Virus record (IMG/VR): IMGVR_UViG_3300046167_000825
Span: 124,001 to 188,000 of that record
DNA length: 64,000 nucleotides
Direction: 5' to 3' (one strand)
Under the pieces are notes generated by a model that searched no databases, was not told the origin of the DNA, and worked only from the letters and a program-made list of their open reading frames with translations. Positions within the stretch are counted from its first letter, which is position 1. Each line of letters starts with the position of its first letter. A program made the position numbers and the translations under genes. Below, in pieces: positions 1 to 64,000 of this stretch.

Positions 1-11
1 TCCCTAGTTCG

Positions 12-998
12 ATGTGGGAGTTCGATGAACAATCTCAGAGTATCTTCGTGAAACAGCCATTGGGTTTCACGGAGGGTAAGCCCTACATTGGATTGGTTCA
101 TAGCCATGAGGGAATCTTGATGGTGGGGGAGTATCACATTGAGGATGCGAACCAAGAGATTCTTGAGATACGGGAACATTACACAGCCCACATCTCTTAC
201 GCCCCCTCTAGGACAACTCGGACAAAGACTTATCTGAAAAACCAAGAGGTTCTTTCTTCCATCACTTTATTGAATGAAGGAACACCTCCCGTACCCAAGT
301 CGCAGATTGCAGATGCCATCAGAGAAGTCGTCTTTGGTTCGGGTGTTAATATAGTTCAAGATGTCTTGAACAATGACCCCGACTTCTTCTTAAATGACCC
401 TTCCAAGTCTGTCCAGTTCAGAGATCCCAATGAAAGATATGAAAACTTAGAGTTCATTGAGAAGGAACTCGGTTCAGATGAACCCATCACGATTGCTTGC
501 GATGACTTCAACGAGATCGATATCAGAGGCTCAAAGTTCTCAGAGAATGTGGAGGTCGTGAAGCAAACCCCTCAACAAATCGGTCATGTCATGCACTTAT
601 CTGGTGGGGCATATCTAGGGAAGACACTCGGGGGGACAAATGCCGTTCTGTACCCCAATGCTCCCGCCACACAAGTAGGGAAAGGATCAGTCCAACGACA
701 ATGTCTTATTAAACTTAGTGTGAAATCTATTCTGAGAGGGAACACGGAAGAAGCCCTAGAAGAAACAATCCCAACCCCAAATGACGGGGGGTCTTGTGAT
801 ATGGTTCTCACAGATTATGCCAACCTACACACGCACATCGCTCCTTGGGGTACTATGATAGCGTTAGGTCAGAACTCATTGTTGTACGGTGCTAGTTCTG
901 TTCAACCAACTGGCGTGCCAAGTTCTGGCACGGGGGTGACCCTTGAAGGAGGACTCCCTTTACCTCAACCAACCACAACTACAATAACTGTTCCATAA
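12..998 (+). CDS. Virion structural protein, probably the 3' part of a gene starting before the window
   Basis: Long ORF at the window edge, co-oriented with the tail gene block; no SD is visible before position 12. Confidence 0.55.
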   Translation: MWEFDEQSQSIFVKQPLGFTEGKPYIGLVHSHEGILMVGEYHIEDANQEILEIREHYTAHISYAPSRTTRTKTYLKNQEVLSSITLLNEGTPPVPKSQIADAIREVVFGSGVNIVQDVLNNDPDFFLNDPSKSVQFRDPNERYENLEFIEKELGSDEPITIACDDFNEIDIRGSKFSENVEVVKQTPQQIGHVMHLSGGAYLGKTLGGTNAVLYPNAPATQVGKGSVQRQCLIKLSVKSILRGNTEEALEETIPTPNDGGSCDMVLTDYANLHTHIAPWGTMIALGQNSLLYGASSVQPTGVPSSGTGVTLEGGLPLPQPTTTTITVP

Positions 999-1047
999 TT
1001 CTTCTATTGAAAGAAATAGATAACCCCAACACATTGGTGGAGATAAA

Positions 1048-1677
1048 ATGAAAAAAGATAAAATGAATCCTATGCGTGAAAATCTGAATGTCGGTTTCCA
1101 ACTAGCCCCTAGTGAAATTGGACAGTTTGTTAAGAAGGGGAGCATCATATTTGATATGTATGATCACGCAACGGGCGAGAGAACGTACTTCGAGAAAGAC
1201 AATGTCATTACATTGGATGCTGGTATCCACGCTGCTCGTTTATTCAAAGACAATGCCGAACCGAACTTCGGGATGTTTATGTTAGCGTGTGGGACGGGTG
1301 CAACTGGTGCGTTGTTATCCCCCGATGCTCCAGACCCCCGTCAGAGAAAACTCAACAACGAAATTGAAAGAAAAGGTTTCTCAGCAACAACTTTCAGAGA
1401 CTCTTTAGGGAACGCTGTGGCTTACCCCACCAACATTGTGGATTTCACATGCACTTACGGTGAAGCAGAAGCAGTGGGGCCTCTCAACGAAATGGGTTTA
1501 TTATCACCCCTTTCAGAGAACCCAGCCCAAAAGACACCGAACCCAAATAACTTCCCAACTAGAGATACAACAGTGGATGTCACGCAATATGATGTTCTTC
1601 TGAACTATCTCACTTTTGGTGTGATCACCAAGCCCTCAACGGCTACCCTAAGCATTTCCTGGCGAATTACGTTTTAA
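1048..1677 (+). CDS. Tail collar/baseplate-fibre junction protein (DUF3751-like)
   Basis: Pattern NVIT...A.GTG...L.NEI.RK...EAVGPLNEMGL...ITK...ISWRITF is typical of tail-collar proteins; GGAG SD. Confidence 0.65.
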   Translation: MKKDKMNPMRENLNVGFQLAPSEIGQFVKKGSIIFDMYDHATGERTYFEKDNVITLDAGIHAARLFKDNAEPNFGMFMLACGTGATGALLSPDAPDPRQRKLNNEIERKGFSATTFRDSLGNAVAYPTNIVDFTCTYGEAEAVGPLNEMGLLSPLSENPAQKTPNPNNFPTRDTTVDVTQYDVLLNYLTFGVITKPSTATLSISWRITF

Positions 1678-1727
1678 GAGATGTTTGGGATTTTGGGTTT
1701 TTTATAGATTTATGGAGATAGGATAAC

Positions 1728-4700
1728 ATGGCAATACATAAGAAATATTATACGGGTTCGACAGTATCAAGGGATTTGCCCACTGGCGAGCATTCGTTTT
1801 CTCAAGTGGTGTATCAGAGTGGTAAGCCCATTCTCGATGCTGAACTCAACCACGATCAAGATATCAAGCAAGAGATTCAGAAACTCTTAGGAGATGTCCA
1901 TCTTCCCTCTGGGTTCTTCCGTCATCAAACTAGACGGGACAACGAGGCTCAAGATTTTGAGTATGTGGCTGACACCAATACCTTCTTGATAAATAAACTT
2001 CAAGCAGTTGTTGCTGGTTTCCCCCTCACAGTGGAATACACCAACACGAACACAGATGGGAAGAACAAGATTCTTTTAGACCCTTCAACTCCCTTCGATG
2101 GGACTCCCCCAACTTTCAAGAGAACCGATTTCGTTTTCCTTGAAGTGTGGCAGAGTTTGGTTTCTCCTACTCCTTCAGCGAGTGGGTCAGTGCAAGTGGT
2201 TGATTTCTCTACTCTCCTCGCTGGTGATACCATCGTGGTTGTAGACCCGTCAACAGCAACGACAGAAACCTTCACGGCTACTGTCGGTATCCCAGTGGCT
2301 TTCCAGTTCCAAATAGGGGCTGACAACATCACGACAGCAACCAATCTCGCAACAGCGATAGATAATGATTCTACTCTTTGTTATGCGTTCAACCACGCAA
2401 CGGATATGGTGACTATCGTTTCACGAGTGGCTGGTGTTGTGGGTAATGCCTACACGCTCACAAGTTCTACTGCTTCCCTTTTGGCTAGTGGTGTGACCTT
2501 GAGTGGTGGTGGCCCAGATTATACAAATAAGCCCGACCAAAATCACCTTTTCAGACACGGGAACACAGATAGTTCTGTTGCTGTTGCTCTAGCAGATGAT
2601 CTCCAAGATCCAATCATCAACACCGAGAGTGGTAAGCGAGTGCAAGTCCAGTATCGGATTCGTGTGACGGGAAACACAGAGGGAGTCAACTTCAAGAATG
2701 AAGCAAATGGTTTCTCCAACCCAAGTATCTACGCACGAGGAAATGGTGCAAGTCCAGTGGTTGGTTATCGCTTCGTACCCGCAGACGGTACTACGGTCGA
2801 TGCCTCTAGTTCGGCTGTGGCATACGATAAGGTAGACAACGGTTTATACATTGCTGGGGACGGCACAGAGGCTTCTGCAAATGACTTAGGTTCAGTGGAT
2901 GGATTTGTTTATGCCATTCCTATTTGTTTTGTCTTCCGAAAGAATGATTCTAGTATCGGTGGTTTTGACCCAATGAACAATGTTTCGGGTGGTCTTCTTT
3001 CGACACACGGTGGTTTCACCAATACAAATGTTGGTGTCATTCCCGCTGGTGTTTCAGACCGACCCGATGGCTTGTTCCCCGATATTCTAGTTCGGAACGA
3101 TATCCTTGATTTAAGACGGCATGTTTCTCCCAATGGTGTAGACATGGCTGCCGAACTTCAGTATCAAATGAAATGTTTATTAGATGGAAACCTCAGAACT
3201 TGGAGTATAGACAGTGCTGACAAAAACACTTTGGGGGCTGGAACGGGTGATGTTTCAGTCAAACACTTGGTATGCAATGAGATTGGTCGATCCACAACAC
3301 ATGGGGGTTCTGGTTCTATTTCTGGTTCAACAACTCTCAGAGGGGACTTAGTCCGAAACTTTGATCATGTTGCTAGAAGATTTGGAGATCAACCCGTTGT
3401 TGAACGGGCAGTGTGGAGTTTTGTGCCAACCATAACACAAGCCTCAAATGCTGGGCGTTTTGTGGTTCAGAAGCAAGTGGGTGCGAAGTCTTGGGTGGAG
3501 GGTGACAAACTTCATTTGGATTTAACCACACTCAATGCCACGACATTGGGGGACTGGAATCCAGTCACACAATCATTCGGTGGGGCTTCGCCTTCACACA
3601 ATGCCTCCGTGACTGATTTTGCCCCTCCGTTTATGACAATCACAGACATCCTCATTTCTGTCCACGATGATGGACATTACGGAACAGCCATCAATCAAAA
3701 GGTTGAGATTCAATCGGTTGAGGGATTAGGGACAGATTATGTGATTATAACTCTCGATAGAAACGACCGAGTTGCCAATGGTGGTAATCCAGCGAACTTG
3801 GACTATCCTTTAGTTCGTGGAGAAACGGTTGCCGATGTCCATCCAGCACGAAGAATCTTCGTTGAGTATGAAATCACATATCCAGTCGGACATGGTTTGA
3901 CGGACACACCAGATGAAGTTCTCTCTCCCGATCCTTCCGTGTATTCTTACGGGGCAGTGTTGGAGAATGACTTTCAGTATCATGGTGGTGGAACAGACCA
4001 ACGCCCTTCTGACACCGAAGGTTTGATACCCATTGAGTTCCGTGAGGGATATCGTGAGGTAATGTTGGAATATAAAGCCAACAGAGTGGGGACGGGTATT
4101 GGTTCAGCCAATCCCATCACGGATTCATTTGTTAGTTCAGATGCTCTTTCCTTGATTGGTTGGAGAAGGTTTAACAATGATGCCGCCACTTCAATCACAG
4201 ATAGCATCACAACTACTGTCCATACAGTCGATATGCCGAACTCGGAGTTTGGATCTTCTTCAAGAGTCTTAAAACTCGACCCCACTGCTCCTTCTGGGGC
4301 GTTATCTGGAGCACAGACATTGATTGATGTTGAGTATTACGCTCAAGACCCCATCCCCAATCATGGGGCACAAGGATATCAACTCAGTGTTTATTATCGT
4401 AGCAATGCCCCACAGACATGTGGTGTGAAGGCTGGCGATTTAACAACAGACGGCTTGCCGACAACTTTGACAGTGACTCCTTTGGTTATGAGTCACGAGT
4501 TATGGAGTGGGACAGTCGGAATGGGTTCAGTGGAACTACCTTATCCTTACATTGCCCCTCTCGATCAGATTCCCATCAAGGATGACGGTTTTGGGATGGA
4601 AGTGAAGGAATGGTATTTCATGGCGACAGCCAATGTATCAATCGACAACTTCGATGCTGATAGTGGACTCTTGAATCTCCATACTTTCGTGCCAGCAGAT

Positions 4701-5039
4701 GGCACAGCCGATTTCAACTTTAATATCGGAGCACCACACACCACGCAAGTCGATGGTGAGTTCCGTTCGTATTATCATCTCAGTGACCCAACTGCTTATC
4801 GCCCTACGGCTTTTGCACAGAACTTCTCTGGGGTAGTTCGCCATAAGTGTTTCCTTCCTTTCTTAGCGAAGGCGACTGAAGACACAAGATTATTCAGAAA
4901 GGGCGAGGTTCTTCTGATGGTGATTAGTCGGTGGGCTGAACTAGATGGTCAGAACAATGTCGTCTTCTCGGAAGATGATAATCGAACATGTGTCGCTCTG
5001 TACCGAACCAAGAATCTTCTTATCCTATCGGGGGACTAA
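1728..5039 (+). CDS. Large baseplate/tail-associated structural protein
   Basis: N-terminal FSQVVYQSGKPILDAELN motif; G/T/S/D-rich beta composition; paralogue of 9897..15215. Confidence 0.7.
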   Translation: MAIHKKYYTGSTVSRDLPTGEHSFSQVVYQSGKPILDAELNHDQDIKQEIQKLLGDVHLPSGFFRHQTRRDNEAQDFEYVADTNTFLINKLQAVVAGFPLTVEYTNTNTDGKNKILLDPSTPFDGTPPTFKRTDFVFLEVWQSLVSPTPSASGSVQVVDFSTLLAGDTIVVVDPSTATTETFTATVGIPVAFQFQIGADNITTATNLATAIDNDSTLCYAFNHATDMVTIVSRVAGVVGNAYTLTSSTASLLASGVTLSGGGPDYTNKPDQNHLFRHGNTDSSVAVALADDLQDPIINTESGKRVQVQYRIRVTGNTEGVNFKNEANGFSNPSIYARGNGASPVVGYRFVPADGTTVDASSSAVAYDKVDNGLYIAGDGTEASANDLGSVDGFVYAIPICFVFRKNDSSIGGFDPMNNVSGGLLSTHGGFTNTNVGVIPAGVSDRPDGLFPDILVRNDILDLRRHVSPNGVDMAAELQYQMKCLLDGNLRTWSIDSADKNTLGAGTGDVSVKHLVCNEIGRSTTHGGSGSISGSTTLRGDLVRNFDHVARRFGDQPVVERAVWSFVPTITQASNAGRFVVQKQVGAKSWVEGDKLHLDLTTLNATTLGDWNPVTQSFGGASPSHNASVTDFAPPFMTITDILISVHDDGHYGTAINQKVEIQSVEGLGTDYVIITLDRNDRVANGGNPANLDYPLVRGETVADVHPARRIFVEYEITYPVGHGLTDTPDEVLSPDPSVYSYGAVLENDFQYHGGGTDQRPSDTEGLIPIEFREGYREVMLEYKANRVGTGIGSANPITDSFVSSDALSLIGWRRFNNDAATSITDSITTTVHTVDMPNSEFGSSSRVLKLDPTAPSGALSGAQTLIDVEYYAQDPIPNHGAQGYQLSVYYRSNAPQTCGVKAGDLTTDGLPTTLTVTPLVMSHELWSGTVGMGSVELPYPYIAPLDQIPIKDDGFGMEVKEWYFMATANVSIDNFDADSGLLNLHTFVPADGTADFNFNIGAPHTTQVDGEFRSYYHLSDPTAYRPTAFAQNFSGVVRHKCFLPFLAKATEDTRLFRKGEVLLMVISRWAELDGQNNVVFSEDDNRTCVALYRTKNLLILSGD

Positions 5040-5042
5040 CAA

Positions 5043-8000
5043 ATGCCTAGAAAAATAGATCCAAAGAACAAGATTAAAACGGGAACGGGGCTGGCTGGGA
5101 ATGATAGCATTGAAGCCAATGCCTTCCCCGATACCGATCCAAATATGGCAGTGGGTGTTGGGTTGGAAGCCCACATTAAAGACCCCGTTGACGCTCATGA
5201 AGCCTCTGCGATTTCATACGAGAATGAACCCGTGTATTTCGGGGATAATGTCGATGATGTCCTTGATGAGTTGGGTGGGCTTGTGCCTCCCCGACCTCCG
5301 ACTGTTGGGAACTGGAAAACCTATCTAGGTTTCGTGGGGATTACAGATTGGGGTGTCTTGAAACTCAATGATGACACTTTGGATAGTTCATTGTTTGTCC
5401 ACGCCAACATAGGCTCAAGCATTTATCCTTATTATCACAACCCTCCCAAGAGATGGACGGACATCCCTCCCTCTGAACCAAGTGGTGCTGACCTCAGTTC
5501 GGATATGGTGTTCAATGTTTCTGACGGTGCTTACACTGGTGGTGGTGACGGAGTCAGTTTTGCTGGGGGTTACACGAGAGGAACAGACATCAAAGAAACC
5601 CACAATATCTACAAAGACGGGAATGACCATGTGGTTGTTTCGGGTTCTCTTTTCCCAGCAGATAGAGGAACTCTCGCTTTGTTTTATGTACCACCACAAG
5701 GCACTCTAGCAGATGTGGTATGTATTGCTGCTCTCAACTGTGGTCAAGGCATTGAAGATGGTTGTGATGGCGAAACGGGCGGTATATGGAACTACGGACT
5801 CAATGACGACCCTTACCAGTTCCCTTCAGCGGCTAGTGGTCAGTATGATCTCCAAGAGTTGCATACGGGGTATGTCCGTAACAGTGTCACGACAATAACT
5901 TTGATTGAACCCTCAGCCGACCCTAGCATAGCCAATGTCAACTTCGCTGTTCCTCCAACATACATCGTGAGCATTGGCGATAAGATTTACATTGAAGGGA
6001 GTGATTCTACCCCTAGTGTGGATGGGGAACATGAAGTTGTGGGTTTCGGTTTGGGTCTGTATCAGATTGTTGCGACCATCACAGTCAATGGAACAACGGG
6101 GACAGTCGGACAACCCCTTGAGCCAAGTGATTTCAATCCTTCTCTCGCAGATGAGGCTTCTGGTCAAGTTCGTGAGGAATACACCATATTAGGTGGAACA
6201 TCTAGTTCGGTTCTTCCAACAAAAGGTGTGGATTCGAGAGATGACAACAACTTTTTCCGTTATCGGTTGCCTTATCTTGAGAACTACACCGAACTCCTTT
6301 GGACTCCCCCTTCCCAAACAAATAGATATTTCAAGAAACCTCCCGTGTCTCAGAATCCTTCTAGTGATTTAGATTTGGCTGGGAACTACATGGCTTTCAA
6401 TAAAGATTATTGGACATTCCAAGTGGCACGATATCGTCATCGCTTCGCTATCCCAAGTGGGGCGGGTTCTGAAAAGGGTTCTTTCTTCATTATACATTTC
6501 AAGAAAGAAGAATACTTTGAGAACTTGTTGTTGGACACTCTCGCACCAACTGAAGACCAAGTCTATTCTGCGACTTTAACGGATTGGGCTGATTTTGAAA
6601 GCGTGGATAATATCTATACTGTCGATGGGACAACCAAACCTTCTAGTTCGTATAACATCTTGAAATCGAGATTGTTCTCTGACCCAGAAGGGGAAGGCGT
6701 TGTGGTTAATACCCCTCCTTACACTTTGGAACGAACTATCGACACTGTTCTATATGTCAGTGGAATCCGTTACTTCAAGACAACGGCTGGTTTCGGTTTG
6801 AATACCGTCAACTTCACGATGAATAATCTGTTCCTCAACAGTTGGAGAATGGGTGATAAACAAGATGTCACCAAACAAGGGGAAGGCTTTCAAATGCCGA
6901 ATCCTTGTCATTACTTCACGGGGAGTTTCGGGAGAAACCTTTCGGGTGTGACACTCGCTCACGGAGATAGCAAAGGAAATCGCATTGAGATACCCTACAC
7001 TTTGTTGGGTGCATACGATCTAACCAATGCCCCTCTGCCAGCAGATGTTGCTTCTTACACCTCGCCTTCTATCTTCAATGTCGTTGCGACAAGCGAACCC
7101 GTTTTCTCATCGCAAGCGACTCCTATGGTCATTGCTAGACAACCTATCCGACACAAGGATACGAACTACACCGTTGGGGCTTCCGTCTTAGAGAATGCTG
7201 GGAAGAACATTATGGTTCATTCCACTGACGATAGTCTTTATCAAGACTCAACCACACCGATCCACTCGGCTGAACGAGATGTAATGGAGAACTTCCTCGA
7301 TGAGGGTTACCGTTGGATTTGGGATTTAGATGCTTCTGGGACACCCCCAGCAATCACAGCAGACGAGATTACAAGAATCTTGGGTGCTGGACTCCCGACA
7401 ACGGGCGTGATTGATATTCCAGTTCAGATTGGTGCTTCGGCTGTGTACGATGCGGCTAGTTTTATGGTGCAAGGAAGACATTTGAATGTGATTCTCGGAA
7501 CACCAGAGGCTCAGTTCGCGGGACTCCCTTTTAGGAATCCTCCTATGCAAGAAGGGGTTGCTCAACCAAATGCCCCTCGTGGTATCCTCATGTACCCCCA
7601 AAAGAATTACTTTGGGAACTATCGACCGTCTGCCGTTGATGGGGATTTAACCATCGCACAACCAGATTATTCGGGTGCTACTGGTGATAAAGTGTTCATA
7701 AGAGCCTTTGACACAGCGTTCTCCCGTTCGGTTACCCCACTCCCCGAAGCGATTGGGAGTTCCTTCTTCAAACTGAGAATACATGGGCTTCAATTGAATG
7801 ACTTCGCTTGGAGTGGTGGTGCTAGTGCTGGTGGCTTGGGTATCGCTATCCTTGTCAAACTAGCGGGATTAACCACTTGGATGGACATCGGACGAGTTGA
7901 TGGTTCGGGTGCATCCAAACAAGATGCTTTCTCTGATGGGGCTGGTTGTCAAATCAATGACCCCACAGAAACGAAGAATGGTGTTGATTCCTTGACGGGG

Positions 8001-8204
8001 ATTGTTTATGCTGATGTGTTGATACACACGGGTGCAGTGGCAACTCTTTATGACAATGGTCTAGGGGAAGCCCCAATACTTGTGAAGGTTGTTATCAAGG
8101 ACAGTGTGGAAGGTAAGGCATTAAACTTTGAACAAGGTGGTGCGAATGATTACATTGGAAATGCTCGTGGGCTTGTGGGTCTTGAGTTATTACGACCAGA
8201 ATAG
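5043..8204 (+). CDS. Virion structural (tail) protein
   Basis: HIKDPVDAHEASAIS fibre-type motif; starts 3 nt after the upstream structural gene. Confidence 0.65.
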   Translation: MPRKIDPKNKIKTGTGLAGNDSIEANAFPDTDPNMAVGVGLEAHIKDPVDAHEASAISYENEPVYFGDNVDDVLDELGGLVPPRPPTVGNWKTYLGFVGITDWGVLKLNDDTLDSSLFVHANIGSSIYPYYHNPPKRWTDIPPSEPSGADLSSDMVFNVSDGAYTGGGDGVSFAGGYTRGTDIKETHNIYKDGNDHVVVSGSLFPADRGTLALFYVPPQGTLADVVCIAALNCGQGIEDGCDGETGGIWNYGLNDDPYQFPSAASGQYDLQELHTGYVRNSVTTITLIEPSADPSIANVNFAVPPTYIVSIGDKIYIEGSDSTPSVDGEHEVVGFGLGLYQIVATITVNGTTGTVGQPLEPSDFNPSLADEASGQVREEYTILGGTSSSVLPTKGVDSRDDNNFFRYRLPYLENYTELLWTPPSQTNRYFKKPPVSQNPSSDLDLAGNYMAFNKDYWTFQVARYRHRFAIPSGAGSEKGSFFIIHFKKEEYFENLLLDTLAPTEDQVYSATLTDWADFESVDNIYTVDGTTKPSSSYNILKSRLFSDPEGEGVVVNTPPYTLERTIDTVLYVSGIRYFKTTAGFGLNTVNFTMNNLFLNSWRMGDKQDVTKQGEGFQMPNPCHYFTGSFGRNLSGVTLAHGDSKGNRIEIPYTLLGAYDLTNAPLPADVASYTSPSIFNVVATSEPVFSSQATPMVIARQPIRHKDTNYTVGASVLENAGKNIMVHSTDDSLYQDSTTPIHSAERDVMENFLDEGYRWIWDLDASGTPPAITADEITRILGAGLPTTGVIDIPVQIGASAVYDAASFMVQGRHLNVILGTPEAQFAGLPFRNPPMQEGVAQPNAPRGILMYPQKNYFGNYRPSAVDGDLTIAQPDYSGATGDKVFIRAFDTAFSRSVTPLPEAIGSSFFKLRIHGLQLNDFAWSGGASAGGLGIAILVKLAGLTTWMDIGRVDGSGASKQDAFSDGAGCQINDPTETKNGVDSLTGIVYADVLIHTGAVATLYDNGLGEAPILVKVVIKDSVEGKALNFEQGGANDYIGNARGLVGLELLRPE

Positions 8205-8248
8205 TTTGTCTATATTAAAGATTAAGTAAATATTTTAAGGGGTTTGTT

Positions 8249-8989
8249 ATGGGTGCAGAAAGTTTTTTTGATTATGGTCGTGGGCGTGACGCTCGCAGTA
8301 TTTTTAACTACCTCGTATCGGAGGCAGAAGCAGAATACGGTAGTCGAGGCTATACGGGTTCTATTGCCGAAAAAGCGGGTGAGGGATTCTTTGTCGTCAC
8401 ACAAGATGCTAAACCTATGAGTTATTGGCGAAGTGAAGAAGCCCGACAACAATTTGGTGATGGTGAAAAATGGGGGCCAGCACTTGCTGCTCCTTATGCC
8501 GAAGAAGTCGTTAAGGGTTCAAAGGATTACACCATTAAAGTGTCTGCGAGAACAAAGAGTGAGGCAGCCGATTTAGCAAGAGAAGCAATAAAGAACAAAG
8601 GTCGTTCTAAGGCTGGCACAACCATCCAAGTTGACTTAAAGGCTATCAAAAAAGTGAGTGATGCTGGGAAGGCTTCCATCAAGAAAACCAAACTGCGTTA
8701 TCCAGCACAATTTAAAGTGTTATATGATCTGAATGGACAAACTACAGTAGGGCAGACTACTTACGCCAATGTCACGGAAGCAAAGAAAGGCGTTGCAGCG
8801 TTTGCTGCGAAGTTCGTTAACGGTCAAACAAGGTATAATCCCATCGGTATAGTGAAAACCGAAGGTGTTCAAGGTTATGAAGTGACGGCTAGTTCTAAAA
8901 TGCCGAAATGGGAAATAACGGGAACACGGAAACAAGTGGCTGTGGGTCGAGCAATCGGTTGGGTCTTTTGGGGCTGGGCTTCTTCCTAA
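8249..8989 (+). CDS. Phage hypothetical protein (MGA..F / GYTGSIAEK / KWGPA / GWxFxGWASS motifs)
   Basis: Clean 246-aa ORF behind a late-type motif. Confidence 0.6.
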   Translation: MGAESFFDYGRGRDARSIFNYLVSEAEAEYGSRGYTGSIAEKAGEGFFVVTQDAKPMSYWRSEEARQQFGDGEKWGPALAAPYAEEVVKGSKDYTIKVSARTKSEAADLAREAIKNKGRSKAGTTIQVDLKAIKKVSDAGKASIKKTKLRYPAQFKVLYDLNGQTTVGQTTYANVTEAKKGVAAFAAKFVNGQTRYNPIGIVKTEGVQGYEVTASSKMPKWEITGTRKQVAVGRAIGWVFWGWASS

Positions 8990-9007
8990 CAAATAAAGGA
9001 TAGACAA

Positions 9008-9775
9008 ATGAGAGTATCAATAGAACTAATGAAAAACAACATTCTTCAAGGGGAAAAGATTCCCGACATTGGAGAAAGCACACCATACAATGGGAAATAC
9101 GCCATTGAGATACCTTCTTTTGTCAATGTGGATATGGATGAAGGGCAACCGTGTAGTGATTATGTCCTCCCCATTGATGGGGGTGACCTCTACTCAAAAA
9201 TCTTTACGGGTCTCCTCGCCTCGTACCCAATGTATGACAACATCCTTTTCAATCCTCTCTTAAATGAAGGGGATATGGATGACTTGGATATTGTAGGGGT
9301 TATGCCCGATGGTGCAATCACAAGAGCACAGTATGGGCGTGGTTTGGGGCAACCCCCTTATCACACCACCACGCAAGTGGGGACTGCTCCTTGCTCGGTG
9401 GCATTGCTTCCAGCCAATAAATCTGTGACCCCACAGAGAGATGGTTTGTTGATTACATCTACAATGGATATCACAACGGAAACTGCTGGTGCTGGAGCAA
9501 GAGAGTTTATGGTGTATTGGAAGATATATCAGTTTGAATGTACACACGATGTCAATGATGTGGCTAACACTCCCGCCCTCCGTAAGATTCTTGAAGTTGA
9601 TCAAGAGCCATCAGATTTGGAGGTGTTCCTTTCCGTTGATGATGGTGCGAACTACTTCCCAATTGGGCGACTTGAGCCAACGGCTTTCTGTGTTTCTGGT
9701 ACAAAGATTCGAGTGGCTTTTCGGAATACTGGTGATGTGAAGTATTACATTGCTTCTTATGCCGTGATGTTTTAA
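9008..9775 (+). CDS. Putative structural protein
   Basis: Lies in the structural block; AAGGA SD; C-terminal VFLSVDDGANY Asp-box-like motif. Confidence 0.55.
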   Translation: MRVSIELMKNNILQGEKIPDIGESTPYNGKYAIEIPSFVNVDMDEGQPCSDYVLPIDGGDLYSKIFTGLLASYPMYDNILFNPLLNEGDMDDLDIVGVMPDGAITRAQYGRGLGQPPYHTTTQVGTAPCSVALLPANKSVTPQRDGLLITSTMDITTETAGAGAREFMVYWKIYQFECTHDVNDVANTPALRKILEVDQEPSDLEVFLSVDDGANYFPIGRLEPTAFCVSGTKIRVAFRNTGDVKYYIASYAVMF

Positions 9776-9896
9776 TTGGAGTTTCCAGAACCGTTACTAG
9801 ACAAAAAGCCACTACCCAAAGTGGCTTTTTCTGTTGATTGGTAGAATGTCTATATTAAACCAAAGATAGTATATAAAATGTAAATGGAGAAAATCA

Positions 9897-12800
9897 ATGT
9901 CTGAAAAATTAGGGAATGGCGTATCACGCACACTATCGGCTCTAGGAAGAAACTTTTCGCAAGTGGTTTGGCAGAAGGGGAAGCCTCCTTTAGACAGCGA
10001 ACTGAACTTGATGAGTCAGATTGAATCAGAAAAAATGCAAGAGGTCTTACGCTCGCAAGTTCATTCTGGGTTCTTTCTTGATCCTACGCTCGCACCTTCA
10101 GACTTCATAACGAAGCCAAACTGGTCTAACTTCTTTGCTCTCGGTGAAGACAATAGCGAGTCAAAGAACTTCTTGTGGGCTTGCGTTAACGGTTGGGTTC
10201 TTCCGATTGCTTCGACTGATCTATTTGATGGCATGTCTGAGAACACCAATGTCGTGAAACTCAATCCTCCTCCAGCGAGTGATACTCGTGTTGATTTGGT
10301 TTTCCTTGAAGTATGGACGACACCCGTTGCTCCAAACCCCTCAGAAGAGAACAAACCCTCCAAAGATAAAGTGTATCGTTATGGGAATGTTGAGTGTAAG
10401 AACAACATCCTTGATGACATCCAAGATTCCACAATCGGTTATGAAACAACCGAACGCCTCCAAGTGCAATATCGTATCCGAGTCTTCGGTGCTGGTGAAG
10501 GATTGGGCAGTGGTGTCGCTCTCGATGTCTTCCCCGATGGATTGGATGACCCAAATGTACTCGGTCAAGGGACAAATACATCTCCTCTCGGTGGGATGGT
10601 TTTCTCTAACATGAAAAACGAACTCGGAGATCCTTCTCTTTGGCGTGCTGGTGACGGAAACCCCGACAACGAACTAGGAACTAGCGATGGTTATGTTTAT
10701 GCCGTTCCCGTGTGTGCTGTGTTCCGAAGAAATCACTCTGGGTTCGTGGCTGTTCAAAATGCTGGTAATGCTCAGAAGAATGGTGGCTTCGACAGAAACC
10801 CTTCGGCTAAGTTCTTGGCTTCCCCACGACAAGGTGCGAAAATCCTTGCAGAAGCGACCCTCACGAACACGATTGGTATCACTGACACGGGTTACATCCA
10901 AGTGGATAACTTGATAGACAGTGGGATTGATGACCTCAAGCACGACTTCATTGATTTCTTCGTTGAGGTCAACGGTGAGATAATGCGAGTGACTGAGTTC
11001 GATACTGTATCTGTACCCGCCTTAATTAAAGTGACCGAAAGAGGTCGTTACGGAACTCAAGCCAAGCGACAAACATCGGGGTCTTCTTTAAGAATCTTCA
11101 ATTCACGACCAGACGGGAAGTGGGCTGACGGGATTCACACCGATGATCTCCTTGATTTAAGACGGGGATTGAACACGGGTGATTGGGATTACACTCGATT
11201 GCTTCTTCATAACCTCCGTTCGTTGGTTCAAGGTCAGTTGAAGACCTCTTACAAGCAAGCGGGAACTGGTGACACAGAAGGACACAGTGTCCTAGAGGTT
11301 TCTTTCCTCCATGCTGTTGGTTCTATCATGAACCCCAATCAAACTGAAGCAGTTGATGGTGCAGATGGTATCCGAACTGTTTGGTCAGACGGTGCGACAC
11401 TCCAAAGTGATATCTCAATGTTTTGTGATGTGGGGCATCTCCCATTAAATACTTCTGGTGGTATCCCCGATATGTCTGCTGGTGCTTTTTGGGATGTCAC
11501 TCCCGATTTCAAACCTAAGATGTTCACTGTCGATGACACTGTTTTCTGTGATGGCTCGACTATGTTCTTACACATTGGTGGTGATGATGGGAATCAAGGT
11601 GCGAGATATACTTTCCGTGATTCCTCTGAGAGAAAAGTCCGATTTGTTTCCCCTCAAGAGATGTGGAACTCCCAAGAAACAGATGGTTCTGATGGGCTTG
11701 TTTCTCCAGTTCGCTTACGATGGGTAGGTGAGGGTGTTTTCAATCCTTCGGCTGGTGGGGAAGCAACCACTGATCATTTGGGGGAGATGTATCCAACTTT
11801 CGAGAGTGGTTTCACGAAGCCCTTCATCTTTTTGGGTGATGTTCTCAGCACTCAGTTGAAAGTATCTAAGGGTGTTGGAACGGGTGGTGACTTCTATAAC
11901 AATAGTTCGCCCGATTCTCTCTGTGAGATTGATTTTGGGATTGATTTCGATGACCCTTCTTGGGTGGGTGCAGATCCGACCAACAAGTTGTTGAATGCTT
12001 CAAGGACTCTGAGAGATATGTTGACTGACAATGGTCGTGATTTCTCTGGAGATAGTTCTGAAGTTTATCTTGTTGTTTATGGGGATAATGATTTCCCTCA
12101 AAACAATGGGGCTTTCAAGGTTCTAGGTGCTGGGACATCTGAACTGACGGGTTACAAAGCCTCTACTCCAACGAGAATTGTTGTTGAGTTCTTGACAGAG
12201 GGCGTTACTGCCTTTGATTTGACGGCTGTTGTGCCGAAGACAGTCACCATTGAAACTCGTTCTCCTTATTGTACGAACAAAGGTGGTAATGGTTTCACTT
12301 TGGGGACATCTGCTGCTACGGTAACCTTCACGGGATTGTCTAACAATCAATGGCAAGGCAAAAGCACTTCAATGATCAACACGGGTGCAAGTGGTCGAAT
12401 GGGTTACCCAAGTTCTATGGTCGTGAATACCTCTTTGATGTACAACTCTGGGCGAGGAGCAATGGCACGAGTTGCTGATAAGTTCTTGAGATTCTCTGTC
12501 GTTGATGGGGGTAGTGAATATCTTCGTCAAGCACCTAGTTCGCTAGATATCAATTTCCCACCAGAAGCGGGAGTTCCCGACAATGAAATCTTTTTTGACC
12601 ACGCTCACTTCCAAGTTTGGAATCGTTTGGGTTCGTTGGGTCTTTCTGCCCCACAAGCAGATTCTTACGGTGGGAAAGTTCTTGCATTCTCGGAACAAGA
12701 CCGTGAAGCAGAAGTCTTCTTCGACAACGGTTCAAAAACAGTAATGTTCCGTCCATTCCTTGACCGTTCGATGACTCTCCATAGTTATGTCATCACGGCT

Positions 12801-15215
12801 GGAACACTCATTCCTAGCACTTACACATTGGGTCACCCCGTTGATGGTGCGACTCTATTTGAGAGTAGTCACCAAGTGGGGTTTGCTTTACCTCCCGAGT
12901 TCATGCCTCGATTTGGTCGCCAAGATATTCCTTTTTACAATGACACAACGGGCGATGGTAGTGGGACTTTCCTCACTGGTGTCAATCACCTTTTCACGGA
13001 CGACATCGACAATACAAAGAATGTCTTTTATGTCGTTGGTGGATTTGATAATGGTGGTGCTCCTTATGTTGGGTCTCTGTTATTCCAAACGGGTGCAACA
13101 AGTGGATTGGACTACGGTGTCTTCGGGAACATAACGGGAGGTTCTTTACCTCCAGCGGGTCACAGCACTTACCAAGCACGCTTGATGTCAGACGACACTG
13201 TCGTTAGTTCTGATTTTGGGAAGGGATTGCGAGGAATCGAACTACCCCCTTATATTGGTGTTGCAAGAATCTACGGTGTCTATGACAGACGGGATTATGT
13301 CAACAAAGGTGGTGCGACATTTGAGAGCAATCGTCTGACGGTAGCGGCTGACCCCGCCACAAACCTTCTCCGAACTGACGGAAAGAAGCAGACACTCTTT
13401 ATCAAACAAGGTGGTGGTAACGATGCCACTGGATTGACTGACTCACACACTTATGTTTTACCTTCTGAGTTGATTGATATCACACGCTCACCAGAATGGT
13501 CGGAGGGAGAGAACTTCCAAGACCTTGAGTATGTCGTTGAGTGTGTTGGATTTGGTTTCTCTGAGGGATTCATCAATAAGAACAATTATGTGTTGGCTCG
13601 TCAGCACGCTGGTAATGGGGCATCCCTCTCTAAGGCAACGGCATTGGCTACCCCTTATGTTTTGACAGACCTCCATATGTGTATCCCCTCTCCCGCACCA
13701 AAAGGTGACAAGTCGTATGTCCTAGCACAACGAACTGTCTATCAAGGAGATGCTTACATGACTCGTGCTGGGGCTGTGAGAACAGTTTCTGATTACGAAC
13801 ATCGTTATGGTGAAGTGTCTGTCAATATGGCACAGAAGTTGAGTGAGCCAATCCAACAGACAGACATCGGTGGGAACTTGATTGTTGATCTCCCTAACCC
13901 TCGTCAATTCCAAGTGTTGGCTTCCGTTGATTTCTACACCACATTGGGGACGGGTAAAGTGGGAGGGAAACTCTATAAAGGAACTCCTCTCGATGTTGGT
14001 CATAAAGCCTCTGTCGGAACTAGAAGACCCGAGTCCGAACTACAAATGGTTGCCCGAACCTTCACTGAAGGTCAAATGAAGAATACATCTCGTGCTTCTT
14101 TGATTATCGGTCATGGAGCATCCCTTGTGGGAACGAGATTGGTTGTTTCAGATGAGGGGGTTTCCTATTCTTTCAGTGAAGGTGTTGATTTCACAATTGG
14201 TGCGACAGCCTCAGACACAATGGAGTCTTTAGCCACAGCCATTTCTTCTTCCAATGCTCCCGTCACGGCACAATGGCGAAGTGTTGAGATTGTACTGACC
14301 TCTCAGTATGTCGGTGAACGAGGAAACAAAACGAGTGTTGCTTCCACTGGTGGTACAAACCTCAAGGGATTCATCTTCTCCTCTCCGTATTCCCCTTTCC
14401 AAAGTGCTGGTTCTACAACTAGCACCCATTTGATGGGAGGGCTTGATTTGATGACCAATGCTGGGAACGGCACATCACAACTTGACCTCACGGGGATGAC
14501 AGAACGATTGCCTCTCGGTGTTCTCTTGCAAGATCATGATTTCTTGTGTGAGAACCCTCTCAATGATATGGCAAGTGCCTTCGTGACAATGCCTTCTGGA
14601 ATCCGACCTCCTCAGACACTTCTGCCTCTAACGAACTCAGCGACATCTGAAGCCGAAAGATTCTTGGGAGTAGGACAGAACATCGTTATGGTAGACGGGG
14701 GTGTTAATCTCTATCAAGCCTACAACATTGTTAGTTCGCCAACGGGAACTCGGAAGTTCAGAGTTCATCGTGGTGGTGCGGCATACACTGTTTCACAAGA
14801 CCCCAACAAAACGGGTTCTCCCATTGATTTCTATTCGACAAATCTTCATGGCTCTTTGAACCCCGTGCTTAAAGGCTGTGTATTGGCTGGTAAAGCCCTC
14901 TTAGTTCGCAACTTTGAAGAACACGCCTTCGCTCCTTCAGAACCCAACAGACGGGTTTCTACGGGAGATGAAATCCAAATGGTCATTCTCACACAAGGTT
15001 TGGTTGGGAGTCCAGATGTCAGTAAAAATGGGTTGGACATTCAAGGTTTGATTAGCCCTACTGGTTATGGTGAAGGTTATTCAGCGATTGATCGGTATCG
15101 TTTGATTGGTAAGCCAATGTTCAAGGGGCGTGACCGAGTTCCGACACAGTTGGATGACAAGCCTATAATCTATCCATACGAGACATTGTTGGATACCCCC
15201 AACTTGGAGGAGTAA
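9897..15215 (+). CDS. Very large baseplate/tail structural protein (paralogue of 1728..5039)
   Basis: Shares FSQVVxQxGKPxLDxELN, RxDxVFLEVW, QVQYRIRV, DGxVYAxPxCxVFR and RPDG...LDLRR blocks with 1728..5039. Confidence 0.75.
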   Translation: MSEKLGNGVSRTLSALGRNFSQVVWQKGKPPLDSELNLMSQIESEKMQEVLRSQVHSGFFLDPTLAPSDFITKPNWSNFFALGEDNSESKNFLWACVNGWVLPIASTDLFDGMSENTNVVKLNPPPASDTRVDLVFLEVWTTPVAPNPSEENKPSKDKVYRYGNVECKNNILDDIQDSTIGYETTERLQVQYRIRVFGAGEGLGSGVALDVFPDGLDDPNVLGQGTNTSPLGGMVFSNMKNELGDPSLWRAGDGNPDNELGTSDGYVYAVPVCAVFRRNHSGFVAVQNAGNAQKNGGFDRNPSAKFLASPRQGAKILAEATLTNTIGITDTGYIQVDNLIDSGIDDLKHDFIDFFVEVNGEIMRVTEFDTVSVPALIKVTERGRYGTQAKRQTSGSSLRIFNSRPDGKWADGIHTDDLLDLRRGLNTGDWDYTRLLLHNLRSLVQGQLKTSYKQAGTGDTEGHSVLEVSFLHAVGSIMNPNQTEAVDGADGIRTVWSDGATLQSDISMFCDVGHLPLNTSGGIPDMSAGAFWDVTPDFKPKMFTVDDTVFCDGSTMFLHIGGDDGNQGARYTFRDSSERKVRFVSPQEMWNSQETDGSDGLVSPVRLRWVGEGVFNPSAGGEATTDHLGEMYPTFESGFTKPFIFLGDVLSTQLKVSKGVGTGGDFYNNSSPDSLCEIDFGIDFDDPSWVGADPTNKLLNASRTLRDMLTDNGRDFSGDSSEVYLVVYGDNDFPQNNGAFKVLGAGTSELTGYKASTPTRIVVEFLTEGVTAFDLTAVVPKTVTIETRSPYCTNKGGNGFTLGTSAATVTFTGLSNNQWQGKSTSMINTGASGRMGYPSSMVVNTSLMYNSGRGAMARVADKFLRFSVVDGGSEYLRQAPSSLDINFPPEAGVPDNEIFFDHAHFQVWNRLGSLGLSAPQADSYGGKVLAFSEQDREAEVFFDNGSKTVMFRPFLDRSMTLHSYVITAGTLIPSTYTLGHPVDGATLFESSHQVGFALPPEFMPRFGRQDIPFYNDTTGDGSGTFLTGVNHLFTDDIDNTKNVFYVVGGFDNGGAPYVGSLLFQTGATSGLDYGVFGNITGGSLPPAGHSTYQARLMSDDTVVSSDFGKGLRGIELPPYIGVARIYGVYDRRDYVNKGGATFESNRLTVAADPATNLLRTDGKKQTLFIKQGGGNDATGLTDSHTYVLPSELIDITRSPEWSEGENFQDLEYVVECVGFGFSEGFINKNNYVLARQHAGNGASLSKATALATPYVLTDLHMCIPSPAPKGDKSYVLAQRTVYQGDAYMTRAGAVRTVSDYEHRYGEVSVNMAQKLSEPIQQTDIGGNLIVDLPNPRQFQVLASVDFYTTLGTGKVGGKLYKGTPLDVGHKASVGTRRPESELQMVARTFTEGQMKNTSRASLIIGHGASLVGTRLVVSDEGVSYSFSEGVDFTIGATASDTMESLATAISSSNAPVTAQWRSVEIVLTSQYVGERGNKTSVASTGGTNLKGFIFSSPYSPFQSAGSTTSTHLMGGLDLMTNAGNGTSQLDLTGMTERLPLGVLLQDHDFLCENPLNDMASAFVTMPSGIRPPQTLLPLTNSATSEAERFLGVGQNIVMVDGGVNLYQAYNIVSSPTGTRKFRVHRGGAAYTVSQDPNKTGSPIDFYSTNLHGSLNPVLKGCVLAGKALLVRNFEEHAFAPSEPNRRVSTGDEIQMVILTQGLVGSPDVSKNGLDIQGLISPTGYGEGYSAIDRYRLIGKPMFKGRDRVPTQLDDKPIIYPYETLLDTPNLEE

Positions 15216-15523
15216 TGCGAAAGTTTTCCTTTGAAGAAAAACAAATCATCTCGTCAGCCCTACTGAAAGCCCTTGAGGTTATCGGTGGGCGAGCGATGGC
15301 GAATCAAGATAGGATGTTGAACTTGATGTCACGAGTGGAGTTCGATAAATATCGCCACCAAGAACTGATGGCACTCTCAAAACAGATACAAGCAAGTTCT
15401 GATGTGGTTTCTTTGGTGCGGTTGTTGAACCAACACACAGATATCCTCATTGAACTAGCAGAAGTATCGAGAGATGCTCAACAGACATTCAAGCGATTGC
15501 AAGTGAAACCAAAACGGAGATAA
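15215..15523 (+). CDS. Hypothetical helical protein
   Basis: TAATG stop/start overlap; GGAGG SD. Confidence 0.6.
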   Translation: MRKFSFEEKQIISSALLKALEVIGGRAMANQDRMLNLMSRVEFDKYRHQELMALSKQIQASSDVVSLVRLLNQHTDILIELAEVSRDAQQTFKRLQVKPKRR

Positions 15524-15525
15524 CA

Positions 15526-15732
15526 ATGTATCGAATACACAAAGAACAAATACCACAAAAAATAGCACAAAAATCCATAACCGAGTACAAAGACCAGTTG
15601 AAGAGAGAACTACAAAATCCATCTCTCAATGCCAAACAAAGGAAGGCATTGAAGCAACGCTTAAAGAGCGTGGGGTGTTGTAGGAACTATTCAAAGGAAA
15701 AAGCCCTTGACGGAGCAATCAAAAACAAGTGA
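15526..15732 (+). CDS. Small basic hypothetical protein
   Basis: GGAG SD; operon position. Confidence 0.5.
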   Translation: MYRIHKEQIPQKIAQKSITEYKDQLKRELQNPSLNAKQRKALKQRLKSVGCCRNYSKEKALDGAIKNK

Positions 15733-15885
15733 TATCTCTTGAGAGAGATTTCTTTCAGAGTTGCCCGTGAGATTGGGATGAGGGACGGTTTGGATGACAA
15801 GCCCCCTTTGACAAACCCTTTCAAACGAAGTAACTCTATAAACTGCCTTTCGTATGAGAGGCATTAACCCTAAATGGAGGCAGAA

Positions 15886-16467
15886 ATGCAAAACATTTTA
15901 ATGTCAATAATCACGGTGTTTCTCTTTATCACAGCACCTTACCCAGCACACGCTGAAGAACCAACCCCTTCTGAAACCACAGAAGAAGTTGCCCCTACCC
16001 CCTCTGAAGAGGTTGCTCCTAGCGACACAGAAGCCGAAGCAGAAAAGAAAGTAGAGGAAGTTGAGAAAGTAGAGGAAGTTGAGAAAGTAGAAGCAACTGA
16101 AGAAGTTGTCGAAACCATCCCAACCACAGATCAAGAAGCCGTTGAAGACGCTCTTGCTTTATGGAAGGCTTTGAACTCACAAGATTGGCCCCTCGCTATC
16201 GGATTTCTAGTGATGATTCTCGTCTACATCGCAAATCGTTTCGGTCTGAAAGACAAGATTGGAAAGAAAGCCATCCCTTATGTATCATTGGCGATTGGTG
16301 TTCTAGCCGCTGTTGGTGTCGCTCTTGCGAGTGGTAGTTCTGTGGCAGTTGCACTTGAGGCTGGCGTTCTGGCTGGACTTGCTGCTGTTGGTTCTTGGGA
16401 AGTCCTATTCAAGAAGATTCTTGGGGACTCCAACGACACAAGTCACGAAGTGACAGAAGAAGCGTAA
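15886..16467 (+). CDS. Signal-peptide membrane protein with an acidic linker and about 3 TM helices (holin-like C-terminus)
   Basis: Signal peptide ending AHA; EEVEKV repeats; hydrophobic C-terminal segments; start refined to the ATG after GGAGG. Confidence 0.6.
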   Translation: MQNILMSIITVFLFITAPYPAHAEEPTPSETTEEVAPTPSEEVAPSDTEAEAEKKVEEVEKVEEVEKVEATEEVVETIPTTDQEAVEDALALWKALNSQDWPLAIGFLVMILVYIANRFGLKDKIGKKAIPYVSLAIGVLAAVGVALASGSSVAVALEAGVLAGLAAVGSWEVLFKKILGDSNDTSHEVTEEA

Positions 16468-16490
16468 ATCTAGCGTTCTTCTAAAACACG

Positions 16491-16521
16491 AAAGGGTGGT
16501 CGTAATGACCACCCTTTTTTT
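16491..16521. terminator. Intrinsic terminator between convergent genes
   Basis: AAAGGGTGGTC-GTAAT-GACCACCCTTT followed by a T-run. Confidence 0.8.
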
Positions 16522-16538
16522 GTGTCCTAATATCGGAA

Positions 16539-17003
16539 CTAGAAACGTAAGTAAAGCCCCGTTGCTTTCTCAAAGAGTTCCACTAATTGGTCGTTATAGA
16601 TCCCTTGATGAGAAACGACAACCTTCTTCTTCGGTGTGCGTGGCTTGCTAGAGGGAACTGGAATACGCATACCAACCAAACCCAATAAGGCTGGTTCTTC
16701 TGCTGCCATTTCCTCAGTCACATGAATCTTCTTCATGCGAGGCATACGGAGAGTGTATATTTCCATGTCGTACAAGTCCAGAGAAGTGAGAGAAACCTCA
16801 CAGACTGTCTTGCTTCTTTTCATTGGGAACTCAAACCGTAAGGTTTTCCCCCCATTCATATATGAAAACTTCTTTGCCCCAATCATTGCTGATAAGCGTC
16901 TTGCCCCACCCATCTGCTGTAAGATGATATCGGCTGGTTTAGATGCTTCCTTGTCGTGGGATTGTTTCAATAATTTGGCTGCCATTCGTTCATATTTATC
17001 CAT
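16539..17003 (-). CDS. Phage protein (ILQQMGG...AMIGAK...D.Y...FE..TGL type) with a short N-terminal extension
   Basis: Recognisable phage-family core follows MDKYERMAAKLLKQSHDKEA; AGGAG SD. Confidence 0.65.
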   Translation of the reverse strand: MDKYERMAAKLLKQSHDKEASKPADIILQQMGGARRLSAMIGAKKFSYMNGGKTLRFEFPMKRSKTVCEVSLTSLDLYDMEIYTLRMPRMKKIHVTEEMAAEEPALLGLVGMRIPVPSSKPRTPKKKVVVSHQGIYNDQLVELFEKATGLYLRF

Positions 17004-17074
17004 AGGTCACTCCTAAAAGGTATTCGGTTCATTAACGGTATAGTTATAAACAAAATACCACGAGAGAACTACCC

Positions 17075-17809
17075 ATGATTATCCGAAAAAGAGATGCCAT
17101 CGAAACCCTCAACAAACTTAAAGATGGATCTGCTGACTTGATATTGCTTGATCCCTTTTACAATGAATGGGATGACTGGCTTGAAAAAGGAATCATCGAA
17201 CTAGCAATGTCCAAACTGAAAGAGAGTGGGAATCTATTATGTTTCACAGCCCAACCTTTTGACTTCAATCTCCGAGTACATCTCCAAGAATCTTTCAGAA
17301 GGGAACTCATCTGGCACATGCCAAAGCGACCAAAGTGGGTGAGCAATAAACTTCCCCTCGTGACACACCAAAAAATATTCTGGGCAGTGAAAACAAAGGA
17401 GGAGAACTTCTTCCAACCACGAACTGGATTGGATTATTCTCCTCACACGGTCACGGGCAACAAAGGACACATGGTGTTCCGTGATTTCAAAGGAAAACTA
17501 CGCCCATTTGAGAAACACGAAGAAGGGATATGGATGAATGATGTCCAAGTGTTTGACAAACCCCACAATGAAAAGAGAGAAAGTGCAAAGCCCCTTGAAC
17601 TAATGGAGGTGTTAATCCGATGTCTGTGTCCAATAGAGGGGAAAGTTGTAGACCCCTTCGCTGGGAGCGGTGTCGTCTGTTATGCTTGTCAAAACTTGGG
17701 GATCACCGATTGTGTGGCAACCGATATTGACTTTGAAATGTTGGGGGAAGTGAAGAAAGACATAGGTTTTCTTCAAGGCTTCATGGGATTCACAGCAAAT
17801 CCTTCGTGA
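17075..17809 (+). CDS. Orphan N6-adenine/N4-cytosine DNA methyltransferase (beta class)
   Basis: DPFY (DPPY-type motif IV) precedes the DPFAGSG SAM-binding motif. Confidence 0.85.
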   Translation: MIIRKRDAIETLNKLKDGSADLILLDPFYNEWDDWLEKGIIELAMSKLKESGNLLCFTAQPFDFNLRVHLQESFRRELIWHMPKRPKWVSNKLPLVTHQKIFWAVKTKEENFFQPRTGLDYSPHTVTGNKGHMVFRDFKGKLRPFEKHEEGIWMNDVQVFDKPHNEKRESAKPLELMEVLIRCLCPIEGKVVDPFAGSGVVCYACQNLGITDCVATDIDFEMLGEVKKDIGFLQGFMGFTANPS

Positions 17810-17860
17810 TTTGTTCTATATGCCATCTCTTATATATGAACAACCAAACGGAGGTGAAGT

Positions 17861-18223
17861 ATGGATTCAGTAAGTACAGCCTTGCTAGAATACGGTGCTA
17901 TGGGTATTTTTGCGGCTTTTCTTGTATGGCAACATCTGTCTATGCAAAAACGATCCGATGCTATGATAGAGAAGTTTCAATCTCAACTAAAAGAAATTAT
18001 GAACACACACAAATCGGAACTTGACAATATGAGAGCGAGGTACGACCAAGTGATTGAAAAACATCAACAGAACTACGAACAAATACGGGCATTGATTGCA
18101 GATAAAATCGCTGAGGTAGATCGGGACACCGATTCCATCATTGATATCTTACGAGAAATGCAGAGTGAAAAGAAACTGAAAGAACTAGCCAAACAAATGG
18201 CATCCGAAGATATAAAACTATGA
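17861..18223 (+). CDS. Single-TM coiled-coil membrane protein (BhlA/holin-like)
   Basis: LLEYGAMGIFAAFLVW TM segment followed by a coiled coil; GGAGGTG SD. Confidence 0.55.
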   Translation: MDSVSTALLEYGAMGIFAAFLVWQHLSMQKRSDAMIEKFQSQLKEIMNTHKSELDNMRARYDQVIEKHQQNYEQIRALIADKIAEVDRDTDSIIDILREMQSEKKLKELAKQMASEDIKL

Positions 18224-18492
18224 TCCAAAGATATGTAAATCTTGTCAGAAGGTTATTTGACTCTCGACCAGATGACACCCCAAATGCTCCGATAGACGAT
18301 CCTCGTGTTTCAAAGTGGTATCGTTCTATCGGGCTATTTGAGGGGCAAAGGAAAAAGAAGCCTCTTACCCTCCATCTATTACAATCCCACGACAAGAGAG
18401 AGTTCGCTATCCTCGTCAATGGGAAAGACCTACAAACCATCACAAACAGATCGGCTATTCGGGTAGCCAATAGATTCTTGAAGAACGGATAA
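18220..18492 (+). CDS. Hypothetical protein ending in IRVANRFL
   Basis: ATGA overlap with the upstream gene. Confidence 0.5.
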   Translation: MIQRYVNLVRRLFDSRPDDTPNAPIDDPRVSKWYRSIGLFEGQRKKKPLTLHLLQSHDKREFAILVNGKDLQTITNRSAIRVANRFLKNG

Positions 18493-18542
18493 CGCCCAGT
18501 ATTCTGAACATTATCGTGGTCTTTTGTATAACATAATATACA

Positions 18543-18884
18543 TTATGCTATCGCTTTCACCAATTCACGAGGGGCGATAACTGACTGACCAGCCATATCT
18601 ATTACTTGAAGATGGTCGCATCCTAGAAAGTCATTCATCAACACCCCCACAAAGTTCTTATGGTCACCGTCTGTGACAACAACAAGAGTGCTATCCACAT
18701 TGACCTTAGTAGAAAGTTCAAAGACACGACCTTGAATCTTTGACACCTCTGTGCCGTCCATTAAGAACTCGTGGATTGTACGGCTGAAATCCCATTGTGA
18801 GGGCTTTCTGTCGAATACCCTACACATTTGAGGTATGTCCTCACCAAGAGGGCTTTCATTGTCGTTTATGAGTATGCAATACAT
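18543..18884 (-). CDS. Hypothetical protein
   Basis: AAGGAG SD before MYCILIND. Confidence 0.55.
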   Translation of the reverse strand: MYCILINDNESPLGEDIPQMCRVFDRKPSQWDFSRTIHEFLMDGTEVSKIQGRVFELSTKVNVDSTLVVVTDGDHKNFVGVLMNDFLGCDHLQVIDMAGQSVIAPRELVKAIA

Positions 18885-18886
18885 AA

Positions 18887-19105
18887 TTATTCTCCTTGTA
18901 AGCATGAGTAGTAGATTTCCATTCGGGCTTGACTATTGTCTTGATCGATACCACTGTATTCCACACAGTGATCAGCCATTGTCATCACGGCAGTTTGGTT
19001 CTCGATTGACCACTCAAGCCAGAAGAAAGCGGCTGTGAGAGCGATAGCGAGGTAGATGGCGTATTCAAGTTCGGTTTTGTTTGGTAAAAGGCTTTTGACA
19101 TTCAT
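18887..19105 (-). CDS. Small membrane protein
   Basis: One TM segment; GGAG SD; directly behind a promoter motif. Confidence 0.6.
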   Translation of the reverse strand: MNVKSLLPNKTELEYAIYLAIALTAAFFWLEWSIENQTAVMTMADHCVEYSGIDQDNSQARMEIYYSCLQGE

Positions 19106-19143
19106 TTTAATCTCCGTTGTTAATGTATTGACTTGTCAATAGA

Positions 19144-19174
19144 TATACGGAACTATTAAAAAAGTGCAACCGCA
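19144..19174 (-). promoter_or_regulatory. Class-I phage promoter motif
   Basis: TGCGGTTG-N16-CCGTATA. Confidence 0.8.
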
Positions 19175-19175
19175 C

Positions 19176-19580
19176 TCAAACAAAACGCATTGGGTCAGCC
19201 TCATAGAGTTGTTGGATTCCCGTGAGGGGGAAGTGATTGAGGGGCTTTGTCATGTCCTCTTCACTGTAAGCGACATAGGATGTGAGTTTATCACTCTCGC
19301 ATTTCATTATGGATTGGATGGGTGCAATGAAGGGATTCTCCCAGTCGAAGTTTCTTTTAATGCTGTCGAAGGTCGTGCTTCTCCATCTCTCACACAGAGC
19401 CATTGGAGATCGGAACGCCCCATTGAAGAACATTGCCGATCCCCCTTTGGTTTCTATGGTATCCACACCTTTTTTTACATAGGCGGGCATCCCTCGCTTA
19501 TGACATGATAATAGTGTCATGAGGTCATTCACTTGAACGGGTTTCAAGTCTTTTTTGGTGTCTTCACAGAGTTTAATCAT
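19176..19580 (-). CDS. Hypothetical protein
   Basis: AGGAGG SD; own promoter motif. Confidence 0.6.
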   Translation of the reverse strand: MIKLCEDTKKDLKPVQVNDLMTLLSCHKRGMPAYVKKGVDTIETKGGSAMFFNGAFRSPMALCERWRSTTFDSIKRNFDWENPFIAPIQSIMKCESDKLTSYVAYSEEDMTKPLNHFPLTGIQQLYEADPMRFV

Positions 19581-19608
19581 AGAGCCTCCTCGTTATCTCT
19601 TTGATAAC

Positions 19609-19639
19609 TATACGGATAGTGAGAGGTAAGACGATCCCA
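19609..19639 (-). promoter_or_regulatory. Variant promoter motif (GGGATCG upstream box)
   Basis: TGGGATCG-N16-CCGTATA. Confidence 0.65.
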
Positions 19640-19963
19640 ATGAAACTATCCATGAACATACTCAATGAAACACCCATTCGCCAACGGGGGTTAAGAACCC
19701 TCCGTGACGAAGTGAAGAAGAGGTTTCCCAATGTAATTCCAGAGGAAATCCTTCTGTTATTGATGGATCAACCCTCTATTTCCTTGATAGAGAAAATGGA
19801 TGACCTCATTGGGTATGTCGTCTTCAAAGAAAAGATTCTCATTGAGATCAACAAAGAACAACCACTAATCCTACATATCAATTACCACAAAGACCTATTG
19901 AACCTATCACAACCTCTCCAAGAAATATTGAAACAAAGGTTTGCGTTATTACTGGGAGGATAG
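19640..19963 (+). CDS. Hypothetical protein
   Basis: ORF ends 2 nt before the Nudix gene. Confidence 0.45.
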   Translation: MKLSMNILNETPIRQRGLRTLRDEVKKRFPNVIPEEILLLLMDQPSISLIEKMDDLIGYVVFKEKILIEINKEQPLILHINYHKDLLNLSQPLQEILKQRFALLLGG

Positions 19964-19965
19964 CA

Positions 19966-20343
19966 ATGGGTGCTGGCTGTATAATTATGAGGGACGACAA
20001 GATTCTTGTTCTCCAAAGAAAAGATGGGCGATTTGATTTACCGAAAGGACATCAAGAACCTACAGAAACTTTATTTGAATGTGCTCAACGAGAAACCTTC
20101 GAGGAATGTGGTCTGTGGTTTGAGTTCAACCAAGTTCAAGGATTGATTGAACATGAAGAACTCTCTTTGTATATTGTTAATTATACAACGGGGAAAGTCG
20201 CACTCAAGCCCAACCCCGAAACCAACGAACTAGAGCATGTTGATTACAAATGGATATCTCCATTTGTATTTGTTCTTCAATGCTTGCCCTATATGATTCC
20301 TCACATAAGAAAATATATCGGAGTGAAATATGCCTCTCATTAA
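19966..20343 (+). CDS. Nudix hydrolase (Ap4A hydrolase-like)
   Basis: LPKGHQEPTETLFECAQRETFEECG Nudix box. Confidence 0.88.
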   Translation: MGAGCIIMRDDKILVLQRKDGRFDLPKGHQEPTETLFECAQRETFEECGLWFEFNQVQGLIEHEELSLYIVNYTTGKVALKPNPETNELEHVDYKWISPFVFVLQCLPYMIPHIRKYIGVKYASH

Positions 20344-23300
20344 GTCGACCCTCAAAATAGGGAACACCAGTGCTACGGGACACGACCACATCACAATCGA
20401 AGGTGAGTTCGTTGGGAATCTCGTGCCGAATACCACTAGCACTTACAATCTCGGTGAAGCATCTAAGGTGTGGAATAACTTGTATATTGCAAACATCCAC
20501 ACCAATATCCCCAACAAACAAGTGGTGTATAGCAATGGGGGTGTTCTAACTGGGGACACCAAGATGGTGTTCAACAGTGGCACAAACCGTCTGGCTGTTG
20601 GTTCATCGGGGAACTATGGCACTGTTTCGGCATATAGTGGTAGTAGCCAACCCTACTTAGACCGTGATGACCATGACGATTACCAACTCAATGCGATGGG
20701 TCACTCCACTATCGGATACAGTTCGGGGCTTTCTTTTGGAAATGCTTCTAGCGTAAGTGCCTCCATCATACAAAGAAACACGGGGAACTTCGGACAAGGA
20801 GATTTAATCTTCTACACGAAAGAGGACAACACCAGCCACACGGTAGACCCTCAACAACGAGTCATAATGAAATATGACGGGCGAGTTATCATTGGGGATT
20901 GGTATGGGGGAACAACCTCTGCGAAACTCTCGGTGGTGGAATCTACTCTCAACCCCCTCGATTCTTTGACCACTGTTTCTAATTATCATCTTGGATTATA
21001 CGGCAACGCAAATGTCGGTGGTGCAATGGGGCTTTCTTTTGGAACTGTCACTTTGGTTGGTTCGGCTATCGTCCATAAAAACACGGGTGTCAACAACGAA
21101 GGCGAACTAGCGTTTCACACCAATCATGCTGGAACTGTTTCTGAAAAAATGGTCATCAAGTCAGATGGCAAAATTGGGATTGGATTGAATGACCCCTCGA
21201 CAGATTTGGAAGTGGAGGGAACTATCGGAGTGAGTGGTCAATCACATGGGGGCGAACTAGAGTTTCGCCTCAATGGGAACAACGCCACCAACACTCAAGA
21301 ACTCGGAAGAATCCGTTTCGGAAATGACCTCGCCACACAAGGGAGTATCTACGGAGTGGCATCAGAGAACTGGGTGGCGAACTCGGCTCGTGGCACAAAT
21401 GTCGTCATCTCTGGAACAGCAACGGGGAGTACAAGCGAATCCCCGATAGCGATATTCGACCCCACAGAAACCTATTTCAATAGCCCCGTCAATGTCGGTT
21501 CTTCTGTCACTGCCCTAACATTCAATGGGAATGGTGCGAACCTCACGAACATTGCAAAAGGCTCACCCACCCAAATGCAATACAACGACAACGGTGTTCT
21601 GAACGGTGGGGTTGTCTATTACGAAAAAACAACGGGCAAAGTGATAATGGGTGTGTCCTCTGCTGGGTTCTCTTCCAAACTGCTTATCCATGACACCTCA
21701 CTCAACGCTTACACGAACCTCGCTTCAGTTTCAAGTTATCACTTACACATCTCTGGGAGCAACACAAACGGTCAAGCGATGGGTATCGGCTTCGGTAGAG
21801 ATCAGTACGGTGTCGGTGGGGCAGTCTTGTTTGAAGATACAGATTCAAACAACAAAGGGGATCTGGTTTTCCTCACAAAGTCCTCGACAAGTTCTGGTGT
21901 CGCACCCGTAGAGCGAGTTCGGATGCACGCTAATGGTATAGATGTCAAAGGGGCAACTAGCACTTTCGGTGGGTCGGTGGCTTTCCATAATGGAGTGAAT
22001 TACCCACAAGCGAACGCCACAATTGGGCTTGTCACTTTCGGTTCTCCCATAGGCGACAACGCTATGATCAGAGGGGGAGTCCCATCGAGTTGGAGTACGG
22101 CAAGCAGAGAAACTGACCTCAGTTTCTGGATCACGAAAAACGGACAGACCACATGGAGTGAAGTCGCTATTATGGATCAGAGTGGCTTGACCGTCAATGG
22201 TGATGTGGAAGCCGATTACTTTATCGGTGACGGTTCTCAACTCACGAACCTCCCTATCCCCTCTGCACAAGGAACGAGTAACGCTGTGCAGTACAATAAC
22301 GGTGGTGTCTTCGGTGGGTCAAATGTCTATTACTTCAACAATAACGGTGGGTTATCCATTGGATACAATGCACACACCATCGGTGGGGGTTTGACGGTTT
22401 TCAATAACACTCTAAACCCAGTGTCTTCTGCTGGTAACATGGCGAGTCACCATGTGAAGATTCTAGGTTCGACAACAACGGGACAAAGCACGAGTATTGG
22501 TATTGGTTCTGCCAACAACGTGGGTGTGTTTATTATGCAAGCGAACACAAACTCACAGAACCAATCAGAGTTGCTCATTGGTGTTAAAGACACAACGGTA
22601 CAAGGGGACGCACCAACCGCCTACCTACAAATCGGTAGTGGGATCAATAAGGCTAGGAAACCCCTTCAGATTACAGACACCTCTCTGATTGTCCATGCTA
22701 GTCCAAACAGTGACGAACACCACCTAACCCTTAAAGGCAGTAACTCAAATGGGGAAGGGTCAAGCATCGGCTTTGGGGCAACAAACAAAACGGCACAGAT
22801 TGCTACTGTCAACACCAACAGCAATGGTTACGGGGATCTACTCTTTCGTGTCAAGGAAAACACGACTATCGGTGGGTCATTGACCGAGTATCTAAGACTC
22901 GGAGGTCTACTAGCCCAGTTCAACAAAAGAGTTCAAGTGACGGATCTGTCTATCGATCCAGAAAACGCCTCTCATGGAGCACATCAATTAGAACTGAAGG
23001 GTGACCCCAACCGTTCTTCGGGAATCTCTCTTGGAACAAGCAATGGAGTGTCTTGGAGTATCACGGCAACTCCAGAGAACGCAACATCAAGAAGGGGTAC
23101 ACTCAAGTTCCGATATCCCAACTCAACATATAACAGTCACACCTCTTTCAACGGAACATCGGCTCTCTCTATTCGAGAAGATGGGCATGTGGGTATCCAC
23201 GAGGACAACCCTCCCAAAGATTTCAGTGTGACGGGTGACACACTGTTTAATAAGTCTGGTGGGGCTTACACCTATTGGCGAAACGACACCTCGTATCCAA

Positions 23301-24727
23301 TTGCGGGACAACCTATTGGCACTCTTAATTTCGGTACGGACATCGGTGAAAACCAAGCATACTTCGAAGTCACAACTCTTGGGAACTGGTCGTCCTCAAT
23401 AAAGGGAACACAACTAAAATGGTTCGCCACACCCTCCACCTCAAACACACCCCAAAACATCTATACATGGTACAACAAACACTATTTCTACGGGCTGACA
23501 GAGTTCGATAACACGATAATCGTCAATGGTGGTGCTTCTTTTGTAGGGAATTACACGGTTTCTGGATATAAGTTCACGGCTTCAAATAGCATGACCACCG
23601 AAGATTTAACCGTGAATGACGATGCGACCATATCGGGTGACCTCATGATGGGTTGGTCTTCCGATATCAATTGCAACCGATACTATTATAGGGGAACATT
23701 GACCTCAACACTAGAGAAGAAAATAGAGTTCTCAGATGCTTCAGTAGTGGTTTCCAACTCTGATTTCTATGTGTTGTCGGCAACGAACCAAAAAACTCTT
23801 TTCGTGGATGCTAGTCCGACATACGGTAGGGTTCTCATCGGAACAGTGAATGGAACTCCCGCGGGTGCGAACTTCCTCGCTGGGCAAGATGCTACGGGAT
23901 TGTATGTCGAGGGATACGGTATCGGAGGACATGACACAACGGCAGACACTGACGGTGGTTATCAAGCAACAGAATCTAGTGTGATGACCGTGTGCAACCG
24001 ATACCAAAGCAACACACAAGTGGTTATGGATGTTCTCGCTGGGTCTGGAGTCTACGATAACTCCACCATCAATAACCCCACCAATTACACGAACTGGACA
24101 ACCAGCAGCACCTCTTTCATAAGATTCTTGAACAAAAATAAGATAACCTCTAATGGGAGTCAATCAGCGGGTGTCCCCAAACGAGTAGGGCGTATCAGAG
24201 GAAACGGCAGTGGGGGTGTCGCTTTCACGACTTCCTTCACGGGTATGCACGCAACGGTCACCGAACTAAAAACCGAACACAAAGTCGGAATGATCATGGT
24301 CTCTACGGGGGAGATGTGGATCAAAGCAGAAAACAACATCGAAACATGTCTGCCAAGAACAGCACCGACAAGCACACCCAAAGACAAAAGAGTCTTCGGA
24401 GTTCTAGGCGAACTAGAACCAGAGTTCGAGGGATACTCGGCAAATACACCTCCCCGTGAGAACGAATCGCAAGTCCAAGTGTATTCCATTGGGGAAGGGG
24501 GTATTCTCGTGACCAATATAAACGGCAACATTGAGAACGGGGATTACATCTGTTCTTCCGAGATTCTAGGACACGGGATGCTACAAGATGATGACTTGCT
24601 TCATAGTTACACCGTAGCGAAATGCACTGAAACAATCAACTGGGATGACTCAGAACTGGAAACGATTGAACACAAAGGTCAGACATACAAAGCCTATATG
24701 ATGTCTTGCACTTACCACTGTGGATAA
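20330..24727 (+). CDS. Tail fibre/receptor-binding protein with a C-terminal intramolecular chaperone (autocleavage) domain
   Basis: Repeated (H)L.L.G...G...GL.FG...G.L.F..K units; C-terminal SFTGMH...GEGGI.V.NINGNIENGDYI.SS...YTVAK...CTYHCG. Confidence 0.8.
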   Translation: MPLIKSTLKIGNTSATGHDHITIEGEFVGNLVPNTTSTYNLGEASKVWNNLYIANIHTNIPNKQVVYSNGGVLTGDTKMVFNSGTNRLAVGSSGNYGTVSAYSGSSQPYLDRDDHDDYQLNAMGHSTIGYSSGLSFGNASSVSASIIQRNTGNFGQGDLIFYTKEDNTSHTVDPQQRVIMKYDGRVIIGDWYGGTTSAKLSVVESTLNPLDSLTTVSNYHLGLYGNANVGGAMGLSFGTVTLVGSAIVHKNTGVNNEGELAFHTNHAGTVSEKMVIKSDGKIGIGLNDPSTDLEVEGTIGVSGQSHGGELEFRLNGNNATNTQELGRIRFGNDLATQGSIYGVASENWVANSARGTNVVISGTATGSTSESPIAIFDPTETYFNSPVNVGSSVTALTFNGNGANLTNIAKGSPTQMQYNDNGVLNGGVVYYEKTTGKVIMGVSSAGFSSKLLIHDTSLNAYTNLASVSSYHLHISGSNTNGQAMGIGFGRDQYGVGGAVLFEDTDSNNKGDLVFLTKSSTSSGVAPVERVRMHANGIDVKGATSTFGGSVAFHNGVNYPQANATIGLVTFGSPIGDNAMIRGGVPSSWSTASRETDLSFWITKNGQTTWSEVAIMDQSGLTVNGDVEADYFIGDGSQLTNLPIPSAQGTSNAVQYNNGGVFGGSNVYYFNNNGGLSIGYNAHTIGGGLTVFNNTLNPVSSAGNMASHHVKILGSTTTGQSTSIGIGSANNVGVFIMQANTNSQNQSELLIGVKDTTVQGDAPTAYLQIGSGINKARKPLQITDTSLIVHASPNSDEHHLTLKGSNSNGEGSSIGFGATNKTAQIATVNTNSNGYGDLLFRVKENTTIGGSLTEYLRLGGLLAQFNKRVQVTDLSIDPENASHGAHQLELKGDPNRSSGISLGTSNGVSWSITATPENATSRRGTLKFRYPNSTYNSHTSFNGTSALSIREDGHVGIHEDNPPKDFSVTGDTLFNKSGGAYTYWRNDTSYPIAGQPIGTLNFGTDIGENQAYFEVTTLGNWSSSIKGTQLKWFATPSTSNTPQNIYTWYNKHYFYGLTEFDNTIIVNGGASFVGNYTVSGYKFTASNSMTTEDLTVNDDATISGDLMMGWSSDINCNRYYYRGTLTSTLEKKIEFSDASVVVSNSDFYVLSATNQKTLFVDASPTYGRVLIGTVNGTPAGANFLAGQDATGLYVEGYGIGGHDTTADTDGGYQATESSVMTVCNRYQSNTQVVMDVLAGSGVYDNSTINNPTNYTNWTTSSTSFIRFLNKNKITSNGSQSAGVPKRVGRIRGNGSGGVAFTTSFTGMHATVTELKTEHKVGMIMVSTGEMWIKAENNIETCLPRTAPTSTPKDKRVFGVLGELEPEFEGYSANTPPRENESQVQVYSIGEGGILVTNINGNIENGDYICSSEILGHGMLQDDDLLHSYTVAKCTETINWDDSELETIEHKGQTYKAYMMSCTYHCG

Positions 24728-24798
24728 CATGTCAAGAATCTAGATATACCAGTCAGAAGAGCGAGAGGGGCATAAAGCCCCCCTCAGCGACATGATAC

Positions 24799-25782
24799 CT
24801 ATTCACAAACGATATCACCCCACACGGTTTCAGTGTTCTCATTCACCAAAGCCACCGATAACTCACCCCGTTGGAATACTTTCAACTCGCCAGAGCCAGT
24901 GGGGATACCCTCTGTCAAACAATCAGAGAATGTGTTTCGGATCTGAACACATTGGATTCCCTCACTGTCCTCGTAGCACATCACCTCGTCATTGTTATCG
25001 AACTGAACCAAGCCATTGATACCCTCAATGAGAACTTTTTGGTTTTCGTTCTCCCAACACTCAATGAAATCTGCACCAGAACCACAGAAGACACCTTGAC
25101 CTCTCACTGTATCGAAAACACGATTACTCTCGTAGTTCATCCAATAACCCAACTGAAAGTCGTCATCGAAACAAGCAACTGACTTGTCGCTTGAACGAAT
25201 ACCACAGACCTCGTGGTTGTTCGCTGAAATCATATCGTACTCACCCTCAACGACAAACGAGCGATTCAAATCATCCCAACAATCGACTGAACCATCAAAG
25301 CCCAAGCCACATAACAACTTGCGACCATTCGATACTTGTGAGTACTCAGTCTCGTCAATGTGATTAGCAGTCTTGCCGTCAAAGGCAGAGCAGTCACCCT
25401 CTCCGACACACTCACACTCAATCTTACTCTCACCGTTCAAACCACATACGAAACGAGTTTCCTCAACTTCTACGGTTGGCAACTGGATAAAATCGGCATA
25501 CCAACCGTGTGCCTCAGAAATCGAACTCCAACCAAAGTCAGAAGCATAGAGGAACTCAGCAGAACCATCTATGTTCGCAACGACATAAGGGTCTTCAACA
25601 ACGACTTCTTCTTCAATGACGGGTTCTTCCGAACTGTCCTCAACTACCGTTTCTTCTTCCTCAGAAACATCAACAAAGGTTTCCGACTCTGTTAAGACAT
25701 CGTAATCCCCAGCCAAGTTCTCACCAAGCCCCTTGTCGATTAACCCGTACTCCATACACCCAATGATAGCAAATAACAACAT
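24799..25782 (-). CDS. Putative lipoprotein with RCC1/BLIP-II-like beta-propeller repeats
   Basis: MLLFAIIG-C lipobox; repeats such as CGL..DGSVDCW and CGI.SSDKSVACF. Confidence 0.65.
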   Translation of the reverse strand: MLLFAIIGCMEYGLIDKGLGENLAGDYDVLTESETFVDVSEEEETVVEDSSEEPVIEEEVVVEDPYVVANIDGSAEFLYASDFGWSSISEAHGWYADFIQLPTVEVEETRFVCGLNGESKIECECVGEGDCSAFDGKTANHIDETEYSQVSNGRKLLCGLGFDGSVDCWDDLNRSFVVEGEYDMISANNHEVCGIRSSDKSVACFDDDFQLGYWMNYESNRVFDTVRGQGVFCGSGADFIECWENENQKVLIEGINGLVQFDNNDEVMCYEDSEGIQCVQIRNTFSDCLTEGIPTGSGELKVFQRGELSVALVNENTETVWGDIVCE

Positions 25783-25826
25783 AATATACTCCGTTTTGTA
25801 AATGAAAAATAATTGCTTACATCTCT

Positions 25827-25857
25827 TATACGGGTCTAATCAAATACTACAACCGCA
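25827..25857 (-). promoter_or_regulatory. Class-I phage promoter motif
   Basis: TGCGGTTG-N16-CCGTATA. Confidence 0.8.
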
Positions 25858-25861
25858 ACAC

Positions 25862-26980
25862 TCAATACAACCCACACCCAAAACCAGTCTTCAATAAAGA
25901 CTCCGTCCACAAACGCTCCGAACCACGAGCGTTCTCACGAAGATTAAACCAACCACTGGGAACTAAATAATTACGACCATTCAAATCCAACACCAAATCC
26001 GATAAAGGATTGACACCAACATAAGAACCCAACCAAGTACGAATGTACTGAACCAATATCTGCTTGTACTCAACATCCTTATCGAAACCCTCCCTCTTCA
26101 AACGATTCGATAAAACCCAACCCCTCCAAATATCACCAGTGGGTGTCCGATAACCCAACTCATTGACGGAAGCAGATAAAGGCTGCCAACCCAACCAACC
26201 ACCCGAAAGCAATAGACCACGAACTGCACCAAACAAACCCTCCCAATACTCATAATAAGAATCAGTCATGTTCCTCCAACCCATGTCATCCAGAAGATCA
26301 CTCAGTTCACGAGAACGAACCAAACCCAAATGGGCATACACACTCTCCTTCGTCTCAAATGAACCCAAATCAAGACCAGACAAAAGAACACGGAAAGACT
26401 CAGTCTTCTCTGAAGAAATCACGAGAGGAGATACAAACGACCAATCCCAAGAAGGATTCTTGTCCTTTATATAGGTCATAGTCTGACGAGTGATCTCCTT
26501 ACCATTCTTTGAACGGAAATCAAGAGCCTTCATCTCAACAACAACAGCATTGAATGAAGTACTACGACAATCCTCCACAATAGAACGATAAAGAGCATGG
26601 GCTTCCTTATGCCACGAAGGAACAGTGACACGATGCTTCTTACGAACTCGCACACCCTTCGTCCTCTTACCAAAGACCCTACTCCATGTAGCACTCGACC
26701 AAGCCTTACCAGTCTTAGTATAGAAACCACGACCATTCAAATAAGAAAAGTTATACTGACCAACAGCACCCATCTCTGAAAGATAATATGAATCGTCATA
26801 ACGACTCACCAAAATACCAGACAAAATACCACGACTCAAATCACAACGAGAATCACGGTATGCCTCCGAAACAGTGTAGTAATAACCCATAAGAACCAAC
26901 GACCTAAAACTATACCTCTCATAAATCTCACCCTCTGTAAGACCACCCTCAATGTATGACCAATAGTGTTCCATAAACAC
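25862..26980 (-). CDS. DNA-binding protein with about 4 serine-recombinase-type HTH (recombinase domain-like) repeats; no catalytic domain seen
   Basis: LNGRGFYTKTGKAWS, MKALDFRSKNGKEIT, VNELGYRTPTGDIWR, LNGRNYLVPSG...LWT; AGGAGG SD. Confidence 0.6.
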   Translation of the reverse strand: MFMEHYWSYIEGGLTEGEIYERYSFRSLVLMGYYYTVSEAYRDSRCDLSRGILSGILVSRYDDSYYLSEMGAVGQYNFSYLNGRGFYTKTGKAWSSATWSRVFGKRTKGVRVRKKHRVTVPSWHKEAHALYRSIVEDCRSTSFNAVVVEMKALDFRSKNGKEITRQTMTYIKDKNPSWDWSFVSPLVISSEKTESFRVLLSGLDLGSFETKESVYAHLGLVRSRELSDLLDDMGWRNMTDSYYEYWEGLFGAVRGLLLSGGWLGWQPLSASVNELGYRTPTGDIWRGWVLSNRLKREGFDKDVEYKQILVQYIRTWLGSYVGVNPLSDLVLDLNGRNYLVPSGWFNLRENARGSERLWTESLLKTGFGCGLY

Positions 26981-26992
26981 CTCCTAAACAAC

Positions 26993-27023
26993 TATACGGA
27001 AACACAATAGGGGAACGATCCCC
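26993..27023 (-). promoter_or_regulatory. Variant promoter motif (GGGATCG upstream box)
   Basis: GGGGATCG-N16-CCGTATA. Confidence 0.65.
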
Positions 27024-27177
27024 CTTTGGAATAAAAAGCCCCCCACGGGGGGGAGAAACGCCCCCTTTTCCCACACTTACACGAAGATGTGATGTGGGCT
27101 TTATTTTTAAGTCTTAAAAAACACCCCTAAACACGCATTGAAAAGCAAAAAGTGATTCCGTATGTCAAAAAAATCAT

Positions 27178-27322
27178 TATTTTGCAGAAATCTGGATATT
27201 TTTGCAGAGAAACTGACAAAATAATTGGGATAATGACAGATGTTGTCATTATCGTGTTTTTTTCTGCAACAGAAGTACATGATTTGGGAAAAAACTGCAA
27301 GAAAGTCTAAAAAGTTGCAGAT
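27178..27322. repeat. A/T-tract TGCAG repeat array (copy 1)
   Basis: TTTGCAGA at 27181 and 27201, CTGCAA at 27264 and 27295, AAAAGTTGCAGATT at about 27310. Confidence 0.6.
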
Positions 27323-27397
27323 TTGGTTTCAAGAATCTAAACTGCCTCCACAGAGGGTGAGCCTCCCGAAGTGGGAGGTTCGTCCCCAAGTTAAATG

Positions 27398-27598
27398 TCA
27401 TGTTTCCTTGAGTTCGTATGTTATTATTGTTTGTCCCTCTTTGAGGGTGGTCTTGCCCGTCACCGACAGTTCACTGAACTTCTTCTTTCCCAGTGTCTTT
27501 TTCAGATGTGGGACATCGACTTTGCGATGGGTGTTCTCGACCAACGGGAGTCGCCACCCGTTGGTGAGGGTTGTTTCTCTTGTTATTACTAGTGTCAT
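27398..27598 (-). CDS. Small basic protein, tandem paralogue A
   Basis: LGKKKFSELSVxGKT...ITYEL shared with its neighbour; GAGGTG SD. Confidence 0.65.
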   Translation of the reverse strand: MTLVITRETTLTNGWRLPLVENTHRKVDVPHLKKTLGKKKFSELSVTGKTTLKEGQTIITYELKET

Positions 27599-27605
27599 AA
27601 TCACC

Positions 27606-27794
27606 TCATTTCTCTATTAGTTCGTATGTTATTGTTATGTTCCCTTCTCCGACTTCCGTCTTCCCTAGCACGGAGAGTTCGCTGAACTTCTTCTTCCCTA
27701 GCATCCTTCTCAGATGGATGATGTGTTCTCTCGTCAGCGATCTGAGGTGTCTCTTCCAGACAGAGCCCGTGTCTGTTGTGATTTTCAGTTTCAT
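27606..27794 (-). CDS. Small basic protein, tandem paralogue B
   Basis: Start refined to MKLKITTD behind AAGGAGG. Confidence 0.65.
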   Translation of the reverse strand: MKLKITTDTGSVWKRHLRSLTREHIIHLRRMLGKKKFSELSVLGKTEVGEGNITITYELIEK

Positions 27795-27804
27795 ATTGCC
27801 CTCC

Positions 27805-28032
27805 TTATTTCTTGACCTTTTGTATTTTGTAGACTCGCCAGCCTTTACCGCAATAGCGAGGCTTCCGTCTAGCGGCTTTGGCATCGGCACAGTAGAGGGC
27901 GTTCGGAGAGTTCGCTCTCCACTTGCCATTGGGTTGCCTTGTGTAGTGTTGCTGCACCCACTCCCACATCTTTGGGTCGATCTGATCCTCGTGGCATGTT
28001 TCCAGCCATTGATGATATTCTGTTCCTAGCAT
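27805..28032 (-). CDS. Hypothetical protein
   Basis: AAGGAG SD; directly behind a promoter motif. Confidence 0.6.
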   Translation of the reverse strand: MLGTEYHQWLETCHEDQIDPKMWEWVQQHYTRQPNGKWRANSPNALYCADAKAARRKPRYCGKGWRVYKIQKVKK

Positions 28033-28063
28033 AGTTGTCTCCTTGATTGTTGATTACACCCCT

Positions 28064-28094
28064 TATACGGGTCTTCCCTAGAGATACAACCGCA
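28064..28094 (-). promoter_or_regulatory. Class-I phage promoter motif
   Basis: TGCGGTTG-N16-CCGTATA; one of a divergent pair. Confidence 0.8.
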
Positions 28095-28126
28095 GTGTGA
28101 TTCTATAAAGAGGGTGATTCTATGAG

Positions 28127-28157
28127 TGCGGTTGCGTTTTTTGAATAGTTCCGTATA
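28127..28157 (+). promoter_or_regulatory. Class-I phage promoter motif
   Basis: TGCGGTTG-N16-CCGTATA. Confidence 0.8.
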
Positions 28158-28195
28158 TAGATTGCAATCAACAATCAACCATTAAGGAGTCCATC

Positions 28196-28720
28196 ATGGC
28201 TACATTGCACAATCATTCTTCTACTTGCTCTCACACTGGAGGTCGTATGACCACAAATAACTCAGCACCACATCTTAATGTGGCATCCCTCAAGGGTATG
28301 TCTGTCAGCCAATTCTTTGGTATCCGAAAGGGTATGACCCTCACAACTTGTTGTGTGTGTTCAAAGCCCCTCGAAGATGCCCAATCAGTAACGGATGGTG
28401 TCGGCCCTATCTGCTCTCGCAAATATGGCTATCACACTCATGTTCCTACTCAAGAGGCTATCCAAGCAGCACTCGGTCACCTTGCTCTTCTGCCTATCGC
28501 GGCAGAGTTGGATGTGATGAACTACCTTCTGGCTAACAAGGGTGATGAACGAAAGTTCGCAAACATCCTTGTGGCGTACTGCTCTCACCTCACCTCAATC
28601 GGGAAGGATGCCGATGTGTTCATGTACACGGGTGCTATCAAGGCACTTGGTTTGGACAAATTGGCAGAGCAGTTGAGAATATCCCGTTGTGATATTCGGC
28701 ATCGTATCCAATACCGATGA
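28196..28720 (+). CDS. Zinc-finger protein (DUF6011-like)
   Basis: CCVCSKPLED..SV..GVGPIC..KY motif. Confidence 0.65.
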   Translation: MATLHNHSSTCSHTGGRMTTNNSAPHLNVASLKGMSVSQFFGIRKGMTLTTCCVCSKPLEDAQSVTDGVGPICSRKYGYHTHVPTQEAIQAALGHLALLPIAAELDVMNYLLANKGDERKFANILVAYCSHLTSIGKDADVFMYTGAIKALGLDKLAEQLRISRCDIRHRIQYR

Positions 28721-29346
28721 CGGTACACGATTCGGGCAACCCAATCGCTGGTCAGTTCGTGGTCAAGTTCACTCCAACCACCAGTTCAGTGAACTTCTGG
28801 AAGTTGGGTCGTTATTACGGCTTTGTTTCCAGCAAGTCTTTACTGAAAGGTATTGGCACTGGGAATCGTTACTTGGTGGATGCCAAGAACTTGGAGTTGC
28901 TCTTGTGGGCGATTGCTGGGACGGGTCACGGTGGAACTGCTCGTGTTTATAACTGTGGCACTATTCTGACATTGCCCGTTCAATCGGCTCTGCCAGTTCC
29001 TTCGGCTGTTGCTGCTTACAAGGCACGGTTCGCTCGCCCTAGTCGTCAAGTTTCGACCACCCCAACCCCTTCTTCGATTGGTTTGAAGATCACAAAGAAG
29101 AACGGAAAGAACGGGGCGTTCTTCACTGTGTCTCTCCCACCCTTTTGGAACATGGGGTTCTGGAAGCCTAACAAGGCTGATCAGAGAGCCTTTTGGGATG
29201 TCATGAAGAACGATTTCAAGGCATCGTGTCGCCCGTTCTGGAATGCTCAGTATAAGAACTGGGTAGTCAAGGGATCGAATGAACAAGCGATGGTGGATGC
29301 TTTAACTCGGCATCTTGGCTACACCCGTCAGCAACTCGGACTGTAA
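28717..29346 (+). CDS. Hypothetical protein
   Basis: ATGA overlap; followed by a hairpin and T-run. Confidence 0.55.
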   Translation: MTVHDSGNPIAGQFVVKFTPTTSSVNFWKLGRYYGFVSSKSLLKGIGTGNRYLVDAKNLELLLWAIAGTGHGGTARVYNCGTILTLPVQSALPVPSAVAAYKARFARPSRQVSTTPTPSSIGLKITKKNGKNGAFFTVSLPPFWNMGFWKPNKADQRAFWDVMKNDFKASCRPFWNAQYKNWVVKGSNEQAMVDALTRHLGYTRQQLGL

Positions 29347-29406
29347 GGGTCTAGGTTGTTCCCCCCTCGTCTTTGACGGGGGTTTTTTTTATCTTATGGA
29401 GGTCTT

Positions 29407-29628
29407 ATGACTTATGTATTTATTGTGTCTCGTGGCGAACGAGGCGAAGGTTCTTCTGTCGTTGGTGTTTACTCTGACGAGGCGGAGGCGACTGAAGTGG
29501 CTCTTTCCCAACAAGACTGTGAGGAATGGAGGCTAGAACCAAAACTCTTCGAGCATGGTGGCAATAAAGTCACCGTCTGGGGGAATGGATACGAATATGT
29601 GAAAGTAGTCAGACATCAAGTCCAATAG
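29407..29628 (+). CDS. Small phage hypothetical protein
   Basis: GGAGG SD; VVGVYSDEAEA motif. Confidence 0.6.
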   Translation: MTYVFIVSRGERGEGSSVVGVYSDEAEATEVALSQQDCEEWRLEPKLFEHGGNKVTVWGNGYEYVKVVRHQVQ

Positions 29629-29674
29629 GGCTTGCCGTCTGGCTCTTTTGCTGGGAGCACCTTAGATTCTTGAT

Positions 29675-29705
29675 TGCAATTGAATCGCCATTCTTTACCC
29701 GTAGA
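29675..29705 (+). promoter_or_regulatory. Variant class-I promoter motif
   Basis: TGCAATTG-N16-CCGTAGA. Confidence 0.55.
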
Positions 29706-29734
29706 CAAATAACAATCGAACTAGGAGAAACAAC

Positions 29735-30199
29735 ATGTCTAAACTTATCATTCTTAGAGGCTTACCCTCTGCTGGAAAATCAACTCTCGCTCGGACTCTC
29801 GTTCCAGAAGGGAGGGATATCGCAACGGATGATTTCTTCCACACGAACTTCGATAGGAGTACCCCTTATGTCTTTGATTTCGAGAAGATTCGGAGTGGTG
29901 CAGCACACGGCTGGGCTGAAGGGAAAGTTCGGGAACTCTTGTCAGATGGAACTGGTCTTCCAGTTTGTTTGGCTAACACCAACTCAATGCGGTGGGAGTT
30001 CGAGGCGTACATCCAAATCTGTACGGAACTAGAAATCCCCTTCGAGGTCATTGATTTATATGACGGAGGCTTGAGCGACTCCGAACTACACGCTCGGAAT
30101 ACTCACGAAGTCCCCCTTGAGGTCTGGCAGCGGATGAGAGATCGCTGGGAACACGACTGGGAAAATGCCGACAGCCGACAGCCTTGGCTTAGGGGTTGA
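29735..30199 (+). CDS. P-loop kinase (AAA_33 / polynucleotide kinase-like)
   Basis: LIILRGLPSAGKST...ATDDFF...NTN...RNTHEVP. Confidence 0.8.
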   Translation: MSKLIILRGLPSAGKSTLARTLVPEGRDIATDDFFHTNFDRSTPYVFDFEKIRSGAAHGWAEGKVRELLSDGTGLPVCLANTNSMRWEFEAYIQICTELEIPFEVIDLYDGGLSDSELHARNTHEVPLEVWQRMRDRWEHDWENADSRQPWLRG

Positions 30200-30215
30200 A
30201 CAAAAAAGAGGTCAG

Positions 30216-30246
30216 TGCAATTGACTCAACACTTCTTTTCCGTATA
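30216..30246 (+). promoter_or_regulatory. Variant class-I promoter motif
   Basis: TGCAATTG-N16-CCGTATA. Confidence 0.65.
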
Positions 30247-30272
30247 ACATTTTCAATCAACTAGGAGAAATC

Positions 30273-30605
30273 ATGGATTTCAAAACTTTCACGGAGGGCT
30301 TCAATGTCACTCCCCCCAACACAATCAACATCGGCTCAAAGCCAGTCGAAGTTCTCACTTATATAAAGTCGAAAGGTACTTTGGCATTGGATATCGACTT
30401 CATTGACGATTACATTTTAACTCACACACCACCCCACCCAGACGAATGGGAAGTGGATGAGGATTGTGTTGGAGAAATCGAAGACTTCCGAAACCTCGCT
30501 GAGAAAGATCAAGAGGTTGAGGATGCTCGTTGGGAGGCAGCCGTCAACAACCCCGACCACCCAGATCACAAAGCCGAGTGGGAAAAGTTAAATGCAAAGA
30601 AATAG
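30273..30605 (+). CDS. Acidic hypothetical protein
   Basis: AGGAG SD; own promoter motif and terminator hairpin. Confidence 0.6.
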   Translation: MDFKTFTEGFNVTPPNTINIGSKPVEVLTYIKSKGTLALDIDFIDDYILTHTPPHPDEWEVDEDCVGEIEDFRNLAEKDQEVEDARWEAAVNNPDHPDHKAEWEKLNAKK

Positions 30606-30825
30606 TCACGAGTCGTGACACCCCTCTCGGAGTTCAGCAGTCGCATTGACTCCGAGATTTTTTGTTTCATCGGGTTTAGAATCCAACGGTGAGGCAATCC
30701 TTAATCCCAGTTGGTCTGTCGGGAAGGTAATGTGGCAACAGACTGGGGCTTCGTTCATAGCGAAGCCCTCTTTTCCCTAGAACCTCTATACAGATTCTTT
30801 AATATAAACCCACAAGGAGAACGAC

Positions 30826-31257
30826 ATGTCCAGACCAAGTTTAGGTTACAGCAATTATTACTGGATTCGACAAGACCAGAAGAAAGCAGAAGCGAAAGCC
30901 AGCGAACTAGAACTACAAGATGACAACACATCTAATGGCCCAGCAGCCTCTGCTGCCGCTAATCCTAACAATCCTCCTACCCTAGAGGAAAAAACCAAAG
31001 ATTCTTGGAAGTCCCAGCATGATTCTCTGGTTGTTAACCCACAAAATAGACTGGAATCGAGCGAACTAGCCGCAGCACAACATGATTCCCCAGAATCGCT
31101 GGTTGAATCACCCCCAGACACTCAAGAATCTTACAGTTCTCTCCCAGAGTCCCTCGAAACTCCAGTGATTCCCGTCCCTCCAGAAGTGATGCCTCCGAGT
31201 TTCCCTCTAGTGAATCAAATCACATCGTGGAAACCCCAAACAGATTCCGAAAAGTGA
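30826..31257 (+). CDS. Low-complexity (P/E/S-rich) hypothetical protein
   Basis: AAGGAG SD. Confidence 0.5.
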   Translation: MSRPSLGYSNYYWIRQDQKKAEAKASELELQDDNTSNGPAASAAANPNNPPTLEEKTKDSWKSQHDSLVVNPQNRLESSELAAAQHDSPESLVESPPDTQESYSSLPESLETPVIPVPPEVMPPSFPLVNQITSWKPQTDSEK

Positions 31258-31268
31258 ATCAAAGTCTG

Positions 31269-31277
31269 TGGTATAAT
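31269..31277 (+). promoter_or_regulatory. Host sigma70-type extended -10 (TGnTATAAT), probably giving a leaderless mRNA
   Basis: TGGTATAAT lies 5 nt before the sigma-factor ATG; no SD. Confidence 0.55.
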
Positions 31278-31282
31278 GTCTT

Positions 31283-31906
31283 ATGAAAAATGAAATAGAA
31301 ATGTTCCAGCAAGCCCAAGCGAACCCCGTGATTCGTGAGCGATTCCTAATGAAGAAGCAAAAACTCGTGAAGACGATTTGTTTCCGATATTGTGGGCGTG
31401 CTGATGAAGACCTCCTCCAAGAAGGGAACATTGGGCTGATGATTGCCTTCGATAAGTATGATCCAGAAATCGGGAAGTTTGATACTTACGCTCGGCAATG
31501 GATATTCGCTTACATGCAGCAGTTCAACTGGAAGAAGCCCGTAGTTCGTATGGGGAAACGAATCCGAAATAAGAGATTACAGACTGGAGGGGAAACCCGC
31601 CTCCCGATTATTTCGCTGACTTACAGTGAGGAAGGAGTCAACATCGAGATTCCCTCTGGGGATTTACACATCTTAGATGTGTTGCAGCAGCGGGAAGCCT
31701 CCCAGTTACTTCAAGAATCTTTGAAGAACATCAAGAAAGACCGCACGAGAGAAATGATTGTTGCCTATTATGGTCTGGGGGAAGAAGACAATGTCAACAT
31801 GAATGTCCTTTCCGAGAGATACTCCGTATCGAAGCAACGCTGCCAGCAAATCATCTCGGAAGAAATCAAAAAGATGGCGAAAGAGAACCCCCAACTAGAT
31901 TCTTGA
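31283..31906 (+). CDS. Phage-encoded RNA polymerase sigma70-family factor
   Basis: Region 2 EDLLQEGNIGLMIAFDKYDPE.GKFDTYARQWI; region 4 YYGLG...LSERYSVSKQRCQQI. Confidence 0.88.
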   Translation: MKNEIEMFQQAQANPVIRERFLMKKQKLVKTICFRYCGRADEDLLQEGNIGLMIAFDKYDPEIGKFDTYARQWIFAYMQQFNWKKPVVRMGKRIRNKRLQTGGETRLPIISLTYSEEGVNIEIPSGDLHILDVLQQREASQLLQESLKNIKKDRTREMIVAYYGLGEEDNVNMNVLSERYSVSKQRCQQIISEEIKKMAKENPQLDS

Positions 31907-31917
31907 TTGTTCGAGGC

Positions 31918-31962
31918 AAAAAAAAAGAACCCCGCCAGACCGAATTGTCTGACGGGGTTCTT
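31918..31962 (-). terminator. Intrinsic terminator
   Basis: AAGAACCCCGTCAGAC/GTCTGGCGGGGTTCTT stem followed by a U-tract on the minus strand. Confidence 0.8.
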
Positions 31963-32005
31963 AGCAATCAATCATCATTAGGAGTAATGATTCGTTAAAA
32001 GGGGT

Positions 32006-32180
32006 AGGTCTTTATTTATACTCGCATCTACATTCGAGTTGAAAGGGAGCGACTGATTCTGTTTCGGACTTCAAATAGGTGTCCACTGACGATGAGAGTT
32101 AACCTCTCGTGATAGGATGTTTTCGCTAGAGGCAAGCCTCCCTACTCAATCGCATCACCAGTCGCAAATCGCCAAGACCT
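32006..32180 (-). ncRNA. Candidate multibranched structured RNA, family not recognised
   Basis: Nested stems AGGUCUU/AAGACCU, GCGACUG/CAGUCGC, GUGAU/AUCAC, GAGG-CUUG-CCUC, GAGAG/CUCUC, GGAC/GUCC, ACUCG/CGAGU; no ORF in the track. Confidence 0.55.
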
Positions 32181-32187
32181 TAACAGA

Positions 32188-32772
32188 CTATACCGCTGTG
32201 ATTGACCAATCGCCTCCAGCAGCGAGTCGATATTGAACCCATTGACCAACGGGAATCAACTTGCGAGCCACTTTCTTTGCTTCAGTGAAAGCATTACGAG
32301 GCTTGCTCTTTGGTACAGAACCATTGGCATCCTCTTCAAGTACTTCGTATTCTCTACGGACACCAGAGAGATGGATGTCACCCACTTTGGCATCGTCAGA
32401 TCCGTTGTAGACCTTGACACCAGCGATGGCGTTCCCATCAACTTCGTAAGCCTCATAATGGCTCTGAGAAGTGTGTTCCCCACGCAAGGTCTTGCCGAGA
32501 CTTTCATAGACCTCAGTAATGGCGTTGCGAGCAGTTGTTTCGTCACAGTCGTGAGTTGTGCAACCAGCCATAACCTTCTCTATCATGCCGTCAGCACTGA
32601 GTGCGTTCATGCTATCCATCACGAGGGTTTCATAAGAAACACCAATCTGGATGGTGGCAGCCACTCGGTGACGACCTAACCATTTCCTATCAGATCCTCT
32701 ACCTCGTTGAGCCCCTTTGAGGGTGGTTTCGATTTTGATTTCACAGTAGGGTGTGATTTGAGCAATTTTCAT
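32188..32772 (-). CDS. Hypothetical protein
   Basis: Start refined to MKIAQ behind GGAGG; own promoter motif. Confidence 0.7.
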   Translation of the reverse strand: MKIAQITPYCEIKIETTLKGAQRGRGSDRKWLGRHRVAATIQIGVSYETLVMDSMNALSADGMIEKVMAGCTTHDCDETTARNAITEVYESLGKTLRGEHTSQSHYEAYEVDGNAIAGVKVYNGSDDAKVGDIHLSGVRREYEVLEEDANGSVPKSKPRNAFTEAKKVARKLIPVGQWVQYRLAAGGDWSITAV

Positions 32773-32814
32773 TGTGACCTCCAAGTCTAGTAGTTGATTG
32801 TTGCTTACAAGTAC

Positions 32815-32845
32815 TATACGGATCTTCCGTAAAAATGCAACCGCA
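32815..32845 (-). promoter_or_regulatory. Class-I phage promoter motif
   Basis: TGCGGTTG-N16-CCGTATA. Confidence 0.8.
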
Positions 32846-32846
32846 C

Positions 32847-33020
32847 TCACTTCGGGAGAAATATCCGAGCCATTCTTTCTGGGATAACAACGGTGTGGTT
32901 ACAAGTGTCGCAGCACCTCCCGTCAAAGACGGGGAGGGCATTGTGACCCCAGTAAATGGGATCGATTTTCGAGGTGGGGTGGGGAGGGCGAAGTTTCGCC
33001 CCGCAGATACAACATTTCAT
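32847..33020 (-). CDS. Small zinc-finger protein
   Basis: CCICG...GHNALPV.DGRCCDTCN..VVIPER phage motif. Confidence 0.65.
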   Translation of the reverse strand: MKCCICGAKLRPPHPTSKIDPIYWGHNALPVFDGRCCDTCNHTVVIPERMARIFLPK

Positions 33021-33069
33021 TTTGTTCTCCATAGAATACCCCCTTCAGTATTATGGCTTGATTATTGGA

Positions 33070-33387
33070 TTATTTGTCGGGAAGGCTGTTGAGAATGGCA
33101 TCTACTTCGGTTTTGATTGCCTCGAACTGGCTGAGGAGTTTCTGTCCACTCCCTTTGATTCCGAAGTACTCTTTGCATTGTGATACCTTCCAGTTGCGGT
33201 GGGGCTTCATCTTAAACTCGACCCACCGCTTGATATCACGGTACGAACATACGAAGTTCCAGATGGCGTGAGGCATGAAGTTCCCATTGACGGGCATGCC
33301 TTCGCCCCCAATCAATTCTTGCATGAAAGGGGTGTTGATTCTCTTGTTGAGTTCGGGGTATTTGTTCAGTTCTATAACATATGACAT
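33070..33387 (-). CDS. Hypothetical protein
   Basis: AGGAG SD; own promoter motif. Confidence 0.65.
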   Translation of the reverse strand: MSYVIELNKYPELNKRINTPFMQELIGGEGMPVNGNFMPHAIWNFVCSYRDIKRWVEFKMKPHRNWKVSQCKEYFGIKGSGQKLLSQFEAIKTEVDAILNSLPDK

Positions 33388-33410
33388 ATATTCTCCTAGT
33401 TGTTAATGTT

Positions 33411-33441
33411 TATACGGAAGTGTTCGCCAAAAGCGATCCCT
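33411..33441 (-). promoter_or_regulatory. Variant promoter motif (GGGATCG upstream box)
   Basis: AGGGATCG-N16-CCGTATA. Confidence 0.65.
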
Positions 33442-33443
33442 CC

Positions 33444-33893
33444 TCAAGGTTTTTTTATTCCTCGAACTGCCACGATGTGTCCTTTCTCATTGCGAACTGG
33501 ATTATCGCTTGGAGATGTGCAAGGGACAAACACATCGACACGGTCTCGAAGATGGCTTCCAGCCATACCACTGACCAACAGCACCATGTCATCCCTCTCT
33601 GGGATATCAGAGAGGGGGCAAATCACTTCTTTGGTGACGTTGTCGATGAGGACAACTTCACCAACGGTGTCTCTGTCGAACATCTCGATCCAGTCACCGA
33701 TAGTCCCCACTGCACCACCAGAACTTGTAGATACACGGACTTGGTATCCAGAAGCCTCCAGTAACACGGTTTCACTGTCATCCCCTTTGTGTGGGAGGAT
33801 GACCGTGATTGCATGTGGTGTCAGATTTACTACCGTCACGCCATTAGCGACAGAGGTTTTGGGGAAGGCGTTGGTTGGATAAAAAGTAGTCAT
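33444..33893 (-). CDS. Viral NLTPH-motif hypothetical protein
   Basis: VVNLTPH...LVS...VRNEKGHIVAV motif; AAGGAG SD. Confidence 0.7.
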   Translation of the reverse strand: MTTFYPTNAFPKTSVANGVTVVNLTPHAITVILPHKGDDSETVLLEASGYQVRVSTSSGGAVGTIGDWIEMFDRDTVGEVVLIDNVTKEVICPLSDIPERDDMVLLVSGMAGSHLRDRVDVFVPCTSPSDNPVRNEKGHIVAVRGIKKP

Positions 33894-33931
33894 GATTTAT
33901 TCTCCTTGAATATGGTTGATTGACTAATCCC

Positions 33932-33962
33932 TATACGGAACTATTAAAAAAACGCAACCACA
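33932..33962 (-). promoter_or_regulatory. Class-I phage promoter motif
   Basis: TGTGGTTG-N16-CCGTATA. Confidence 0.75.
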
Positions 33963-34003
33963 AACAGTCAAGAATCTATATAATCCCCCCAGAGGGGGGA
34001 GGC

Positions 34004-34429
34004 TTACGCTCTCGTATCCTCCCACCCCTCTGGTCTTGCCTCGATGTTCTGGACGATGCGAACTGCACGCTCGACCAGTTCCATACGACCGTCAAGGAAT
34101 TGGTTCAACAGCACCGCCCGACAGTAGGTTTCGAGACACCCTCTGCTGAGGTCACGGTGATAGAAAGAGATGTCCAGTTCGTCAACTCGCAGCACACCAG
34201 ACGAATCAACTAAGAGGTTGTGAATCATCTGGAACTCTGGGTTAGCGGGAGTGACTTCAACTGAATCACCTCCACTAGCGATGAGAGCGTACTCCACGAC
34301 AACATCGTTAATTTCGGTGACTTGTATTTCATACTTACCATCATTGATGGCATATTCGAGGGCAGACATAGCGAACTCCTTGATAGGGTTGGATGATTGA
34401 GATTGAGTGAATTGAGAGATTGTAGTCAT
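34004..34429 (-). CDS. Hypothetical protein (distant paralogue of 34467..34865)
   Basis: AAGGAGG SD; alternative start at 34369. Confidence 0.6.
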   Translation of the reverse strand: MTTISQFTQSQSSNPIKEFAMSALEYAINDGKYEIQVTEINDVVVEYALIASGGDSVEVTPANPEFQMIHNLLVDSSGVLRVDELDISFYHRDLSRGCLETYCRAVLLNQFLDGRMELVERAVRIVQNIEARPEGWEDTRA

Positions 34430-34466
34430 AATGACCTCCTTATTGTTGAATATATGTGTCGATGGC

Positions 34467-34865
34467 TTAGACTGCTGCGGCTTTGGCAGCACGCTCTCGC
34501 TTCTGAATCAACTTCATGGCTTGACGGATTTGAACCATTGGCTGTTTGCAGTATGGATTTGAAAGAACACTTCTAGAGAAGATATCCAAGTTCTCCTCCG
34601 TAATCGTCTCTTCCGTGAAACGCATACCCAGAGGGGCAGACCGAGCGACATCGATCATCTCTTGAAAGTCTGGGTGACTAGTGTCAAACTCTTGAGGGTC
34701 ACCGTACTCCCCACGATTATCGTATGGGAGGATTGTAACTGACTTGGCATAACCAGTCCCATTTTCGGATTCGCCTCGCCAGTCTTTCTTAGTGTTCTCG
34801 AAGAGCACTGCCGAAGCAGTGTAGTTACGGACTCGGATTGCTTTTTGGAAATTGACATTAGACAT
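34467..34865 (-). CDS. Hypothetical protein
   Basis: GAGG SD before MSNVNF. Confidence 0.6.
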   Translation of the reverse strand: MSNVNFQKAIRVRNYTASAVLFENTKKDWRGESENGTGYAKSVTILPYDNRGEYGDPQEFDTSHPDFQEMIDVARSAPLGMRFTEETITEENLDIFSRSVLSNPYCKQPMVQIRQAMKLIQKRERAAKAAAV

Positions 34866-34949
34866 AATGACCTCTTTGAATGATGAGGATATGGGGGATA
34901 ATAGAAATATCAAGCAACCCCCCCGTATGGTTATCTACTTGATAGTATA

Positions 34950-34980
34950 TATACGGGTCTCTTAAAAAACTGCAACCGCA
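34950..34980 (-). promoter_or_regulatory. Class-I phage promoter motif
   Basis: TGCGGTTG-N16-CCGTATA. Confidence 0.8.
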
Positions 34981-34990
34981 ACCCCTCTGC

Positions 34991-35428
34991 CTACCGTATT
35001 CGGCAGACAGCGAGAACTTTGAGGGCAGCGACTGGAGTGTCAGACCAAACGACACAGCCATCGGGGTCAACCAGTTCGATGAGGTCACCGTTGGAACGAA
35101 CTTCCCCGATTTCTCTGGGGAACGACCCAACGGGCTTCTGGATTTGATAGCCCTTATCTATCTTCTGGTTGAACACTTTGAATGGGCGTGTTGTGCCGAA
35201 GCCTTTCGTTTGACCCCTTGTGCCAACCTTCCCCCATCGTCTACCAATGCTCCCATCTATACGAGTTTCGATTCTCCAGAACTTGTGAGAACCGTCTGTG
35301 GTGTTCTTCAGAACTACATACGGGAAGAAGCCCTTGTTGCATAGTTGTTTGAACTTTATGTATCCACCCACTTGAATGGGTTGCCCATGAAGTTCGTGTT
35401 TGTGCCAGGCTGAAAGATTTACTTGCAT
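34991..35428 (-). CDS. WGR-domain protein
   Basis: SHKFWRI...RRWGKVGTRGQ...K..KGY. Confidence 0.8.
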   Translation of the reverse strand: MQVNLSAWHKHELHGQPIQVGGYIKFKQLCNKGFFPYVVLKNTTDGSHKFWRIETRIDGSIGRRWGKVGTRGQTKGFGTTRPFKVFNQKIDKGYQIQKPVGSFPREIGEVRSNGDLIELVDPDGCVVWSDTPVAALKVLAVCRIR

Positions 35429-35464
35429 GATATCCTCCTATGGATAATGATTGTTTACATTTCT

Positions 35465-35495
35465 TATACGGATCTCTTAAAAAACTGCAACCACA
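35465..35495 (-). promoter_or_regulatory. Class-I phage promoter motif
   Basis: TGTGGTTG-N16-CCGTATA. Confidence 0.75.
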
Positions 35496-35700
35496 AAAAA
35501 TGAACCTCCTAGACACCTAGAATGGGGTTTGACCCCTATGAGGTACAAGGTTTGATACAAAAACTGAAGGGTCAGACACAAAAGAAGCCCCTCTGACCAT
35601 CTGTTCAGTTGATTCTCGGGTGCAGCACTCTCAAAAACAACTAGAACACTGGCAACCCATTCAGTTTTACTTCGTGGGGGGTTGCACAGCCTAAAAACAA

Positions 35701-35862
35701 ATCGGCAACTTTCGGAGGATTTCTGCAACTTTTTCATTTTTTCTGCAACTTTTTACGAAATCCTGTACTTTTTCTGCTGTTTTTTTCATGATTTCTGCAA
35801 AAACTCTCCAAAAGTTGCAGAAAACCGTCAAAAAATGCAGAAAAGTATCAAAAAGTTGCAGA
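35701..35862. repeat. Phased (~20 bp) CTGCAACTTTT/AAAAGTTGCAG array (copy 2)
   Basis: TGCA cores at 35724, 35744, 35796, 35816, 35836 and 35857; left units are inverted relative to right units. Confidence 0.7.
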
Positions 35863-35958
35863 TTGGGTTTCTGGACAAGAAATGTCCAAGAATCTATGTG
35901 AGTGGCTTCCAGAGAGGCAACCACTCATCCAAATAAGGATGGTGGTTGCTGTGTGGGC

Positions 35959-36270
35959 TTAGAACCCTCGTGCGTAGCATGCACGCTCACGGGCTAGTTC
36001 GTAAGAGTAGTCCTCTTCCTCGACTTCCAATGTGTCGATGTATTCCCAGCCCACCTTATGGGCAATCTCGACAGCCTCTTGTGTGTTGCACACAGAGAGG
36101 AACTGTGCCTCAGAACCGAAGCCTTCGAGGATTTCCTCTTTGTAGGTCTCAAGTTCTCCTCCCATAAAGGATACGAGGTCTGAGGGCGTTGAAATACCCT
36201 CTTGGGCAATTAAAAGTTCTTTACAGTCGTATGCTGCAAGGAACTTTTCCATTTGTTGTAAATCAGTCAT
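35959..36270 (-). CDS. Small acidic protein
   Basis: AAGGAG SD; E/D-rich. Confidence 0.65.
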   Translation of the reverse strand: MTDLQQMEKFLAAYDCKELLIAQEGISTPSDLVSFMGGELETYKEEILEGFGSEAQFLSVCNTQEAVEIAHKVGWEYIDTLEVEEEDYSYELARERACYARGF

Positions 36271-36311
36271 TTTATTCTCCTTGAATAGTTTGGTTGATTG
36301 CTTACATTTCT

Positions 36312-36342
36312 TATACGGATCTCTTAAAAAACTGCAACCGCA
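36312..36342 (-). promoter_or_regulatory. Class-I phage promoter motif
   Basis: TGCGGTTG-N16-CCGTATA. Confidence 0.8.
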
Positions 36343-36434
36343 ACCCTCTCAGAGGGGGTTCTGTTCAGATTCTTGACTACCCCCCAAAAGCAAAGAGGAG
36401 GCATCCATTTCTGGATACCCCCTCGCAACCTCCC

Positions 36435-37271
36435 CTAGCCCACAAGGTGGCTAGAGCAGAATACTCCAACCTCACCCCATTGGGAAATCCCCTCAGAGCC
36501 TTGTGGGAGAGCCTTACCACACTTGCTGCATGTGGTGTCGATGGGAGTGATAACACTCGTGTAAGTCACACCCTCGGTTCTCTGAACTGCATGTGGGTCA
36601 GTAGAGGACACGGTTTCTCGAACTGGCTCAACCCGTTCTTGAATCACTTCCTCAACAACGGGTTCGTTGCCCTTGTCCAACTGACGAGCGACCTCTGTCA
36701 AGTCAGCAAGCCAAGCCTTCTTGCACGAACGAGCCAACGGGCAAGTTCGGCAAGTAGGACTCCGTTCAGCATGAAAGCCGAAACAAGAGGTCTGCTCAAT
36801 AGCCAAGGCTACGATGTACTCATCCTCGTGGTACGAGTCGGTCAAGGTTGAGAACAAGTCCTCGAATGACAAGCCAGTTCCCACTCCAACCTCACTAGTA
36901 ACGGGTTGGACGGGTTGAACTTGAACCGTTTCAACTTGAACCGTTTCAACTGGTGCAGCAGTGGGTTGAACTCCCAATTCACGGGCTTTCTCCCAACCCT
37001 TTTGAGTCAGTCCGTATCTCCCACGCTTAGGCTTCTTGATGTATCCAGAAGCATCCAAGAAACGGATAGCACGGACACCGTTATAGCGTGTCCATTGAGG
37101 CTTGGATGCTTGACTTTCGACAACGCCCCAAGCATCGAGGTCGATGCCGAGTTGGTTGCACATTGCTCCGATTGCACCGTCAGTGCTGACATCAGCACGA
37201 GGTGAAGGGAGGACGTTGGCAAGAGCCACCAACATAGGGTTTTGAAGATTGGATGGTGATTGTCTAGTCAT
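36435..37271 (-). CDS. Mrr-N-like winged-helix protein with two Zn-binding modules
   Basis: FLDASGYIKKPKRGRYGLTQKG; CFG...CRTCPLARSC; CSKCG...FCSSH. Confidence 0.65.
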   Translation of the reverse strand: MTRQSPSNLQNPMLVALANVLPSPRADVSTDGAIGAMCNQLGIDLDAWGVVESQASKPQWTRYNGVRAIRFLDASGYIKKPKRGRYGLTQKGWEKARELGVQPTAAPVETVQVETVQVQPVQPVTSEVGVGTGLSFEDLFSTLTDSYHEDEYIVALAIEQTSCFGFHAERSPTCRTCPLARSCKKAWLADLTEVARQLDKGNEPVVEEVIQERVEPVRETVSSTDPHAVQRTEGVTYTSVITPIDTTCSKCGKALPQGSEGISQWGEVGVFCSSHLVG

Positions 37272-37314
37272 GATATATTCTCCTTGAATAATGATTTGAT
37301 TGATTGACACTTCT

Positions 37315-37345
37315 TATACGGAACTAACTCAAAAGTGCAACCGCA
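37315..37345 (-). promoter_or_regulatory. Class-I phage promoter motif
   Basis: TGCGGTTG-N16-CCGTATA. Confidence 0.8.
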
Positions 37346-37483
37346 AATCGATCAGTTAGTTCGGTGGATAGTTCTGGATAATTCTGGGGGTTCAAGTAGA
37401 TTCTTGACTATCCCCTCGCAGCAAGAAGCCCGAACCTAGAATGAACTAGGAACGGGCTGAAACGGATAGGGGGGTTGACCCTC

Positions 37484-38740
37484 TTACGAGAGGTCAACCA
37501 ACTCACCGTCACCGATGTGGCTTGTGTTGCCTTGATCCACGACACCACCACGAATGAAGGTATCCACCAACATATCCAGTTGAGCGTGCATTGAAGCATC
37601 GACTCCACCACGAACTTGACGGAAGGAATCCTTGACAAGTGTCGTTGGGATCTTGCGACCTCTCTTGTGGTAGAAGACCACACGAGATTGCATGTGCTTC
37701 ATCCAACCACACAACTCACGGTGTCCGAACTCCATCTCAATGCTATCAGACTTGACAGCACCACGAATGGCTTTCACGACATCCCCGATGTTATCGAAGA
37801 AGTCACGCTCACCTTGTTTCATGCCCCCACAGAGCCTTGCCAACAGAGGGAACTTCGCCTTGACGATGTTGCTCTCATCTTTCCAGTCGAGGGTTGTAAA
37901 CTCCCATTTTGAGTCAAAGCGACTGAGGATTGAAGCATCCATCACTTGTGCCGAAGAATAGCGACTAGAACCGTTCCCAATGCTATTCGCAGTGGCAACG
38001 ATACGAGTACCCTCCAGAACGGGCAGAGTGCTACCATCTGGATGTTGGATACGCTTAGAAACACTGTCCAACATAAGACGAAGATGCTCGCCTTGTTGTG
38101 GGTCACAACGGTCAACATCTGTCAGAACGACAAGGTATGGAACTCGTCTGCCACTAGTGGGAGATACATAGCCCTCTGTCAGAGCCTTCGCCAAAGCACC
38201 CATTTTGTAAATCGTTCCCTCGTTCGGGTCGATCTCGTGGGAGAACAACACCTTGCTGATATCCACATCGGGATTGATTTGGATTGACATACAAGGAGTG
38301 CGAGTAACCCAAGAGTAGTTCAGCCAGAAAGCATCCTTACCCGTTCCAGCAGCACCGTAGATGAGTTGAGTTGCACCACTCTCGATATCCAAGCAAATGT
38401 CGAACACGACTTTCTTGGCATTGCCATAAGAGGGCAGTTTGTAATGTGATGGACGGACACCGTTAGCACCACAAACACCGACCTCTACATCAAGGTTGAT
38501 TTCCATATCGAAGTCGTGAAACATTGCTCTCAAGTCTTGTGGGGCGACTGGTTGAGTTCTTCTCTTTCTGCGAGCAGAAACAGCATCCATAGCCTCTTGC
38601 GAAACAATAGGGCTATTGGGGTGAGCCTCAGCATAGGCTTCAAGGCTCATTGAGTGTGCCTCTTGAATGTGATTGACAAGTGAGTGGGCTTCAAACCCAC
38701 AGATAGCACAAATCGGTAAAGCAGTAGATAAAGTAGTCAT
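37484..38740 (-). CDS. MoxR/CobS-like AAA+ ATPase with an N-terminal C2H2 zinc finger
   Basis: CAICG...HIQEAH; Walker A GAAGTGKD; Walker B-like VVLTDVDR; IVATANS.G; D.S.LSRF. Confidence 0.82.
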   Translation of the reverse strand: MTTLSTALPICAICGFEAHSLVNHIQEAHSMSLEAYAEAHPNSPIVSQEAMDAVSARRKRRTQPVAPQDLRAMFHDFDMEINLDVEVGVCGANGVRPSHYKLPSYGNAKKVVFDICLDIESGATQLIYGAAGTGKDAFWLNYSWVTRTPCMSIQINPDVDISKVLFSHEIDPNEGTIYKMGALAKALTEGYVSPTSGRRVPYLVVLTDVDRCDPQQGEHLRLMLDSVSKRIQHPDGSTLPVLEGTRIVATANSIGNGSSRYSSAQVMDASILSRFDSKWEFTTLDWKDESNIVKAKFPLLARLCGGMKQGERDFFDNIGDVVKAIRGAVKSDSIEMEFGHRELCGWMKHMQSRVVFYHKRGRKIPTTLVKDSFRQVRGGVDASMHAQLDMLVDTFIRGGVVDQGNTSHIGDGELVDLS

Positions 38741-38782
38741 GTTGTATTCTCCTATGAATATATTGATTGATTGACTGATTGT

Positions 38783-38813
38783 TATACGGAACTACTTAAA
38801 AAACGCAACCGCA
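38783..38813 (-). promoter_or_regulatory. Class-I phage promoter motif
   Basis: TGCGGTTG-N16-CCGTATA. Confidence 0.8.
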
Positions 38814-38824
38814 AATCACAAAAT

Positions 38825-38868
38825 TAGTTCGGAGATAGTTCGGAGATAGTTCTGAAACAGTTCGGAGG
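38825..38868 (+). repeat. Four tandem 11-bp TAGTTCGGAGA-like repeats
   Basis: TAGTTCGGAGA x2, TAGTTCTGAAA, CAGTTCGGAGG between divergent promoters. Confidence 0.7.
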
Positions 38869-38929
38869 GTCGAGGTTTATGGGGATTCCTATGTGGGGGG
38901 GTTTCTGGGCTTCTCTATTATAGTCTCTT

Positions 38930-38960
38930 TGCGGTTGCATATATAAAGGAGATCCGTATA
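38930..38960 (+). promoter_or_regulatory. Class-I phage promoter motif
   Basis: TGCGGTTG-N16-CCGTATA. Confidence 0.8.
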
Positions 38961-39004
38961 GAGATTAGTCAATCAATCAAATCATTATTCAAGGAGAATA
39001 AATC

Positions 39005-40339
39005 ATGGCTCAATACACTGCAAATCAATATCGTTCAGCAATCAAGTTTATCCCACAATCATTGGGGCTTCACGGTGTTCCCGTTTATGCTCAAGGTCAA
39101 ATGTTCTTTTGCACTGCGAACTTCACATTGAACAAGTTCATCGTTCAATTGTGTCAGTGGGCGAAACACCATCCAGACGGTGTCCCCTCTCAAGGTCACA
39201 TCAAGCATTGGTGTTCTGAGGCTAATCGCTCTCACTATGTCACTGGACATGGCGACCGTATCAACACGACCCCACAGAAGAAGATCGTCATTCAGACCAT
39301 CCCCGATGTCCTCACACAGAGGATGATCATGGCACTCAATGGTGGCTTGTTGCACGAATCGGCTCATCTACTCTACACTCACCAAGCCCGTTTGGACTGG
39401 AAAGTTATGTGCAAGATGGTTCTTCCGTTGTGGGGCAAGGTCAATGACTGGTCGAAAATGCAATCGGCTCTTTTGTCTTGGACTAACCTCATTGAGGACA
39501 TCAGAATTGAGCGTCTTCTTCGTCAGAATTACGCCAATACTGCTACCCAGTTGGCTGACTTGCAAGACCTCATCCTCCGTATGGAAGGACACGAGAGTGG
39601 TAAGTTCGATGCCAACGCAAAGGCTCTACAAGTCATCTGTGGTTCTTTCAGAGATATCGGATTGGGCTACAATACAGTTCTAGGTCGCAAGGCTATCGCA
39701 TCGTACAAGAAGGTCGATGAGAAGGCTTTCAACTTCGTGACCAAAGGTGCTTTACGACCTATGCTTCTTGAAAGCATGAACCCAGATGAAAGTGACGGGG
39801 TCAAAACACTAGGATTGGCTCTCAAAGTGATCTGCAATATCGCAGACCTCATTGAGGCGAATACCCCCGATCAACCACAACCAAATCAACCCCAACCTCC
39901 AAAAGAAAGCAAATGCCCTAAGTGTGGTGCTGGTGCTAAGTCACTCGTTATCAAGGCGTTGTACGAACAAGGTCACAATGTACGAGTAAAGGGCAAGGGT
40001 GTCCTATGTTGTACCAACTGTGGGCATCAAGATGTCATCGACATTGAAGAGGAGGGAGGTCAAGGGCAACCACAACCAAATCAACCTATGCCACCTCAAC
40101 CCCGTTGGGAGGGCTTCGATGGTGATGACGATGCCGACAAGCCCGAAGACGGTGAGGGTCAAGAGGGTGAACAAGGTGATGACAAAGACGGTGAGGACAA
40201 CGGCTCTGGGAAGGGTTCTAAGCCTCCATTGTTCAAGGTCGGTGACAAAGCCTACTTGAATGGTCAAGAGGTTGTCGTTGTGGTCGCTGGTACTCCCAAT
40301 GACAAGGGTGTTCAAGAGGTCGAAGTCGAAGCCGTGTGA
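39005..40339 (+). CDS. CobT-like N-terminal half: HExxH metallopeptidase-like domain plus Zn ribbon
   Basis: GLLHESAHLLYT...NLIEDIRIER; CPKCG...CTNCG; acidic linker. Confidence 0.72.
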   Translation: MAQYTANQYRSAIKFIPQSLGLHGVPVYAQGQMFFCTANFTLNKFIVQLCQWAKHHPDGVPSQGHIKHWCSEANRSHYVTGHGDRINTTPQKKIVIQTIPDVLTQRMIMALNGGLLHESAHLLYTHQARLDWKVMCKMVLPLWGKVNDWSKMQSALLSWTNLIEDIRIERLLRQNYANTATQLADLQDLILRMEGHESGKFDANAKALQVICGSFRDIGLGYNTVLGRKAIASYKKVDEKAFNFVTKGALRPMLLESMNPDESDGVKTLGLALKVICNIADLIEANTPDQPQPNQPQPPKESKCPKCGAGAKSLVIKALYEQGHNVRVKGKGVLCCTNCGHQDVIDIEEEGGQGQPQPNQPMPPQPRWEGFDGDDDADKPEDGEGQEGEQGDDKDGEDNGSGKGSKPPLFKVGDKAYLNGQEVVVVVAGTPNDKGVQEVEVEAV

Positions 40340-40454
40340 TCGGCTCGGCTCTCGGAGGGGGGGATTTCCCTCCCCTATCGCTTCTGGGGGTAGTCAAGAA
40401 TCTACATGACTACCCTCGATAGTTCCTATATCCACTGCTCTTTATAAGGATGAT

Positions 40455-40485
40455 TGCGGTTGCATATATAAAAGAGATCCGTATA
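40455..40485 (+). promoter_or_regulatory. Class-I phage promoter motif
   Basis: TGCGGTTG-N16-CCGTATA; near-identical to the 38930 cassette. Confidence 0.8.
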
Positions 40486-40527
40486 GGGATTAGTCAATCA
40501 ATCAATATATTCATAGGAGAATAAATC

Positions 40528-41910
40528 ATGCGTATTTCAACACTGAACACGGCTCTGTCACTCACTCTCAAACAAGACCCCTCTAAAGATCAAGGCGACA
40601 ACAAAGATAGCCAAAACCCAGAGGGTTCTGACGGTCAAGGGCAAGACCAAGATCAAGACGGTGGCGACACTGGCAAGGGTGACAGTGACACTGACAAAGA
40701 CACCTCTGACGGCTCTGACAAGGGCGAGTCCGATAAGTCCGAGAAAGGCAAGTCCGAGAAAGGCAAGTCCGACAAGGGTGACGAAGAAGGCGAAACCCAA
40801 GAGGGCGAGGGCGACAAAGACGAGGGCTACGGGAATAACTCTGGTGGCAAGGGCGAACATCAAGGTGGAGGCGATGCCTCTGACGACCTCACCGATGTCG
40901 CTCAACAACTTGCCAATGCTATCCATCAAGGGCTATTCGGAACTACTGACCGTGACGATGCCCTCAATGACTCCCTTGAACAAGAAGTTCAAAAGAGTGA
41001 CCCCCTCCAGAGAGGTGAAGCGAGATACAATCCCACACAACGGATGTATCCAAAACAACTCTCTCACACTGAGAGAGATACTCTCTCAGCGAATAAGGTC
41101 TTGAAAGAGATCGCTAAAGAGAGTGGTCAAGTGAAAGTCGGTCTTCAACGCCTCATTCGGGCTATGGAGCAGACAAATGTTTCACACGGAACTCGTGATG
41201 GTCGTTTGTCATCCCGAATGTATGCAAAAACTTGGGGCGAACTGAAAGGTGGGAAATCCCCTAGTCGTCCGTACTACAAGAGATCGGAAAAGATGGATAT
41301 ATCCATCGCTTGTTCGGTGGTTGTCGATCAGTCCTCATCTATGAATGGATTGAAGAGACAAACCATCAAGGGTATGTTGGCTCTTGCCGATGCCCTCAAT
41401 AGTGTGGGTGCAGCAACACAAGTGACGGGCTACCGATACGGTGGGTATGACAACCCGAATCACTTTCATGGTGTCATGACAACACAAGTGAATGGTTCGG
41501 GTGCTTGCATTGATGTATTCCAACAGTTCGGGGAGAAGTTCACGGCTGTTAAAGGTCGATTCGCTCACCTCCGTGCCACTGGTGGAACTCCAACGGCTGA
41601 CGGTATGCAATATGCCTTAGAGGGCTTGTCAGAACGACCCGAAGCCTTTCGTGTGATGTTCGTCTTGACTGACGGTTATGCTGACGGGGGTCATCAACCC
41701 ATCATCAATCGACAAATCCGTCTAGCAATGGAGGCTGGAATACATATTGTCGGTGTCGGGCTTGGTCGTGGCACTCAAGGTGTCGTGAGTTCATATCCCG
41801 ATCACATCGTGGCAGAGAACATGGCTCAACTGCCAGAGAAACTCATTGCCAAACTCAAGGTGATACTCAAGCCCTCTGCCAACAAGAGAGGTCGTAGAGT
41901 GGCTTCCTAA
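40528..41910 (+). CDS. CobT-like C-terminal half: acidic linker plus von Willebrand A (MIDAS) domain
   Basis: VVVDQSSSM (DxSxS), GGTPT, FVLTDG, IVGVGLG. Confidence 0.8.
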   Translation: MRISTLNTALSLTLKQDPSKDQGDNKDSQNPEGSDGQGQDQDQDGGDTGKGDSDTDKDTSDGSDKGESDKSEKGKSEKGKSDKGDEEGETQEGEGDKDEGYGNNSGGKGEHQGGGDASDDLTDVAQQLANAIHQGLFGTTDRDDALNDSLEQEVQKSDPLQRGEARYNPTQRMYPKQLSHTERDTLSANKVLKEIAKESGQVKVGLQRLIRAMEQTNVSHGTRDGRLSSRMYAKTWGELKGGKSPSRPYYKRSEKMDISIACSVVVDQSSSMNGLKRQTIKGMLALADALNSVGAATQVTGYRYGGYDNPNHFHGVMTTQVNGSGACIDVFQQFGEKFTAVKGRFAHLRATGGTPTADGMQYALEGLSERPEAFRVMFVLTDGYADGGHQPIINRQIRLAMEAGIHIVGVGLGRGTQGVVSSYPDHIVAENMAQLPEKLIAKLKVILKPSANKRGRRVAS

Positions 41911-42078
41911 GCCCTCTGCGTTCTTCTGGGGGAGTGGTGTGTTCGCACACCGTTCCCCCTCTGCACTTCTGGGGAGTGACCTAGGATTCTTTAATGTCGT
42001 GCTGCACCCTCCGTGACGGGGCAGTTGCAGTTCCCCCTAGTTCACAATCACAATCACAATCAATAAGGAGTATCACCA

Positions 42079-43557
42079 ATGGCTGATATCTTTTCTGTCG
42101 ACCTCAAAGGTCTTTCTAATCTCTTACCACAAGACGGTCTGGCGTGGATCGTCAATGAACTCGTCCAGAACGCTTGGGATCAAGAAGTTCAGACGGTTCG
42201 CCTCGAACTCGACAAGATGTCCAACACGAGAAACCGTATTCGACTCGCCATCGAGGACGATGACCCAATCGGATTCATCAACCTCGCCCACTCTTTCACT
42301 CTCTTCGCCAAGTCGCACAAGTTGGGCAACGCTGAGAAACGTGGGAGATTCAATCTCGGTGAGAAACTGGTCATCGCTTATGCGATTGCCTCTGGTGGCT
42401 CTGTCAAAATCGAATCCACCAAAGGTGGCTTCCACTTCAGCAAGGACGGTCGGACATCCATCCGTAAGAAGAGAGCCTTTGGTTCTCGTGTCGAAGTTGT
42501 GTTCAAAGCAACCCAAGCACAGTATGACGAACTGGTGGCACATGTCGGAACTCTCATCCCACCAAAAGACCACACCGAGTTCGTTGAGATAGAGCAGTCA
42601 ATCAAGACCACGCTCTCCAAACCGACTCTCATTAAGTCAGTGACGGGTGTCAATCTCCCAACCATGTTGGCTAATAGTGAAGGTGTCCTCCGTAGGACTA
42701 GAAGGAACACCACTGTCGACCTCTATGAAGTGATTGACGGTGACACACCATATCTATATGAAATGGGAATCCCAGTAGTCCCAAGCGAAACACCCTATCA
42801 CATAGATATCCAACAGAAGATACCATTGAACATGCAGCGAGACAATGTCACGCCAGCGTACTTCAAGGCAATCGCTACCACTGTCCTCAACGCAACGGCT
42901 GACCTTCTGACAGTAGAGCAGATCACTCAGAGTTGGGTCAAGGAAGCAATGGAGGACAAGGATGTCGATGCCGAATCAGTCGAGGCAGTTCTCGATACCA
43001 AGTACGGGAAGAAGAGAGTAGTCCACGACCCCAATCACCCAGAATCCTCTGCTGTCGCTATCGCTAAAGGATACACCGTTGTCTACGGTGGCAATGAATC
43101 ACGAAGCACATGGGAGAATATCAGAACGCACAGACCAGTGACCTCCGCTGGAATCAAGTTCGATACAACCAATACCGTCTCCTTCGACCCAGACGGTATA
43201 GATGTCTCCCTCCCAGAAGACCAATGGACTGACGGGATGAAAAGCCTCGCTCTATTCTGCCAGAAGACCCATAAGGAAATCTTCGGAGCGAAATTAAGAA
43301 TCCAGTTCTTCAAAGACCCTAGAGGCTACCTCGCTTGCTACTCCCGAAACTCTCTGACCTTCAACTACCGAAGCATCGGGAAGACGAAGTGCAGCAACTG
43401 GAAGACCCACCTTGAGTACTTCGTGGATTTAATCATCCACGAGTTCGCTCATCGCTATGGGAGTTCGCACTTCTCAGAAGACTACTGGCGAGGCACGACT
43501 AAGGTCGGAGCGAAGATGGCTCTGCTGCTGAGAGCAAAACCCGAACTGCTGGACTAA
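42079..43557 (+). CDS. GHKL (HATPase) domain fused to a C-terminal HExxH metalloprotease-like domain
   Basis: ELVQNAWD, IEDDDPIGF, RGRFNLGEK, GS.V; C-terminal LIIHEFAH...HFS. Confidence 0.78.
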   Translation: MADIFSVDLKGLSNLLPQDGLAWIVNELVQNAWDQEVQTVRLELDKMSNTRNRIRLAIEDDDPIGFINLAHSFTLFAKSHKLGNAEKRGRFNLGEKLVIAYAIASGGSVKIESTKGGFHFSKDGRTSIRKKRAFGSRVEVVFKATQAQYDELVAHVGTLIPPKDHTEFVEIEQSIKTTLSKPTLIKSVTGVNLPTMLANSEGVLRRTRRNTTVDLYEVIDGDTPYLYEMGIPVVPSETPYHIDIQQKIPLNMQRDNVTPAYFKAIATTVLNATADLLTVEQITQSWVKEAMEDKDVDAESVEAVLDTKYGKKRVVHDPNHPESSAVAIAKGYTVVYGGNESRSTWENIRTHRPVTSAGIKFDTTNTVSFDPDGIDVSLPEDQWTDGMKSLALFCQKTHKEIFGAKLRIQFFKDPRGYLACYSRNSLTFNYRSIGKTKCSNWKTHLEYFVDLIIHEFAHRYGSSHFSEDYWRGTTKVGAKMALLLRAKPELLD

Positions 43558-43565
43558 CGAATGGA

Positions 43566-43588
43566 TGACTGGGGGAATCCCCCAGTCA
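43566..43588. terminator. Perfect GC-rich hairpin after the GHKL gene
   Basis: TGACTGGGGG-AAT-CCCCCAGTCA. Confidence 0.55.
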
Positions 43589-43871
43589 GTTCCACCTCCC
43601 CTAGTCAAGAATCTAGGAGAGACCCCCTCCCTCCCCCCTCCCGCCTCCTCGATTCTAAAATCCAGACCCCCTCTGCGAACACGAAAAACCGTTCGATTAA
43701 CTATCGGGGGGGCGGGGATCAACCAAAATTGCCGTATTGAAAACGCATTGATTTTCTCAAACCTTTGTTTAACCCCCGTTTTTAACCCCGCATCTTCGTG
43801 CAAGGAGGGAACGCAAGGAGGAAATAATCTTTCTATATCTCTTTAATAGTAACTGTTTATGGAGAGATATT

Positions 43872-44333
43872 ATGTCAGATTTACGAGGCAACCTTATTCG
43901 TTTAGCACACGCCAACCCAGAACTCCGAAAGGACTTGATACCCTTGTTGAAGCAAGCCAACCCGATAAGACATTGGAAACTTAAGAAAGGTGTTGCACAC
44001 ATTAGATATCGGATAGAGTCTGGTGGCAAGCGACTCCTAGTGCTGATCTCTTATCGTGGTAATAAAGATAGAGTGCTGATAAGTGATTTGGCACAAGAAC
44101 TGACATACGTTGAAAATGAAGCCAAAGGAACGGCTAAAACTCTGAGTAGTCTGATGTCACAAGGTAGTTTGGGTCTTCAGACCTTCTCAATGGACAGTGT
44201 CGAGGCAGAGTTCGACAGCAAGTATCCAATCTTGGTAAGACACTCCTCCTACTATGAGATTTTTGACGGTAAAGAAGAAACCGTCAGAGGGATGATGGAG
44301 AACCTCATGGGTGCTTCCGAATTGAAAAGGTAG
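43872..44333 (+). CDS. Hypothetical protein with an N-terminal LIRLAHANPELRKDLIPLL tag
   Basis: GGAG SD; tag shared with the 48846 and 56034 ORFs. Confidence 0.7.
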   Translation: MSDLRGNLIRLAHANPELRKDLIPLLKQANPIRHWKLKKGVAHIRYRIESGGKRLLVLISYRGNKDRVLISDLAQELTYVENEAKGTAKTLSSLMSQGSLGLQTFSMDSVEAEFDSKYPILVRHSSYYEIFDGKEETVRGMMENLMGASELKR

Positions 44334-44482
44334 AAAGCACTGGGTTTTTCAAAACGCATTTGCGAATTAGTGATCCGTGAAATTGTTCTGGTAATTTTTT
44401 TTGGGGGGTTGGTTTTGACCCCCCTTTGGTATTCTGTCTATATTGTATAGAAAGGTGAAGCATTATAAGGGGTATTGAAAAC

Positions 44483-45139
44483 ATGAAAGATGTTGAACTA
44501 TGGCATGGGGATTGTCTAAAATTGATGAAAGACATTGAAGACAATAGTGTTGATTTGTGTCTCACGGACATACCGTACGATGTTGTCAATAGATCCAGCA
44601 ATGGCTTGAGATCCCTTGATAAAGGTACGGCAGATATTTTAACCTTTGATTTGACTGACTTTTTAGACGAGGTCACAAGAATAAGCAAGACGGTCATTAT
44701 CTTTTGTGGTAAAGAGCAATTCTCTACAATTTATGCCTACTATGCCTCTAAAAAAGGGACAACTAGACCTATTGTATGGCAAAAATCAAATCCATCCCCT
44801 ATGAACGGTCAATATGTATATTTATCGGGGATTGAAATGGCAGTGTGGTTTAAGTCAAAAAAATCAAAAACATTTAATGCCCACTGTAAAAACACAGTAT
44901 TCAAGCATCCAAATGGCAGAAATAAACTACACCCAACAGAGAAAAATCATAGGTTACTAGAAGAATTAATACTTGATAACACCAATGAGGGCGATCTTGT
45001 GCTCGATCCGTGTGGTGGTAGTTTCTCGACTGGGATTGCTTGTCTAAAAATCAAGCGTAGATTTAGGGGTATAGAAAAAGACCCAATGTATTTCGAGATA
45101 GCAAAGAAACGCATTGAAGAACATCAAAAAACAATTTAA
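44483..45139 (+). CDS. Orphan N6A/N4C DNA methyltransferase (beta class)
   Basis: GDCL...VDLCLTDIPY...HPTEK...VLDPCGGS..TG...GIE; more AT-rich than its neighbours. Confidence 0.88.
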   Translation: MKDVELWHGDCLKLMKDIEDNSVDLCLTDIPYDVVNRSSNGLRSLDKGTADILTFDLTDFLDEVTRISKTVIIFCGKEQFSTIYAYYASKKGTTRPIVWQKSNPSPMNGQYVYLSGIEMAVWFKSKKSKTFNAHCKNTVFKHPNGRNKLHPTEKNHRLLEELILDNTNEGDLVLDPCGGSFSTGIACLKIKRRFRGIEKDPMYFEIAKKRIEEHQKTI

Positions 45140-45150
45140 GGGGTATTGAA

Positions 45151-45792
45151 ATGAAGAAACTATCAAAAGAAGCGACACTTCGGTTGTTGTTACAAGGTAT
45201 GTACAAGGGTTTACAAGATGCAAAGAACGACCCATTGGTACAAGCGAAGTATCCTCGTGGGTTATCCTTCATTGAGGGGATGGTTGTAGATTTGGGTAAG
45301 AAGGCAGCCCGTGACCCCAACTTCAAATTGAGTGAGAAGCAAGTGAAGAAACTCAATCAGTTCTTGGGTGGTAGTTCGGGAGTCTTGAGTTCTGTTCTCC
45401 GTAGGCACATTGTCCGTCATTGTAATGGCAATGAGTGTACGATGGTATCCCCCAATGAGTTTCGTTTTGAGTATGTCAAGCCGACCTTTCACGTTACGGG
45501 TGAGTTGCGAGTTGGTGGTACATACAAAGAAGACACTTATCAGATAGACAGCACGGTAGAGACCTTATCGGAGGTGTTAGCCCAGTATGCCATTTCAATG
45601 AAGGGTTATCGTAGAGGTATGACAGAGTATTCCTTTGAGAATGGTGTCATCAAGATGGAGTCAATGCACCGTAATCGTGCAGATATTTTTGATGTCAATG
45701 AAAAGACATCGGAACTAGAGTTATTTATCAACGGCAAGCCTTTAGCGAAAGCATTGGGTGAGCAAGCCATTAAGTATTTCCAAAGGAGTTAA
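45151..45792 (+). CDS. Hypothetical protein
   Basis: Clean ORF; starts MKKLSKEA. Confidence 0.6.
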   Translation: MKKLSKEATLRLLLQGMYKGLQDAKNDPLVQAKYPRGLSFIEGMVVDLGKKAARDPNFKLSEKQVKKLNQFLGGSSGVLSSVLRRHIVRHCNGNECTMVSPNEFRFEYVKPTFHVTGELRVGGTYKEDTYQIDSTVETLSEVLAQYAISMKGYRRGMTEYSFENGVIKMESMHRNRADIFDVNEKTSELELFINGKPLAKALGEQAIKYFQRS

Positions 45793-45794
45793 TC

Positions 45795-46160
45795 ATGAAA
45801 TGGACAATAACGGGAAGATATCAATCTGGATCGAAGAACATTATATCGGGCAACATGGGTCGGTGGTCAGTACAATCCGACACGGCTTTCAGTATTGAGG
45901 TATCTCGGTTCTCTGAGGTATTCCATCAACAGAAATACCCCATGATGCCTATACCTTCTGGTCGTGGTACAGACACAGTGGGTTATCGTATGTCGAAAGA
46001 CAAGACTGGCATCGTGATGGATCAAGTTCATCATCATTCCACGAAGCCCGTCAAGATGATTTTCCGTAGAGCAATCCACGAGTTGAAGATCAACGGTGCA
46101 GCACCTTCAAGAGAGATGTTGGAGAAAACCGTGAAGTACCTAGAACGTAAGTTCAAATGA
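45795..46160 (+). CDS. Hypothetical protein
   Basis: AAGGAG SD; C-terminus resembles that of the upstream ORF (EL.ING......L.E..(I/V)KY). Confidence 0.6.
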   Translation: MKWTITGRYQSGSKNIISGNMGRWSVQSDTAFSIEVSRFSEVFHQQKYPMMPIPSGRGTDTVGYRMSKDKTGIVMDQVHHHSTKPVKMIFRRAIHELKINGAAPSREMLEKTVKYLERKFK

Positions 46161-46957
46161 AGAAATTAGCGAAGGCTATGGTTATCCCCGTTCGTCAGAG
46201 AACGCAATACACTTGCGTTCCTTGTTCTTTGTCTATGTGCTTGAAGGCATTGGGTATGGAGTGGATGACGGAGGACATCGTCAATGACGTGATGGGTGCT
46301 AGACCGATGAAGGGTGCTACTTGGGAAGCCGTCATCAATGCCGCCCAGCATTTCGGTAAGCGTGCAACTCTCACTGCTCCTTGTACAATCGAGCAAATGA
46401 AGGAATGGACTGACCAAGGGTTACCGATAATGATTGCTTGGAATCCAGAGGGTCGAGAGTGGAGTCACGCTTCCACTGTGTTCCATGTTTGTGAGGAATA
46501 TGTTTGGGTGGCTGACCCGAACATCCCCGACCCCAATGAAGTGGTTAGGAAAGTGCCTCACAAAGATTTTTATTCCAAGTGGTACGAGAAGCACACGAAC
46601 TATCTAGTTCGGAGACCCGCTGTTGTGATATCCCACGAGATATCTGAATCTGGCATGCAAGTGCCGTATCCCAATATGAGGATGGCGAAAACGGCTGGAA
46701 GTGATTACATGTCCAAGCAGAACATTCGAGATTCTTTGCGTATGTGCCAAGAGTTAGTTCTGTGGGTTGACGGTGAGAACATGGAGGACTGGGTGGAGGA
46801 CAAGTTGTCGGTCATTCGTGCAGCACTCTCAGATGTCCATCGTTTCTACACCAATGGTAAGTGGGATATCGGGAAAGAGAAGATCACTCTTTGGCGAGAA
46901 GCCAGCAGTGTCGGGAGAGTTTCAGATCGTTATCAAGCACGAGTTGAGGACAGTTGA
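46157..46957 (+). CDS. Papain-like C39-family cysteine peptidase plus a C-terminal helical module
   Basis: Q.TQYTC (Gln, catalytic Cys)...WSHAS (His)...VWVADP (Asp). Confidence 0.78.
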   Translation: MKKLAKAMVIPVRQRTQYTCVPCSLSMCLKALGMEWMTEDIVNDVMGARPMKGATWEAVINAAQHFGKRATLTAPCTIEQMKEWTDQGLPIMIAWNPEGREWSHASTVFHVCEEYVWVADPNIPDPNEVVRKVPHKDFYSKWYEKHTNYLVRRPAVVISHEISESGMQVPYPNMRMAKTAGSDYMSKQNIRDSLRMCQELVLWVDGENMEDWVEDKLSVIRAALSDVHRFYTNGKWDIGKEKITLWREASSVGRVSDRYQARVEDS

Positions 46958-47247
46958 TTTGGTTCGTGCTATTCGATATTTCATATCGGAACTTAGTTGA
47001 AGACACCCAATGTTTTTATGTAACGACACCCGAACTAGAGGGGTTGTCGGAAGCAGAGAAGGATTGGGTGTTTTTTCATACGCTTGGTATTGAGTTCGGT
47101 TGGGTATTATCTTCGTGGGACAAGGAATCCAGAACTATTTTTTTGGATGATGGTCGAGAAATCTTTATGTTGGATTATTGGGAGGAGAACCCTTCCCATA
47201 AGCCCCACACAAGATTATTGAACAATACACTATGGCACAACAAATAG
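46954..47247 (+). CDS. Hypothetical protein
   Basis: TTGA overlap; fills the operon gap. Confidence 0.45.
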   Translation: MIWFVLFDISYRNLVEDTQCFYVTTPELEGLSEAEKDWVFFHTLGIEFGWVLSSWDKESRTIFLDDGREIFMLDYWEENPSHKPHTRLLNNTLWHNK

Positions 47248-47257
47248 GAGAATAACA

Positions 47258-48796
47258 ATGTCGAAAGAGATATATTTTGGGGAAGACTTCCGAACTCAAA
47301 TACTGAAGGGTGCTGACATATTTGCGAACACCGTGACCAAGACAATGGGGCCATTTAGTGGCACAGTCATGATGAATCGAATGGGGGGTTTGCTCCAAAC
47401 GAAAGATGGTGTGACGGTCGCCCGTGAGATCAATCTGAAGAACCCCGTAGCGAATATGGGTTGTCAAGTGTTGAAGGAGGCTTGTATCAAGGTCAATGAC
47501 GAGGCTGGTGATGGCACGACCACCACTGCTTGTTTGACCAACGCCATTTTGAGAGAGGGGCATAAGATGATCACGGCTGGGTTTGACCCCATGACTCTCC
47601 AAAGGGAACTCCGTCAAGCGAGTGATAAAGTTATCAAGACCTTGTGGGATAATGCCTTCCCCGTTGAGGAGGAATCCGAACTTCATTCAGTTGCAATGAT
47701 TTCTTGTAACGGTGACCGAGAGGTAGCCGATGTCTTAACTGAGGCTTGTCTTGCTGTCGGTAAAGATGGGACAGTGGTTATCGAAGAAGGGAAGGGCATT
47801 GGTATCGAGATGGATTTCAAGGAGGGCTTTGAGTTATCTTGTGGGGCAGTGAGTCGTCATTTTATGGACAACGCCCTTGAGAAGAAGTTGATTTCCCCTT
47901 TGGTTGCGATTGTTCCGAAAGTGATTACATCCATGAAGGATGTCCATTCGATGCTTGAAGAATCTTCCCAGTTCCCCCAGAATGAGTTGTTGTTAATTTG
48001 TTATGGGTTGGAAGGGGAAGCCTTGAAGTTTATGGCGACCAATCATGTGAAGGGTGTTTGTACATCAATGCCCATCAATATCGCTGGGGTATCTCTGAGG
48101 AGAGCCGAGTACATGAAGGACTTGGCGGCTCTTTGTGGTTGTGAAGTTTTAGAGGTGGATCAGTATGACATCACGAAGTTCAATACGGACTGGTTTGGGT
48201 CTTGCTTGGAGGTTCTTGTCCAAGAGAAGAAAACCATCTTCTCGGCTTTCGATGAAGCCGAAACCTCCATCGAAAGGAGAGTCAACGAACTCCAAACAGA
48301 TATGGCGAGTTCGATTTCAGATTACGACCGAGATGACATCACAAAAAGAATATCCAAACTGAAGGGTGGTTTCTGTTTGGTTTCAGTTGGTGGTCACACC
48401 GAACTGGCTATGAAAGAGAAACGTGCTCGGATTGAGGATGCACTTGGTGCTGTTCAGAGTGCTTTGAAAACTGGGATAGTCGCTGGTGGTGGGGCTTCTT
48501 ATCTTTGGGCATCTCAAGTTCTGAGTGACGATGGTGGTGAAGGTATTCTTAAACGGGCTTTAAGGAAACCAATGGAAACGATAGTGGGCAATGCTCGGCA
48601 GAACGGTGACTTCGCTGTGGAGATTCTGCTCCGTGATGGTGAACATGCTTGGCACGGGTGGGATGTCCGTAAGAAAAAGGTGATTGATCTTTATAAGACA
48701 AAGATTATTGACCCTCTCCTCGTGGCAGAGAAAGCCGTTGAGAGTTCGGTTTCTGTTGCTGGATTGATGATTACTGCTGAGGCTGGTATCGTTTGA
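47258..48796 (+). CDS. groEL: Phage chaperonin, GroEL/Cpn60-like
   Basis: TKDGVTVAREI, AGDGTTT, KEKRARIEDAL...GIVAGGG, IIDP; no GGM tail. Confidence 0.92.
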   Translation: MSKEIYFGEDFRTQILKGADIFANTVTKTMGPFSGTVMMNRMGGLLQTKDGVTVAREINLKNPVANMGCQVLKEACIKVNDEAGDGTTTTACLTNAILREGHKMITAGFDPMTLQRELRQASDKVIKTLWDNAFPVEEESELHSVAMISCNGDREVADVLTEACLAVGKDGTVVIEEGKGIGIEMDFKEGFELSCGAVSRHFMDNALEKKLISPLVAIVPKVITSMKDVHSMLEESSQFPQNELLLICYGLEGEALKFMATNHVKGVCTSMPINIAGVSLRRAEYMKDLAALCGCEVLEVDQYDITKFNTDWFGSCLEVLVQEKKTIFSAFDEAETSIERRVNELQTDMASSISDYDRDDITKRISKLKGGFCLVSVGGHTELAMKEKRARIEDALGAVQSALKTGIVAGGGASYLWASQVLSDDGGEGILKRALRKPMETIVGNARQNGDFAVEILLRDGEHAWHGWDVRKKKVIDLYKTKIIDPLLVAEKAVESSVSVAGLMITAEAGIV

Positions 48797-48845
48797 TAAT
48801 CTATTTATATTCTCATTTGAGAGAAAGACTTATATTGGAGTGATT

Positions 48846-50066
48846 ATGAAGATTGATAGAAAAATGGAAATAGGTGGGAAGCCCTTCAAGATATATGATC
48901 AAGAGAATGATGGGGTCACTACTTTATGGAGTTCCAATGGACAGCGTAATTTTCCTCAGATGAGTCGTGAGAAAAAACTCATTGCAGAGGATATTTTTGG
49001 TCTTCTAACCTTCCGTTATACTTGGGGTGGTTTTGGGGATTTGACTCTCCGAGAGCAACTTGAGAATAAGTTCGATTCTTTTTGGTACAACGCTAAGGCG
49101 AATCGTTATTGGTTTCAGTTTTTGTTTCCTTTAATGGAAGGACAACCCCAGTTGAAGAATCTTGTTGCTGAAAAACTCCAGTTGGATTTCACGGGTGTTT
49201 CTCGTCTCAAGGTTCGGGATAGTGATTCCGAGTCCATTGCAAAGGCGATATGGGAAGCGAGAAAAATGCGAGATATCTATGAACCATTCAAGGATGCTTT
49301 CTTCTCTCAGAGAGGCACGGCTCTTCTGCCCGAACAAGAGGGTTCTTCTTTAGAGAAGGGAACTATCGTTATTGCCATGAAGTTGAACGAGGGTCAAGGA
49401 GCGAGTTTTGCTGGAGTTCGGGTCTTCAGTGATGACAGTCGTGGTTTGAAAAGTGCTATCCAGAAAGAAGCGACTAAGTTGTATCGTGGTTTCATTGCAC
49501 CTCACACAAGTATCTTCGAGAACCGTATGAGAGATGAGTACATGAAGGGTGGATACACCGTTTATGACTCGGAAGGCTACAATGAATTGATGGCAGCCGA
49601 ACTAGAAGCAATGATACCAACTTTGTTCGGGGGTAATGTCTCCATCCGTTCAGCCAGTTCGGGGGATTCTTTAAGAAACAAAGTCATTCGTCTTGCTCAC
49701 AGTAATCCAGAACTCCGAAAGGATTTGTTACCTCTCTTGAAAGAAGCACGCTTACACGACAAGGCTCTCGCTCTCCGAATCCAAAACTCAAAGGCTGGTA
49801 AGGCGTACGGTCTTTACTTTGCCGCTGGGTTCAAGTCTAATCGTGCAGATAGCGATGGAGCGATCACTTACGAGTTTGAAACCAACATACAAAACGGCAA
49901 CTTCAAAGAGGTCATCTATATAGATGTGACCAAATGGGATAGCGGTGACGAGATGTACAGCGTTCAAGCCAAGTACGGTAAAGGAACTTGGGATCACAGA
50001 TCAGAGAAAGACCTCTTGAAAAACCTCCCTAGTATTCTAGCCAACCTCGAAAAACAACTCGGCTAA
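48846..50066 (+). CDS. Modular hypothetical protein with an internal VIRLAHSNPELRKDLLPLL tag
   Basis: GGAG SD; tag flanked by RSA and KEA. Confidence 0.7.
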   Translation: MKIDRKMEIGGKPFKIYDQENDGVTTLWSSNGQRNFPQMSREKKLIAEDIFGLLTFRYTWGGFGDLTLREQLENKFDSFWYNAKANRYWFQFLFPLMEGQPQLKNLVAEKLQLDFTGVSRLKVRDSDSESIAKAIWEARKMRDIYEPFKDAFFSQRGTALLPEQEGSSLEKGTIVIAMKLNEGQGASFAGVRVFSDDSRGLKSAIQKEATKLYRGFIAPHTSIFENRMRDEYMKGGYTVYDSEGYNELMAAELEAMIPTLFGGNVSIRSASSGDSLRNKVIRLAHSNPELRKDLLPLLKEARLHDKALALRIQNSKAGKAYGLYFAAGFKSNRADSDGAITYEFETNIQNGNFKEVIYIDVTKWDSGDEMYSVQAKYGKGTWDHRSEKDLLKNLPSILANLEKQLG

Positions 50067-50138
50067 GAGTATGTGATCCCGTAAGGGAACATTCTCGGTC
50101 TTCCGAACTAAATCAAGCCCAATTGTTCCTTAACGGGA

Positions 50139-50261
50139 TCATTGGGCTTTTTTGTTAAGCACAAACCCGAAGATGAATCCAGTGCAGAAGGACAATATGG
50201 AAGCGAGTCCTATGGTGGGATAAAGTTCAATCACACACATTGTGTATTCGATGGCGTTCAT
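50139..50261 (-). CDS. 40-aa single-TM protein (not in the ORF track)
   Basis: MNAIEYTMCVIELYPTIGLASILSFCTGFIFGFVLNKKAQ; AGGAG SD directly after the upstream stop. Confidence 0.5.
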   Translation of the reverse strand: MNAIEYTMCVIELYPTIGLASILSFCTGFIFGFVLNKKAQ

Positions 50262-50270
50262 AAGAAACTC

Positions 50271-51200
50271 CTAGTATTCGTAGGCGATTTCCACGAGGGC
50301 ATCACCGTTGGGGGTTACATCAAACACCACGACATTCCGAGAACTGTCATAGTGCCAATCACTTGATGGCTGACCATCAATAAAAACAAAGATTCCTTGC
50401 TCACCATAATAGGGGACATTTGTCAGTTCCCATTCACTATACGGTTGTATCTGTTGGAGAGCATCTTGGACAGAGGGTGTCCAATCATCACTACATATAT
50501 CAACCACAATGCCATTCAAAAGGTTTGTGGCTTCCATGTATCTATCCCCGATGTCGGGTTCACAATCGGTGGTGGATACCACGATAGATGCTAGAAAGAC
50601 AGTATTACGGATACCCGAATACCACTGAACGAAATCAGATGCTTGAGAGAACATATTCGTGGATTGGTCATCTTCGTCAGACACAAAAATAACGAGGAGG
50701 GAGGCTTCATGTCGCATCCAGTTCTGAGCATACGAACCCGTGTAATAAGAATAGAAAGCCTTGAAGCCTTCTTCCCTATGACCCCCCGTGTTTTGGAGCA
50801 TGGTTATGGCATCTATTTCTGTGTCCCCAAACAACAAGGGGAACTGCTGTTCATTTGCAGCATAATTACTATCGGCTGATATTATAGCAACTCGCCACAT
50901 AGCATCCCACGAGGCATTGAGATCCGTCAACATCGCTTGGAATCCCAATTCTAACTTGGTTTGATTATTGCTCATCGAACCCGAACGGTCAACCACCCAC
51001 ACAATATCGACACCCGAACTAGAACTAGGTTGGGTGAAACTATCCACCCAGATGTCATCTGCTGCTGTGTCCTCAACGGGAACTTCGACAATGACCTCAA
51101 CTGGATTGGAAGTGTCTTCAAGATATACATACTCAATGATCACTTTCTCGTAGCCCAACGAATAGTCGGAACACGCCCACAAAAACAAAAAACCCCACAC
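50271..51200 (-). CDS. vWA-domain lipoprotein
   Basis: LWA-C lipobox; VDIVWVVDRSGSM MIDAS; LLVIFVSDEDDQS; G.RY...DICS.DW. Confidence 0.75.
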   Translation of the reverse strand: MWGFLFLWACSDYSLGYEKVIIEYVYLEDTSNPVEVIVEVPVEDTAADDIWVDSFTQPSSSSGVDIVWVVDRSGSMSNNQTKLELGFQAMLTDLNASWDAMWRVAIISADSNYAANEQQFPLLFGDTEIDAITMLQNTGGHREEGFKAFYSYYTGSYAQNWMRHEASLLVIFVSDEDDQSTNMFSQASDFVQWYSGIRNTVFLASIVVSTTDCEPDIGDRYMEATNLLNGIVVDICSDDWTPSVQDALQQIQPYSEWELTNVPYYGEQGIFVFIDGQPSSDWHYDSSRNVVVFDVTPNGDALVEIAYEY

Positions 51201-51381
51201 GATTCCCCCATCACCTCCAAAGAGGTCAACTTGGTTAAAAAAATCGCATAGAGTTCAGATACAAAAAGACGAGGTTCGCCCATACTTATTTGTTTGTGGT
51301 ATGGATTGATTATTGAAGGTTGTCCCAGAATATCTTAAAAAAGTGTTCCCATTCTTGATCCTCAAGAATATCTTGCTGTCC

Positions 51382-51699
51382 TCAGCCGAACTTATCGATC
51401 CCCGTTTTATCCATATGACGGGAAGCGACACGGAACTCAATGGGGGGTTCGTGTGAGGATAGCACCAACCATTCTTCGTAGAGGGATTCTTCCAAGAAGG
51501 CTTTCAGTTCTTCGGTGGCTGTATCCATCAAGGCTAGTTCGTCACCTTCGAGATACTCCCACACTTCATCTATATCGACAATGCCCGATGAGTAATCATT
51601 CTCTAGTGTTTCGGATGGGTCACGACCATTAGTCCAAACCAAGAGTGCCTTTGACACCTCTGCTTCCCACTTTATCCGATGTTCTTCTGGTATTGACAT
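51382..51699 (-). CDS. Acidic hypothetical protein ending in FRVASRHM
   Basis: AAGGAG SD. Confidence 0.6.
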   Translation of the reverse strand: MSIPEEHRIKWEAEVSKALLVWTNGRDPSETLENDYSSGIVDIDEVWEYLEGDELALMDTATEELKAFLEESLYEEWLVLSSHEPPIEFRVASRHMDKTGIDKFG

Positions 51700-51876
51700 A
51701 GAGACTCCTTTCTTCTTCGGTATCTTATTAAAGAACTATTGCACCAAAAAAATAGGGGGCTAGAACACCAGCCCCCTAGAAATCAACATCAAATCAACAT
51801 CATATACCATAAGGAATACTGATAAGATACATCATAATTCTGAAAATGGTTCAACAATAATTGAGGGAAAAACAAG

Positions 51877-52212
51877 ATGTCAGATACAACCCCACAAAAG
51901 AGTGTCGAAATAAATTGGGAAGCCTCTGTGAAAGTCTTAATCGAGATGGTGCAGCATGAAGATTCTTGGTTTTCTAAGCACCAACCCTTAACGAATGAAG
52001 ATTATCAACAACTGTTGGCACTGCCTTCTGGAGGAATGACTCAAGTTTCCCACACCTTGTTGATGGAGGCTATAAAGAGGGAGGTCTATCTTTCTTTCTA
52101 TGCCCTCAAATCAAAAGAGGACTTGGAGGGGAGGGTTTATCAAGTGATGTCCGAAATCTTGAAGAGAGAGATACCCCGTGTGGTTGAGAACCTCAAGTTA
52201 GAGGGGTTGTAA
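51877..52212 (+). CDS. Hypothetical protein
   Basis: GAGG SD; clean ORF. Confidence 0.55.
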   Translation: MSDTTPQKSVEINWEASVKVLIEMVQHEDSWFSKHQPLTNEDYQQLLALPSGGMTQVSHTLLMEAIKREVYLSFYALKSKEDLEGRVYQVMSEILKREIPRVVENLKLEGL

Positions 52213-52232
52213 GGCAACCCCTTTTTCGTATA
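52202..52232 (+). promoter_or_regulatory. Variant class-I promoter motif
   Basis: AGGGGTTG-N16-TCGTATA. Confidence 0.5.
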
Positions 52233-52261
52233 GAACACACACACAAATAAAGGAGAGCAAA

Positions 52262-52447
52262 ATGTTCTACAAAATCAATGACTGGAAAAACTTTTTATTG
52301 GATTATCTCTCAGATAGACGGAAAAAGTTGAACACCGAATCGAAGCAGTTTACAAATATCGAAGAAGCCTACCGTGCTGGTTTTCTACGAGGGTTCTGGG
52401 AAGGGGCTGGTGAATCTTTCGGACACACTGAAAAGAGAGTGACCTAA
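52262..52447 (+). CDS. Small hypothetical protein
   Basis: AAGGAG SD. Confidence 0.55.
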   Translation: MFYKINDWKNFLLDYLSDRRKKLNTESKQFTNIEEAYRAGFLRGFWEGAGESFGHTEKRVT

Positions 52448-52695
52448 TGGCTCGTAAAACTGAGTGCCTAACACCAAACTGCCAATTCCACATAGGAATA
52501 AACTCAAAAGGGATCTCTGTGCAAGTAGATTTCCCAAAGCCAATTCACTTTTCAAGAAAAGAAGCAAAGTTAATTGAGGACTTATTACACAATAGTGTAG
52601 AAACTGTCTTGCGACCTTATTTCAAACAACAAAGGAAATCAAAAAGGTCACTTATCACACAATGGATTTTTAAGTTGGTGGCAAATGGCTCGTAA
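52447..52695 (+). CDS. Small hypothetical protein
   Basis: TAATG coupling. Confidence 0.55.
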   Translation: MARKTECLTPNCQFHIGINSKGISVQVDFPKPIHFSRKEAKLIEDLLHNSVETVLRPYFKQQRKSKRSLITQWIFKLVANGS

Positions 52696-53257
52696 AGTCT
52701 GGAAACGAAAGAAAGGTGCTGACCTCAATGAAAAACTCAGTGATGAACATCAAATCACAAACAAACAGTTTGAATGTTATTTCCGTGACTTGGAAACACA
52801 CCTCATTGAGTTCATAGAAGCCTCTGAGAGCGTTGTCTGTTGCGTGGCTTGGCTTACCTCACAGAAAGTCATCAAAGCCCTTCTTGAGAAACCTAGTGTT
52901 CTTATATTACGGAATGAGAGTTGGCTCAATAAGAAGGGGGGTCTCGCCAAGAAAACCCGTGAGATGTATGGGAAAATGAGAGCCAGTAAAAAAACCTTCC
53001 CAGTTATGGGTGAAACCATAGAAGAAGATATACTGGTTTGTGGGATGATATCCCACCCACAGAACATGCACCACAAGTTCGTGATTCGTTTGGAGAAGGG
53101 GAAACCTATTGCCTTGTGGAATGGTTCTTTCAATCCCACCACGAATGGGAATCAATCCATAGAGAACGCAACGGTGATACACAATCCGACCGTAGCGAAA
53201 GCCTATGCCTCAGAGTTTCTGGCGGTACATGGTATCAGCAAACCCTTGAAGGTCTAG
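52685..53257 (+). CDS. Phospholipase D-like (HKD family) nuclease
   Basis: CVAWLT...MHHKFVI...W.GSFNPT.NG..S.ENA; the Asp of HxKxxxxD is not in register. Confidence 0.75.
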   Translation: MARKVWKRKKGADLNEKLSDEHQITNKQFECYFRDLETHLIEFIEASESVVCCVAWLTSQKVIKALLEKPSVLILRNESWLNKKGGLAKKTREMYGKMRASKKTFPVMGETIEEDILVCGMISHPQNMHHKFVIRLEKGKPIALWNGSFNPTTNGNQSIENATVIHNPTVAKAYASEFLAVHGISKPLKV

Positions 53258-53541
53258 GATTTCTTCAGAGGTGTTCCTACAGCCCCTTTGATACGCCCGT
53301 ACTTATCTTCTTTGGTTCTCCAGTCCTTCGCTAGTTCTTCATCGGTCTGTTGGATGGTCACCATCACCATAATGCCTTTACCCCCAACTCGGCAATACTC
53401 CCGACCACCGTCAATGTAACCCCCCTTGCGAGGTTCTTTGTTCTCCTCCCAACAGACGCAGCAAGCGAAGGCATGCCTAGTTCGACTGAAATAGGTCACA
53501 TCACATTCGGGGCAATATCTCCCTAGTACTTCTCTCTCCAT
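53254..53541 (-). CDS. Cys-rich hypothetical protein
   Basis: CPEC...SRTRH.F.CC.C...IDGGREY.R phage motif. Confidence 0.65.
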   Translation of the reverse strand: MEREVLGRYCPECDVTYFSRTRHAFACCVCWEENKEPRKGGYIDGGREYCRVGGKGIMVMVTIQQTDEELAKDWRTKEDKYGRIKGAVGTPLKKS

Positions 53542-53666
53542 TATTCACCTCTTGGGAGAGTGATATCGTGTATCCATTCTGCCCGTTGATTCATTCCGAG
53601 CAAATAGAAGATTTCCATTAAAGGATGCCCGATTATATTATGTATTGTATATCTAAATCTTCTCAT
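53541..53666 (-). CDS. 41-aa phage protein (not in the ORF track)
   Basis: MRRFRYTIHNIIGHPLMEIFYLLGMNQRAEWIHDITLPRGE; translationally coupled on both sides. Confidence 0.55.
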   Translation of the reverse strand: MRRFRYTIHNIIGHPLMEIFYLLGMNQRAEWIHDITLPRGE

Positions 53667-53824
53667 TTTTTCTTTCCCTTCTGAGATACACGGAACTTTT
53701 CATAGAGTTCGACTCCCATTGCTTTTCTGAGATGAGATTCAAAATCTTCTCCTTTCGGCTGAGGGGCTTGGTATTTCTTCTTTGGTTTTTCTTCCAACCA
53801 CGAACTACCTCTTTCTATCTTCAT
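53663..53824 (-). CDS. 53-aa basic protein (not in the ORF track)
   Basis: AAGGAG SD; ATGA overlap with the next gene. Confidence 0.5.
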   Translation of the reverse strand: MKIERGSSWLEEKPKKKYQAPQPKGEDFESHLRKAMGVELYEKFRVSQKGKKK

Positions 53825-53907
53825 GGGTCTTCTCCTTTTGAACCAATATACCCCTTCAATAATCTTTCAATAGATTCGTATCAATGATAAACCTATAAGA
53901 GAATTAT

Positions 53908-56034
53908 ATGAAAACTTTTGAGTTATATGGTGATGTGTATCCAGAGGACAGCAAGTACTCTCGTTTGATGGCTCAGTACATAATGACACCGAACTACGAT
54001 TCCGACTCAAAAAAAGAGTGGGAACTGTATAGGGATTTCGCAGTCAAAAAACGAATGGGCGACAACGAGATGAAAGCGTTCTTGGTCGCCAAAGATTCTA
54101 GCCATCACAATATGATTCTCGGAAGACCTCCTAGAGATTCTCGTGACTTAGAACAAGTGTATTCTCGCCAGTTCGGAAAGAGTGCTTCTTCACGGGAAGA
54201 CGAAAAGGAACTGACGGAAATCTTTCGTTTGTTGCAGAGAAGGTTCGGTCAAGCGAGGCGTTGGCATGAGTCTGGTTTTGAGGATCAGTATTTCCACATT
54301 GACAACGGCATAATGTTCTTCGCATATACCACGGGGCTTCGTGGTGAAGATGCCGACAACTCTGATTTGGAAGGTGGAATCCGTAGAGATAACAAAGACG
54401 ATGTCCAACAGTTCTTGGAGAGAAAAGGGTACGAGTTTATCCTAGAATGTGCCAACGCATATTGCGACACTTTAATGTTGACCTTGAAAGGGAAAGAGTG
54501 GATGAAGAACAATCGACCACGATACGCCAAACAAGCAGAGGATGAGTGTTCGGGGATGACCAACACAATGGATTATGTTCATTGCCGAGCAAAGAAGATG
54601 GAAAAAGAAAATGGCACATCAGCCGACAAAGCGTTTCCGACAGCGTGGTCTATTGCTTGTAAATACAAGCGTGACCAGTTGAGCGATGCCGATGAACATT
54701 GTCAGAAAAAACCTAATGAATATTTCAAATCTAAAAAAGCAAATGGAGAACCCATGAAAAAGAAAGCGGCTAGAGTGCCTCAAATCCTAATTGAAACGAT
54801 AATGCCAGCCTTGTACCAATGGAGGGTTGACAAACTTTCTCGTGATCTTCGTAGTGATCTCAAAGAACTCGCCATAGGTGACATGATGGAAGAACTTGTT
54901 GTGAAAGATCACTATGATGAGTTGTTTGCACTCAAAGATAACTCAGAGGCTATGGCTTGGATTGGAGTAGATTCTAAGACCTACAAGAAAGCCATCATGC
55001 AAACTTTGATTGCTGCTCGTCAGATGAAGTTGGGTTCTTCCGAACTAGAACTTATGGCTGGACACACCCCAGAGTCCTTCAAGAAAATGATGAAAGACAA
55101 TCCCGAACTAGCCGAAGAATGGGAGAAGCAAATCAAAGAGAACGAAGGTGTTGTCGAGAAGAAATCTTCTGAAGCAGATATCGTTGCCAATTTGGTTGAG
55201 AAATGGGCTGGTTGTGAGAAACTCCCTAACGAGAAGATGCAGCAAATGTGCGAGGATAAGAAAGAAGAATCCAAGAAGGAAGACAAAGAGGATGGGGAAG
55301 ACAAGAAAGACAAGAAAGCCCATGACAAAACAGCCCGTCTGATGAAGCGACAGATCAAGATTCTTGAGACCTATCTTCGCACCCAAACTTCTATCCCTAT
55401 GTTTTTTGAGGCTCTTCCTCCGAAAATCCAACAAGCATTACAGCGAGTCAAGTACCAAGAAACTCTTGAGATGGATGTTGAGAGATGGTTGTCTGATTAC
55501 CGATTGGAGCAACAAATAAATCAAAACCGTTGGGCATCTAATGGCTCTACGAAGGAGAACCCCATGAACAAAGAAGCAAAAACTGCTTTGAGAACCCTTA
55601 CTGCTAGTTGGGGACTCACAGCCGATGAAACCTACGAGATGTTAGCCGAAGACGAACTAGGGGAGTACCTTGCCGAAATGGAAGCCGAAATGTGGGCTGA
55701 AGAAATGGAAGCGGGTGCATCAAAGAACCCAGCGAACGCTGGTTTCAAAAAGTATCAAATACAGAAGAAGCCCTCTGAGCCTTATTACCGAGAGAAATGG
55801 TGGAAGCCCAACACTTCTAACGAAGACAAAGGTGGGAACGGTGCTGGTGGTACTGCCAACTTCAATCGCAACTACCACGAGTATGGTGAGAAGGCTAATG
55901 TGAGCGAGAAGGAGTACCAAAAGTCCTATTACCAAAAACGCTTTGTGGAAAACAAGCCCATCAAGCGTAAGACTTGCCCTAAGTTTCATGGGAGAAAGGG
56001 GCCTTGTGATGAATCCGTAAGTAAGGCAAAGTAA
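53908..56034 (+). CDS. Modular polyprotein-like hypothetical protein (putative head-internal protein)
   Basis: Many K/R-x-A-delimited segments; two internal SD+ATG starts. Confidence 0.7.
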   Translation: MKTFELYGDVYPEDSKYSRLMAQYIMTPNYDSDSKKEWELYRDFAVKKRMGDNEMKAFLVAKDSSHHNMILGRPPRDSRDLEQVYSRQFGKSASSREDEKELTEIFRLLQRRFGQARRWHESGFEDQYFHIDNGIMFFAYTTGLRGEDADNSDLEGGIRRDNKDDVQQFLERKGYEFILECANAYCDTLMLTLKGKEWMKNNRPRYAKQAEDECSGMTNTMDYVHCRAKKMEKENGTSADKAFPTAWSIACKYKRDQLSDADEHCQKKPNEYFKSKKANGEPMKKKAARVPQILIETIMPALYQWRVDKLSRDLRSDLKELAIGDMMEELVVKDHYDELFALKDNSEAMAWIGVDSKTYKKAIMQTLIAARQMKLGSSELELMAGHTPESFKKMMKDNPELAEEWEKQIKENEGVVEKKSSEADIVANLVEKWAGCEKLPNEKMQQMCEDKKEESKKEDKEDGEDKKDKKAHDKTARLMKRQIKILETYLRTQTSIPMFFEALPPKIQQALQRVKYQETLEMDVERWLSDYRLEQQINQNRWASNGSTKENPMNKEAKTALRTLTASWGLTADETYEMLAEDELGEYLAEMEAEMWAEEMEAGASKNPANAGFKKYQIQKKPSEPYYREKWWKPNTSNEDKGGNGAGGTANFNRNYHEYGEKANVSEKEYQKSYYQKRFVENKPIKRKTCPKFHGRKGPCDESVSKAK

Positions 56035-56669
56035 TGAAGCGAGTTCGTCTTACACAAGTATGGCAAAAAGATATCACTGCTAGTTCGGGTCTTTATGGCT
56101 CGACTAAAGCAGTCGATAACTCTGTGCAAGCCAGTATCCGAAAGATACAACGCAAAGCCTCGAAGGTGGCTAAGGCTCTTTATAAGAGAGACCCCAAGTC
56201 ATCTGAGTTCCTTGCTATGCACGCCAAGAAAAGCAAATCGGCTTCTGCTCAGATTCTTGTTAATGCCATCAAGGAACTTGCTCCCAAGTTCGCAACCGAG
56301 ATGAACAAACAAGCCTCTTGGGGGATGTACGGATATCCTAAAAAGACAGTCACTCGTTCGTTGGGTGCTTGTGCTGAGATGAAGGATTTCGCTGGCTCTG
56401 TGGCTAGTGACCTCCATCGTAGGAAGCATGACAAGTATGATGCTTTGTTGTCCTACTTGAAATCCCATAAGAAGGAAACGAAGTGTCCTTGTACTTCAGC
56501 CCTTCTGAACTATTACCCTTCAAAAGAAATGCGTTTCGCTTCTGAAGAAGAACCCACTCTCCGTGAGTCTTTGATTCGATTGGCAAATGAAAAACCCCAT
56601 CTCCGAACTCATCTGAGTTCATTGATAGGGGAAGCACCGAACTGGCTTTATTGGTCAGACTGGGATTAA
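56034..56669 (+). CDS. Two-repeat helical protein with a C-terminal LIRLANEKPHLR tag
   Basis: Repeats start with GLYG and GMYG; TAATG coupling. Confidence 0.7.
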   Translation: MKRVRLTQVWQKDITASSGLYGSTKAVDNSVQASIRKIQRKASKVAKALYKRDPKSSEFLAMHAKKSKSASAQILVNAIKELAPKFATEMNKQASWGMYGYPKKTVTRSLGACAEMKDFAGSVASDLHRRKHDKYDALLSYLKSHKKETKCPCTSALLNYYPSKEMRFASEEEPTLRESLIRLANEKPHLRTHLSSLIGEAPNWLYWSDWD

Positions 56670-57112
56670 GTTCTCTTCCGTATGGGTTGCTTGACCAAAC
56701 GAACGGTTGCTTTTTTTTGTCGTTGTTCGACATTATTAAAGAGTGCCGTTTTTTGGCGTTCGGGTAGCCCCACAAGGGTTTCCTCAAACTTGGGTGTCGT
56801 CTGCAACTTGGCGTAGAACAATACATTGAACATTGAGCCGAGTTCTCGCTGGAGTGCTAGAAGGTCAGCATCTGATTTCAGAACCCAATTGGACTTGGAC
56901 TCAATCACATGGAAGTGTGCTGTGTCCGACACGGGCACTCGGCTCTCCTCATAGCCTCGTAGTTCGTCTTTGTATGTGTCGAGTATGGTCTTGATGCTAG
57001 ACTGGGCTTCCCACAAAGTATAGGCTATTTCCGAGCGTTCTCTGGTGGGTGTGTCATCCCATTGTTCTTGTATGGTGTTTATTAGTTGTTTGAGTATTCT
57101 GAGTTCTTGCAT
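56666..57112 (-). CDS. Hypothetical protein
   Basis: AAGGA SD. Confidence 0.6.
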   Translation of the reverse strand: MQELRILKQLINTIQEQWDDTPTRERSEIAYTLWEAQSSIKTILDTYKDELRGYEESRVPVSDTAHFHVIESKSNWVLKSDADLLALQRELGSMFNVLFYAKLQTTPKFEETLVGLPERQKTALFNNVEQRQKKATVRLVKQPIRKRT

Positions 57113-57195
57113 AGTCTGTTCCTTTGAGATTAAAGAATCTAGTTAAGTGTTTGAAGAACACCCCCTCAAAGTGAGGGGGGCTTACGGCTCTCGGC

Positions 57196-58089
57196 TTAGG
57201 AGAGGAGGTGGTACGGGATGCTCTCTCGGAAAACACGAGGTGTCGTTGGGAGGTCAGCGAAAACCCGACCAATATTCGTAATGTCACCGTTGCGATCAAT
57301 TATTTTCTTCCCTTGCATCAAGAGCATAAGTTGTGGGTCGGCATTGGGAACACGACCACCACCAATTAAAATCTTGAGGATTCCAAGACAGTCACGGTGA
57401 ATACTCGCCCAGTGGTCGATAGCAAGCCGAGCAACAACCATTTTCTCACGAGCGTTCCCCCGATTGATACCGAGTTCTTGGGCTAACTCCGTACTCGTCC
57501 AGCCGAATATTTCGGCTACGACAGCCTCTTTAGCATAAGGGATGGGCTTACCCCGTTTTTTGAAGAGGGCAGTCATCTCACCCATCAGTTCAAAGAGGGC
57601 TTCATGTTCCACTGGGTCAATCTCATCGGCTCTCTCTTCTATAGAAGAAGGGGTGGCTACTACAATAGTGGTAGCCTCTTCAACACCGACTGAACCCTCG
57701 TAGGCTTCACTGAGTGCCGAAGGTGGGGTTGCGTAGAACTTGACCATCTGACGGTCATCATCATTGGTGACTGCCCATTGCTGTGCTACATCCACATTGT
57801 GACGGATGTTCTTGTCAAGGCTGTCCAACATCGCATTAAATGCGAAGAGTGCAAGACGAGAGGCTGTGATTTCCTTGCCTTTGATTTCAACCACATCTCC
57901 GTTTTCATCTGTCGTTAAACGACACGCTAGTCTATCGGAGGAGGCAGCAACAAGATAGTAATCGTGAAGGATATCCGCTAGGTCTATCTTCCGAAAGTTG
58001 TGCTTCACTTTGACTTGAAGCCAATCGAGCGTGGATTTGTAGAGGGAGGAAAAGTTGGCTTGTAGCCATGTAGTAGACAAATTAGTCAT
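57196..58089 (-). CDS. Divergent sigma-like/HTH transcription factor
   Basis: DLADILHD...FAFNAMLDSL (region-2-like); GWTSTELAQELGINRGNAREKM..AR (region-4-like HTH). Confidence 0.5.
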   Translation of the reverse strand: MTNLSTTWLQANFSSLYKSTLDWLQVKVKHNFRKIDLADILHDYYLVAASSDRLACRLTTDENGDVVEIKGKEITASRLALFAFNAMLDSLDKNIRHNVDVAQQWAVTNDDDRQMVKFYATPPSALSEAYEGSVGVEEATTIVVATPSSIEERADEIDPVEHEALFELMGEMTALFKKRGKPIPYAKEAVVAEIFGWTSTELAQELGINRGNAREKMVVARLAIDHWASIHRDCLGILKILIGGGRVPNADPQLMLLMQGKKIIDRNGDITNIGRVFADLPTTPRVFRESIPYHLLS

Positions 58090-58228
58090 AGGGCGAGTAC
58101 CTTATTTTATGGGTTAGGGGTGACCGTAGTCAGAGAGATAAACGAGTACATTATCCAAAAGAGGACAATGATTTTTAATAATTCACACAAAGCGTAGTTG
58201 TGCTACTAGACTTAGTATAGCATATTTA

Positions 58229-58259
58229 CATACGGGTCACAAGCAAAAACGCAACCGCA
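58229..58259 (-). promoter_or_regulatory. Class-I phage promoter motif
   Basis: TGCGGTTG-N16-CCGTATG. Confidence 0.75.
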
Positions 58260-58358
58260 GAGCGTTATGGACAGATTTTGACCTCTCTCGAGAAAAGATT
58301 TGAACTCAATAATTCGTTTATCTTTGGTAGATTATGAAAAGCCTTATTGGAGATAACA

Positions 58359-59879
58359 ATGCGTACAATTAAAAAGATAGCGATGAACCGACAGATGAAG
58401 TTTCAAATGATCAATGACTTTGCAAAGTCTGTTGGTGTGATGGACTTAAGTCAATATGGCGATACTGCTGTGGGTATTTACAATGATCTTGTGACGGCTA
58501 TGTACTCCGTGATGGATGTGAAGGTACTTGAAAAAGATGACCTTGAGCAGATGTTAAATCTCTATCTCGCTGGGATAAACCCTTCGTCTTACTGGTCTGA
58601 GGGTAAATTGAAGCAGAGCCTTAGTGATGATAATGTCGATAAAGCCCAAGCGTTCTTGTCGGCTTTCTCTGACCGATCCACGGCTGTGTGGGCTTCCTTG
58701 TGGGGGTCACGGGATGCGTCATCCATAAAGGACATCAAAACAACTTTCGCTCAAATGAAGACAAGTCTCCGACAAAGAGCCAGAGATGAAATCCGACAAG
58801 AAAATGCCCGCCAAGAGGGCATGGTTCAAATGGATAATAGTGGTGACGACAGTGATTCAGCACAAGCCTACCAAAACGCAATGGAGGGGGAAATCTCTCG
58901 TTCGGTCGGTGTTGGGCAGACTTTCAACTTGAACTCTTGGGATGAGATCCAAGCCGCTGGGAATCGGGATGAGAAAGTGGGGCAAGCAGTGGCAGACATT
59001 GAGGCACTATTCTCAAGCAATATTTCCCAGATTGCTTTGGCTGTAATGGATATTGCTTTTGTAGGGGATAGAAAAACAGATGCTTTTGAGAGAAAACTTT
59101 TTGAAATAGCGAACTCCGTTGGTGATTACTCCGTAAAGGTCACGACATTGTTTGGGGATATAAACATCGATCAGAATATCACTATCGGTCGCCCCGTAGC
59201 CTTGAAGTCTAAGAACTGGCTAACCAATCTCACAGCCCATCTCGTTGTGACAAGATATCCCGCACTACGCTATTTGGTAGTTCCAGACAAGAAGGTCAAG
59301 AATCTTCCCGAAGGTGATTTCCGTGACCTACTAGACGGGAAACACACTCGACCCTTTTCAAACGCTTCTATTTCTCTGCCACAACACTTGAGTATCTCTG
59401 CAAGGGATATTGCTAGAAACTCAGATGCTCAAACCATCGTTGGTCGGTTCGACCCTTCTTCTGCTGATATTGAGAGTAAAGATGGTGTGATAGCAATGAC
59501 AAACAAGTCTTTCATAAAACTCATGAAAGCCGCTAGAGAGTCTTTGAACCAAAAATGGGTTTCTGGGAAAAGGTTGAGAAACAAGCCTTTCTGGAAAAAA
59601 GGAATGGATTGTCTTGTTCGTCAAGTTCAGATTGACTTTGAAACAGACCCTACCACATGGCTTGATTATGTAGAACTCCCGAGTAGTGTTTCAGCCGAAA
59701 CAAAAAGGTTCGTAGAAAACTTCCGTTTTTTACTAATCCGTGCGTTGGTTGACCTTGATGAAGCACACGGTTGGTACGAACTACGCAATAAGAGATTCGC
59801 TAAAAAGAAAGAAGCCAAACAACATCGTCTGGCTTCCAAAGTCGCTTACAAATGGTTGCTGAAACAATCTAAAGCATAA
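58359..59879 (+). CDS. Hypothetical protein (possible virion-packaged factor)
   Basis: GGAG SD; N-terminal KKIA; C-terminal RFA/KEA and RLASKVAYKWL. Confidence 0.65.
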   Translation: MRTIKKIAMNRQMKFQMINDFAKSVGVMDLSQYGDTAVGIYNDLVTAMYSVMDVKVLEKDDLEQMLNLYLAGINPSSYWSEGKLKQSLSDDNVDKAQAFLSAFSDRSTAVWASLWGSRDASSIKDIKTTFAQMKTSLRQRARDEIRQENARQEGMVQMDNSGDDSDSAQAYQNAMEGEISRSVGVGQTFNLNSWDEIQAAGNRDEKVGQAVADIEALFSSNISQIALAVMDIAFVGDRKTDAFERKLFEIANSVGDYSVKVTTLFGDINIDQNITIGRPVALKSKNWLTNLTAHLVVTRYPALRYLVVPDKKVKNLPEGDFRDLLDGKHTRPFSNASISLPQHLSISARDIARNSDAQTIVGRFDPSSADIESKDGVIAMTNKSFIKLMKAARESLNQKWVSGKRLRNKPFWKKGMDCLVRQVQIDFETDPTTWLDYVELPSSVSAETKRFVENFRFLLIRALVDLDEAHGWYELRNKRFAKKKEAKQHRLASKVAYKWLLKQSKA

Positions 59880-61044
59880 ACTGCTTGACCTTGACGGTCT
59901 GAATAGTTTTCTCTCTTCGGGGTAGATGTGCGTTGCACACTGCCCCTTTTCTTTTGCCTTGCACGAGGTATAGATAGCCCTCTCCACTCCGTCTAGGCTT
60001 CTTGGCTATAACTTCCATACCCACTTCAAGATTCGCTCTCAGAACCCACTTCTTGGCTTCACACGGCTGTCTTTCATATTGATAGGATTGAGTCCTAGTC
60101 ATGGATTGAGGGGCTTCTCTCAAAGAGTTGATTTGTTGGAGTGTTTCGGGTTCAACAAACAGTGTTTTTGTTCTTGTGAGATTTCGTTTTCTTTTCTTTG
60201 CTTGTTTGATTTGTTGCCTTGAATAGTTTGATGTTTCCTTGACGACTGTCTTGGGATTTTGGAGGCAAGTGAGGAGGTTGAGGTGCGTGAATAGAAAACG
60301 GTGACTGGTTTCTGTTTCTGTGAGAAACTTTTCCTCGAATACCACGTCCTCTTTGAACAACATAATTTTGCTCGCCCAAGCATACGCACTGTCTTGTGGG
60401 CGAGAGCCATCATATATGATTTTTCCGTTTCGGTCACAGAGGCAAAGGTGATATTCACAATAGACAAAGACACCTTCATTGAAGGTTAAGGCATGTCCTC
60501 TATGTAAGTTATTCAAGGCGATATTCGTCTTAACCCTCTGATTATGGATTTGTTGGAAACGCTTCGTTGAAGATAAAGGTGCTGCGAGGGTTTTACTGGT
60601 ATCCAGCCACATCAAAACTGATATCACCTCGTCTGAATGTCGTAGTGCATGGGGAGAGAAGGGTTTGAAAGCCACTGGGTGTTCTTTCAAGTCGAACCGA
60701 TAGGGAAACACTTCCACCCCACCTTGTTTCTTTCGGTACTCCAAGCCGTTCGTTTGCAAACTTTCTAGGAGAGTGGGTTCGATGTCATACAAGACAGAAG
60801 ACTCAATCTTCCAGTGATTAAACAGCACACTAGCGTGATACTGGTAAAGCATTTCAGAGAACCTTATCCCCTCTTGTCTGAACTTGGGTAGATTGTCAAG
60901 CCATAGTGGATAAGGAATCCCAGATTGAACAACCTTCGCCAACGTGTCCATAAAACCGTTTGACTTGTAATAACCTACGAGGGACTTTTTGAAGAAGTCT
61001 TTGAGGTGGGCGATTTGATTGGTGGTTGATAGGGCTAGTTTCAT
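59869..61044 (-). CDS. Hypothetical protein with a basic C-terminus
   Basis: AAGGAG SD; own promoter motif. Confidence 0.65.
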   Translation of the reverse strand: MKLALSTTNQIAHLKDFFKKSLVGYYKSNGFMDTLAKVVQSGIPYPLWLDNLPKFRQEGIRFSEMLYQYHASVLFNHWKIESSVLYDIEPTLLESLQTNGLEYRKKQGGVEVFPYRFDLKEHPVAFKPFSPHALRHSDEVISVLMWLDTSKTLAAPLSSTKRFQQIHNQRVKTNIALNNLHRGHALTFNEGVFVYCEYHLCLCDRNGKIIYDGSRPQDSAYAWASKIMLFKEDVVFEEKFLTETETSHRFLFTHLNLLTCLQNPKTVVKETSNYSRQQIKQAKKRKRNLTRTKTLFVEPETLQQINSLREAPQSMTRTQSYQYERQPCEAKKWVLRANLEVGMEVIAKKPRRSGEGYLYLVQGKRKGAVCNAHLPRREKTIQTVKVKQFML

Positions 61045-61067
61045 TTGTATGCTCCTTTGCTGAGAGG

Positions 61068-61098
61068 TATACGGAAAGCCCTCAAAAAAACAACCCGA
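61068..61098 (-). promoter_or_regulatory. Variant class-I promoter motif
   Basis: TCGGGTTG-N16-CCGTATA. Confidence 0.65.
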
Positions 61099-61159
61099 GT
61101 CAAGAATCTGATGTCACCTCAAAAAAGAGGGAGGGTTCTAATGAACCCCCCAGAGTGAC

Positions 61160-61384
61160 TTACTGAACTGCCCACCACCCATAGCCCTCGTTCTTCAAAG
61201 TGAGGATAGCGAACTCACCCACCTCGTTGAAGAAGTCCGTGTGCTTCTTGTCATAGCCCCCACGATACTTTCTCATAGCAATGAGATCGAGAGGACTGAT
61301 TTGAATCTCCTCCTCTGTCGGTTTGCGACCGTAATAGGTCACTTCCATTTCGTTACACATGTCTTGATCGATATAAATACGCAT
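61160..61384 (-). CDS. Small hypothetical protein
   Basis: AAGGAG SD before MRIYID. Confidence 0.55.
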   Translation of the reverse strand: MRIYIDQDMCNEMEVTYYGRKPTEEEIQISPLDLIAMRKYRGGYDKKHTDFFNEVGEFAILTLKNEGYGWWAVQ

Positions 61385-61403
61385 TGTCATTCTCCTTGAT
61401 TGT

Positions 61404-61877
61404 TTATTTTTTCCAGCAGAGAGCAGAACAGCACTCTTTGCCTTTTTTGGTGATAAAGTTCCTTGCCCCACAAGACTTACAGAAGGTAGGGTTTGTGTGA
61501 GCAGTACGGGCTTCTCCGTAAGCCGAACGCATACGCTCTAGCATACGGTCTGGGATGGCTTGAACGCCTCCCACACGATTGATACGCTTGCGTTTGATAA
61601 TGCCTCGTGTTGAACCGTCAGCGAACTTGCGAACGCCACAAACCCGAATGGCATCCTCTCCGACAATTCTCATTTCATTGGAGCGAATATCAATGGATGT
61701 GTAAACCAAAACACGAACATCTGAGTTCGGGATGGCACGAGAAAACACCCTCTCTTTGCAGAGGGGTTGATGTTGTGCTGTTTCGTCAGTGAAACCAGCA
61801 GTTTTGAGTTTGTGGAGCAACGAACCAGCGAGAGTGGAACGGTGGTGTTGATCACGAGGATTGTATTTGATAGGCAT
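61404..61877 (-). CDS. Phage hypothetical protein with a C-terminal Zn ribbon
   Basis: VYTSI...R.VGEDAIRV...RINRVG; CKSCGA...CSALCW; GGAGG SD. Confidence 0.7.
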   Translation of the reverse strand: MPIKYNPRDQHHRSTLAGSLLHKLKTAGFTDETAQHQPLCKERVFSRAIPNSDVRVLVYTSIDIRSNEMRIVGEDAIRVCGVRKFADGSTRGIIKRKRINRVGGVQAIPDRMLERMRSAYGEARTAHTNPTFCKSCGARNFITKKGKECCSALCWKK

Positions 61878-61907
61878 ATGCCCTCCCAAGTTATTGATTG
61901 TGGGAGG

Positions 61908-61938
61908 TATACGGGTCTATTCTAAAAACACAACCGCA
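61908..61938 (-). promoter_or_regulatory. Class-I phage promoter motif
   Basis: TGCGGTTG-N16-CCGTATA. Confidence 0.8.
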
Positions 61939-61939
61939 G

Positions 61940-62281
61940 TTATGAGTTGTTGTCCAAGTAAGAGAGGGGCTTACGAGAACCACCTACAACTAAAATGGGA
62001 TCGATATCCCCGTCAATCACGGCATCTGGAATGAAGATCCCTAGTTTGGATTCATCTGACATAACTGCGATGCCTTTGCGTTCAGAACCATGCACATCCA
62101 AAGATACAGATTCTGTGAAAATGAAGTACTGATATGTGTCTTCTAGGGCTTTTTTCATGACCTTGTACGCACCACCTAATGCTGCATGGCTGTTTTGATA
62201 CTGTTCTATGACTTGGTGGACTTCACCCGTTTCACGAGTAAACAACCAAGTGGTGGTGTTTAAATTAATTCGATTATCCAT
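61940..62281 (-). CDS. Hypothetical protein
   Basis: Overlaps the thyX stop; clean ORF. Confidence 0.55.
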   Translation of the reverse strand: MDNRINLNTTTWLFTRETGEVHQVIEQYQNSHAALGGAYKVMKKALEDTYQYFIFTESVSLDVHGSERKGIAVMSDESKLGIFIPDAVIDGDIDPILVVGGSRKPLSYLDNNS

Positions 62282-62936
62282 TTGAGATTCCTAATTTGAG
62301 AGAGGTAGGGAAAAGAGGGGCTACAAGTTGCCGAATGGCTACGGCATACTCTTGTATCTCCTTTTGAGCGTGAGAATCCTCACGCAAAACTAAAAAGTGC
62401 ATCAAGGCTTGGAGCGAACATGTCCAATAACATTCAGTGTAAAGAGATAAGGGTAACACACAGCGTGCTTGCTCTCTGCACACCCCTTTACTCAACAAAG
62501 CACGATAAGAAGAGATGGCATTTAAGCAAGCCTCCTCAAAGATAGACTGGGCTTCCAACTCTTGAGCGAGTCCCAGTTCTCCAAACGACCCTTGTTTATT
62601 ATCCTTACTTTGTTTTCGGAAGAACTCTGGTTGATGATAATCCCCATCGAACTCAATATATCTTAAACTAGCCTCATTCCAAGAACACCCAATTTGATGT
62701 TTCATCCATTGGCGAAGCACAAAGATCGGTGCTTTGATGTGTATCTGAACTGTAGCGTGTCGGAAAGGCGAACTGTGTTTATGTTCCCAAAGGTATTTGA
62801 TGAGTTTTTCATCACGAGGTCTAAGTTCCTCTGTTCGTTTCCCGAAAGAAACCCTTGCCGAGTTCACAACAGATATGTCACTACCCATGTGGTCAACAAG
62901 TGACACGAATCCTTTATCCAAAACAGTTATTTGCAT
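62274..62936 (-). CDS. thyX: Flavin-dependent thymidylate synthase
   Basis: VLDKGFV.LVDHMGSD..VVNSARVSF, HSSPF, PIFV.RQW.KH...SWNE.S.RY, REQAR.VLP, HAQKEI. Confidence 0.93.
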   Translation of the reverse strand: MQITVLDKGFVSLVDHMGSDISVVNSARVSFGKRTEELRPRDEKLIKYLWEHKHSSPFRHATVQIHIKAPIFVLRQWMKHQIGCSWNEASLRYIEFDGDYHQPEFFRKQSKDNKQGSFGELGLAQELEAQSIFEEACLNAISSYRALLSKGVCREQARCVLPLSLYTECYWTCSLQALMHFLVLREDSHAQKEIQEYAVAIRQLVAPLFPTSLKLGISNG

Positions 62937-62972
62937 GATTCTCTCCATCTTACAGAAAGAATACCCAAAAAC

Positions 62973-63281
62973 TTATTTCTTTGGGAAAGTTTTCATCGGG
63001 TCAAGGCTAGGGAGTTCGGTTGCTCTGATTGTTGGGATAGTGATAAGCCCGATCTCAACTCCTTCCCACCTCTCTGGTGTGAAAACCAAGTCTTTCAAAT
63101 TATCGGGGGATAACTTCAAGATATGATGGTCACCACCCCAGTGAACATAAGACTCTTGAACTGTTGCACCACCACATGCACCACAAGAACACCAACGACA
63201 GACATCCTCTAACTTGAAGATATCAAAACATTTACGACAGAATATTAACAGCATTGCAGCCTCCAAAACAGTTGGTAGCAT
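62973..63281 (-). CDS. Cys-rich hypothetical protein
   Basis: LIFCRKCFDIFKL...CSCG..GG; the start may be internal. Confidence 0.5.
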   Translation of the reverse strand: MLPTVLEAAMLLIFCRKCFDIFKLEDVCRWCSCGACGGATVQESYVHWGGDHHILKLSPDNLKDLVFTPERWEGVEIGLITIPTIRATELPSLDPMKTFPKK

Positions 63282-63377
63282 ACAATCTCATAGGGATACA
63301 CTTATTGGATTCTGAAATAGAGTCCTTATTGCAATACTCAATAAATAATCTCCTTCTATATGTAGGAGGAAAACCAA

Positions 63378-63734
63378 ATGTCTGATGAATTGCCCGATGG
63401 ATTAACGAACTTAATCTCACAGAATATGGAGAGGATGTTGGAATGGGAAATCCTCCTCAGTAAAACCCTCGACAACGGCAGTGTCTTGTCTATCCGAAAA
63501 GGGGACTTCATCGAAAAAGAATGGTGGGCTGTTTTTGTGGAAGCCCATGTCGACAATGAAGACCATCTCAAAGATATCCCCCCACAAGATGAATGGGGTG
63601 AGTTTGCACTGATGTCTTTCCAAATCGGTGATCGGGGAATGGTCTTATGGGTTTTTAGTTCAATCAATGAGTTGACCCTTGAACTGACGAGACTCTTTGG
63701 GATGTTCACAGCGAAAACAACCACCGAAATCTAA
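63378..63734 (+). CDS. Hypothetical protein
   Basis: AGGAGG SD. Confidence 0.6.
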   Translation: MSDELPDGLTNLISQNMERMLEWEILLSKTLDNGSVLSIRKGDFIEKEWWAVFVEAHVDNEDHLKDIPPQDEWGEFALMSFQIGDRGMVLWVFSSINELTLELTRLFGMFTAKTTTEI

Positions 63735-64000
63735 AAAAGATTCAAAAAAGTTGGCGTGTCAAGATAAAAGAGTGTATCTTTATTTTTGAGTCATTTCGCA
63801 CGATTTTTTCAGAGACCAATCACTTTGTGGTGTGGTTTCTTATGCTGTTTTTTGGGGGTTTTTATGGTCGCTGTTGCTGGTGAGGTTTTATATACAAAGC
63901 AAAAACATGGTTCTTTACCGATAAAGATATTGGATTCGGGGTTTCTCTTGGGTGAGAAAAAGTACGATACAGAGAAAAGATTATTTGAAGAACTGTACGG

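What the first reader, a model, noticed from the sequence alone, without database searches (positions are those of the whole stretch)
43872..59879. Portable peptide tags and K/R-x-A boundaries on unrelated late proteins: a candidate capsid-cargo addressing and processing code
Seen: three otherwise unrelated proteins carry the same ~25-aa helical tag at different positions. It is N-terminal in 43872 (SDLRGNLIRLAHANPELRKDLIPLLKQA), internal in 48846 (RSA-SSGDSLRNKVIRLAHSNPELRKDLLPLLKEA) and C-terminal in 56034 (RFA-SEEEPTLRESLIRLANEKPHLRTHLSSLI). A second short tag, RV(A/S)xR[YFWH]-like, ends or starts others: 46157 GRVSDRY, 58359 SKVAYKW, 18220 RVANRF, 51382 RVASRH, 16539 RMAAKL. Tags and domains are repeatedly bounded by K/R-x-A (KQA, KEA, KTA, KKA, RFA, RWA, KIA), and most of these genes follow the late-type DNA motif. 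Known: T4 uses a capsid targeting sequence plus gp21 cleavage after Glu, and phiKZ gp175 cleaves head proteins at S/A/G-x-E. Inference: this phage uses a different, position-independent tag and Ala-specific cleavage to load many effector domains into the head for injection.
Basis: partly seen in the sequence, partly recalled or inferred. Interest (0 to 1): 0.82.

Follow-up and report, generated by a model that had tools for sequence, protein, structure and literature searches.

The report
Portable helical tag in huge phages
A 26-28 residue two-helix peptide, edged on both sides by a Lys/Arg-x-Ala motif, is attached to the start, middle or end of thousands of otherwise unrelated proteins of uncultured huge phages; it looks like a removable address label, possibly for loading anti-defence proteins into the phage head, but no destination or cleavage has been shown.

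Summary
The core observation is real. The peptide LRxx[LIV]IRLA[HN]xxPxLRxxLxxL occurs exactly three times in the window's six-frame translation: N-terminal, internal and C-terminal in three unrelated ORFs (58-68 bits; next best 7.5). It is not local. A profile finds it in 4,327 protein clusters of metagenomic origin, with up to 7 copies per protein. It is almost absent from 185,579 cellular genomes, has no Pfam or PDB match, and I found nothing on it in the literature. After masking the tag, 88 tagged proteins fall into 66 unrelated groups. Identical residues share a codon only 46% of the time, so selection acts on the peptide. K/R-x-A sits just upstream of 68-76% of non-N-terminal tags (background 8%) and just downstream of 74-79% of tags. 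Both sites lie in low-confidence linkers of the AlphaFold model. Homologues of one window protein keep the N-domain, R-x-A-S and the tag but carry different C-terminal bodies. Recognisable cargo domains are of the counter-defence kind (ART-PolyVal, ParB-like nuclease, pentapeptide, RNA ligase). The capsid destination, the cleavage and the 'late' timing are all untested. K/R-x-A is not enriched away from tag edges. The second tag is weaker, but it recurs on a conserved C39-like peptidase.

The parts
43872..43958 (+). Tag 1, N-terminal copy, ending in K-Q-A
   Evidence: 68.2 bits with the tag HMM. AF2 gives two helices, residues 3-14 and 16-29, followed by a low-confidence linker. Sequence verified.
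43872..44333 (+). 153-aa tagged protein: tag plus an alpha/beta body of unknown fold
   Evidence: Homologues P0001-P0007 keep the N-terminal tag; two of them have insertions between tag and body. There is no Pfam, PHROG or PDB fold match. The same body is found fused behind the tag of the 48846 family in P0170.
49647..49748 (+). Tag 1, internal copy, with upstream R-S-A-S and downstream K-E-A
   Evidence: 62.2 bits. R and A of R-x-A-S are invariant in 12 homologues. pLDDT is below 50 at residues 263-275 and 300-304, on either side of helices 276-286 and 288-298.
48846..50066 (+). 406-aa protein: conserved N-domain, then R-x-A-S, tag, and an exchangeable C-terminal body
   Evidence: In alignment A6 the N-domain and tag are conserved, while at least four different C-terminal bodies follow the tag in different homologues.
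56532..56636 (+). Tag 1, C-terminal and more divergent copy, preceded by R-F-A-S
   Evidence: 57.8 bits; sequence verified.
56034..56669 (+). 211-aa protein with a C-terminal tag. Its body holds two 'SGLYG' repeats and four [KR]xAS sites, one followed by a tag-2-like KVAKALY.
   Evidence: The body homologue in LR745208 lacks the tag and lies next to the peptidase gene.
46157..46957 (+). C39-like (papain-fold) thiol peptidase. It has K-T-A-G after the catalytic domain and R-E-A-S-SVG-RVSDRY (tag 2) at the C-end. It is a candidate processing enzyme, but this is unproven.
   Evidence: Pfam Peptidase_C39_2 at 1.2e-6 and C39 at 1.4e-5. Cys20, His104 and Asp120 are conserved in the LR745208 homologue at 38% identity. 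Family members end in xMAS followed by a short basic-aromatic tail. There is a weak PDB hit to the PeiR endoisopeptidase.
46916..46933 (+). Tag 2 (RVSDRY), 7 aa from the C-end of the peptidase
18460..18477 (+). Tag 2 (RVANRF), 4 aa from the C-end of ORF 18220-18492
51415..51432 (-). Tag 2 (RVASRH), 10 aa from the C-end of ORF 51382-51699(-)
59838..59855 (+). Tag-2-like KVAYKW, preceded by R-L-A-S, 7 aa from the C-end of ORF 58347-59879
16971..16988 (-). Loose tag-2-like RMAAKL near the N-end of ORF 16539-17003(-); weak
   Evidence: it fits only the loosest form of the pattern
55201..55251 (+). Third portable motif, K-W-A-GCEKLPNEKMQQMC, in the 708-aa charged protein 53908-56034
   Evidence: The motif [K]xA-GCEKLPEG(G/P)MRDNCEKK occurs in 15 of 178 fetched proteins, usually directly after a tag.

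Best explanation
The tag is a small, basic, amphipathic two-helix hairpin: LRSKLIRLAH-xNP-ELRxxLLPLLK, with near-invariant R2, R7, R16, P13 and P21. It works as a portable, removable address or assembly peptide in a large clade of uncultured huge phages. It is joined by flexible linkers to many unrelated bodies, which are mostly small accessory proteins and in several cases counter-defence-type enzymes.

The most likely use is to dock these proteins to one common phage partner during head assembly, so that they are enclosed in the procapsid and delivered with the DNA. The [K/R]-x-A | [S/G/A] motifs on both edges would be the sites where a phage protease cuts the tag away and separates fused bodies.

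Shown here:
- the module, its portability, its restriction to viruses and selection at the peptide level;
- the positional K/R-x-A motif in flexible linkers;
- cassette shuffling at the tag.

Inferred, not shown:
- binding to a common partner;
- the capsid as destination;
- proteolysis at K/R-x-A;
- the identity of the protease (the conserved C39-like peptidase is one candidate).
For: - Specificity: there are three copies in the window at 58-68 bits, against 7.5 for the next best.
- Spread: 61 IMG/VR loci on about 35 large viral contigs hold 97 copies, often in tandem gene arrays. A profile finds 4,327 clusters at E<=1e-3.
- Virus restriction: 0 and 1 hits in 185,579 species genomes.
- Portability: 88 tagged proteins fall into 66 body clusters. 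Among 349 copies in the top 150 proteins, 119 are N-terminal, 176 internal and 54 C-terminal.
- Peptide-level selection: within one genome, tags are 78% identical in amino acids, but only 46% of identical residues use the same codon. Tags are more alike within a genome than between genomes (0.68 against 0.63; 0/1000 permutations), as expected for a shared partner.
- Edges: searches give 68-76% upstream and 74-79% downstream, against an 8% background. The residue after Ala is Ser upstream and Gly/Ala downstream. The motif is absent in frame upstream of N-terminal tags, so it is not a by-product of gene fusion.
- Exposure: both edges fall in pLDDT<50 segments between folded parts.
- Shuffling: 12 homologues keep the N-domain, an invariant R-x-A-S and the tag, then diverge into different bodies. 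One of these is the body of the window's 43872 protein.
- C-terminal tags end the protein right after LLPLLK. In those proteins the tag must act before any removal.
- Cargo types: ART-PolyVal, DUF2958, ParBc_2, pentapeptide, RNA ligase, WGR and RelA_SpoT. L083 holds a tandem array of tagged DUF2958, ART-PolyVal, unknown and pentapeptide genes.
- Precedents: the T4 capsid targeting sequence and the injected Alt ADP-ribosyltransferase (PMC9958956; PMC5512222), and the N-terminal 30-residue signal of P1 DarB (PMC9024508).
- A papain-like peptidase is conserved between two distant tag-bearing genomes and sits among the tagged genes.
Against: - Nothing links the tag to a capsid. No major capsid protein, portal, scaffold or prohead protease was recognised in the window. 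No T4-type head genes were found in the window or in the complete relative LR745208. No cultured phage carries the tag, so no virion proteome exists.
- Timing is unknown. The tagged genes sit among small genes of mixed orientation next to a chaperonin and methylases, and no shared promoter was found for the 10 tagged genes of LR745208.
- K/R-x-A may simply belong to the folded module or its linker. Ser before the first helix is a good helix cap, and the motif shows no excess away from tags.
- Some proteins carry 3-7 tags in a row with charged spacers. That fits a repeat or self-association role at least as well as an address role.
- The C39-like enzyme could equally be a lysin.
Confidence: 0.42

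Rival explanations
1. The tag is a docking or self-association module that has nothing to do with the virion. The hairpin binds a common hub in the infected cell (a host machine or a phage complex), or binds other tags, so that many accessory proteins gather in one assembly. K/R-x-A is only a linker and helix-cap feature and is never cut.
For: - Multi-tag proteins made of tags separated by highly charged, low-complexity spacers (P0009, P0014, P0016; up to 7 copies in P0029) look like multivalent scaffolds.
- Ser, Thr, Asp or Asn directly before the first helix fits helix capping.
- K/R-x-A shows no excess away from tags.
- There is no link to head genes.
Against: - Lys at -4 and Ala at -2 upstream of internal tags are not explained by capping, and they are absent from N-terminal copies.
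- R and A of R-x-A-S are invariant in an otherwise variable, disordered linker.
- The same K-x-A also precedes the unrelated GCEKLPEG motif and tag 2.
- Cargo types match packaged effectors.
Confidence: 0.3
2. The tag is a structural repeat unit of the HEAT or leucine-rich-repeat-variant kind. Single copies are remnants, or caps that complete a solenoid in a partner protein. It carries no addressing information.
For: - The hairpin is a two-helix unit of about 26 aa with the pattern [IV]R.A...P.L....L, reminiscent of LRV and HEAT repeats (my recollection of those families).
- Tandem copies exist.
- One tagged protein has a true LRV hit.
Against: - Tag-rich proteins give no significant LRV or HEAT match (best LRV_2 hit E=5.9), and the profile finds nothing in the PDB.
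- About a third to two thirds of copies are single and sit directly at the N-terminus, separated from the body by a disordered linker.
- Tandem copies are separated by long charged spacers and are not stacked.
Confidence: 0.1
3. The tag is a regulatory tag at protein or mRNA level. It could be a shared degron that limits the lifetime of a set of accessory proteins, or a conserved 5' coding element for translation or recombination.
For: - Most copies are at the very start of genes.
- Tandem arrays of genes with a shared 5' end and variable remainder resemble recombination-driven cassettes.
Against: - Synonymous sites are randomised (46% same codon; nucleotide identity 59-71%), which argues against a DNA or RNA element.
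- Many copies are internal or at the extreme C-end.
- A 26-aa, two-helix conserved module with three invariant Arg is far larger than known bacterial degrons (my knowledge).
Confidence: 0.06
4. The similarity is a chance or low-complexity artefact.
For: None found.
Against: Scores of 58-68 bits against 7.5 for the next best; 1,032 clusters at E<=1e-10 in 1.84 billion proteins.
Confidence: 0.01

Closest known systems
T4 capsid targeting sequence (CTS) with gp21 prohead protease (IPII, IPIII, Alt)
   Same: A short conserved peptide is shared by otherwise unrelated, non-essential proteins. It is followed by a short consensus that the head protease cuts. It is sufficient to carry foreign proteins into the head. 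The cargo includes an injected ADP-ribosyltransferase (PMC9958956; PMC5512222).
   Different: The T4 CTS is about 10 aa, strictly N-terminal and cut after Glu (L/I-x-E; my knowledge). Here the peptide is 26-28 aa and forms a two-helix hairpin. It occurs at any position and in several copies, and it is edged by K/R-x-A on both sides. No T4-type gp20-gp24 homologues were found.
phiKZ / SPN3US / 201phi2-1 head propeptides cut by gp175 / gp245
   Same: Giant phages load many proteins, including ejection proteins, into the head. They remove N-terminal or internal propeptides at a short consensus (PMC5694885, PMC10052503, listed).
   Different: The consensus there is S/A/G-x-E, and the propeptides are not one shared sequence module. 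The window encodes a sigma factor. That points away from the phiKZ-type lifestyle, which relies on its own RNA polymerases (my knowledge).
P1 DarB N-terminal capsid localisation signal
   Same: An N-terminal stretch of more than 9 and at most 30 residues is enough to send a reporter into the head, and the cargo is an anti-restriction effector (PMC9024508).
   Different: It is known for one protein, not for a family-wide repeated module. No sequence similarity was detected, and no flanking consensus has been described.
P22 scaffolding-protein C-terminal helix-turn-helix, used as an encapsulation tag
   Same: It is a small, basic helix-turn-helix that binds the inner face of the coat protein and carries fused cargo into the procapsid (my knowledge; review PMC9962691, listed).
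   Different: It is part of one scaffold protein and does not occur naturally on many cargo proteins. It is not removed by proteolysis. The profile search gave no match in the PDB.
Encapsulin cargo-loading peptides and microcompartment encapsulation peptides
   Same: These are short, portable, amphipathic peptides at the N- or C-end (for microcompartments also between domains). They are joined by flexible linkers and address unrelated enzymes to the inside of a protein shell (my knowledge).
   Different: They belong to cellular systems and to other sequence families, and they are not excised. The tag here is virtually absent from cellular genomes.
Polyvalent proteins of phages and conjugative elements (Iyer et al. 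2017)
   Same: The same effector domain families occur (ART-PolyVal, ParB-like nuclease and others). Those proteins are predicted to be packaged and delivered, and peptidase domains are proposed to release the parts (PMC5512222).
   Different: Most proteins here have a single body, and many lie in tandem arrays. What they share is a peptide tag rather than fusion into one giant polypeptide.
Ala-specific capsid processing: herpesvirus assemblin (cuts Ala|Ser) and S. aureus Prp (cuts after Phe-Ala in phage 80alpha capsid and scaffold proteins)
   Same: They are precedents for head-maturation cleavage after Ala followed by a small residue. In the case of Prp the enzyme is a cysteine protease (my knowledge; not tested here).
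   Different: No homology was shown. A Lys/Arg at P3 is not part of those consensus sites.

Membership tests
T4-type CTS / gp21-processed head core proteins | A conserved short peptide shared by several unrelated proteins of one phage | tested here: met
   There are 3 copies in the window and 11 in the complete relative LR745208; the protein bodies are unrelated.
T4-type CTS / gp21-processed head core proteins | The peptide is N-terminal and followed by the L/I-x-E cleavage consensus | tested here: not met
   Copies are also internal and C-terminal, and the flanking motif is K/R-x-A.
T4-type CTS / gp21-processed head core proteins | The genome encodes gp21-like protease, gp22 scaffold and gp23 capsid protein | tested here: not met
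   phmmer with T4 gp19-gp24, gp27, gp48 and gp54 against all ORFs of LR745208 and the window gave nothing below E=0.04. Only 64 kb of the window's own 289-kb contig could be searched.
T4-type CTS / gp21-processed head core proteins | Tagged proteins are present in proheads or virions, and the tag is removed | not testable with these tools
   No cultured phage carries the tag.
phiKZ-like propeptide processing | S/A/G-x-E consensus at propeptide ends | tested here: not met
   The residue at the boundary is Ala, with Lys/Arg two positions before it.
Double-glycine leader / C39 peptidase substrates | An N-terminal leader ending in Gly-Gly (or Gly-Ala, Gly-Ser) that is cut by a C39 domain | tested here: not met
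   The tag ends in K-[ETSQ]-A, and the residue before Ala is rarely Gly. The peptidase matches C39-like models only modestly.
LRV / HEAT-type helical repeats (Pfam PF01816, PF25591 and relatives) | A significant match to the repeat profiles, with stacked tandem units | tested here: not met
   The best LRV_2 hit on tag-rich proteins has E=5.9. Copies are single, or separated by long charged spacers.
Polyvalent proteins (Iyer et al. 2017) | 2-15 effector domains in one polypeptide of a phage or conjugative element | tested here: inconclusive
   The domain families overlap (ART-PolyVal x2, ParBc_2 and others). Most tagged proteins have one body, though some have 2-3 bodies joined by tags.
Any curated protein family | A match of the tag itself in Pfam, PHROGs or the PDB | tested here: not met
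   No family covers the tag.

The most novel reading that the evidence does not exclude
A large clade of uncultured huge phages uses one position-independent, excisable two-helix peptide, together with a K/R-x-A | S/G/A processing code, to load dozens of interchangeable counter-defence effectors into the head for injection. The processing enzyme may be a papain-like peptidase that carries its own short C-terminal address. Tag-plus-body units behave as cassettes that are shuffled between genes and genomes.
Probability: 0.3. Interest if true: 0.88.

Novelty: new variant of a known kind. Interest (0 to 1): 0.74.

Why it matters
If the tag is an address label, it marks out, from sequence alone, the set of proteins that thousands of uncultured huge phages deliver or co-assemble. 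Most of these proteins are of unknown function, and several are of the anti-defence type. That would give a direct way to find new counter-defence proteins. It would also provide a natural 26-aa handle for loading foreign proteins into large capsids, and a new protease specificity in head maturation. Even if the destination is not the capsid, this is an unannotated module present in more than 4,000 protein clusters, with a conserved junction motif, and it deserves a family definition.

Tried and rejected
- Near-DNA search of the region against GenBank phages found no match.
- Pfam and PHROGs on about 40 window proteins left almost all unannotated. No head, tail or protease family was found except the C39-like peptidase, GroEL, a holin-like protein, methylases, a sigma factor and MoxR/VWA-like proteins.
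- PDB sequence search with the tag profile, the peptidase and two large conserved proteins gave nothing useful.
- AlphaFold models of the 43872 and 48846 proteins had no fold match in the PDB.
- The ESM Atlas gave only low-score leads.
- PHROGs on 132 tagged proteins returned only families of unknown function.
- T4 head proteins used as seeds found no head genes.
- A look for a shared upstream motif among the 10 N-terminally tagged genes of LR745208 found none.
- Walking the window's contig upstream failed, because the first ORF's exact product is not on record.
- Gene fusion as the origin of the upstream K-x-A was rejected: the in-frame sequence before N-terminal tags lacks the motif (4/59).
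- A DNA-level repeat was rejected because synonymous sites are randomised.

Full report
**What is in the window.** One is at the N-terminus of the 153-aa ORF 43872-44333. One is inside the 406/408-aa ORF 48846(48840)-50066. One is near the C-end of the 211-aa ORF 56034-56669. An HMM built from these and a few relatives scores them at 58-68 bits. The next best of all 1,471 six-frame ORFs in the window scores 7.5 bits. There are therefore exactly three copies, and chance is excluded. The three proteins have no detectable similarity outside the tag and no Pfam or PHROG family.

**Origin of the window.** The window is part of a 289-kb IMG/VR contig, IMGVR_UViG_3300046167_000825, with window position 1 at about contig position 124,001. 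It has no near relative among GenBank phages and no tRNA genes. The recognisable genes are a GroEL, two DNA methylases, a sigma factor, a holin-like protein, MoxR/VWA-like proteins and a C39-like peptidase.

**The tag is a widespread, virus-restricted, unannotated module.**
- A degenerate scan of IMG/VR returned 61 loci on about 35 large contigs of up to 485 kb.
- These short loci hold 97 distinct copies, frequently in tandem arrays of tagged genes and sometimes with 2-3 copies in one protein.
- A profile of 91 copies, searched against 1.84 billion representative proteins, found 4,327 clusters at E<=1e-3 and 1,032 at E<=1e-10, with up to seven copies per protein.
- All clusters that I looked up come from metagenomes and carry no name.
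- Two DNA-pattern scans of 185,579 bacterial and archaeal species genomes gave 0 and 1 hit. The single hit is a 25.9-kb contig of a Myxococcales MAG.
- Only one GenBank phage record has the tag: the uncultured 485-kb huge phage LR745208.1. I fetched it whole. It has 11 tagged ORFs scattered over the genome, 10 of them N-terminal.
- No Pfam family, PDB chain or paper in the searchable library covers the motif.

**The tag is portable and is selected as a peptide.**
- After masking the tag, 88 tagged proteins fall into 66 clusters, 53 of them singletons.
- Among 349 copies in the 150 best database proteins, 119 are N-terminal, 176 internal and 54 C-terminal. The C-terminal copies end the protein directly after LLPLLK.
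- Within LR745208 the copies are 78% identical in amino acids, but identical residues use the same codon only 46% of the time. The window shows the same 46% figure. A DNA or RNA element, or a recent duplication, is therefore excluded.
- Tags are slightly but significantly more alike within a genome than between genomes (0.68 against 0.63; 0 of 1000 permutations). This is what a shared, co-evolving partner would produce.
- AlphaFold models show two helices (residues 3-14 and 16-29 in the 43872 protein), followed by a low-confidence linker and a separate body.

**The K/R-x-A edges.**
- Upstream of internal or C-terminal tags, [KRH]-x-A lies within nine residues in 16 of 21 cases, against 8.1% of background windows (p=5e-14). 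The untranslated, in-frame sequence before N-terminal tags has it in only 4 of 59 cases, so simple gene fusion does not create it.
- In the 150 representatives the figure is 157 of 230 upstream, mostly as K-x-A-S-LR, and 219 of 295 downstream as LLPLL(x)K-x-A.
- The residue after Ala is mainly Ser upstream and Gly or Ala downstream.
- In the model of the 48846 protein, both sites fall in segments with pLDDT below 50 (residues 263-275 and 300-304). These segments separate the N-domain, the hairpin (276-286 and 288-298) and the C-domain.
- The same K-x-A also precedes two other short recurrent motifs (see below).
- The motif is not a general code. Over all window genes [KR]xA is at expectation (142 against 134). 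In protein bodies away from tags, [KR]xA[SGA] is also at expectation (154 against 152.5).

**Cassette shuffling.** Twelve homologues of the 48846 protein share the N-domain of about 270 aa, an R-x-A-S with invariant R and A, and the tag. After the tag they continue into at least four unrelated C-terminal bodies. In P0170 that body is the one found in the window's 43872 protein. Further modules are appended after RKAS or KAAS. Homologues of the 43872 protein have insertions between tag and body. The body of the 56034 protein occurs without a tag in LR745208. Tag plus body thus behaves as a unit that can stand alone or be fused behind other domains.

**What the cargo is.** Most bodies have no family. 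Those that do carry the following domains:
- ART-PolyVal (2 proteins)
- DUF2958 (2)
- RNA ligase
- pentapeptide repeats
- WGR
- ParB-like nuclease
- RelA/SpoT (2)
- DUF7717 (2)

One locus (L083) has consecutive tagged genes for DUF2958, ART-PolyVal, an unknown protein and a pentapeptide protein with two tags. This array lies just downstream of homologues of the window's large proteins 1728-5039 and 5043-8204. These are domain types that Iyer et al. assign to proteins delivered with invading DNA. The T4 Alt ADP-ribosyltransferase and the P1 Dar proteins are experimentally packaged examples (PMC5512222; PMC9958956; PMC9024508).

**Tag 2 and a third motif.** The strict pattern RV[AS]xR[YFWH] occurs three times in the six-frame translation. 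All three matches are in real ORFs and lie 4-10 residues from the C-end. Looser forms occur at the ends of 58347-59879 and 32188-32850(-). Since the pattern was derived from these cases, this is not an independent test. In other contigs the C-terminal excess is weak, and in LR745208 it is absent. Two things still argue that it is real:
- The matches are usually preceded by x-A-S (KMAS-RVALRH, RLAS-KVAYKW, REASSVG-RVSDRY).
- The C39-like peptidase family ends in xMAS followed by a short basic-aromatic tail in distant genomes: LMAS-KIASKYLR, IMAS-LRKRRF and MAGT-VARRFLDK.

A third motif, K-x-A-GCEKLPEG(G/P)MRDNCEKK, follows many tags (15 of 178 fetched proteins). It occurs in the window's 708-aa charged protein 53908-56034.

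**How it most likely works.** The architecture is that of a removable address. It is a conserved docking-size peptide on flexible linkers, attached to unrelated cargo. It is usable from either end or from inside a protein, and its conserved short motifs lie exactly where excision would free the bodies. For C-terminal copies the tag can only act before removal. The closest functional models are the T4 capsid targeting sequence with gp21, the phiKZ/SPN3US propeptides, and the P1 DarB signal. In shape it resembles the P22 scaffold helix-turn-helix and encapsulation peptides.

I therefore rank 'address peptide for head loading, with K/R-x-A processing' first, but at only about 0.4, because the destination, the cleavage and the timing are all inferred. 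No capsid, portal, scaffold or prohead protease gene could be recognised or linked. No cultured relative exists. The 'late' label has no support: TCTTTAAT is enriched but precedes only a few genes, and no shared motif was found in LR745208.

The main rival is a docking or self-association module unrelated to virions, with K/R-x-A as linker or helix cap. It is favoured by the multi-tag, charged-spacer proteins and by the lack of the motif elsewhere. A helical-repeat origin, a degron or an RNA element are less likely.

**Candidate protease.** The C39-like thiol peptidase at 46157-46957 lies among the tagged genes. It is conserved at 38% identity in LR745208, next to the homologue of the 56034 body. 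It has K-T-A-G after its catalytic domain and carries tag 2. It could be the processing enzyme, or itself a cargo. Its closest solved relative is a weak match to a cell-wall endoisopeptidase, so a lysin role is equally open.

**Novelty.** Capsid targeting peptides and head-protease consensus sites are known. This sequence module, its independence of position, its double K/R-x-A edges and its scale are not described in Pfam, PHROGs, the PDB or the searchable literature. I rate it a new variant of a known kind if the head-loading reading holds. The module itself is a new family in any case.

Noticed in passing
window 55201-55251; P0009, P0022, P0042, P0109 and others: A well-conserved two-cysteine motif, K-x-A-GCEKLPEG(G/P)MRDNCEKK(K/E)EEG, follows many tags. 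In the window it occurs inside the 708-aa highly charged protein 53908-56034. Its function is unknown; it may be a metal or disulphide knuckle.
   Followed up: partly
window 46157-46957; L071:33344-33967(-); L073-L080: A C39-like papain-fold peptidase is conserved between distant tag-bearing huge phages. In LR745208 it is adjacent to the homologue of the 56034 body. Family members end in xMAS followed by a short basic-aromatic tail.
   Followed up: partly
window 1728-5039, 5043-8204, 9897-15215: Three very large ORFs (1103, 1053 and 1772 aa) with no family match are conserved at 31-44% identity in LR745208 and in contig Ga0395807_0000292. Two of them share an N-terminal region. In L083 they lie directly upstream of a tagged effector array. 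They may be virion proteins.
   Followed up: partly
window 43840, 51727(-), 57129(-), 30796, 41988: TCTTTAAT is enriched (8 matches against 2.6 expected), and several copies lie 17-90 bp upstream of start codons. It looks like a promoter element; its timing class is unknown.
   Followed up: partly
L072:1559-1804 (contig CAZEFW010000138.1, Myxococcales MAG): This is the only tag copy found in 185,579 cellular species genomes. It is an 81-aa ORF with an N-terminal tag, next to a GC-rich bacterial-looking gene. It may be a mis-binned phage contig or a hint at the host.
   Followed up: partly
LR745208.1 20756-19468 (-): The tagged ORF (20756-20286) and the ART-PolyVal ORF (20367-19468) overlap in different frames, whereas in L083/L028 the tag and the ART domain form one ORF. 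This could be a frameshift, an assembly error or a split gene.
   Followed up: no
LR745208.1, upstream of the tagged genes: Start codons are preceded by C-rich sequence with no Shine-Dalgarno-like GGAG, unlike in the window, where GGAG is common. The two tag-bearing phages probably infect very different hosts.
   Followed up: no
window 56034-56669 and LR745208.1 474365-472962: The body of the 56034 protein contains two internal repeats that begin x-A-S-(S)GLYG. The LR745208 homologue adds two copies of a 40-aa repeat ending in EMAKKA.
   Followed up: partly
window 47258-48796, 31283-31906, 37484-41910: The phage encodes a GroEL (34% identity to phage chaperonins), a sigma factor, and a MoxR-type ATPase with VWA/CobT-like partners.
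   Followed up: no
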